Below, piece by piece: positions 1-64,000 of a stretch of DNA of 64,000 nt. Within the stretch, counting starts at the first letter, position 1; each line of letters begins with the position of its first letter. Position numbers and translations under genes: made by a program. This DNA comes from Bugula neritina (taxonomy: Eukaryota > Animalia > Bryozoa), in NCBI GenBank assembly GCA_964035545.1, contig OZ037772.1, forward strand, positions 7,858,889-7,922,888. The letters are read 5' to 3'. The notes under the pieces are model-generated. The model was not told where the DNA came from, made no database searches, and saw nothing but the letters and a program-made list of their open reading frames with translations.

Positions 1-2175
1 TAGAATAGTTGAGAGCATAAATCGTAGAGTCTCCTATTATGTAAAGTGTCGATGATTCTCTAGATATGACAAAGTTTCTAGGATAAGGCATTCTGCATGT
101 ATTAATTGAACCATTTTGAAGCATACTACCATCAGTTTGCAAACGGCATACAGTTGACACAAAAGAGAGAGTCAAGTCTACAACTCTTAGCACATGGTTC
201 TTGTAATCTGTGAGTAGAATCGTTTTGTGGTCTAAGAAGTGTAAATATTTTGGTTCCCGCATTTTCGCACTGCCTAATGCACCGTCATTGTGTCCGAAGC
301 CAGAAATAAGAGTCTCGGGTGAGCTTTCCCAGTTGGAAGATACTCGCATAACACTGGAGTTAGTGGTAAAGTAAAGATATGCACCAGTAAGGTCAAATGT
401 CAGACCAGATATATTTTTGTTAATTTGAGCTATAGTTTGGATGGACCAAGTTGAGCCAACTAGAAGAAGGCACCTAATTCGCCCATCGAGGCTTTCATGA
501 AAGTAGATTTTTTTGCTCTCTGATGGTGATACAGCCATGCCAAATGGATACGCTACTTCCGCAGATGTAAAATCGCCATCCCGTATGCGTCGTATTTTAC
601 CGCATGCTCCAGTAAGATCACTGGTAATATTGGTTAAGCGATCAAGAGTTCTGAAGCAACCATTATCCTCGTCAGAGATCCATATATGTCGATTACTACT
701 CGGGCTCGTGGCTACTCCATTGATATAACCAAATCTTGACTGGCTCTTTCCACCATTAGCATGTCCTCCTATGTTTGACAATCCTCCTATATAGTGTGGG
801 GTTATAAAGTCACTAGTTGTGTAAATACCGTATCCAAACACCACCAAGTAATTTCCTTTTATGAAATCATCTGCCACTATGTATCTACACTGAGGTTGAT
901 TGATGTTTGTTGCAAACAAGTATTTCACTTTGTGAAACTTTATGCTACAAAAAAAGTGTTGAATTATGCAGCTTAAAAAACCTTGTCACTATGTTAAGTA
1001 TACATAAAATATCAACACACAGGACAGTTAAGGGCAACCTTTAGCTGCAGCTCCCATACTGAGGTTTGCATTGTAATCATATTCATATCATATATATAGC
1101 TTGCTGTGTACTTTGTTTATGTAGCACCCATAATGAAATGTTAATAGATGATGCAGCCATAAGTGAGGTTGCTGTTTACTGGTTGTAGTTAGATCGTAGG
1201 CTAAACACTTGTAGGTAGGCAACACACATGCTACTCACAGAGCAATATTATAAAAGAAGCTGAACTACATTTTGAAAGAAATTTCTGATATTTTTAGTAA
1301 GGGTGCCCTTAACTATTCTGAAAAGATTTATTTTTAGAAATTTGGCCTGAAAAAAATTTAGCTGTTACTAAAAGTTTACTATCTGCAAGTTGCTCATTGT
1401 GTATAAGTGTACCTGTTGATGTGATCTTTATACAAAGCCCCTCCATCTGTTGCATGCCAATACAGCTCTAGCTAAAACACAGTTTTTAAAGTTTATCATT
1501 TTTTTTTTCAAAAATTATTTTTCAGTTAAGCAAATAGATACAATGGCAATCATTTTATGATACTTAATTTTTTAGACATGAAACCATAGGTGTATGTCTA
1601 ATGAAGAGATTCATCTAACTTGGTTTGTTTTCAGGCTAGGAATTTTTATTTTCTATTGAGTCACTTTACTTTATTTAGTAAAAAATCTAGACGTTCACAC
1701 CAAAACTTAGATTTTCCTCAAAGTTGATGAAATTTACTTTGAGGAAAATGGGATAATTTTATTTGTTGATTCTGATAAAGTGTAGTCAAAAAAGCTAGAA
1801 AAGGGTCGTACAACATTAGTTTGCCAAATGCATCTATTCAGACCATGATAATTTTTTCATTATAGTCCACACATCTCAATTTACTAAAAACATAGTAAAA
1901 GATATTTAAAATCAAGAGAAATAATAAAATTAACAGTTATCTTCATTCTTTAATATTTTTGATTTAGCTAAACTTTTATACATTTGCATCTATATTTTGA
2001 AAAGTAGTTAAAGAATGTAGATATGGAGTTTGTGCTAAATCAAGTAAAATGACCAAAATACGAGTTATCTTACAGCATACCTAAATTGAAACATACATTG
2101 GTATGATAGGTAAAATATTGAGATTGCAATAGCAATAGAAGTACTCACACAGATTAGTATTGCCAATAAGTACAT
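1..2175 (-). CDS. R1: NHL-like beta-propeller receptor, 5' part (stalk/TM/tail exons lie beyond the window start)
   Basis: Exons 2149-2175 (MYLLAILIC), 1413-1471 (59 bp, LELYWHATDGGALYKDHINS) and 1-944 (open frame IKFHKVKYL...SRFGYINGVATSP...WISDEDNGCFR...GHNDG...[12 protein letters not shown]...YALNYS). GT-AG sites and phases match the paralogs. Missing from the ORF track because there is no stop codon inside the window. Confidence 0.85.
1020..1320. mobile_element. Possible degenerate MITE in R1 intron 2
   Basis: Imperfect 22-bp inverted ends CAGGACAGTTAAGGGCAACCTT / AAGGGTGCCCTTAACTATTCTG. Confidence 0.4.
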
Positions 2176-3305
2176 TCTAAACTTATTTTTCGATATTCAT
2201 AATGCTTAAAAACACAAAATTTTATTCATAGAAGTTAGTTAACTAAACAATATGCATGTAAACTTAAAAATTTCAGTCATGCAAAGTATTTTGCATTTAT
2301 TAATTGAAAAGGGAAATATTTTTTGTCTGATTATGAGATTTGCAGAAATTTTTTTGGAATATCAATATATGACCATGTTGTTTTGTTTTATTGTACATGA
2401 GCCTAAATTTTTTCAGCATTTACATATTATTTGATAAATTCTTTTAAATTGATTTAGCAACAATTTTCTGAAACTTGACAAATTAAATTGGAAGTAGAGC
2501 TTTAATTGGTCTATTTTCCATTTTTTTCTCATCAAGCCATTTATTGGTTGCGCTATTCATACATTTCCTTATATGCAAATGCTTTGTGGTAGCTGGAGCT
2601 ATGCTTGATGAGTTTTATGTGCACTACAAGCGAAATATCATATGCATTCAAGCAGCAACACTTTACAAATCACAAGTATTTCTGGCCAGACAAAAATAGC
2701 TCTTTTGCGTTTTACTTGCTGTCAATATCTTATGCTATTTTTGTGTTTAGTATGCAGTTTAGTTAATTCTTCACAATAAGGTAAATATTAATTTAGCTCC
2801 ACATATAAAACTACAACTCAGGACCGTATGCCCATAATATGTTTGCAGTCATTCAGGATAGTTTCTAATAAAAGTTCATTCGTTAAATGTGCTAATTTGA
2901 CATAAGCTCTTAGGTAAAATCACCTCATCTTCTAATTCACTTTTTGATAGTTCAATATTGTGTTTAGTCATTTTATCACCTTCTACATATACATACAACA
3001 TCTTACTCTTGTATTGGAATAGTGTATCATGTGTAAGGATGTCAATAGAAACCTGCCTGTCCTCTAAAATTATGATAACACAACAGATTTAAGAGAAAAA
3101 TTACTGCATTGGCTGCCGATTTTATAAATAACCTTTCATGCACGGTACATTGCTCACAGAATAGTGTGTATGTCTGCATACACTAAAAAAAACTTGGGGA
3201 TGACAACTGCGGTCATAGCATAAGCCAATTTTTTTATGACGATATGAATTGCACCTGTTGGCATATTGATATATTGCTATGTCATATTTCCATGCATCAA
3301 TGTGT

Positions 3306-3622
<317 letters not shown>

Positions 3623-3825
3623 CTGTAAGAAATCCACAAAGTTTTTATCTTGTTGGTTTATTTTTAGTTTTGCTTCAAGTTTACCAAACTACATTAAACA
3701 CAAATACCAACTTCGTACTTTGCAATAGCAATGCACAATACATTAAAAATTACATTTGAAAAAAGGTAGCATAAAGCAACCGGAGGAATATGTATTTGGT
3801 AAGTCCTGCTGTCAAGATTTTCTAA

Positions 3826-6800
3826 TCACGGAGTTACGAGACTTGCATACATGTCTCCTTCATCAACTTTGATTTTTCCCATGGTTACTGGAAATGAACT
3901 ATAGACTGGATCAGGTATTGGGGCTGGCTGAGAGGGTATCTCTGGCTCAGCCGGCTGCTCAGGTAGCTAAGATAATCATAAATGATGTTAACAGATAGTA
4001 AAGTTAAGTCACAGTTTTTTTAATGAATAAATCTAACTGCTAACTTTTTTGATTGTACAAAACAAAATTTATTTTGGGGTTCTTTCCATTTCAATGAATA
4101 AAAATTCAACTACTCAAGAAACAATAAGTTGACATAAGTTTGTTTTTTGTTAAAGCAAACTGAAAGTTTTCATTGAATAATTACTAATATATTGTATCTA
4201 TTTGTCTGAAACCAATAAACCTAGCATGTAGCTTTGCTTGGATAAATCTTTTTTAGTAACTTGTTTGTGTATTGTAGCTTTTAGTCTAGTAATTTTTTTT
4301 ATTATCTTCAATTAAAATACTTAAGATTTTTGGGAGTTTTGCAAATAAAATATAATGTTTAGAAGAAAAGCTTTACACTGTTATTACCAATTATAACCAA
4401 ATTCTATTCAGCTTTTAAGCCTAGGGCCACAAGGTGCGTATTTTCGCATGGAAAATTGAAATCACAAGTAGCAACGGTGTCCACTGTAGCGTCAGTGATG
4501 CGTGATAAATAAAGCTTTCATTTTTAAATCGCACTCACTTTCAATAAAACGCAATTTACTGGAATGTAGCACTAAAATAAAGAAGTTGGGCTCGCTGAAT
4601 AACTATCAGCCAATTAGGTGAATGCAGAGCGACAAGTGCGAAGGTTTTCTCAACGCTCACAGTGGACACCTTTGCTACTTGTGATTTCAATTTTCGCATG
4701 CGAAAATACGCACAGTGTGGCCCTAGGCTTAATAAGCTATATTGGCAACCAGTTTGCATTTAGTTGCTGCAAGATGTTTTATAGACCCCGTTGAAATGTT
4801 GATTATAATGTTTTAAACAACTTTATTGGTTCAATTCATTTTGCTTCTAAGCAATAAAAAGATTGCAATAGGTTTATCTATGCAGAAAAATAAACTTGCT
4901 AGCGTGTGACGCCAGCTAGGCTTCATTAATATTAATTAGCTGCTATAAAATTGCATTAAATTACTATAAAGTTTAATTTAATTTGAAACAAATGACAAAT
5001 TAGTTTGAAAAATTGGAAACTATGCTATGTTAAAGGGTATATAGATGTTGTCTACATAATGTTATTGTTTCAAAATTAGCATACAAACTAAATCAACTAC
5101 CAATATCTTATTCAGATTCAAAACTGTGAAAGTGCTTACCGTGTTTGATTTGCTCATTTTTGGTGCAGAGTTGGTTTTCTTCTTGCTGCTGCGTTTGCTA
5201 TGCTCTTAAAAAAAACAAAATTGTTGCCATTAAAAAATTTTTGCAAGATATTTACTCACTTTTCTCAACTGCTAGAGAACATAGAGTTAAAAAGGTAAAA
5301 CAATAATAGCATGTTGCTATTTGTGATTGCATATAAAGCTCAAATTGAATTCTTCAATTAAAATTTGAAATAATTTTTAAAAATACCAGTTGAGTTGAAA
5401 TTGCAACAAAGTAGCTTGTTGCAATTGAATAAAGGAAAGTAATTGGCCCATGTTATTGGTTTACTGATTTTTAACAACTTGCAAAAAAAGATAAAAGTTA
5501 AACTCAAACTGAGGAAATTGATTTATTAGTTGATTACTTTTTTTACCACAGAAAGTTTACTATGAGTGATTGAGTGACATTTTGCCATCTCCAAGATTTT
5601 TTTTGTAGTAGAAATAACCTTTGAATAAATATAAATCTGCCAAGTAATCTTTAAGGAAACTATTAGGCTGTGCAGTATAAGCGTGTGGAATACTAAAATA
5701 ACCCAGAATTAAAACAACTAACAAGTTTAAATATACAGACATCAAAAGAAGCATGCTATTGATTCTAGTATTAAAAAAATATATATGTGCTTTAAATAAA
5801 ACAATCGATGAAAATTTTTTTACTGTTCATCAATGAAGTTTGATCAATCAACTTGTCTTTATAGGTTTTATATGATGGCATGTACTATGTGTTTGGTGAT
5901 TTTTATACCTGTGCACATCAATGTAATACTGTTTTTTAACTGCTAAATTACAACACTGCATCAATTAAATATTTTTAAACAATATTGACAAATATGCTCT
6001 ATTGACTAATAACACATGAGGTAGCAAAATATTTAAAAGCTAAAGATATTGTGTTAACGTTAACCTAACTTTTCGTTTTTCTGCACAATTTCACTTACTT
6101 GATCCTTGTAAAAAGTTTTTATCTAAAGCCTTTCAAATTTCATGCATTCATAGGTTTAGATTAGGCATGTTATTACAAAGTATTGATTTAATAAGTTCAT
6201 CAATTAGAATTTTTATATGTTATAATAAAGGTTAGCAACATACTTGACTTTTCCTCGGCTATTGGAGTAATTGCTCCAATGGATTCCTACAAAATTTGCA
6301 TAATTTTTTAATTATTACATAACAGATATTTTGTTTATAATAAAACTTAGCCAGTTTATAGTAGTTATCTCAGTGAGAAACCCCTGATGAAACAGTTTTC
6401 GTTAAATCGGGCTACGGACATGTTCAAATGATATACAGGAGCAATTGTGACTAGCTGATTTTCCTAACATCACCAATGGCCTTTGTCGAGGTTCGAACCC
6501 ACGACTTCGTGTTCACAAAGCAAACGATTTAACCTCTAAACCATGGCTGCTCCCTATTTTGTGTATAATACTGTGTATAAATAAGCTTGTTGAACAAGTT
6601 TAAATTCAACACTAATCCATTTTGCAATTGATTTAATACAAAAAAAAAACGTACCTGTATACCAGCCTGCCAGTGTGGTGTAATAATTTTTGGCTGTTCC
6701 ACTTTAATTGGCACTAGTTTTTCCGGCTCCTCGTAGTCTAAATATAAATTGGTAAAGATTTCATAATACCCAAAAGATTTCTAAAGTTTAAGAATTAGAC

Positions 6801-9679
6801 ATAATTTGTTCAAAGAGTCTCAAAAAAATAAGCTTGAGTTTGTATACATTGTCATTGAAAACTTTTACTAAGCAAACTTTCAAGGTAAGAAAGCAACTTG
6901 CTTTGATCATTTTCAAATGGAACCATTTTTCCTGCATGTTTTTTCTGGCATTACAGGTAGCTTTTAATCAATATAAAGACTAGAAATATTTGCTTTTTTA
7001 AACCATGTACTAATTTTTAGGCCTCTGGCTTTCTAAATGAACAAACCTAAAGAAGTTGGCATCTCTTAAAAACAGATTAAATGTTGTAAGAATCAGTTAG
7101 CGGCTTTGGGGTGCTGCCAAAATTTTATATACGGAGTCATCTCTGATGAGTTTGACTAACACACAATGTTACTGTTTCTCCAGTATTAAGTGTTGCAGAC
7201 AATAAATTCCACTACTTACTCTGTGTGCTACTTTGTCTCAAAGGTACAAATATTGCAGCTAATAATACCAACACAATTACTCCGCTCGCTGCAATAATGC
7301 CCATGTGTTCAGCTGAAATCAGTCTTTTATAGGTTGTAGTTATTACAGGTGCATCGGTGGTAGTAGTAAGTCCTGTTGATTAACACAATCATTTACTTGT
7401 TTATACATGGAAAGTTTAAAGAACATGTCAAGCAGTTTTAAGTTTGACTGTAGTTTCTATGATGTAATAGTCAAGACACTAGCTTGCATGATGCAGGTGT
7501 CCGGTTCAAATTTTGTCTTTGGTACAAATATCTTACCACCTATTTGACTTGCAGTGATACATAAATACTCTAAACAATTTAGGAGACCAGCAAATCCTAA
7601 GAGCTACAGCAGTAGAAAGAGATCCAGACAAAATCTCTATGGTTGTCATATGTTGAAATTACCCAACCCCCCCCCCCCATGAGGCAAGGGTTAGTACGCA
7701 AAGTTTTAAATTAGAGTTGATGACATGTAACATCAATTAAAAGTAATTATTTTACAAAAATATGAATAATGTTTTTTGTCAGAAATTAGTGTTCTCCAAT
7801 TTTAGAAAACATTCATAACTTATATAATAAAAACACTTTTACAGGCAAAAAAATTATATATACAAAGTTCATCAGATTTAAAACTGTGTGTGCAACGCTA
7901 AAATATTTATTCCGTCTAAATTGTCAACGTCTAAAACCTCACCTGAATATTGAAGAGAGTAAACTGAATAATCCCCAATGATGTAGATTTTCGAAGATTC
8001 CTTGGATACGACAAAATTTCTTGGAAGTTGCAATTTGCAAGTCTCAATTGGACCACTTTGGGCCATGGCATCATTTATCTGAGGGACGCATATAGATGAC
8101 ACAGAAACACTTTCTAAGTCAATCAACCGTAGGACATGGTTGGTGTGATCAGCAAGTAGAAGAGTGTTGTCATCTAAAAAGTGTAAGTACCTTGGTTCTC
8201 GTATACTTGAAGTCTCTATTGAACCATCATTATGACCAAAGCCGGAAAGAATTTTTTCGGGTGCACTTTTCCATGTGGAAGATAAACGAATAACACTGGA
8301 GTTTTGGCTAAAGTACAGGTATGAGCCAAGTGGGTCAAAGGTCAAGCCATATATTTTTTTGTCTAAGAAGTTTACTGTTCGGACGTACCAGGTTGGGGTG
8401 ACTTTTAAAAGACATCTGACAGTTCTTCTTTCGACTTCGTAAAAGTACACTTTACTACTCTCTGCTAATGATACAGCCATGCCAAAAGGATAGGCAACAC
8501 CTGCGTATGCAAATTTGCCGTCGACTACAGAGCGGCCCAAACAGTTTCCTGTAAGATCAGTGGTATAGTTATTTTCTCTATTTAGAGTTCTGAAACACCC
8601 ATTATCCTGATCGGAGATCCATATTTGTTTATTACTAATGGGGCTCGTAGCAATTCCATTGACATAGCCAAATCTTGAAATCTTCTGATCACCATTAACA
8701 TACCCCGCCAAACTTTCATCTCCGCCTATCTGATTTAAGTTTATAAAGTCACTGGTAGTATAAATGGCATACCCAAGAACTAATAAAAAGTTTCCTTTTA
8801 CATAGTCATCTGTAACTATGTAGCGGAAATCCGGACCATTATTATCAAGTTCTAACAAAACTGTTATTTCTTCAAATTTCATGCTAAAAAGTATAAAAGT
8901 ATTTCAGTTATACAATTATTTCACAACATTCCCCAATCTAAATTAGCTAAATAAATAGGAAAAACAAGAGAAATCAAGCAAAATTAAAAAAAAATTTTGA
9001 TTATTCAAGTGTATTTATTGATGTTTTACTAGTTTTGGGCAAAAGCCCATATTCATTAGCGGCTAAATTGTGAAAAATAGCTAAAAATTAAAAATTTCAA
9101 GGATGTACTAAATTAGGTAAAATGACCTTGATGCTAAAATACAAAAAATAAATACAATGATTGAATTAAACTTGATACTTAGGTAAGACCAACATAGTTC
9201 AGCAAATTATTATAATGTCACATAATGACCAAATTTACTAACATGCATACATACAAGTTTCCAATGTGTGACAATTTACCTGTCGGTTTGATTTTTGTAC
9301 AAAGCAGCCCCATAAGTTGAATAGAAGCTTAATTTTATCTAAAACATAAGTAACGCCATATTTATATTTTCATATTTCAAGTTTGCGGTGTATCGATATA
9401 ACATTTTTTGGTGAAAATAAAGTTCAATATCTTGGTGCATCATATACTCAAAATAGTCTATGTCGTTATACCACCGCATTTATGGTAGTTTTTTGAAATA
9501 TTACAGTTTAACTAGCCTAGCTCACTTTAAGCATGTCCTGATATGAATCTCTTTCCATCCAGTATAACATAAATCAAAAAGATATGATAGCTAAAATATT
9601 GAGACTTTTCAAAATGAAATATCAGTGTTCATATACTTACGCACGAGAAAACAACCAATAGGCACGTTTTGAATTTCAT
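3826..9679 (-). CDS. R2: NHL-like propeller type I membrane receptor with a bipartite Tyr-motif tail
   Basis: Exons 9641-9679 (MKFKTCLLVVFSC), 9280-9338, 7943-8883 (941 bp propeller), 7220-7372 (stalk + TM GIIAASGVIVLVLLAAIFVPL), 6655-6737 (NYEEP...), 6244-6286, 5140-5204, 3826-3966 (...DPVYSSFPVTMGKIKVDEGDMYASLVTP*). All GT-AG and in frame. Confidence 0.85.
4419..4728. mobile_element. MITE family A, copy 1 (R2 last intron)
   Basis: About 70-bp terminal inverted repeats starting GCCTAGGGCCACA, in a TTAA/TAA context; near-identical copy at 42480-42823; no coding capacity. Confidence 0.9.
6352..6554 (-). mobile_element. tRNA-derived SINE
   Basis: Minus strand starts GGGAGCAGCCATGGTTTAGAGG (A box) ... 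GGTTCGAACC (B box). The body is shared with copies at 11551-11740, 42829-43035 and a fragment at 12224-12290. Confidence 0.75.
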
Positions 9680-10333
9680 TTCCGATTCGCATAATACTTC
9701 AATTAAAAAAAATATTTATAAACAACACACAGTTGTAAATTTGAGAATTTCAAACATGCAAAATATTGCATAGTTGTTCTCAGTTTAAAGTTTTTAATTT
9801 AACATCCGCAAAGCACAAAGTTGTTTTAATTATCAACACAATTTTAATGAACTTTTAGTTATCGATTTTATTGGATGATCACATAAGGATTTAATTTGCT
9901 TTTCTGTTCCGCATTTGAAAATATTTTAGGTAGAATAAAAAAGTTTTTAACTTGACAAATTCGAATTGAAATTATTAATAATCTTGAGCTATACTATAAA
10001 ATTAACTTAGTTTTGACTTGTTTTCTTTATTAGTTGAGGTCGAGTGGCAGAACTTTATTATTTTGGGAGTTGTGCACTGCATGGCTGGAAAAATGATTAA
10101 CTTAAATAAATATCTTTATTATATATTGTTAATAGTTGTACAATGAACTTTATTATATGTCAGTTAGCTCTGACGTTTAGCTTTTACATCGCAGGCCACA
10201 CGATGTCTGAATCCACTAACTAGTTCTAATATGAAGCATCTGGTATCGACATAATATAACACTACATTGCTCATTTTTAAAAAGTTGTAAGACAGGAACT
10301 TAATATTATTTTAAATGAGCGTTTTTCTTGCAA

Positions 10334-10673
10334 CAGGGCTGTCCCACAGGCGGCCCCAGGAGCAGATGTGGTGTCAAACCTACATTTTTTGGCCCTCAAA
10401 GGCAAAGAACTAATATTATTTCTTACACGTACTGCACATAAATTAAAGCAAAACACCAGCTTTTAAGTGTCTTACTTATGCAAGAGCTAAAAAACATGCA
10501 GGCTGCATTAGCTATTGGAAATTTATTGTGTGATGATTCATAAAAACTTGGAATAAAATAATTTGAAAATTACTGACGCTGTGGCTTAGCACAAGCTAAA
10601 CTTCACAATGTGGCCCTTGTCACCAAATATTATTTTTCAGTGGCCTTCGATCTAAAAAGGTTGGACAGTTCTG
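10334..10673. mobile_element. Old hAT-like non-autonomous element
   Basis: Imperfect TIRs CAGGGCTGTCCCAC / GTTGGACAGTTCTG with internal GCGGCCC/GTGGCCC motifs typical of hAT MITEs; no clear TSD. Confidence 0.5.
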
Positions 10674-11368
10674 TGTAAAAACATGCATTCTGTGCCTGTA
10701 TTCTGTTAACTATACCTGCTATCATTGTTTAGCTTTGCATATTTGCTATTTTATATTTGCGCACAATCAACTATATTAAGTTTACAGTGTCTGTCATAAT
10801 CATTTGTAATTATTCATTGTTATCTAATAATTTCGTGTGCACACATATTAAGATGTGAAAAAAATTAAAACATTTATTGTTCAAATGAGATGAAACTTTG
10901 GTTTATGCTCTATTACGTTAGTGCTATGTGCACAAAAGTACAAGTATTGAATTGAATAGATTATGAAAAAATGTTTTGTGCCATGCAGAATGTGACCAAT
11001 ATACAAATTTTGTCTGTTCATATTGTGAGGGGGAAATACAAATAAATCGATACAATAAATACATTTTTGATTTGATATTTTTTTAGATTCTCAATCAATT
11101 TAGGGTAATTTTTAAAAAAATGTACAACATCAATTTTATGACAAAGTTTAATTATATAATCTGTTTATTAAGTTTAAGTTTTGATTACAAATTAAAAAAT
11201 AGTTAAACATTAGATTCCAAATCTTTAATTGTTTCATATTAATTGCAATTTTAATTAGTATTGCCAATAAACAGAATTTAGAAAAGAATATTTCAAAACG
11301 GCTTCATATATAGATGTCAAAATTAATTAGATTAGGTTATGATTAAGTCTTATCAAGATTTCTCAAGT

Positions 11369-16320
<4,952 letters not shown>

Positions 16321-17740
16321 TGCTATATCAATATTTTAACTAGAAATATTAATTTTTGAAAACTTGCTAATCAAACAATAAGGTTAAAACATTGATAATT
16401 TTATTTTGGTAGAATGTTTTGCATTCTGTCAAATTATTAAAAAATTCATTGTTGTTTTTTTGCCTCCTTTTTTTCAAATAAAAAGATGTGTATGTAATAA
16501 AAAACTAAAACAATTTGAATTTTCACTTAGTCCACTTTTAAGGTGTTAAGTTTAAATATTGATTTCAATATTTGCAAGTGTTGAAATACTCGAAGTTGAC
16601 TCAGAAAGTGTTTCCTTCAGTAGTACCCTAATTGCAGGTATAGTTAAACAGTGGCTGCAATAAAATCTACTTAGTTTTCACCTGTGTTCTGATTATTTGG
16701 CTTTATAAGTATCTTTTGATAAACAAAACTCATGATTGCACAACTAAAAACGTTTTGTTTGCAGTGCTTTGGTTGTTTTAATACAGATTTGCTGCTATAT
16801 ATGGAATTTTAGAGAAAAGTCTGTTTAAGATGGCATTAAAAAATAAGTTACATTCAAAATTCTAGAGAGACTTAGAAGCTGAAAGCAAAATCTAATGCTT
16901 CAAAAGCTCAACAAATAGTCCTTTCTCTTAAAACAATAGGCTTAGGAACATATAGAAAATAAAAATTCTACAATAATATAAATGAAAAACCTAAAAAAAA
17001 ACAAATGAAAGCTAGATCATATACTCTTTGAAAAACAGGCAGAGGACTAAGTTTCTTTTTGGGGTTTACCCTGAATGCAAACATTCAAATTTTTTCAAAG
17101 CATCATGGTTATACAATCATTCAATGTTATAAGCAATCTAAATGTATATAGAGCAAAATCAAACAAACCTATTTAAAGTAGTATCAGCAGGAAAATATTT
17201 CATTGCAGACCAACAGAACTATGTGAAGATCAGGCTTTCAATAATGATTCGATTAGTCACAGAATACTGGTTTGATTTAAATGATGGCAAGTTGAATCAG
17301 AAACTATGCAAGTTGTAACAGATTTCACACTAATCTTCCAAATGCAAATCATTATATACCTTTGTCATTTGAGAATTGTTTTTGATTAGATATAACTATA
17401 GGGTAAAATTTTTCAAACAGTTAATGACTTTTTATGACCAAATGGTTTCCAATTATCCTCAAGCTGTCAATGGACTACAACAATATAAGATTTATATATT
17501 TTCAGTTTTATTTTAAACTTGGCAGATTACATATAGTTTAGATATTGCTTTTTATAAATGATTTCATGAGTAAAAACTATTTTGAAAGTAATATGTGAGA
17601 ATATGTCATCAAAAACTAAAATAGCATAATTTATAAATTTGGCAATATGTATTTTGTAGGGGTTTCCCAAATTATTATGTCGGGCTTTACCCACGGAATC
17701 ATGTTGAAAATTTCCAAGTAACGATTTAGGGTTTTCCCAA

Positions 17741-22926
<5,186 letters not shown>

Positions 22927-24706
22927 TGTCAAATTAATTGAATATATAACTTAAAACCTCTTCTTTTTTCTAAAACATAACTAGTAAAACAATCAAATTT
23001 CAGCTTCAAAAATTTTATTCATGTAAAATATTCCACAATGCAACTGTTATATTTTCGTGTGATGGTCGCATATAGCACTTGACAAGATTTTACATAATTT
23101 GCAATAGTTTATATTAAAGATTTATCATTGTGTTATATTTACTAAGTAGAATCACTAAAAGTATAAATAGTAATAATAACCCAGCGCAATTCAGCAATTA
23201 GCAGTTTTTCAAGAACCACACAAAAATATAATTTTTTCTTAGATCGTACTGTTAAGAAGTGAACCAATATCCCTTAGTTTCTAGGCAGCAGAAAGAATGT
23301 ACTATAGATACTCCTGTAAAATTAGGAAAATAATATGCATGCTCAATATCTGAATAAACTATCCCAGTAAGTTATATATGTGGTAATACCTGAGGGCACA
23401 TACAGCCATGCATGTATTATGACCCACCACTCCAGCAGGATGTAAACACTACTATGTATTGACTCTTTCTTATACCACTGAACCTTAGTTCTATTGACAT
23501 AGGAAACATGTTAAAGAAGTACACAATTTAATGCTAATTTGCTGTATAAGCAGTTAAGTGTTTTAGCTTGCTCTGGAACACATCAGCCAAACTGAGAGCT
23601 GCTAGATACCTGGAATAGAATGGTATTAGCGAGACTCACAACTGGCGGAATACGAAAAAGTGCATAGTCTAACAGTCGAAAGTTGCACAATTCTTACTGA
23701 CGATGACATATACGTGTTTGAATCATAGTGGCGTTACTATGTGAAACTATTTACCAGTGAGTCGGTTGGGGGTGGGTTAGAGCACCCCCTCCTCAATTTG
23801 CTAAATTTTCAAGCAAAATTACCTTTTCTTTCCCAGCTTGTGAACTGTTTACACCTAGTTCAATCCATTGATTAAAATTACAGAAAAATACATTTTTTTT
23901 GCTGTCAGGCTTAATAAATGATTGAATATTTTGATCATTTGATTGTTAGTTCACATGAAGCTTGCATGACCTAAACAAACGCTCATCTTCATAGGAAACT
24001 TAGTAGGTACTTTGAGTTATAGAATACATGTAGCAGTTAGATAAACATATTACATGACATGAAAAACAGCCAACACTACTAACTAAGTTTTTTTATGTAA
24101 ATACTATGCTTCCATAGTTGTCAATCGATTAAAATTATTTCTTTATAAAAATTATCAAAGAGAATCAGACTGCATAGAACTTACTTTTAGGCAGTTATAG
24201 TAATCAAAACTCCCAAGTAATGCAAATATTTGAGCTAAGGGGTTTTTATTGTAAAAAAAAATATTCTGATGCAGTTTTCCAATCTAGTTCAATTTATATT
24301 TCACATTCAAATTAAATATTATAGGGTTCAATTTAATGAAAGAGTTGTTCAATAAAACATATAATTAAATTAAATATTATCACCAAATTATAACCAAACT
24401 ATTAATAATTTGTTGATATAAAAAATTGTGAGTATGTAAATTACAATTATACGACATTGGTTGTATATTTTTATTTTAAATTTATTAGATAAAATAACTT
24501 TCAAATATTACATCAACTTCATAAAATGCATGATCAACAGCCACTTTTGAAAATAAGAAGAAAATGCTGTACAACAAAGCAATCAAAGTAAAGTAGCAGA
24601 AGTTGTGTATTTGATAAAAGTCGTGTATAGAAAATCTTTGTCACAACTTCCATAAACACTTGCCTCATAGTCTTTTACATGTAGTTCTGGAAATTACATA
24701 ACATTT

Positions 24707-30302
<5,596 letters not shown>

Positions 30303-31917
30303 AGCCAACGAAATAAAAAGCCTTAATTACTCACAAAACAGTTTTTTTCAAAGCCTAATCAATAAAATAAACTGTAATTTTAAGAATGATAGCCATGTGA
30401 GTTATTTTGCATCTTCAAGATGTAATAAATAAAAAGATTTTATTTTCTTAGCTTATTTTATTGAATTAAAAAAAAATTTGAGAATATTGATAGTAATTTA
30501 CAGAATTCAGAAAAAAGTGCACTCTTGGAAATAAATTAATTTTAGTTCTAAGTTGGTGGTTTTGTTAGAAATTGAGCTAGAAATTGAGTATATGTATTGT
30601 TTCTACTAGAAATAAATAGGGCCAATTAGTATTTGTCAAATGTAGAATCTCTTCAGACAATACAAAAGACTTTGGGCAAGAGTAGCCATGGTCAGAAAAA
30701 TGCGAAGCTGTGTGCAACTAAATTTCTTAATTTGCGGCCAAATGCAAAACAACAAAAAAAAAGAATAAATTAACGAGATATAAACATTTTTTTTAAATGT
30801 AGGCTACCAAAATTTTATAATTTAAGTTTTTAAAAAAATAAATTAGGAAACTATTAATTTTTAGTGGTTGGTAGACTTTTCATACAAAAAATTAGACAAA
30901 GAATGTATATATGTGTATTCAACAGCTGCAGTGAGATATACCAGTGACTAGAGTAAAAAGAAGGAAAACTATATTACCTCAAAGTAAAGGATAGAAAATT
31001 GAAAAAAGCTCAATGATAAAAAACACATTATCAGCAACAATCATCAAAAAATTGCTACTACTGAGCTGAGAGACGGCTGTGTGTATTGCTATATGTTAGT
31101 AAACTCAATAATCCAAAGTGCACAAGGGTTGAAAAAAATTCATTCCTAAACTGCGAACTTTTATATAATCTATTTGGATATTTTATTGAATGAAATGTCT
31201 TTAGGTAATGCAAAAGGCGTAAGACATATGCCATTCATTCAAAGGAATATTTGACTGTATATTAATTTACGAAAAATGCTTACATAGGAAACCTGAAAAT
31301 ACCCAAGCTCATTATAAGACTGACAGAGACACATTCAAGACAGCCACAGGAAACATATCTTTCGTAGTTAAATATTCAGCTACTGTATGATCAGCTCTGG
31401 AAAGTTGTCGATAACCAGATATACAATGTCACATGTGCAGCTTGGTATAAAGCTTTTAAAATTCGACAAGCACTATAGTTTTTTCTCAAAAAATCACAAA
31501 GTAGCAATCCACATCATATTACTAAAAGATAATCACAAAAGATTGGCTGCTTGTTATGTGAAGACAATTTGAGCATTATTTTGATAGAAATCCAAGCTTC
31601 AAGATATGTTTCAAAGTTCAGTCGGATAAATATTATATTTTTGAGAAAAACAAATTGTGACACTGTGATTGAAAAACTCAAATATAATATATTAAAAAGC
31701 TTTAGGTTTAGTATAAGCATATGTTTTCTATTCATTTTTAAGGCTTTTTAATTTAAACAATCACCTAAACCCTTAGGTCTCAATTTCATAAATGCTTCAT
31801 CAATAAACTCAATTTGTTTAAAAAATGTAATATGACAAGTTTTCATGTTTGATGTACATCGTATGAGCTGTTTCTTTATCACGGATTTGGTGAAAACTCC
31901 AGATAAATGTTTTTTCA

Positions 31918-35784
<3,867 letters not shown>

Positions 35785-36734
35785 AGCCAAGAAAATAAAA
35801 ATTCCAAACTCACAAAATTATTATATTTTCTGTTTATAAAAGTAAGTTACGTTGTAAAAAAAAATTGTTACTTGAAGAATGCTACCTAGCTATGTGAGAT
35901 ATTTTACACTTTTAAAAGTTAATAAAATAAAAATATTTTGTTCTTTGATTTAATATTGAAATGAGATTTAGCAAATAACAATGAGTTTAATTTAGAGGTC
36001 TACAAACACAAATTGAATGAATCTGTTATTTTAGCTTTTGCTAAAAATTCCATTAGAAATTGAGAATAGATGTTGCTTTTATAGTGCTTGAAAATTAGTG
36101 TTGTAGACACAATCAAAACAGCTATTAATAATTTTTTTTAAGTTGGATATTCAGCTAAAGAAAGTAATATTGCTAAATATACTTCATAGATTTTGAACTA
36201 AAACTTCAAGAATGATGATATTAAGCCCTCAAAAGTTTGTTTACTTTTAGATGAGATGTGGCAACTTGATGTATAAAACTTATGAATAATAAAATCAACA
36301 GAACTGTGTAGGTTTATGTGCACAATAAAACAGTTTTTCTCAGAAAAAAACGAAATAGCCCTGTATCATACACATACAAAAAATTAGTCATAAAACTGCT
36401 TGTGATTTAGAAATAAGTTGCACATAATATTAATGCAAATAAAGCATGTGAGAAATGTTGACAGAGTCCAGTTGAATGAATTGTATATTTTCAAAAAAAT
36501 AACCTTTACATGCAAATTAGTTGTTACTAAGAGTCTCAAAGCTTTAATAAAAAAGCTGTAATTTAAACACATTTTTGTGTTCTTCATTCACTCTCAAAAT
36601 CTCTCAGTTTAACCAGTCATCTAAAATTACCGTCTCATTTTAGAAAAAAGTTATCAATGAACAAGATTTAACAAAAATAAGAGAAACGTGTCAATTTTTT
36701 ATATTTGATGGGTATTACGTCATCCGTTTCCTGG

Positions 36735-39700
36735 TCACTGATAAGGCAAAAGACTTTCATATACTCTTGCTTTTTCAGCATTCATTTGTTTTGACTTTTG
36801 AAGAAACATAGCATATGCCACAGCAGGTGTTGGGCTAGCCCGAGAGCTTTTCTTCTTCTCAGAAGCCGATGAAGGAAGCTAAATAGAAAGATTGTCAACA
36901 TGTCTAATTTTCACTGAAAAATATGATTACTATAAATGTGTAAAGTAATTATCACTGCTTATCATATTGATTTGCACAGTTAACTATAATGTTTATTTAA
37001 CATAACTAATAATTTTTAAATAAGTAATTTGACTTTAATCAGCACACCTTGAATACTTTGATTTTTTAAAAAATGATTAGGTTCTTTTATAAATATTGCT
37101 GCCTAAAAATTTCAATAATTTCATCTTTTAGCAATTTCCTTTATTTTCTTTATATCTTAAGGCTAATTATAGTAAAAAACTATTTTTTTATTCCTGTTTT
37201 AATTGGAATTAGGTGTAGATATCTTGTATTTTGTCAACTTTATTTTATTGACTATACAAAAGCAAAACCTTAGACCATGGCTGTTTCCTTTTTTGACACA
37301 CTTATATATTAAAGCCATCAAAAAATTTTATTTTCTAAACCATAGCAAATACTTACACTAATTGAAGCTCTAATCTTTGATGACGACGATATTCTCTCCT
37401 TTATTTTCCCCCTGTCACTTTTACTGCGCTCTAAAAAACAAAAGTGTGACTATTAAACTCACAAAAAATTTTAAAGTTTTTTTTCAATTTTTTTGAATGT
37501 TAGTCAGGTTGTAGCATTGAATGCTACTCTGAGCAGTCGGTAAAGGTTGTTACTCAAATTTTTGATGTCAGTTTCATTAAGCCAATAAGTATTTTTAGCA
37601 ACTGTTTCTATCACAACTGAGTGAATTACAGAGTACTTATTTTAGTCTTAAAAATAGCGCTTTTACCACCAAAAGTAATTTACCAAAAAAAAATTATTGA
37701 CATACTTGCTTGTTGCTCTTTTATTAATCTTTGGACTTCCTACAAAATTTACATTTTACAAAATTAAAGTGTATTCATAAAATGTAGATTCTTACAAACA
37801 ATTTAAGACTTTAACTTATCTTGTTATTTATTTAGCTGCAACTTCCATCACAACTCTGGGTCTATAATAACCAATCAAACTATAATTTATATAGTTGGCT
37901 GAGTTCTACTATTATTTATATATTTTTGCTAATTTTTTTTTTTTGGTCAAAGTCAACTTTAGTACCTTTAGATAGAGTTTATAATTTGAATAAGTGTGTT
38001 AGCATTTTATTGCTGATTCTTAGAAATATTTTGGTGAGAACATTTATATAAACTTCTGCTAAGCATTATTAGAAAAATCTGCTTTATCAAATTTTACTTT
38101 TAACTGGACGTTGTCACCAGCTTTTAACAAGAACAAGACACATTTTTTCTAAAATTTTATGATAAAAAGTTTGTAAAGTAAGTTTGATATTTGTATAGAA
38201 TAGAATATCAAAGTTTTAACATTTCAGTAAATGCTTACTGTCTTTGAAGTTTTTGTCTTGGCGGCTGATGTTTTCTGTTTAACCTTTGTACTACTATGCT
38301 GCTTAGGTTCTGTAAAAATAAAAAGTTTGTAAAGTAAGTTTGATATTTGTATAGAATAGAATATCAAAGTTTTAACATTTCAGTAAATGCTTACTGTCTT
38401 TGAAGTTTTTGTCTTGGCGGCTGATGTTTTCTGTTTAACCTTTGTACTACTATGCTGCTTAGGTTCTGTAAAAATTGAATTGTGGTCATTAAAAGTACAA
38501 AACAAAAATCAATAAATTCTATCAATAAGGGGGGTAAACTGGCAGCTTGTAAGATAATAAAGAAATTTTTCAAGTCACTAATTTCAGTTGAGTACATTTT
38601 TTTGTACCCAAGAAAATTACAAACGTTTTTACAAAACTAATAATTACTCTGAATGAGAAAATGTTCAACAAATAATTAAAATTTTGACAGAAGAAACATA
38701 TTTGAAGAATTATTGTAGCTTCTTATTACAGAAAACACAATAGAAAAAAATTACATCATTTTTATATAGCAGCTCGTCCTGTACATGCAAAACTATTATA
38801 TCAAAATAATGTTTTATTTAAAAACCAATAAATAATTTTTGTTATATTGTAGCACAAGAGCAACTATGATTTGTTGCTTTTTCTAACAAATTATTAAACA
38901 ATATGTTAATAATGTAAGATATAGATTAGTTTTGTTTGACTTGATGTACATAAGTTAACAACCTACTTATTATTTTCTCTGGTATTGAGCTCATTGCTCC
39001 TCTGGAATCCTAAAATATTCAAATTTTATGAAATGAAATTTTAACAAATTCTAAATCTATTCACTAATAGCTTAGGAAGTTTTCTTATATAGCATGTAGT
39101 ACGCTATAATATTTATTAAAAATAGATCACAACATAAAAAAATAAATCAGTCACCTAATTTATTGAAATAATTTTTTTTAAGTCTCTTATACTCGTTTTA
39201 ATAACTTATCAACTGACTTATCAAGCAATAGCTTGTACAATATTTACCTTATTTATGGCACTAGAATAATTTCTTAGGATATAAATAAAAGGCACCTCAG
39301 TTTCTGGTTAGTTGTCAAAAAATTACAAAGCAGCATTCAAATTATTTTCAAAAATAAATTAGCCCAACAGCTGCGTGTCTAAAGTAAAAAGATTGTTAAG
39401 TCATCAGAACAAAATTTTGTACAAATATTCAATTGACATGTAAGAGAACACTTTTTTAAAACTCTTGTAAATTCACTACAATTGGCTAAGAATTAAATGC
39501 ATGACTCACCAAATATTTGTTTATAAAATTGTAAAGACTTTTAGCTTGCTAGCAAACCTAAATAGGCTATACTTGATGGCCAGTTTTAAAAAGTCTTGCT
39601 TGCTAAACTACATTTTTAATAGGCCTAAATTTGAAGAAAGTTTCTACTACTTTTGCATTAAAATTAAAATAAATTAAAAGAACATACGGTATAACTAGCT

Positions 39701-42700
39701 GGCAGTTCAGGTGTTCCCACATTTGACAGTCTTGCTTCAAAGCTCAGTGCTTGTGCTATTTCTTTACCTAATTAAAATTTAAATAATTTATTTATACAAA
39801 AGCCATAAAAAGCAGCAAGTTCTCTATAACTTACAAAACGTTTGTGAATGCCCATAAGGCACACTGTTCAAAGTTAGCTATTGACGTTTTTTATTAATGT
39901 TGCCAAATAATTTAGATAAATAGATATTCTCTGCTATGCATTCAGCAGTTTCATTAGTGTGTCTTGAGTTCGCTTTCAACTCCATAGCTATTCTGTTCTC
40001 TAACTTGACAATTCTTAAAAAACCTGATATGACCACAACAATTTTATACATTGGCTCAATCTTACTTAAAAAAATATTGTTGGTAAGTGTTGAATTTTGC
40101 TATACTCACGATTTTTCTTGTTGTATATCACAAATATGATTACGGCAACTAGCAAAACCAATACATTGATGATGATTCCTGCGACAAATCCGTTGCCTTT
40201 GCTTTTCTCGGATGTGCCGGAAACATTATATATTTCAGCAGTTGTAGAAACTATTTGTGGTGTAGTGGTGTCTGTATTTGATCTGGTGATAGTTGATCTA
40301 GTGCTAGTTAATCTAGTGGTAATTGGTTTAGTGGTAGTTATTTTAATTGTAGTTGTTTTCTTGGTAGTTGTTTTCTTGGTAGTAGTTGGTGTAGTCGTAG
40401 TTGATTTCGTACTAATCGATTTAGTGGTAGTAGTTGTCAACTTAGTGGTTGGCCTCAAGTCTAATAAAATGAACACATTTTATGAAAAACATGCATTTTA
40501 CAAATAAAACCAAAACACCTGTTGGGGTAATAAAGTATTGAGATAGAAAGGCTTGTTTTCTACGGGTTGTAATCTATGTCACAAAACTAAAGCAACTTAC
40601 AAAAATTATGCACATCAAAAACTTATGTGAAATGCCCCTTACATTATTCAGACTGAAGACCTGGTCACACACTTGTGAAAATTACATAAAATTGTCTATT
40701 TCCCATAAAAAAAACAAAACATTTAATTAAACTTGAGCAAATTCATACAAAAATGTGTTCGCTGGGTGTACACACCAAAGATAATGGCCTAAAGACCTCA
40801 ATTAGCATTTTTTGACTAGTGAACTGAATTTTAGCAACATTTGTTTTACTTTTCAACCTGAATGATTGCTAAAAATAATGATAAATGAAGTTCAATAACA
40901 GAGGTATCTGTTTACAATCTGTTTTGTCTGACGAACATTGCAGTAATTTTGTGGGTTGAATGAAATTCAGTGCTGAACATATCTCTTTGTAAGAGAGAGC
41001 AAAAGGCAGGGTATTCTTCAGTGATAGCAATCTTTATTGTAGAGTAGCAGAGTGGTTTAAAACAGGCGAGCTCCAGTGGTAGACTGACTACACTGGAAGC
41101 TCGCTTGCTTTTATATACATGAGACAAAAGAATATATAAACAAAAGGATTTTATGTTGTCCGAAAATTGATTTGTCCGAAAACCGATTTACCGCATTTCG
41201 GCATTTTGGGTGTCCGAAATACCGATTTCAGTGCAATTTCATTATGTTGAAAGCTTCAACAACAATCACAATACTTAAGCATTAGAAATTTACCTCAATT
41301 AGTGATAAGTAAAGCATTTAAAACAATACAAAACCAATAATTACAATACGCGCACAGTTACTAGAACTTTCCAAAACAATAGGGGATGAAAATCCATTAC
41401 AACGTAAGGCTGATCAGTTCACAATGTCAAATCATGCAACTTTCATGTTTTTATGAGTGTGTGGCCATGCATGCCTTTAAAGGGTTAAGCTAAAGCAACT
41501 CACCATTATATAAGATCTCTGCGGTTGCATAATCTTGAAGAAGATAGATCTTTGATGAGTATTTAGATCTCACAATCTGTCTTGGCAACTGCAATTTGCA
41601 ATATCTAATAAGGTGACCTGTGAGTTGAGCATTAGTTTTTTGTTTAGCGCATAAAGAAGATATGGTAGAGTTAATCAGGTCCACCAATCGTAGGAGATGG
41701 TTTTTGTAATCTGCGATGAGGAAGGTATCATTGTCAAGAAAGAAAATTGATCTCGGTTCTCTAACTCTTGCACTACTCAATACACCATCGTTGTGACCGT
41801 AACCAGAAATTATAATCTGTGGTGAACTTCTCCAGGTTGTAGATGTTCGTAGAATGCTGTGATTAGTGCTAAAATAAAGGTTTGCACTAACGGGATCAAA
41901 GTTTAGAGCGTAAATCGTTTCGCCAAGATAGTAAACAGTACGCATGTACCAGGTTGAGCCAATTTGAAGAAGGCATCTTACAGTTCCGTCACCATTTTCA
42001 TAAAAGTAAATTTTGCGTTTATCTGATGATGATACAGCCATGCCGACTGGAAATGCAGTGCCCGCATACTCAAATTCACCGTCTTTTATATCTGTTTGAT
42101 TACATTCTCCTGTCAGTGCCCTGCTGGTGCTAGTGACTCTATTAACGGCTCTGATGCAACTATTATCTCGATCAGAGACCCATATGTAATTATTGCTAAC
42201 AGGACTTGTCACTATTCCATTGACATAGCCAAACCTTGCACTATATCCCCAACCTTCTTTGTAGCCCGGAAGCGTCTCGTTTCCATGATAAATCGCTACT
42301 GTCTTAAAGTCTTCGGTAGTAGCAATAGAGTAGCCATATACTAGCAAATAGTTTCCTGTTTTGTAGTCATCTGCCACCATGTAGCGGAATTCAGGACCAG
42401 ATGAGTTTAGTGTTGCCAAGTGTCTCACTGCCGTAAACTGTATGCTGAAATAATTTACAGAAACTATGCATATATTTAAGCCTAGGGCCACACTGTGCGT
42501 AATTTCGCATGCGAAAATTGAAACCACAAGTAGCAAAGGTGTCCACTGTAGCGTCAGTGATGCGTGATAAATAAAGCTTTCATTTTTAAATCGCACTCGC
42601 TTTCAATAAAACGCAATTTACTGAAATGTGGCACTAAAAAAAAGAAATTGGGCTCACTGAATAACTACCAGCCAATTAGGTGACGACGACAGAGACAATT

Positions 42701-43867
42701 CATACTTGCGTTGAGAATGCTGAGCAACAAGTGCGAATGTTTTCTCAACGCGCACAGTGGACACCTTTGCTACTTGTAATTTCAATTTTTGCATGCGAAA
42801 ATACGCACAGTGTGGCCCTAGGCTAACTGGGAGCAGCTGTGGTCTAGGGGTTAGATCAGCCACTTGGTAAACACGTAGTAATGAGTTCAAGCTTGGACAA
42901 AGACTATTGGTAATGATAGAAAGAGCATTCAGTAAAAATTGTTCCTGTGTGTCATCTGAATCAGTACATATTTAGCTCGAGTTATAAGAATTTTTTTTAT
43001 CACATGTTTTTTCTCAGAGATAGTGACTATAAACTTGTAAATTTTCAAACTCAATATTATCATTATAAAAATAATTTATATTACAGTAATGTCTCTCTCT
43101 CACTATTAATGCTAAAATAAATTGCAGTAGCAGTAGAATGAGTAGTTGACATTGTTAGATATAAAAAGTTCATAATAATGTCACATATAAACAACTATTC
43201 ACAGTGACTATGTATACACTTTCATTACAAATAAACGCAGGTTGAGAGATGTGTGTAATATAAAGACTCACGTGTCTGTGTGTGCTTTTAAGATATGAAC
43301 TCCACAGGATAAATACCAAGGCAGCTCTACCTAAAACATGGTTATCCGAAGATTGATTTCTTGTTATTGTTAAAGTAATATAATATATTTCGATTTTATA
43401 CTTTCTAACACTCCTCTTTCAGTGATTCATATTAGTTTTGCATTATGCTTACTGCTATAGAAGATTAGCAACAAGGTAAACCATAAAAAGTCATAATTTT
43501 TCATTGATCAGATATAACACAAAAGGCATATATATTGTAGTATTTTTAAATGGGATGTAGGATATTTCAGTTAGTATTTTTGTTGCTGTTGTCAGTTTAT
43601 TGCTTCTAACAGTTGATAAAACAAACAAAAAAGTCTTAAGTTAGGGAACACAAATTAGTACAACAAAAAAGAAGCAAAAGGGCTTAAAGCTAGCTTAGCC
43701 AATTTTTGGCTATATAGCATAGCTTTAGTACAAATTTCATGATATTTGTTCAATATTGAAATAAGTGGTATGTCAGCTAACTTAATTATATTTTAGTTAT
43801 GCACTAGTGTCGCTAGCATACTTACACACATGAAAATCATCAGGGTATAATATATTCTGAATTCCAT
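36735..43867 (-). CDS. R7: NHL-like propeller receptor with a long mucin stalk, duplicated tail exons and a bipartite Tyr motif
   Basis: Exons 43826-43867 (MEFRIYYTLMIFMC), 43272-43330, 41504-42444 (941 bp), 40110-40460 (Thr/Lys mucin + TM FVAGIIINVLVLLVAVIIFVIY), 39688-39767, 38967-39009, 38395-38465 and/or 38239-38309, 37706-37739, 37357-37430, 36735-36878 (...PAVAYAMFLQKSKQMNAEKARVYESLLPYQ*). Confidence 0.82.
38162..38473. repeat. Exact 156-bp tandem duplication containing an R7 tail exon
   Basis: 38162-38317 and 38318-38473 are identical as read; each holds a 71-bp exon with intact AG/GT. Confidence 0.93.
42480..42823. mobile_element. MITE family A, copy 2 (R7 intron 2)
   Basis: Same long TIRs as 4419-4728, flanked by TAA on both sides, with about 34 bp of extra internal sequence. 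Confidence 0.9.
42829..43035 (+). mobile_element. tRNA-derived SINE (same family), next to MITE A
   Basis: GGGAGCAGCTGTGGTCTAGGGG...GAGTTCAAGC...GAGATAGTGACTATAAACTT. Confidence 0.65.
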
Positions 43868-43963
43868 AGCCAAATTAATTACAATTTTGACTCACAAAAT
43901 ACAATTTGCTTATAAAATTTGTAGCTAGCAAAACGAAAAAGCTGAAACCTCAAAAATGCTAGT

Positions 43964-43982
43964 CATGTGAAAAATTTTGCAT
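43964..43982. promoter_or_regulatory. Conserved upstream element CATGTGA-nnn-ATTTTGCAT (R7 copy)
   Basis: Related motif about 75-120 bp upstream of the ATG in R1 (2278), R2 (9755), R3 (about 16410), R4 (23020), R5 (30394), R6 (35891) and R7 (43964). Confidence 0.5.
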
Positions 43983-44816
43983 TTCTAATAATTCAAACAA
44001 AGTACTATTGTTTTATTTTTTTCATTCTATAGGTATCAAATAAAGTGTAAGAAAAAAACGTTGTATTGCTTAATACTCAGTTCAATAGATTGAGTTTGGA
44101 TATGATACCATATTTCATGTTGACTTAAGAAGCCATTAATGGTAATTATATAGAAGTAAGAATGATTTTGACCATTATATGAATATAATTACTCATATTT
44201 GAATGGTTTTCTCAAATTGGCTAACTAACTAACCTATTTTTTTTGTTTACTTTACATGAGCTAGTTTTTCAAAAAAATATAATATATAATAATTCTATGC
44301 TATATATTTGGTTTCATCCTACTTTGAAGGTTTTCAGTTGAACATTATTTTTTTTATTTGGGCCCCATATATAATAATATATTTATAATATATACATGAT
44401 ATATAACTGTTATTTTGATTGCTAAATAGCTAATATGCTAATAACAATAGCTATACAGTAGCTAATATAAATTATCTAAAACAATATTCCAATTTTCACA
44501 GATTTGCGTGAAACAAAAAAAAACAGTGATGCAGAAATATAGACATTATCTCTAATGAATACTTATTAACAAAATTTATCTTTTCAGACAACAAGAGGTG
44601 TGGAAAATGCAAAAACAATAAGTTAATGTAGATTAAAGGAATTTATTTATGTGCTCAATAACAAATAATTTATCCAAACAAAATAAATAAATAACATCCA
44701 AGTGGGAAATTTAGCTTACCGTCTAAGTGCATTGGAAATGTTTTGTTGTCATTGCAATAATTTTCACAAATCTAATTTAGCCTTACAATAAAGGAGATTT
44801 CGTAGTATAACATTTG

Positions 44817-44890
44817 AAGCTTAAACATTGTCAGCTTATTCCAGTTTGCACTATAGTGCAAACTGGAATAAGCTGACAATGTTTAAGCTT
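44817..44890. repeat. Perfect 74-bp palindrome
   Basis: AAGCTTAAACATTGTCAGCTTATTCCAGTTTGCACTA|TAGTGCAAACTGGAATAAGCTGACAATGTTTAAGCTT; no mismatch, no spacer. Confidence 0.97.
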
Positions 44891-46631
44891 TTTTCTTTTG
44901 TAAAGTTAACTGCTGGTATATATACTATTTGTTGCCAACATATCTGTCAGTGTATCCCTTTGACATACCTCGTAGAAAATGTTATTTTTTTGTTGAAAAT
45001 TTATTTATAGACATTATCAATTTAAAAATTTTATTTTCAACAGGAAAAAACAATCTGAAAGAATAACTTGTAGATTATAATAACATACTGTTTATTTTTT
45101 TGTTGATTGGCAAGTTGATTAATTTATAAAAAGTTGTTTTTGACAAAGGAGAACAATCCCAGTTATAGTGAGAAGATTTTTTTCGAGGATAAAAACAATA
45201 TTGTTTTCAGTCGTATACTAATAACAGTGACAACAGAAGTTGACTGTCATGTCCTTTACCGCTACAATATATGTGAAGTTTGATTAGGAAAAATACATAA
45301 AAAATAATACAAAATAAATAAATTGCATGGAGAGCAAAATTTTATATAATGCAATCATATGAAGAGCAACTTAGTTATGCTAGTGAAATGTTTTTATATT
45401 AAGAAAGCACAAATTTGCACGCTAATTCAAATGAACAAAAACTGAAGGTTGAATGTTTCAATTTTATGGAGAAAATGTCAAGCAAAGCATTCCCGACTCA
45501 CAATAAATTCCATGCATTGCAGTCCTTTTATTATGTTGCTTTGCATATTGTATATTGCAAATCTACAGTAAATGGTTGTGCGAGTGCTACCATCATTACG
45601 TTAGAACTTCTACCACAACATAAAACTTCTTCCATTAACAATAATAACTTAAATATATTTTACTCACTTTTTTATTTGCTGCATTTTATAAATGTTGTTT
45701 TAAAAAATTTAAACTATATATAAAAGCAACCAAGCCATAGCATCACACTAAACACATTTTCTACATGAACGAGACTAATCATTTGTTATTTATGTTTAAG
45801 TAGTTATTGCCAACTACATTTTAGCAAATAACAAAAGTTTTCAATAATTTTTTGCAAATTTCTTTAAATTTAAAGTTTATTTGTCTTTTGTAGAACTACA
45901 TTAGACATATTTTTAAAAAATAAACAGCAGGCGAGAATTACCACGCATCAATTTTTGTTTTAGCAAAAGCAAAAATGTTACAGATAATAAAGTTTTTAAT
46001 GCTACATTTGCAGGATAAACTAAATATTTATTTTTAAATCTTTTTGGCTATAACCAATAAAGCGAATTTGAATTGAATGTAGCACTGATCATGGAAATCC
46101 CTGCTCTTTCATACTATCTTCTGGTACTCTTTCTTTTATTTTTGATAGAGAGATTTTCTAGAAAATGTAGGTGACGATAAATTTCTAAAAAAACAGCTGT
46201 ATGTCATGGCTGATTCAGCAATTAACAATCAAGTATACAAAACAAATCTGTATCAAAAATAAATCATTAGAAGATATATGAGATTTATATTTGACCATAA
46301 GAATGAAACATATATATTGCCATATAATATAACTAACATTGAAATATGTTTCGTAATTCAACACTAAATACATTTGACATGTAACATGTTCAAGCTGCAG
46401 CTTTCGGAAAACCTCCAGTGTTTCTTACAGTAACAAAGTTAATTTTCAAAAAGAAATATGTAGTTCAATTAATCAGGCTAATAATGATTTCTGTTTTACT
46501 AAAGAGTTTGGTAATGGAAATTAAAATACAACTCTATGAAAAAAATCAGTAGTTATAGAGCTATATGTTTAAATTCACTCACTTGGTTTTATAGCCTGCT
46601 CAGTAAAAGTCACGTTTGAATAATTTAGTTC

Positions 46632-47928
46632 TTAGTGTGGTGTCACCCACACAGGGACTGACTCGTACCCTAGATAGAAACTACATGGTGTTTTTACAAG
46701 AATATAAGCAAGGAAAATTCACCTAAGATTTTATCTATATAGTAATTCAGAAGTTCATATGCTATAAAATTATTATGGGATGGGCAAAAACTTTATTGAC
46801 TCTGTACTGATGCAATATCAGTATATAATATGACAATGGGAGCAGTTTATTGTATTTCTAAAGATTTTAGTTATATTTTCAAGAAAGAAACGTATATACT
46901 TGTGTGGTAATTTGAACAAATAAAATAAAATGAATAAACTACTTTGAAAGCTTACCCGCTGAGAACGGAATTGTATCAACATTAAACGGATGGTTAGTAA
47001 GTGCAGCAACAGGACCATGATCTATTGGAACAAAAAAAAAAAACTTTGTTGGTCCTCCTTAGACTTAAGCTCGCATTTAGTGTGTTTTTACTAAATACTC
47101 AATCACTAAAATTTGATCATGTAATATATATTTGTGTTTACTTGTGTGCACAAGCGTGTACATGTGTATACCGCCGAATTAATCCTTGAATATATAAATG
47201 AAATAAATTGAGCTGCCTTAAAAACTCACCAAAATTAGCTGGTATAGGATTAACACTGAGACGCCTTATGGCAGGTGGTAGTCTATCTCTATGAGCTGAT
47301 AAACCTAAAATAAGTATTCTATAAGTCTAAAAAATTTCAATTTACAGTCTGGAATAGAGTATTGTTTCACTTAAATATGTTTGGTTGAATAGGTAAATTT
47401 TGCCAGAAAGAAGAATATCCTAAAAAATTCTTGATCATCGAATCAACATCACCTTCTAAAAATAAGTTTAGCAGATTAGTTCATTGATTGAAAAAATACA
47501 TTATGAAAATACTTTGGTATAGTTTAGGTAAAAAATTAGTTTAGCAAAGACTCACTTTTAGAATGCAATTGTTTCGTTGCGAAGACCAAACATACCAACA
47601 GAAGCGCTATACCCAAAAAGCTTGCCATTGCAATACCTATTATTTCAAATTGAGTTGTTTGCTTAGAACTCTGTGATAGGTTATCAATAATCTTTTGTAG
47701 TCTGTAACAGTTCTTTTTTGTAGTATTAACAGGCCCTCTTGCTAAAAAACCCTTATTATTTTTATTATTATTATATATATAGGCTACATATATAGGCTTG
47801 AGTTTACACACCTTTTAAATATGCTTTAGTAAAACTATAAGTTTCTACTATTGCGAAGGTGTGGGCCGTGGTACTCTGTTCTGTGCTGATGAGGGGACAA
47901 ACCCCAAAACAGCTGCTGTCCACAGATT

Positions 47929-48021
<93 letters not shown>

Positions 48022-49993
48022 CATACTAAGTTTATTTTCATAACTTTTAGTTTTTTTTACTCATATAAAATGAACATCAAAAAAAATTCATGTTGCTTCT
48101 AATCATTGCCATAAGTTCAAGTAGCATTATAATAAATACAGTTTTGCTGTTTTTGCAAGACAGTTATACCTGAGTAAAAATTTAGATGAGAGAAAATTAT
48201 TTACAGAATGATAAGCAGATACAAACTTGGTATTCTGGCAGACTGGGAGCTTAAAGTGTAGACAGATTTTTCACTACTGGTGCTGCTTGTTTCAAGATTT
48301 ACTGTAGTAGCTTTGGCTGTGGTTGATACTAGCAGTGGTACAGGGGTGGTAGTAGTATCAGGAATACTTTTAGGAGTAATAGTTGTAGTTGTATGAGCAC
48401 TATTTTTAATAGTAGGAGCGATAGGAGTAGTTGTAGGAGCATTAGTTGTAGTTGTAGGTGTTGTTGAAGTAGTAGTAGTAGTAGTAGTAGTGGTCCTAAC
48501 AACTTCTAAAATAAAAATAATAAAACTTTATGTTTGCATAGCAACTTAAGTCAAGTAAATTTAAAAAAGATATAGCTGACAAACTTACCTGAGTATTTGA
48601 GCTCGTAAATTCCAAAATTTCCAATGATGTAGACTTCATTTGAAACTTTGGATCGGACAATCTGTCTAGGATATCTGATTTGACATGTGTGAATTGGACC
48701 GGCGCGATCTGTATGGGAAATGCCTGAGCCAGAAACGCAAATAGATGATACAGAAGAGCTGTTTAGGTCTACCAACCGCAAGATTTGGTTGTTGTTATCA
48801 GCTACCAGAAAGGTATTGTTGTCAAGGAAAAGTAGGTATCTTGGATTTCTCATTCTTGCAGTGTTTAGTGGTCCATCATTGTGTCCAATGCCTGAAAGAA
48901 CATCCTCAGCAACCCCCTTCCAATTTGAAGATGTTCTAATGATTTTATTATCAAAGCTGATGTAAATGTATTCACCAAACAGGTCAAAGCTCATTCCAAA
49001 TACGTTCCTCGCTAAATAAAACACTGTACGAATGTACCAAGTTGACCCTACTTTAATAAGGCATCTGAGGTTCCACTGTCGACTCTCAAAAAAGTATATA
49101 ACATCAGTTTCAGATGGTGAGACTGTCATTCCAAAAGGATAGGCCGTTCCAGCTAAAAGAAATGGACCATCTTTTACATCTGATTGCCGACATTTTCCAG
49201 CAAGCTGGGATGTAACGTTGTATCTCCGATCAATTGTCCTGAAACAACTATTCCCCTGATCTGAAACCCATATGTGATTGTTACTTGCCGGGCTTGTTGC
49301 TATTCCATTTATATACCTAAAACGTGCACTTGAACCATCTAAATACCCCTCGTGAAGTTTTTCTCCACATATCCAACTCATTACTCTAAGATCACGGGTG
49401 GTGAAGATTGCATAGCCAATCACTAGCAAGTAGCTTCCTCGAACGTAATTGTCTTCCACGATGTAACGGAAGTCATTACTTCCACTTCTTCGAAGCAAAA
49501 TTCTCATCTCCTCGAACTGTATGCTAAAACAGATTATTGTGCAGGTTGAAACATTGTTAGAGATGTTTGCTAAAACTTTTGAACTTCTGTTGCAGACCGC
49601 AACAGTTTAATTTAATCACATATATACTAACTATGATCAGTGTATACAAGCATGCAGGTTTTCTTAAGTTGAGTTTTACCTGTCAGTTCGATTTTTGTAC
49701 TCAACAGCTCCATAGGAAGAATGCCAATACAGTTCTACCTAAAACATTTTTAGTAATTACATCTTCGGTTTACTATTGATGAATAAAATATTTATGTTAA
49801 TTTATTTTTGAAAGCTTTATCAAAAGAAAAACTATTTTATGTAATAAGAGATAAGGTGGTGATGTGGTCATGTGATTGTCCTTGTGTGTGCATATGCGTA
49901 TGTTTGCATCTGTTTGTGTGTATGTGCGGAGTAATGTACCTTCATGTATCCTAATACCAAACTTACACAAATCAAGATCATTTTGAAGTCCAT
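46632..49993 (-). CDS. R8: NHL-like propeller receptor with a separate mucin exon; nonsense codon just before a canonical ITIM
   Basis: Exons 49967-49993 (MDFKMILIC), 49680-49738, 48589-49523 (935 bp), 48227-48505 (Thr/Pro mucin), 47556-47741 ([24 protein letters not shown]), 47230-47304, 46956-47021, 46583-46669 ([21 protein letters not shown]...). Confidence 0.78.
47880..47926 (+). ncRNA. Degenerate type I hammerhead ribozyme motif (PLE/retrozyme remnant) in an R8 intron
   Basis: TCTGTG-CTGATGA-GGGG-ACAAA-CCCC-AAAA-CAGCTGCTG-TC-CACAGA: stems I-III pair, but the core GAAA reads AAAA. Adjoins a (TA)n tract. Confidence 0.65.
47932..48019. repeat. (TA)n microsatellite, R8 stalk-TM intron
   Basis: Seen directly. 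Confidence 0.96.
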
Positions 49994-50241
49994 AACTCAA
50001 TTAATTACAACTTTAACTTTAACTCCACATTTCATTAGAAATAAAAGTTGACTCATAAAACATTCCATTTGAAATTTGAACATAAAGATATATAGCTTGA
50101 TCAAAAATTTGAAAAATGAATTTTTGAGTCAAATTATATTTTCTATTTTTATTGGTTTCTCTTATTTATTTTTACACTTAAATAAAAGGTTTAAGTTATT
50201 TCGATATTCTTTTAGACAGAAAACTCTTCAAAGTACTCAAA
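49994..50241. promoter_or_regulatory. Candidate bidirectional promoter between R8 and R9
   Basis: Only 248 bp separate the divergent ATGs; contains TGACTCA (50049-50055) and TGAGTCA (50125-50131). Confidence 0.5.
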
Positions 50242-52860
<2,619 letters not shown>

Positions 52861-53164
52861 CACTATAAGCAGGTCTTTTCAAGTGATTTTCGTTTTTAGA
52901 TCTTTGTTTTTGAAATAATTATAGAGAAATAATTATGATGATACTTAGTGTAATGTTACCCATTTCACAATTCCTATTTATAAGCATTACATACAAAATA
53001 CTTCAACAATTTTTTGATAAAGCTGAATATGAATTTACAAATGTTTTAATATTATACTAATTGCTCATTTGTTAGCAAAACATTCAAATATTATGTTTTC
53101 AAAAAATAAAGGTAATATAAATATATCTCACTAATCTTTAGTTACTCCAATCAAACATTCGGAA

Positions 53165-54083
53165 GCAACTTCTCTCCTGATCTGAAACCCATATGTGATT
53201 GTTACTTGCGGGCTTGTTACTATTCCATTTATATACCTAAAACGTGCACTTGAACCAGCTAAATACCCCTCATAAAGTTTTTCTCCACATTATATACAAC
53301 TTATTACATCAAGATCATGAGTGATGAAGAATGCATAGCCAGTCACTAGCAAGTAGCTTCCTCGTACGTAGTTGTCTTCCACAATGTAAAGGAAGTCACT
53401 ACTTTCACTTCTTTGAAGCAAAGTTCTCATTTCTTCTAGCTGTATGCTGAAACAGATTATTGGGCTAGTTCGAACATTGTTAGAATCTATAATGTTTGCT
53501 AAGACGTTTGCGCTTCTGCTGCACAGCACATCAGGTTAATTTAACCACATATACTAATTATGATCAATTTTACCTGTCAGTTTGACTTTTGTACTCAACA
53601 GCTCAATAGCATGAATGCCAATACAGCCCTTTCTGCAAAAATTTTAGTAATTACATCTTTGGTTTACTATTGATGAATAAAAATTCAATTTTAGTTTATT
53701 GTTAGAAGCTACCTGAAAAGATAAACAAGTTGATGGAATAAAACATAAGGTGATGACGCATGAATAAGCTGTGTACAATCAAGCAGGCTCAGCGTCATGT
53801 GATTGGCCTTGTGTGTGCATATGTTTGTGTATGTGTACATGTGTTTGTCTGTGTGCACATGTGTTTGTGTATGTGTACATGTGTTTGTCTGTGTGCACAT
53901 GTGTTTGTGTATGTGTACATGTGTTTGTCTGTGTGCACATGTGTTTGTGTATGTGTACATGTGTTTGTCTGTGTGCACATGATAAAAATGTCTAACATCA
54001 AAATGACAGACTATGCAGAGTGATGTACCTCTCTTTATCCTAATAATAGACTTACAAAAAACCAAAATCATTTTGAAGTTCAT
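53165..54083 (-). pseudogene. R10 pseudogene: truncated, degenerate copy of the R8 5' end
   Basis: Exon 1 54056-54083 is 28 bp (frameshift versus 27 bp in R8). Exon 2 53574-53632 has TGA where R8 has GGA. The propeller exon from 53446 has an in-frame TAA and a 1-bp deletion and breaks off at about 53165. Confidence 0.88.
53821..53980. repeat. 40-bp minisatellite, 4 copies, in R10 pseudogene intron 1
   Basis: Unit GTGTTTGTGTATGTGTACATGTGTTTGTCTGTGTGCACAT. Confidence 0.93.
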
Positions 54084-54335
54084 AACCTAATTAATTGCCA
54101 CTTCAACTTAAGCCCCATATTCTATTGGAAATAAATGTTGACTAATAAAACATTTCATTTGCAGAATTAAAAAGATTTTTTTATCCATAGCTTCAATCAG
54201 AAATTTGAAGAATGAATTATCAACTCAATCAATATATTTTTTTTTTGGTTGCTCTTGGCTACTTTTACACTTCAATTGAAAAATTTAAATTATTTTGGTA
54301 TTCTTTTAGACAGAAAAGTCTTCAAAATACTCAAA

Positions 54336-58812
<4,477 letters not shown>

Positions 58813-59540
58813 CAATGTAAGCAGGTCTTTTCAAGTAGTTATGGTTTTAGAATGTTTGTTTTGAAAATAGTTTTAATAGAATAATAATGATGATACTTCA
58901 TGTATTGTTACCAATTTTTACAAATCCTATTTAGTATTACACAAAAAAATACGTTGACAATTTTTTGATGGAGTTGAATATAAATTTATAAGTGTCCTAA
59001 TATTATACTGTTTGCTCATTTTCTAGCAAAACATATTTTAGATGAAATGTTTTAAATGATAAAGATAATATAAATATTGTTTACTAATCTTGCAAGATTT
59101 TTGCCAGATTTTGCGTAAATGTTATTACACTAAAATATATATATATATGCAAACTGAAATAGTAGCATTATAATATTGTTATATATATTTTTTTATATTC
59201 AAATTGCTTTTTGATTCATGTAATTTCGAATAATTTTTTCATCAGATTTTTAGTTTTAAATTTTTTAATCATGTTTTTGAAGTCATCTCATGTATACACA
59301 TTTCTCAATTGAGCCAAGCATGCGTTTCCTTTGCTAAGCACACTTTGTGGAACTATTATCAACATTAATTTTAGTTGTGTAACAGCTTTAAGCTAATCTG
59401 GTCCTCAACCATCACCTTTGTTTCAATGCTCTCAGGTGATTTTTTTTCTTTTTAGAAACTTGAGTCATTATATTTAATATTAGTCATATGTTTTATTAAC
59501 ATTATAAAAGGTTTTTTAAAAATCATGGTTTCAATTTGGG

Positions 59541-62500
59541 CTACAGACGAGTGGATGTGTAGTTATAAGGGTAGAGTCGAGATGCTGGCTGCCCTATTGA
59601 GCCTTGATATGAAGTAGAACCTATCAAGTAGAACAATAAACTCAATCACAGATTTCACCAATTTCTTTCCACAGAAAAAATATTTTTTTATAACTTAATT
59701 TCAATTTTGCAGACTTTAACGGAAAGTCAGCTTAAAATTTAATTTTATGGTGGAATGATAAAGCGCTGAACCTCACACTTATGCATACAGAGTAAATTTT
59801 TCTTGATGGCAATTTGCTAAAATCAATTATTCTAATTTTAAAACAAAGGAATTATATTTGCTGTTAAACACACAATAATTTATCACTCATACAGCCTTTG
59901 ACAAAAAAGACTCGTTAAATTTGTATGTAAACCTAAGTTCTAAATAAAAAAGGTATTGGGTGAGTAATTTTGATGCACTCACCTCTGTCTATGTTTGACT
60001 TTGACTTCAAACTTTTCCTTGAACCTAGAATACAATAAAACTCTTTTAGAGCAGTTACAATTGGTTAGCAAGACTTTGGTATAATGTGACATTTTGACAA
60101 GCTATGGAATAGTTGGGAGGCTGACTAGCTGATATATTGACTTATTATGAAAATGGTACGCCGAAAACTTTGACTAATTAAAATATAGACTAGCTGTAAG
60201 GTTGGCTAGTTGGAAAACTAATTTTAGTTGACTGCTCTAAATTTTGACCAACCATGTGAAAAATTTAAATAGTTTAAATGTTGAAAAACTGACAGTGAAA
60301 CGTAGTATCATCAATACTATAGTCCGCTATTACAATATATCTAGATTAGTGCAAAGTTTTACGAGGACTAAAATTTTTAAAATAACCAACTGTGAAGTGT
60401 TTAGGTGATTAAACCAAATAGCCTAAATCACAAAAGCAGCAAATGAAAGCAGTACTAAAAATAGTTGCTGAATCATAGTTCATGTAAATATAAGTCTTGA
60501 CAGCACAAACTGTGCAGTCTACGCCTCACTTAGCAACCATCATCTCTATTCGTGAACACAAGGATTATACCAAATTTTGATCTTTTTGAGGCTTTATTTT
60601 TCTTCTTTTTCTTCCTACCGCTATCTGTAAAAAAAAGCTTCAACTAAAAAATGTGAAGCAGCAGTTCATGGCTGACATGCATAGAGCAAATTTGTTGGCG
60701 AGAACTAGGTATGCTACATAAATTTTTTAATATGATACATGTATATAATATACATAATAGCATGTATATTTAAAATAATTCATATTATGTAAACTATGTA
60801 ATATAATGCAGACTTTTGTGAATTGTGATGTTTGTATTGAAACTTGTAATACAAAGTATACTATATTACACCAGAGTGTTATATATGTCAAGTATATTTT
60901 GCGTATGACATAAAGCAAAAATTGTTTTAGCATTAGCTTCGAAAAATGTATCTAAATTTTTTCAATACTGAAAAGAAAATTATTTACTAAACTATGAACA
61001 CTATCTTTCATCTTATAAAACTGGTAGTAGCATAATACTGTGATATCTCATACAGAAAAGTTAGTACATTGTGATATGGTTGAATAAAAGTCACTGGTAA
61101 AATAAATTTGGTTTTAATTTTGACTAAATCTAATTCATTTTATTATAAATACAAAACATTTGATTTTAAAGTCAAAATAGTACACCTCTTTATATTACTC
61201 TTCTTATAGACAATATCTTGCTATATGAATTTAAAACTGTTGCTAATGATTTGTCATTTTCAGACTTTTAAAGCTTACTGTTTCACTGAGCATTTGCTTT
61301 GTTAAATCTAACCTCAATGTCAAAATGATATTGTAGTGAATTTTAGCGCATAGGCTAATAACTTGAAATTTGTCTTGCTAATTGTTCATTTTATAAAGTA
61401 AACTTTATGCAATTATTTAAGCTGATTTTGGCCAAGAATCAGAAGTGTGAGAATGGCGGGCCCGACTGAGTGTCGGATCAAATCTAACTAAATCAAATTC
61501 TATTTGCATGTTGAGGGCTCCAACATCTTCATGAGAACTCGGATTCTAGAACGTGATCAGCAAAAGATTTTTGAAGGGACTTTTTGCCAGTATATATAGA
61601 GGCGAGCTCACAGACTAGATCAATCTACCACTGGAGCTCGCTGGATTAAGACACACAGGACAACAAGCTGAGATATAGACTATTCTACTTATTACAGACA
61701 ACCTTTCCTGTTTCTTATATTACAGAGTTATGCTCCCCCACTTATTGCATTCTACCTACAAAACTACTACAAGACCACATTTTGCATTAACATACATACT
61801 TTTCTGCTGAGCCTTGCTGTGAGTGGTTGCTAAGGCAACAATAAGCAACACTGCCATTGAACCAAAACCAACAATGGCAACAGTCGTCTGGTTTTCTTTC
61901 AGCCAAGAACTGCTATTTGCAGCAAGTTGCTGAGCTTGCAGGCTTTCTGTGGTGTTGACTATCTGTCTGGTAATGAGAGGTTCTGTCACCCAAGACGCTA
62001 AAATTAACCAGACTCACATCTGAAAACATCGGCAAGATAAAGTTTTCTTGACAAGTGGCTGTTGAGAATTGATCTTTAATCAAAAATGTAATTTTATGTT
62101 TCAAGTTATAAATCATTTACTGAAGGGTTATCATATTTATGCTTATAAGCATTACACTTGGTCAATGTTTTCTAATTATTAAAGTGAACATCAGTTAAAG
62201 CTATGAAGGACAAAAAGCAAGTGTCAACCACTATTGCGTCACAAAACAATTATTTTTACAAGAACATGTGCAATTTTGTTTACCTCCCAACGTCAATTTA
62301 TAGATGGAAGTTTTTCCAGTAATAAAGAACCCAGAAGGAGACTTTGCCATGTGCATTGGTAACATCACCTTACACTTACTAATAGAATTTTCATAGTCAA
62401 TGCCAGTTACTTCTGGAGAAGTACAGACAGAAGATACTTTGTTTTGGTTCAAATCAACCAATCGTATTGCGCTGTTTCCATAATCCGCCACCAAGATTAT

Positions 62501-63985
62501 ATTATCTGTTATAAAAGTAATGTGCTTTGGGTTATCCACTTTAGAGATGTTGAGGAAGCCATCAGAGTATCCTGCACGATCAATGGAGAGAAGATATTTA
62601 AACTTACTCCACTCCCCAAGCCGAAGAATCAAGACGTTGGTCTTGGTAGCCAGATAAAGTATTTTTAATGACAAGTTTATGACAAAACTGTGCACAGTCT
62701 TTCTAAAAGAGGAGAGCGTAATGACATACCAAGTATAATCTCTAAAACAAAGACATTTGATTTTGCCAGCATTGTTATCGTATAAGTAGATCTCATTGGG
62801 TTGGTTTGAGCGCCTCACCAGCTCTATAGGTTTCCCCAGCTTGGCGACATCAAACTTGCCGCCATTATCACCGTTATTTTTGCACCTCCCAGTTACGTAG
62901 CTTGTTTTGTTGTTTTTGCGATCCAAGTCTCGTATGCAATGATTAGAATTGTCAGCAATCCATAAACGCCCATCTTCTCGGGGTGACGGAATAATTCCAG
63001 AAATAACACCGAATCTAGCTACAGAACCAGTTCCTTCCTTGTAACCATTAGATATCGAACTACCAGCTAACAGTTGGAAACTTTTAAATTCTTTGGTCGT
63101 ATATAAAGCAAATCCTGCAGCAAGTAGGTAATGACCTTCAACGTATGGGTCTTGTGTCATGTAGTTAAAATTGATATTGGCTTCAGCTTGTAAATCAGTT
63201 CTTGTGTATACTTGCTCTATACTCTCAAACTTTACACTGAAAATCGATTAGTCAAAACAAAATATTAATTTGAATTTTAAAAAAAAACTCGTCAAGCAAA
63301 TTTAACTACAATGCTTCAGTATAGTGTTCAAATATACCTGCAATATTGATACAGCATCACAGCATAAAACTCTATAAACAACAGAAGTTCTTAATGCATT
63401 AGAAATTAAACAATAAAAACTATTGCTTCAGTCAAATCAGCATTTAACAAACTAATGAGTATATGTACTATTGGATTGAAAAAAAGCTCATCCCTGCAAG
63501 AATTCTCTGATTTATAGCGCTTTTGTTAAATCCTGCTAAGACGTTGTGTTTACTAAGCCTTATGCTCTAACCCCTTATAGGCAATTTTTAGACTTACCAA
63601 CATTAATATTTACTGATATTATAAAATCTTCATGTGCCCCAACTCGTGGTAAGTTTTTATGACAAAAATTGTTCAGTTTTTCATTAATTCTCACAAGTAT
63701 TGATTTTGCCAATTAAATATTTTTTCATTGTGTCACACTTATTCTATTAAAGATGTTAATAATTAATTCATACCTTCCTATAGTGTTTGTGTAGCGGAAT
63801 TTTCCTTTTACTGGTAGTAGATTCTCTACTAACTGCAATCAACAAGAATTATTATATGAGAAAATCATAAAAGTTAGGAATCAATTGCCATTACTAGGAT
63901 AAAATGACACAAATTATTAAAGATAAAAAATTGTTATTATTCCAATGTTACTTACATATAATAAAAACACTAACTTTTTAATCAT
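59541..63985 (-). CDS. R12: most divergent NHL-like propeller receptor; basic tail ending in a PDZ-type motif
   Basis: Exons 63956-63985 (MIKKLVFLLY), 63774-63832 (59 bp, same length as in the paralogs), 62284-63236 (953 bp), 61800-61997 (TM VAIVGFGSMAVLLIVALA), 60571-60624, 59983-60024, 59541-59620 (GSTSYQGSIGQPASRLYPYNYTSTRL*). The tail exons are less certain than the 5' exons. Confidence 0.75.
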
Positions 63986-64000
63986 CACGCTTAGAATTTG

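Follow-up and report, generated by a model that had tools for sequence, protein, structure and literature searches.

What kind of protein is encoded by the run of large, related open reading frames (ORFs) that fills this stretch of a bryozoan chromosome? Invertebrates without antibodies build recognition repertoires from large tandem receptor families, and the families known to us use Ig, LRR, lectin, SRCR or fibrinogen folds. We know of almost no molecular handles on immunity, symbiont handling or larval settlement sensing in Bryozoa, the phylum of Bugula, which hosts the bryostatin symbiont.

Gene content of the window and extent of the array

The stretch analyzed here (the window, 64,000 nucleotides) belongs to a tandem array of some 70 genes, which appear to encode cell-surface NHL-propeller proteins. 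A preliminary description had reported a tandem cluster of 12 genes; the tandem arrangement holds, but the window contains 11 intact paralogous propeller exons and one 250-bp fragment, so that the count is 11 + 1 rather than 12. A genome search found at least 65 intact, near-full-length propeller copies, nearly all of them open, on the same chromosome at 7.58 to 8.03 Mb, with array genes spaced about 6.5 kb apart. Between neighboring genes, no conserved coding block was found other than the exons of the gene models. The copies compared in detail were 33 unique ones, 11 from the window and 22 fetched from the same chromosome. To date, sequence data place the array in Bugula-type bryozoans only, and the closest relatives found outside Bugula data are NHL proteins from bacteria or metagenomes. 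The preliminary description had recognized no described family, and our searches agree: the only name carried by family members in databases is "hypothetical protein" of Bugula neritina, and a literature search found no published description of a propeller-receptor family. In the existing B. neritina annotation, array members appear as hypothetical proteins with a single exon, and comparative studies therefore cannot see the family.

The gene models are as follows (window coordinates; TM, predicted transmembrane segment).

g0, 1-2175, minus strand: only the 5' part present, exon 3 running off the start of the window; exons 1 to 3 at 2149-2175, 1413-1471 (59 bp) and 1-944.
g1, 3829-9679, minus strand: complete eight-exon model, closing in frame; exons 1 to 3 at 9641-9679, 9280-9338 (59 bp) and 7943-8883 (941 bp); TM 7245-7301, in the stalk and TM exon; exons 5 to 7 at 6655-6737 (83 bp), 6244-6286 (43 bp) and 5140-5204 (65 bp); last exon 3829-3966, ending YSSF-x14-YASLV.
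g2, 11372-16320, minus strand: complete eight-exon model, exon 6 with a GC donor; exons 1 to 3 at 16279-16320, 15880-15938 and 14812-15752 (941 bp); TM 14267-14323; exons 5 to 7 at 13711-13790 (80 bp), 13140-13182 (43 bp) and 12584-12654 (71 bp); last exon 11372-11515, YSGI-x14-YASLL.
g3, 17744-22926, minus strand: complete eight-exon model; this gene served as reference when fold, orthologues and alleles were tested; exons 1 to 3 at 22888-22926, 22486-22544 and 21336-22312 (977 bp); exon 4, stalk and TM, 20885-21058 (174 bp); exons 5 to 7 at 20432-20508 (77 bp), 19824-19866 (43 bp) and 18676-18746 (71 bp); last exon 17744-17977.
g4, 25515-30302, minus strand: model from exon 1 to exon 7, without last exon; exons 1 to 3 at 30264-30302, 29416-29474 and 28321-29261 (941 bp); TM 27825-27881; exons 5 to 7 at 27211-27290 (80 bp), 26511-26553 (43 bp) and 25515-25648 (134 bp).
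g5, 33121-35784, minus strand: recent duplicate of g4, model from exon 1 to TM, without tail exons; exons 1 to 3 at 35746-35784, 35010-35068 and 33800-34740 (941 bp); TM 33121-33177; possible last exon 31921-32073 (AYATF, weak).
g6, 36738-43867, minus strand: long Thr/Lys-rich stalk; exons 1 to 3 at 43826-43867, 43272-43330 and 41504-42444 (941 bp); TM 40126-40182; exon 6 38967-39009 (43 bp); last exon 36738-36878, YAMF-x14-YESLL.
g7, 46115-49993, minus strand: tail probably truncated; exons 1 to 3 at 49967-49993, 49680-49738 and 48589-49523 (935 bp); Thr-rich ORF at about 48270-48530; TM 47578-47634; in-frame TAA in an exon 5-like exon at about 46583-46669, just before ELNYSNVTF.
g8, 50242-52800, plus strand: head-to-head with g7, divergent subfamily; exons 1 to 3 at 50242-50268, 50619-50680 (62 or 56 bp) and 51077-52053 (977 bp); stalk and TM exon around 52732-52800.
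Fragment, 53141-53388, minus strand: g7-like propeller exon, profile positions 1-82, with one TAA.
g9, 54336-58750, plus strand: tandem duplicate of g8, model without tail exons; exons 1 to 3 at 54336-54362, 54715-54776 and 55604-56574 (971 bp); stalk and TM exon around 58684-58750.
g10, 61828-63985, minus strand: divergent subfamily, model from exon 1 to TM, without tail exons; exons 1 to 3 at 63956-63985, 63774-63832 (59 bp) and 62284-63236 (953 bp); TM 61828-61884.

Local duplications are evident. The segment 49241-53138 was copied in tandem to 53162-59091 (about 80 to 85% identity); the duplicated unit takes in the 5' part of g7 exon 3, and the second copy opens with a propeller fragment. 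The g9 copy holds about 1.5 kb (57000-58467) that is absent from the g8 copy, and the g9 region carries inverted repeats at 57256-57541 and 58038-58478. Tail exons of g8 were looked for and none was found. The duplication unit that contains g8 ends at 53138. The pairs g4/g5 and g8/g9 each show a dS of 0.31 and a dN/dS of 0.33, and the nearest paralogue of g10 is L012:5447, just outside the window (dS 0.13, dN/dS 0.31). At least one ectodomain/tail chimera links neighboring array genes.

Exon structure and predicted architecture

As had been proposed earlier, the large ORFs are the third, internal exon of multi-exon genes: in every case exon 3 is flanked by AG and GT, and its length (935 to 977 bp, mode 941) is 2 modulo 3. 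The 22 further copies from the same chromosome obey the same rule, and intron phases are conserved across the family. The exon sizes earlier said to be conserved (59, about 941 and 43 bp) are so in part. Exon 2 (56 to 62 bp) measures 59 bp in 9 of 11 genes (g0 to g7 and g10) and 56 or 62 bp in the other two, g8 and g9; exon 3 measures 941 bp in five genes and 935, 953, 971, 977 and 977 bp in the others; and a 43-bp exon was found in five genes (g1, g2, g3, g4 and g6). Eight-exon models that include the 43-bp exon close in frame for g1, g2 and g3, with canonical splice sites except for one GC donor in g2. Upstream of exon 2 lies a short exon 1, consisting of ATG and 9 to 14 mostly hydrophobic codons followed by gtaagt, and all 10 complete genes have a downstream exon for a stalk and a TM segment. 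The stalk, previously described as Thr-rich throughout, is so in most genes. Every family protein in databases is an unspliced ORF, and we therefore infer the splice junctions, expression and protein ends.

In the unjoined exons, exon 1 is hydrophobic and a 19-residue hydrophobic window is followed by K/R-rich residues; topology was called from hydrophobicity and inspection rather than with a dedicated predictor. On these grounds the product would be a type I single-pass protein of about 500 aa, the architecture that the preliminary description had put forward. Exons 1 and 2 would supply a short signal peptide, and a propeller of about 313 aa with four invariant cysteines would form the ectodomain. 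A mucin-like stalk, Thr-rich in most genes, would lead to one TM helix, then basic residues and a cytoplasmic tail of low complexity, rich in Ser, Lys and Pro, which is divided among four small exons and in one subfamily ends in a two-tyrosine cassette.

The ectodomain is predicted to be an NHL propeller

The propeller, about 313 aa and coded by one exon, had been assigned to the NHL type from its repeat pattern, and structural modeling, Foldseek and profile searches agree on that assignment. The AlphaFold2 ectodomain model (pLDDT 88.3, pTM 0.86) has 24 strands, and its best Foldseek matches are the NHL domains of SOQ1 and NHLRC2, a teneurin-like protein and the NHL domain of TRIM71, with TMq (query-normalized TM-score) values of 0.60 to 0.75; NHL propellers dominate the best 20 matches. 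A family profile compared with solved structures gave SOQ1 (1.7e-20) and NHLRC2 (5.7e-18). Single sequences match Pfam weakly, 3 of 8 exon 3 products lying above the 20-bit cutoff, and distant homologues carry PF01436 and PF25021 (TEN_NHL). By model and profile, the ectodomain belongs to the six-bladed NHL beta-propellers (PF01436, clan CL0186).

Four cysteines are invariant in a 14-row alignment (A1), in which paralogues are 29 to 52% identical to g3. The same four are invariant across the 33 copies, where conservation falls on Gly, Asp, Trp, Cys, Arg, Pro, Thr and Phe and each copy has 0 to 7 N-glycosylation sequons. Loop variability is even (mean entropy 2.26 to 2.53 in all four loop classes); it is not focused on one face of the propeller, and no binding surface therefore stands out. 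Peptidyl-alpha-hydroxyglycine alpha-amidating lyase (PAL), a membrane-anchored NHL-type propeller enzyme with a metal-binding histidine triad and a catalytic Tyr/Arg, was considered and rejected: none of the histidines is shared by 32 or more of the 33 sequences, and PAL does not appear among the 50 top structural matches listed.

The copies are old and conserved

Synonymous divergence between array paralogues is saturating, yet nearly all copies remain open, and the propeller exon is intact as a reading frame in all 33 copies examined closely. The median terminal branch of this set is 0.55 changes per site and the array has few pseudogenes; by these sequence measures the copies are old, which argues against the fast, KIR/LILR-like birth and death previously envisaged.

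For two genes, B. neritina has a syntenic 1:1 orthologue: g2 (orthologue L001) gives a dN/dS of 0.18 and g3 one of 0.13, at a dS of about 0.5, and by this comparison both are under purifying selection. Between g3 exon 5 and its B. neritina counterpart there are four synonymous changes in third positions. Recent paralogue pairs give a dN/dS of 0.25 to 0.38. Alleles were compared for one gene, g3, in one individual: exons 1, 2 and 3 have no heterozygous site, the propeller exon being homozygous over 977 bp, and introns 1 and 2 contain 27 SNPs in about 500 bp (about 5% heterozygosity) plus one indel. The B. neritina orthologue of g3 encodes an identical protein in four datasets, with 0 to 3 silent differences.

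These data bear on the proposal, made in the preliminary description, of an allorecognition or histocompatibility locus, at which highly polymorphic propeller ectodomains would serve as labels of the colony and determine fusion or rejection. Bugula is colonial, the array is large, tandem and made of genes for surface proteins with divergent ectodomains, and teneurin NHL domains reportedly confer homophilic specificity. Nevertheless, the homozygous g3 exon beside heterozygous introns, the invariant g3 orthologue, the low dN/dS of both orthologue pairs and the age of the copies make this reading very unlikely. A determinant of the Hydractinia Alr1/2 or Botryllus fuhc type, which shows extreme within-population ectodomain polymorphism, was rejected from the data on g3, namely the zero differences in its exon 3 (one gene in one individual) and the identical orthologue protein in the four datasets. 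The array is a poor candidate for the long-sought bryozoan allorecognition locus; its copies are old and conserved, and a fixed receptor repertoire thus fits better than a self/non-self marker locus.

The same observations weigh on whether the array is non-functional or mis-modeled DNA, composed of decaying duplicates or repeat-element ORFs. No RNA run with array DNA and no transcript match was found, and the single-exon hypothetical proteins of the B. neritina annotation would also suit this reading. It is scarcely credible, however, when nearly all of the copies are open despite saturating divergence, orthologue dN/dS is well below 1, SNP-free exons lie beside SNP-dense introns in g3 and intron phases are conserved family-wide.

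Tails and TM segments

Last exons with tyrosine motifs were found for four window genes, g1, g2, g3 and g6. The cassette Yxx(F/I)-x14-Y(A/E)(S/R)L(V/L) ends one subfamily (g1, g2, g6 and, twice, L006), with a variant in g3 in which the first Y is replaced by F; the second element sits 4 to 9 residues from the C terminus. The tails had been called ITIM-type. An ITIM is (I/V/L/S)-x-Y-x-x-(L/V/I) in a cytoplasmic tail, and the conserved C-terminal Y of the array has D, E, G or R at -2, off consensus. Among the four resolved last exons only g2 fits (LYYSGI), and in g7 an in-frame stop precedes ELNYSNV; judged from its sequence, g7 may be short-tailed through that stop codon. In paired receptor families, short-tailed members recruit an adaptor via a charged TM residue. 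None of the 10 window TM segments has a charged residue inside its hydrophobic core, and KIR/LILR-type paired activating/inhibitory receptors were rejected on this ground.

The tails could also belong to endocytic or scavenger receptors, whose propellers would catch soluble or particulate cargo and whose C-terminal YxxL/YxxF would be AP-2 sorting signals rather than phosphotyrosine switches. Both Y(A/E)(S/R)L(V/L) and Yxx(F/I) fit YxxPhi, the LDLR family provides propeller-bearing endocytic receptors, and the propellers of LRP4, LRP6 and ApoER2 are among the weaker Foldseek matches. The strict 14-residue tyrosine spacing and the acidic residues before the second Y look more tandem-SH2-like, however, and in fold the top matches are NHL rather than YWTD propellers, so that we regard this reading as unlikely.

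Proposed function

Our preferred explanation, which we consider probable, is a germline-encoded tandem array of single-pass type I glycoprotein surface receptors in Bugula-type bryozoans. The propeller of every old paralogue would retain a conserved ligand specificity of its own, and binding would be reported by phosphorylation of tail tyrosines or by YxxPhi-driven internalization. An immune or other ligand-recognition role is possible. More tentatively, the roughly 70 germline receptors might provide non-Ig, non-LRR recognition of microbes, symbionts or settlement cues through ligand-tuned paralogues, with a novel ITAM-like x14 cassette recruiting a tandem-SH2 kinase. If true, some 70 NHL-propeller membrane receptors, with a fixed-spacing two-tyrosine tail of their own, would introduce an ectodomain scaffold, and perhaps also a signaling motif, not known before.

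Comparison with known systems

The array resembles KIR/LILR, Siglecs and Hydractinia Alr in its tandem arrangement, predicted single-pass receptors, divergent ectodomains and tail tyrosine motifs. It differs from them in that it uses a propeller in place of an Ig or lectin fold, its members are old and conserved between species, it has no canonical ITIM or ITAM and no allelic hypervariability was seen (one gene, one individual). The cassette is like an ITAM or hemITAM in having two tyrosines at a fixed spacing, the second in a YxxL after acidic or Gly residues (e.g., DEGxxYASL). Its first motif usually ends in F, however, and its spacer is 14 residues rather than the 6 to 12 of YxxL/I-x6-12-YxxL/I; ITAM identity was rejected, and the cassette is ITAM-like only.

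Teneurins likewise use an NHL propeller as a cell-surface recognition module, and the TMq to the teneurin-like structure 9ifo is 0.75. This match, the many individually maintained, conserved paralogues and tails that could link to the cytoskeleton would suit an adhesion or cell identity code in which paralogue-specific homophilic or heterophilic contacts pattern tissues, zooids or neurons, as with teneurins and clustered protocadherins. [quoted passage not shown] A teneurin is a giant type II protein that also carries EGF repeats, a YD shell and a toxin-like end, whereas the array genes are predicted to encode type I proteins with no other domain; teneurin identity was rejected because the models contain only signal, propeller, stalk, TM and tail. 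The receptors proposed here are closest in fold to NHLRC2 and SOQ1, which are also six-bladed NHL propellers and the top match by profile and structure (TMq 0.71 to 0.74). In NHLRC2 and SOQ1, products of single-copy housekeeping genes, a thioredoxin-like domain is joined to the propeller, whereas in the array the propeller alone would form the ectodomain of a membrane protein and has been amplified about 70-fold.

Gene structure in the window

The window (G000:C8:7858889-7922888, in an assembly of 216 Mb) consists of AT-rich, eukaryotic DNA with a GC content of 27-35% and dinucleotide microsatellites throughout. tblastn searches with the large ORFs identified 11 full-length paralogous segments, all 11 of them open, and one 250-bp fragment. 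The tandem arrangement of propeller genes (g0 to g10, in order along the window) is genuine and goes far past what chance would produce; the 12 genes counted in the preliminary description become 11 full-length propeller exons, the supposed twelfth being the fragment only.

The propeller is encoded by a single exon, exon 3, which in the window measures 941 bp in five genes and 935, 953, 971, 977, and 977 bp in others, every length being 2 mod 3. Its boundaries follow a fixed rule: the acceptor has the form ag/N, the next residues are hydrophobic, K/Q/E, and F/L in that order, and the donor is in codon phase 1. This rule is kept in 22 more copies on the same chromosome, over a range of 890-977 bp with a mode of 941. 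Upstream of every window gene lies an exon consisting of ATG and 9-14 mostly hydrophobic codons and ending in gtaagt, followed by an exon 2 of 59 bp (56 or 62 bp in g8 and g9) that has a single open frame and shows conservation shared among paralogues. Downstream of exon 3, all 10 complete genes have an exon encoding a 19-residue hydrophobic segment and then basic residues, and the transmembrane segments of these 10 genes contain no charged residue. The preceding stretch is Thr-rich in most, but not all, of these exons, such that every complete gene has a candidate transmembrane segment and the majority have the proposed Thr-rich stalk. The 43-bp exon reported earlier is present in g1, g2, g3, g4, and g6. 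Comparison with B. neritina and among paralogues added two short exons to the tail, exon 5 at 77-83 bp and exon 7 at 65-134 bp. The resulting eight-exon frame closes in g1, g2, and g3, with canonical splice sites except for one GC donor in g2, and the four changes that separate exon 5 of g3, our reference gene, from its B. neritina counterpart all fall at third codon positions and are synonymous when read in the predicted frame.

The propeller fold

Folding and structural searches were carried out with exon-3 products only. An AlphaFold2 model of the g3 product, built on the paralogue alignment, had a mean pLDDT of 88.3 and a pTM of 0.86, and its 24 strands fit an arrangement of six blades with four strands each, in which the last blade is closed by the N-terminal strand. 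The best Foldseek matches to this model were the NHL domains of SOQ1 and human NHLRC2, a teneurin-like protein, Bacteroides NHL surface proteins, and TRIM71 (TMq 0.60-0.75). Pfam NHL matches from single sequences are weak; the family profile matched the solved structures of SOQ1 (1.7e-20) and NHLRC2 (5.7e-18). Together, the model, Foldseek, and the profile bear out the original assignment to the NHL-type propellers. YWTD propellers fell below NHL ones in the Foldseek ranking, and a YWTD/LDLR propeller was rejected on this ground. We also rejected a PAL-like enzyme, because the 33 aligned copies showed no conserved histidine or other catalytic-looking residue set; a transposon-borne ORF was considered and likewise rejected. 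All 33 copies share four invariant cysteines and carry 0-7 N-glycosylation sequons each, which fits an extracellular domain.

Family size and range

When the full assembly was searched with the profile, at least 65 near-full-length copies emerged on C8, 59 of them at 7.58-8.03 Mb and 6 at 8.71-8.73 Mb, with one further copy on contig C3 and scattered weaker matches elsewhere; only two matches in the assembly contained a stop codon. The 33 copies analysed here come from about 70 in the array. A second, distant tandem cluster on contig C2 (G000:C2:24670526-24831405) holds about 13 copies that match profile positions 13-248 only, with E values of 1e-20 to 1e-29.

One window ORF is 89% identical to the B. 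neritina "hypothetical protein EB796_020354", and the 30.8-kb B. neritina contig encoding that protein is collinear with window positions 25326-14387; over this stretch, in introns as well as exons, nucleotide identity is 72-81%. The window is therefore from a species close to B. neritina, either a near relative or a sibling species. In protein libraries of 1.84 billion and 5.8 billion sequences, all family proteins are unspliced ORFs of 270-410 aa. The exhaustive protein search gave about 25 family-like clusters, of unspliced ORFs of 270-400 aa, and the remainder of its list consisted of giant multi-NHL proteins. Every member that has a name is a hypothetical protein of B. neritina, and outside this group the nearest relatives in the search were bacterial or metagenomic NHL/TEN_NHL proteins with E values of 1e-33 or weaker. 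The literature searched yielded no account of bryozoan receptors with an NHL propeller. Judged from gene models and sequence comparison, the array is supported as a predicted, previously undescribed family of propeller-based surface receptors.

Divergence, duplication, and exchange among copies

Paralogues are 29-52% identical to g3, and in a maximum likelihood tree of the 33 copies the median terminal branch is 0.55 changes per site, with few recent pairs and a tendency for chromosomal neighbours to cluster. By the Nei-Gojobori method, dN/dS is 0.25-0.38 for paralogue pairs with dS below 1, 0.13 for g3 and its syntenic B. neritina orthologue (dN 0.060, dS 0.47), and 0.18 for the g2 orthologue pair; intron divergence between the orthologue pairs is about 0.25. 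Alignment columns in strands have lower entropy (1.5-2.1 bits) than those in loops (2.3-2.5 bits), and comparison by loop class showed no entropy difference between the two propeller faces.

Genes g8 and g9 are products of a direct tandem duplication, about 3.9 kb in size, with its two copies at 49241-53138 and 53162-59091. The duplication unit starts within exon 3 of g7, a gene of opposite orientation, and this accounts for the orphan propeller fragment at 53141-53388; the distal tail exons of g8 may have been lost in this event. About 1.5 kb (57000-58467) is missing from the g8 copy. That region has inverted repeats at 57256-57541 and 58038-58478 and, on the minus strand, a 193-aa ORF (57368-57949) with a motif reminiscent of the GIY-YIG nucleases of Penelope-like elements; the ORF had no matches in Pfam. 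Another repeat of about 350-500 bp, with copies about 90% identical, occurs at 4414-4732 in the g1 tail region and at 42475-42965 directly upstream of g6 exon 3, and is probably a mobile element. In the gene adjoining the window (L012:5447, with L020:5474 included in the comparison), the propeller exon is almost the same as that of g10 (62284-63236; dS 0.13), but the stalk/TM exon is almost the same as the one in the next, very different gene, so that by sequence it looks like an ectodomain/tail chimera.

Dinucleotide microsatellites lie at the following window positions:
3122-3759, dinucleotide microsatellite
14410-14575, dinucleotide microsatellite
21102-21213, dinucleotide microsatellite, (CA)n, in g3 intron 3
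27985-28315, dinucleotide microsatellite
33250-33795, dinucleotide microsatellite

In intron 3 of several genes, a long microsatellite begins a few dozen bases past the exon-3 donor, of the (CA)n type in g2 and g3 and the (TA)n/(TATG)n type in g4 and g5. Located between the exon for the ectodomain and those for the TM segment and tail, tracts of this kind could promote unequal crossing-over.

Allelic variation at g3

The locus had been proposed as a candidate for allorecognition. A search of public sequencing runs found a single run with this DNA, a DNA-type run of the source sample, and no RNA run. In contigs of that run we examined alleles at 21220-23100 (g3 exons 1 to 3), that is, in one gene of one individual. 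All of exon 3 lies within a single full-depth unitig (21224-22414) without any difference, and exons 1 and 2 are covered by full-depth unitigs. Introns 1 and 2 resolve into half-depth allele pairs that differ by 27 SNPs and one indel over about 500 bp, so that variation is confined to the parts predicted as introns, with none in those predicted as exons. Intron heterozygosity in the sequenced individual is about 5% (22385-22900), which is very high for an animal. The B. neritina orthologue of g3 encodes the same 327-aa protein in four, possibly non-independent, datasets; the ORF itself varies by 0-3 silent differences, and the sequence outside it by 3-19 differences. A homozygous exon 3 beside variable introns and an identical orthologous protein are the reverse of the pattern expected of a hyperpolymorphic self-marker, and for this one gene in one individual they argue against an allorecognition locus. 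The best reading of the array is a fixed, anciently diversified receptor repertoire with putative ligand-binding function.

Cytoplasmic tails

The tails of g7 to g10 and of most fetched loci differ from the two-tyrosine type described below. In g7, an exon-5-like segment (46583-46669, minus strand) runs to VTPH, then an in-frame TAA, and then ELNYSNVTF, a perfect ITIM consensus but one lying behind the stop codon; the in-frame TAA suggests a tail-truncated member. The last exon of the g3 orthologue (L001:7300-7660, on a B. neritina draft contig, versus window 17744-17977) shows a frame change inside a Pro-rich repeat and a length difference of 47 nt, which is either genuine or an indel of the draft assembly.

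The last exons of g1, g2, g3, g6, and the neighbouring gene L006 (two copies) encode a cassette of Yxx(F/I), 14 residues, and Y(A/E)(S/R)L(V/L), with the stop 4-9 residues further on; a profile search finds it in five genes only. In g3 the first Tyr is replaced by Phe, and B. neritina has Tyr at this position. The tails had been called ITIM-type, a claim that fails at position -2 of the conserved Tyr, where the cassette has D, E, G, or R, and the cassette therefore does not fit an ITIM. Nor does it fit a canonical ITAM, given a 14-residue spacer and a first motif in which F is the usual last residue. Instead, it could serve as an ITAM-like or hemITAM-like docking site, or its motifs could act as YxxPhi sorting signals.

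What the first reader, a model, noticed from the sequence alone, without database searches (positions are those of the whole stretch)
3826..36878. Conserved bipartite YxxF/I-x14-YxxL motif in the terminal exon
Seen: R2 VYSSF-x14-YASL (3826-3966), R3 LYYSGI-x14-YASL (11369-11515), R7 VAYAMF-x14-YESL (36735-36878). R4 has Tyr replaced by Phe at site 1 (VFSTF-x15-YASL). The spacing is kept while the surrounding tail is poorly conserved. Established: paired pTyr motifs dock tandem-SH2 proteins (SHP-1/2, Syk/Shark); LYYSGI fits the ITIM consensus; canonical ITAM spacing is shorter (6-8 aa). Inference: a lineage-specific ITIM/ITAM-like signalling module whose sign (activating or inhibitory) is unknown.
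Basis: partly seen in the sequence, partly recalled or inferred. Interest (0 to 1): 0.8.

Follow-up and report, generated by a model that had tools for sequence, protein, structure and literature searches.

The report
Conserved two-tyrosine tail in bryozoan receptors
About ten neighbouring cell-surface receptor genes of the bryozoan Bugula neritina end in the same conserved 26-residue tail with two tyrosines, which looks like a new variant of the phosphotyrosine docking sites that immune receptors use, though nothing yet shows it is expressed or phosphorylated.

Summary
On the minus strand, R2, R3 and R7 end in Yxx[F/I]-x14-Y[A/E]SL followed by 3-4 residues and a stop; R4 has Phe at site 1 and x15. 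The pattern gives 3 matches against 0 in 100 shuffles.

The genome is Bugula neritina (216 Mb assembly). A whole-genome search finds the module only in this cluster on C8, at 7.77-7.90 Mb. There are 9 search hits, or 10 tail exons counting the second tandem copy at L009. That is roughly ten genes out of at least 65 NHL-propeller receptor genes. The scan had already flagged the same motif in the neighbouring window (s1-445905, genes G8 and G10).

The whole block is constrained, not just the spacing: D-x-V-Y-[SA]-[ST]-F-x4-G-x-[ILM]-K-[VA]-D-E-x-G-hydrophobic-Y-A-S-L. It survives between genes whose ectodomains are only 22-27% identical. It also survives in two orthologues from a second Bugula lineage (dS about 0.5).

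Exon phases fit a TM exon, a middle exon and the tail exon read in this frame. No RNA data exist.

The module is not a canonical ITAM, ITIM, ITSM or hemITAM; only R3 site 1 fits the ITIM pattern. The genome encodes a Shark-type SH2-ankyrin-SH2 kinase and an SHP-2 orthologue.

Best reading: a non-canonical, long-spaced phosphotyrosine docking module of unknown sign. YxxPhi sorting signals are the main rival.

The parts
3826..3966 (-). R2 terminal coding exon (46 codons plus TGA) ending in the two-tyrosine module VYSSF-x14-YASL
   Evidence: Translation and DNA. Phase-0 acceptor ttatcttag. Best hit of the own-genome profile search. Pattern match 3839-3903.
11369..11515 (-). R3 terminal coding exon (48 codons plus TGA): LYYSGI-x14-YASL. 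It is the only copy whose site 1 fits the ITIM pattern.
17741..17971 (-). R4 terminal coding exon (76 codons plus TAA): a Pro-rich low-complexity N-terminal part, then VFSTF-x15-YASL, with Phe in place of Tyr at site 1
   Evidence: The orthologue in the second Bugula lineage has AVYSTF, i.e. Tyr.
36735..36878 (-). R7 terminal coding exon (47 codons plus TGA): AYAMF-x14-YESL, the most divergent copy
6655..6737 (-). R2 middle cytoplasmic exon (83 nt, phase 1 to 0), encoding (N)YEEPEKLVPIKVEQPKIITPHWQAGIQ
   Evidence: Acceptor tttatatttag and donor CAG|gtacgt. The length fits the phase-1 donor of the TM exon and the phase-0 acceptor of the tail. Inferred; no RNA.
13711..13790 (-). R3 middle cytoplasmic exon (80 nt, phase 1 to 0), encoding (Y)[26 protein letters not shown]
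   Evidence: The open frame is conserved in the other Bugula assembly (L010:11947-12090).
20429..20562 (-). R4 middle cytoplasmic exon (long form, 134 nt, phase 1 to 0), ending ..NKGVRPSDMETLEWKAGSH. The acceptor is uncertain.
   Evidence: A gap-free block conserved between the two lineages, with one 3-nt indel and a shared donor |gtatgt.
7220..7379 (-). R2 Thr-rich stalk plus transmembrane exon (..GIIAASGVIVLVLLAAIFVPLRQSSTQ). The donor A|gtaagt is in phase 1.
14245..14350 (-). R3 transmembrane exon (3' part), donor T|gtaagt in phase 1
20885..21040 (-). R4 stalk plus transmembrane exon, donor A|gtgagt in phase 1
40110..40479 (-). R7 Thr-rich stalk plus transmembrane exon, donor C|gtgagt in phase 1
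31830..32029 (-). R6 degenerate copy of an R7-type tail exon. An 8-nt insertion puts site 1 (LAYATF) out of frame, and stop codons precede the remnant of site 2.

Best explanation
These sequences are the last coding exons of paralogous single-pass receptors. Each receptor has a roughly 320-residue NHL beta-propeller ectodomain, a Thr-rich stalk, a TM helix and a short tail.

The tail ends in a conserved 26-residue block: D-x-V-Y-[SA]-[ST]-F-x4-G-x-[ILM]-K-[VA]-D-E-x-G-hydrophobic-Y-A-S-L-[VL], followed by 1-8 residues (usually 3-4) and the stop.

The most likely function is a phosphotyrosine docking module. After ligand-driven clustering, a Src-family kinase phosphorylates one or both tyrosines. 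Both sit behind a hydrophobic -1 residue and upstream acidic residues. The phosphorylated block then recruits an SH2 protein.

The favoured partner is a tandem-SH2 protein bridging both sites. The genome's Shark-type SH2-ankyrin-SH2 kinase is the first candidate, by analogy with Draper's long-spaced ITAM. SHP-2 is the second. A variant of the same reading is that only site 2 (acidic-x-x-YASL, hemITAM-like) is the essential phosphosite.

Shown here: existence, copy number, restriction to this cluster, purifying constraint, phase-consistent exon structure, and the presence of partner genes.

Inferred: expression, membrane topology, phosphorylation, SH2 binding, and whether the signal activates or inhibits.
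For: - Ten tail exons carry the module, all in C8:7.77-7.90 Mb and none elsewhere in 216 Mb. The profile search gave 9 hits, and the second tandem copy at L009 was found by inspection.
- Column conservation peaks at Y2 (10/10), Leu at +3 (10/10), Ala at +1 (9/10), Y1 (9/10) and Phe at +3 (9/10). The residue at -1 of site 2 is hydrophobic in 10/10, and D-E lies at -5/-4 in most copies.
- Between paralogues, DNA similarity is confined to the core; the flanking intron and UTR cannot be aligned. So the block is a conservation island, not a recent gene conversion.
- Genes G8 and G10 share the module although their propellers are only 22-27% identical to those of the R genes.
- In the second Bugula lineage (propeller dS about 0.5), the G10 tail has 2 of 29 residues changed in the core against 5 of 13 upstream. 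The R4 tail keeps both YxxF and YASL.
- The TM-exon donors are in phase 1 in all four genes, the middle exons have lengths of 2 mod 3, and the tail acceptors are in phase 0, so the frame is reachable by splicing.
- Basic residues follow each TM helix, which fits a cytoplasmic tail.
- The genome encodes SH2-Ank-SH2-Tyr kinase (Shark architecture) at C7:14.371-14.378 Mb and SH2-SH2-PTP (SHP-2) at C3:23.740-23.748 Mb, plus several SH2-kinase genes.
- Shark binds Draper's ITAM, whose tyrosines Y934 and Y949 are 15 residues apart, which is already longer than the canonical spacing (PMC6219719).
Against: - No canonical definition is met. Site 1 has Phe at +3, the spacer is 14-15 residues, and the residue at -2 of site 2 is never S/I/V/L.
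- The linker is conserved. SH2 docking alone does not require that, so it hints at another kind of interface.
- Both sites equally fit YxxPhi sorting signals.
- R4 has Phe at site 1 in this genome, and its core changed at 8 of 30 residues between lineages.
- Overall dN/dS of the core between paralogues is only about 0.5.
- No RNA run holds the locus, and the genome note mentions no RNA. The 5' exons and the R7 middle exon are unresolved.
- No phosphorylation or binding data exist.
Confidence: 0.5

Rival explanations
1. The two YxxPhi elements are tyrosine-based sorting signals read, unphosphorylated, by the mu subunits of AP-2, AP-1 or AP-3. They would drive endocytosis or lysosomal targeting of the receptor rather than signalling.
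For: Both sites fit Yxx[LIVMF] in 9 of 10 and 10 of 10 tails. Site 2 lies 1-8 residues from the C-terminus, as in some lysosomal membrane proteins (established knowledge, not tested here). Phe at +3 is acceptable for mu2 but atypical for ITAM or ITIM.
Against: One YxxPhi is normally enough, yet here two are kept at a fixed distance. Residues upstream of each Tyr are conserved (D at -3 and V at -1 of site 1; D-E and a hydrophobic -1 at site 2), as is Ala-Ser at +1/+2. Sorting signals do not usually need those. YxxPhi pairs are also very common by chance in this AT-rich sequence, so fitting the pattern is weak evidence.
Confidence: 0.2
2. The whole 26-residue block is a phosphorylation-independent linear docking motif for a partner specific to this lineage, for example a beta-strand addition. 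The aromatic residues would serve as hydrophobic anchors.
For: The linker is conserved with an alternating hydrophobic/polar pattern ([ILM]-K-[VA]-D-E). R4 tolerates Phe for Tyr at site 1. The middle exon carries a second conserved block, RPSDMxTxEWxAG, in R4, G8 and L9, which suggests the tails contain several peptide motifs.
Against: The invariant positions are exactly Tyr and its +3 residue at both sites. The hydrophobic -1 and upstream acidic context is what Src-family and Syk-family kinases prefer (established knowledge, not tested here). No candidate partner is known.
Confidence: 0.15
3. The motif is an inherited relic in genes that are not expressed, or whose tails are not spliced this way, so its conservation carries no function.
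For: There is no transcript evidence. R6 carries a broken copy. L009 and G8 carry duplicated tail exons, so some copies must be redundant. The R4 core evolves fast between lineages.
Against: Conservation is confined to the core while the flanks are beyond alignment. The G10 orthologue pair shows 7% change in the core against 38% upstream and about 17% nucleotide divergence in the flanks. Frames are open and acceptors intact in 9 of 10 copies. The exon phases are consistent.
Confidence: 0.07

Closest known systems
Draper/MEGF10 ITAM bound by the tandem-SH2 kinase Shark/Syk (Drosophila Draper Y934/Y949)
   Same: Two cytoplasmic YxxPhi sites in an invertebrate, non-Ig, single-pass receptor, spaced further apart than the canonical ITAM. 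The reader protein, Shark (SH2-ankyrin-SH2-kinase), has a clear counterpart in this genome.
   Different: The tyrosines are 18-19 residues apart here (x14-15), against 15 in Draper (x11). Site 1 ends in Phe, not Ile or Leu. The ectodomain is an NHL propeller, not EMI/EGF. No NPxY is present. Binding is untested.
Canonical immunoreceptor motifs: ITAM Yxx[LI]-x6-9-Yxx[LI], ITIM [ILVS]xYxx[IVL], hemITAM [DE][DE][DE]xYxxL
   Same: Short tyrosine motifs in the tails of clustered, rapidly duplicating surface receptors. Site 2 has the acidic-upstream YxxL look of an ITAM half-site or hemITAM.
   Different: Every strict pattern fails except ITIM at R3 site 1 (definitions taken from PMC9546547 and PMC12582321).
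Botryllus FcoR 'core-2' motif pairs and Hydractinia Alr ITAM/ITIM tails
   Same: Lineage-specific receptor families in colonial marine invertebrates, encoded in tandem clusters, with variable tails. Some tails carry paired tyrosine motifs at a fixed distance near the C-terminus; FcoR core-2 ([A/D]VYxxV) occurs only in pairs 29-33 residues apart.
   Different: Those families belong to the Ig superfamily, whereas this ectodomain is an NHL propeller. The spacing and consensus differ. Here the linker is conserved as well. A role in allorecognition is unknown for Bugula.
YxxPhi tyrosine-based sorting signals (AP-2 mu2 ligands)
   Same: Both sites satisfy the pattern.
   Different: The paired arrangement, the conserved upstream and +1/+2 residues and the conserved linker go beyond what sorting signals need. 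The function is untested.

Membership tests
ITAM | Two Yxx[L/I] elements | tested here: not met
   Site 2 is YxxL in 10 of 10 tails. Site 1 ends in Phe in 9 of 10 (Ile only in R3), and R4 has Phe instead of Tyr.
ITAM | A spacer of 6-8 residues between the elements (up to 9-12 in accepted variants) | tested here: not met
   The spacer is 14 residues in 8 tails and 15 in R4 and its orthologue. No tail fits the pattern even with x6-12.
ITAM | Lies in the cytoplasmic tail of a membrane receptor or adaptor | tested here: inconclusive
   A TM exon followed by basic residues, and phase-consistent TM, middle and tail exons. There is no transcript evidence and the 5' exons are unresolved.
ITAM | The doubly phosphorylated motif binds the tandem SH2 domains of a Syk-family kinase | not testable with these tools
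   A Shark-type gene exists. Its SH2 domains are split by introns, so no unaltered sequence was available for complex prediction.
ITIM | [S/I/V/L]-x-Y-x-x-[I/V/L] | tested here: not met
   Only R3 site 1 (LYYSGI) fits. The other nine tails have no match.
ITSM | T-x-Y-x-x-[V/I] | tested here: not met
   0 of 10 tails.
hemITAM | [D/E][D/E][D/E]-x-Y-x-x-L | tested here: not met
   0 of 10 fit strictly. Seven of 10 have 2-3 acidic residues within positions -5 to -2 of site 2, for example DEGD-M-YASL.
YxxPhi sorting signal | Y-x-x-[L/I/V/M/F] in a cytoplasmic tail | tested here: met
   Site 1 fits in 9 of 10 tails and site 2 in 10 of 10. The pattern alone has low information in this AT-rich DNA.
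YxxPhi sorting signal | Binds the AP mu subunit and drives internalisation | not testable with these tools
   Needs a binding or trafficking assay.
Draper-type long-spaced ITAM | YxxPhi-x11-YxxL read by Shark | tested here: inconclusive
   Shark architecture is present in the genome. The spacer here is 3-4 residues longer than Draper's. Binding is untested.

The most novel reading that the evidence does not exclude
The two-tyrosine block is the signalling output of a bryozoan-specific, non-Ig recognition receptor complex, immune or allorecognition-like. The complex comprises at least 65 NHL-propeller genes in about 0.45 Mb with interchangeable tails. This tail class would couple to the Shark kinase through an unusually long-spaced ITAM. 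That would be a fourth independent invention of ITAM/ITIM-style receptor clusters, after vertebrate NK/Fc receptors, Hydractinia Alr and Botryllus FF/FcoR.
Probability: 0.2. Interest if true: 0.85.

Novelty: new variant of a known kind. Interest (0 to 1): 0.55.

Why it matters
No recognition or immune receptor system has been defined at the molecular level in Bryozoa, a phylum of colonial animals that fuse with or reject neighbours.

A conserved, lineage-restricted tyrosine module on part of a large NHL-propeller receptor cluster gives a concrete and testable handle. A handful of peptides and two recombinant tandem-SH2 modules (Shark, SHP-2) would show whether these receptors plug into the ancient Src/Syk/SHP pathway, and with which sign.

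It would also test how far the spacing rule for tandem-SH2 recognition can stretch. The tyrosines here are 18 residues apart, between the ITAM range and the typical SHP-2 bis-phosphotyrosine range.

Tried and rejected
- **RNA evidence.** The look-up of sequencing runs returned no RNA run, only one DNA data set. The genome note mentions no RNA. Splicing therefore rests on phase logic alone.
- **Alleles.** The variant table was cut off above the depth of that haplotype, so the allelic state of the tail exon could not be read.
- **More orthologous tails from JGI metagenomes.** The protein-pattern scan confirmed no relative. The DNA pattern gave one unrelated hit, L014.
- **The rest of the second assembly's contig.** It could not be fetched: three guesses at the called R3 protein were not on record. 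R2, R3 and R7 therefore have no orthologue comparison.
- **Profile search of 1.84 billion proteins with the tail alignment**. There were two true hits, both Bugula ORFs (P0012 and P0013). P0014 to P0017 are repeat-driven or chance matches. P0014 is a secreted six-repeat protein from another eukaryote (GCA_026230105.1) with DYANFSV..GNVKVEDRYEES. I rejected it as a relative because it has a signal peptide, no TM helix, a 13-residue spacer and no YxxL.
- **Caspase-site reading of [ILM]-K-V-D|E.** Rejected because the P1' residue is acidic and P1 is not invariant.
- **PDZ-ligand reading of the C-termini.** Rejected because there is no consensus.
- **A generic screen for two YxxPhi near ORF ends.** It returned hundreds of chance hits in this AT-rich DNA and was abandoned.
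- **Complex prediction.** Not used. The Shark and SHP-2 SH2 domains are interrupted by introns, so no unaltered partner sequence was available, and phosphorylation cannot be modelled.
- **R7 middle exon.** Three phase-compatible candidates were found and none could be chosen.
- **Signal-peptide exons.** MKF-hydrophobic candidates lie upstream of R2 and R3, but their best donors are in phase 0 while the propeller-exon acceptors need phase 2. This is unresolved.


Full report
**1. What is there**

The stated coordinates hold nothing in the plus-strand frames. On the minus strand, four open segments run from a polypyrimidine tract and AG acceptor to a stop codon.
- R2, 3829-3966: ..DPVYSSFPVTMGKIKVDEGDMYASLVTP*
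- R3, 11372-11515: ..[30 protein letters not shown]
- R4, 17744-17971: ..DSVFSTFHELKEGELKVDEGGLYASLVTKP*
- R7, 36738-36878: ..AVAYAMFLQKSKQMNAEKARVYESLLPYQ*

A DNA pattern for Yxx[F/I]-x14-Y[A/E]SL matches three times, against none in 100 dinucleotide shuffles.

**2. Context**

The window is a tandem array of genes. Each has a single-exon ectodomain of about 320 residues with weak Pfam NHL-repeat matches, and a protein-language-model search places it nearest to NHL propellers. A Thr-rich stalk plus TM exon and tail exons follow.

The best protein match is a Bugula neritina hypothetical protein. The assembly size of 216.0 Mb matches the published B. neritina genome (PMC11480708). The window is G000:C8:7,858,889-7,922,888.

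A search of the genome with the R2 propeller finds at least 65 propeller exons on C8, at 7.58-8.03 Mb and 8.71-8.73 Mb, plus a few elsewhere.

**3. How many copies, and where**

A profile of the four tails searched against the whole genome finds nine places, all within C8:7.77-7.90 Mb:
- the four in the window;
- the R1 tail, 3 kb before the window (..EQVYSSFPVTTGVMKVDEADVYASLL*);
- G8, as two 99.9%-identical copies (..DPVYATFPVAGGEMQVDESGFYATLVSKK*);
- G10 (..DSVYASFSTKAGELKVDETGLYASLVSKP*);
- one at L009; inspection found a second, tandem copy about 250 bp away there, which makes ten tail exons in all.

The first-stage scan had already flagged G8 and G10 from the neighbouring window (s1-445905). 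My search recovered them independently.

So roughly ten of at least 65 family members carry the module, and nothing outside the cluster does. In the window, R6 has a frameshifted, stop-broken copy. R5 has none. R8 ends in a different, ITIM-like sequence preceded by a nonsense codon (note s1-447198).

**4. Is it constrained?**

Aligned column by column, the invariant or nearly invariant positions are:
- Y2 (10/10), its +3 Leu (10/10), +1 Ala (9/10) and +2 Ser (8/10);
- Y1 (9/10) and its +3 Phe (9/10);
- Asp at -3 of site 1 (7/10);
- in the linker: Gly, a hydrophobic residue (10/10), Lys, Val/Ala, Asp, Glu, and a hydrophobic residue at -1 of Y2 (10/10).

Mean pairwise identity is 43% in the core, against 13% in the 15 residues upstream.

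At DNA level, paralogues align only inside the core. The introns and 3' flanks cannot be aligned. The block is therefore a conservation island rather than the trace of a recent gene conversion.

The propellers of G8 and G10 are 22-27% identical to those of the R genes, yet their tails share 57-72% of the core.

Core dN/dS between paralogues is about 0.5, with dS near saturation. That is moderate overall, because the variable linker positions dilute the signal from the fixed ones.

**5. Orthologues**

A contig of the older assembly (GCA_010799875.2, locus L010) is collinear with window 24,860-12,049 at 76-83% nucleotide identity.

Propeller dS is 0.47-0.52 with dN/dS of 0.13-0.19. This is therefore a deeply diverged lineage. 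B. neritina is a complex of cryptic species.

Its R4 tail reads ..DAVYSTFHNLKEVELKVYDGGLYASLLAKP*. Both sites are kept, and site 1 is Tyr where this genome has Phe.

The exhaustive profile search returned that exon as one intact 85-residue ORF from three other assemblies (P0013). The frameshift seen in L010 is therefore probably an assembly error.

The same search returned the G10 orthologue (P0012). It has 2 changes in 29 core residues, against 5 in 13 upstream, with flanking DNA about 17% diverged.

R4's core, by contrast, changed at 8 of 30 positions, so that copy looks relaxed.

**6. Is the frame reachable by splicing?**

No RNA data could be found. Sequence logic is nevertheless consistent:
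- The TM exons of R2, R3, R4 and R7 all end at strong donors in phase 1.
- The middle exons of R2, R3 and R4 are 83, 80 and 134 nt long (2 mod 3) and end at donors in phase 0.
- All tail acceptors are in phase 0; in three of the four window genes (R2, R3, R7) the acceptor AG is itself part of an in-frame TAG.

The R4 middle exon is a gap-free conserved block between the two lineages, with one 3-nt indel. It carries a second conserved peptide, RPSDMxTxEWxAG, which G8 and L9 share.

Basic residues follow each TM helix. The 5' signal-peptide exons and the R7 middle exon remain unresolved.

**7. Comparison with known motifs**

I used the definitions from the Hydractinia and Botryllus papers. No tail fits an ITAM, even with a spacer of 6-12. 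No tail fits an ITSM or a strict hemITAM. Only R3 site 1 fits an ITIM.

Both sites fit YxxPhi. That pattern is nearly free in this AT-rich DNA.

The tyrosines are 18 residues apart (19 in R4). That is longer than in Draper's Shark-binding ITAM (Y934/Y949, 15 apart). From my own knowledge, it is shorter than the 22-30 typical of SHP-2-binding ITIM pairs.

**8. Are the readers present?**

Yes. Exon-level Pfam matches and direct reading show two genes:
- SH2, three ankyrin-repeat exons, SH2 and a Tyr kinase at C7:14.371-14.378 Mb. This is the Shark architecture.
- SH2, SH2 and a PTP domain at C3:23.740-23.748 Mb, with exon sequences reading as a clear SHP-2/Corkscrew relative.

Several SH2-kinase genes are also present. 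This makes the SH2 reading possible; it does not test it.

**9. Verdict**

The block is a real, constrained, cluster-restricted C-terminal module. Its fixed points are two tyrosines and their +3 residues.

The best-supported mechanism is phosphotyrosine-dependent docking of an SH2 protein (confidence 0.5). Shark is the first candidate, or SHP-2 by bridging both sites. Alternatively only site 2 is essential, in hemITAM fashion.

The rivals are YxxPhi sorting (0.2), a phosphorylation-independent peptide motif (0.15) and a non-functional relic (0.07).

It is not a member of the ITAM, ITIM, ITSM or hemITAM classes as defined. It may still work like one.

The profile search of 1.84 billion proteins found no relative outside Bugula. 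That library, however, rarely holds exon-sized ORFs from other bryozoans.

Noticed in passing
window 5206-7220 (R2 introns): The DNA run X1 holds, beside contigs identical to the assembly (depth about 72-76), a second set at similar depth (55-58). That set has 29 mismatches plus 23 gaps in 338 bp, 67 plus 25 in 610 bp, and 34 plus 2 in 321 bp. The assembly has no second copy of this stretch. The sequenced sample therefore seems to carry a second haplotype about 10-15% diverged at this locus.
   Followed up: partly
window 4380-4780, 6380-6580, 8780-9180: Interspersed high-copy repeats lie inside and upstream of R2; summed contig depth in run X1 is 10^4 to 5x10^5. The element at 4420-4760 recurs at 42,400-42,890, where it had been read as part of the R7 propeller ORF's N-terminus.
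   Followed up: no
window 31830-32029: R6 carries a decayed R7-type tail exon. An 8-nt insertion and a 1-nt deletion leave LAYATF out of frame, and two stops precede the remnant of site 2. As read, R6 ends [20 protein letters not shown] without the module.
   Followed up: yes
window 20429-20480; L018 (G000:C8:7841000-7846000); L020 (G000:C8:7778000-7784400): A second conserved cytoplasmic peptide sits in the middle exon: [KN]K-x-[VM]-[RK]-PSDM-x-T-[LVI]-EW-[KRQ]-AG. R4, L9 and G8 share it, and R2 has a remnant (HWQAG). Its function is unknown.
   Followed up: partly
window 6655-6737 vs 20429-20562: The R2 middle exon begins (N)YEEP, a further tyrosine motif. The homologous position reads DFED in R4 and NVKD in its orthologue. 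In this genome R4 therefore lacks both the membrane-proximal Tyr and the site 1 Tyr.
   Followed up: no
L005/L006 (G000:C8:7779273-7785836) and L009 (G000:C8:7839907-7843011): Tail exons are duplicated within genes. G8 has two copies 3.4 kb apart that are 99.9% identical over 845 bp. L009 has two diverged tail exons about 250 bp apart, one without a good acceptor. These could be alternative 3' exons or assembly or duplication products.
   Followed up: partly
L010:7020-7360 (GCA_010799875.2) vs L028-L030: The older B. neritina assembly has a frameshift in the Pro-rich repeat of the R4 terminal exon. The JGI assembly examined and two Logan assemblies give an intact 85-residue ORF, so the frameshift is probably an assembly error.
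   Followed up: yes
G000 unplaced contigs (e.g. C10, C33, C66, C176, C201): Many small contigs carry full-length Tyr/Ser-Thr kinase or PTP domain matches interrupted by many in-frame TAA and TAG codons but almost no TGA. That is the signature of a ciliate-type genetic code, which suggests DNA from an associated ciliate among the unplaced scaffolds.
   Followed up: no
G000:C6:8.02-8.43 Mb and G000:C1:3.96-4.23 Mb: Tandem arrays of exons encoding protein-tyrosine-phosphatase domains; many near-identical matches to positions 36-83 and 174-231 of PF00102. This points to lineage-specific PTP gene expansions.
   Followed up: no
G000:C7:14371000-14378500 (L015) and G000:C3:23740000-23748500 (L016): These are the loci of a Shark-type kinase (SH2, ankyrin repeats, SH2, Tyr kinase) and of an SHP-2/Corkscrew orthologue (SH2, SH2, PTP).
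   Followed up: yes
window 9641-9679 and 16279-16320: Candidate first exons for R2 and R3, MKFKTCLLVVFSC|gtaagt and [14 protein letters not shown]|gtaagt. They look like signal peptides, but their donor phase (0) does not fit the phase-2 acceptors (ag|C) of the propeller exons. A small exon may be missing, or other donors are used.
   Followed up: partly
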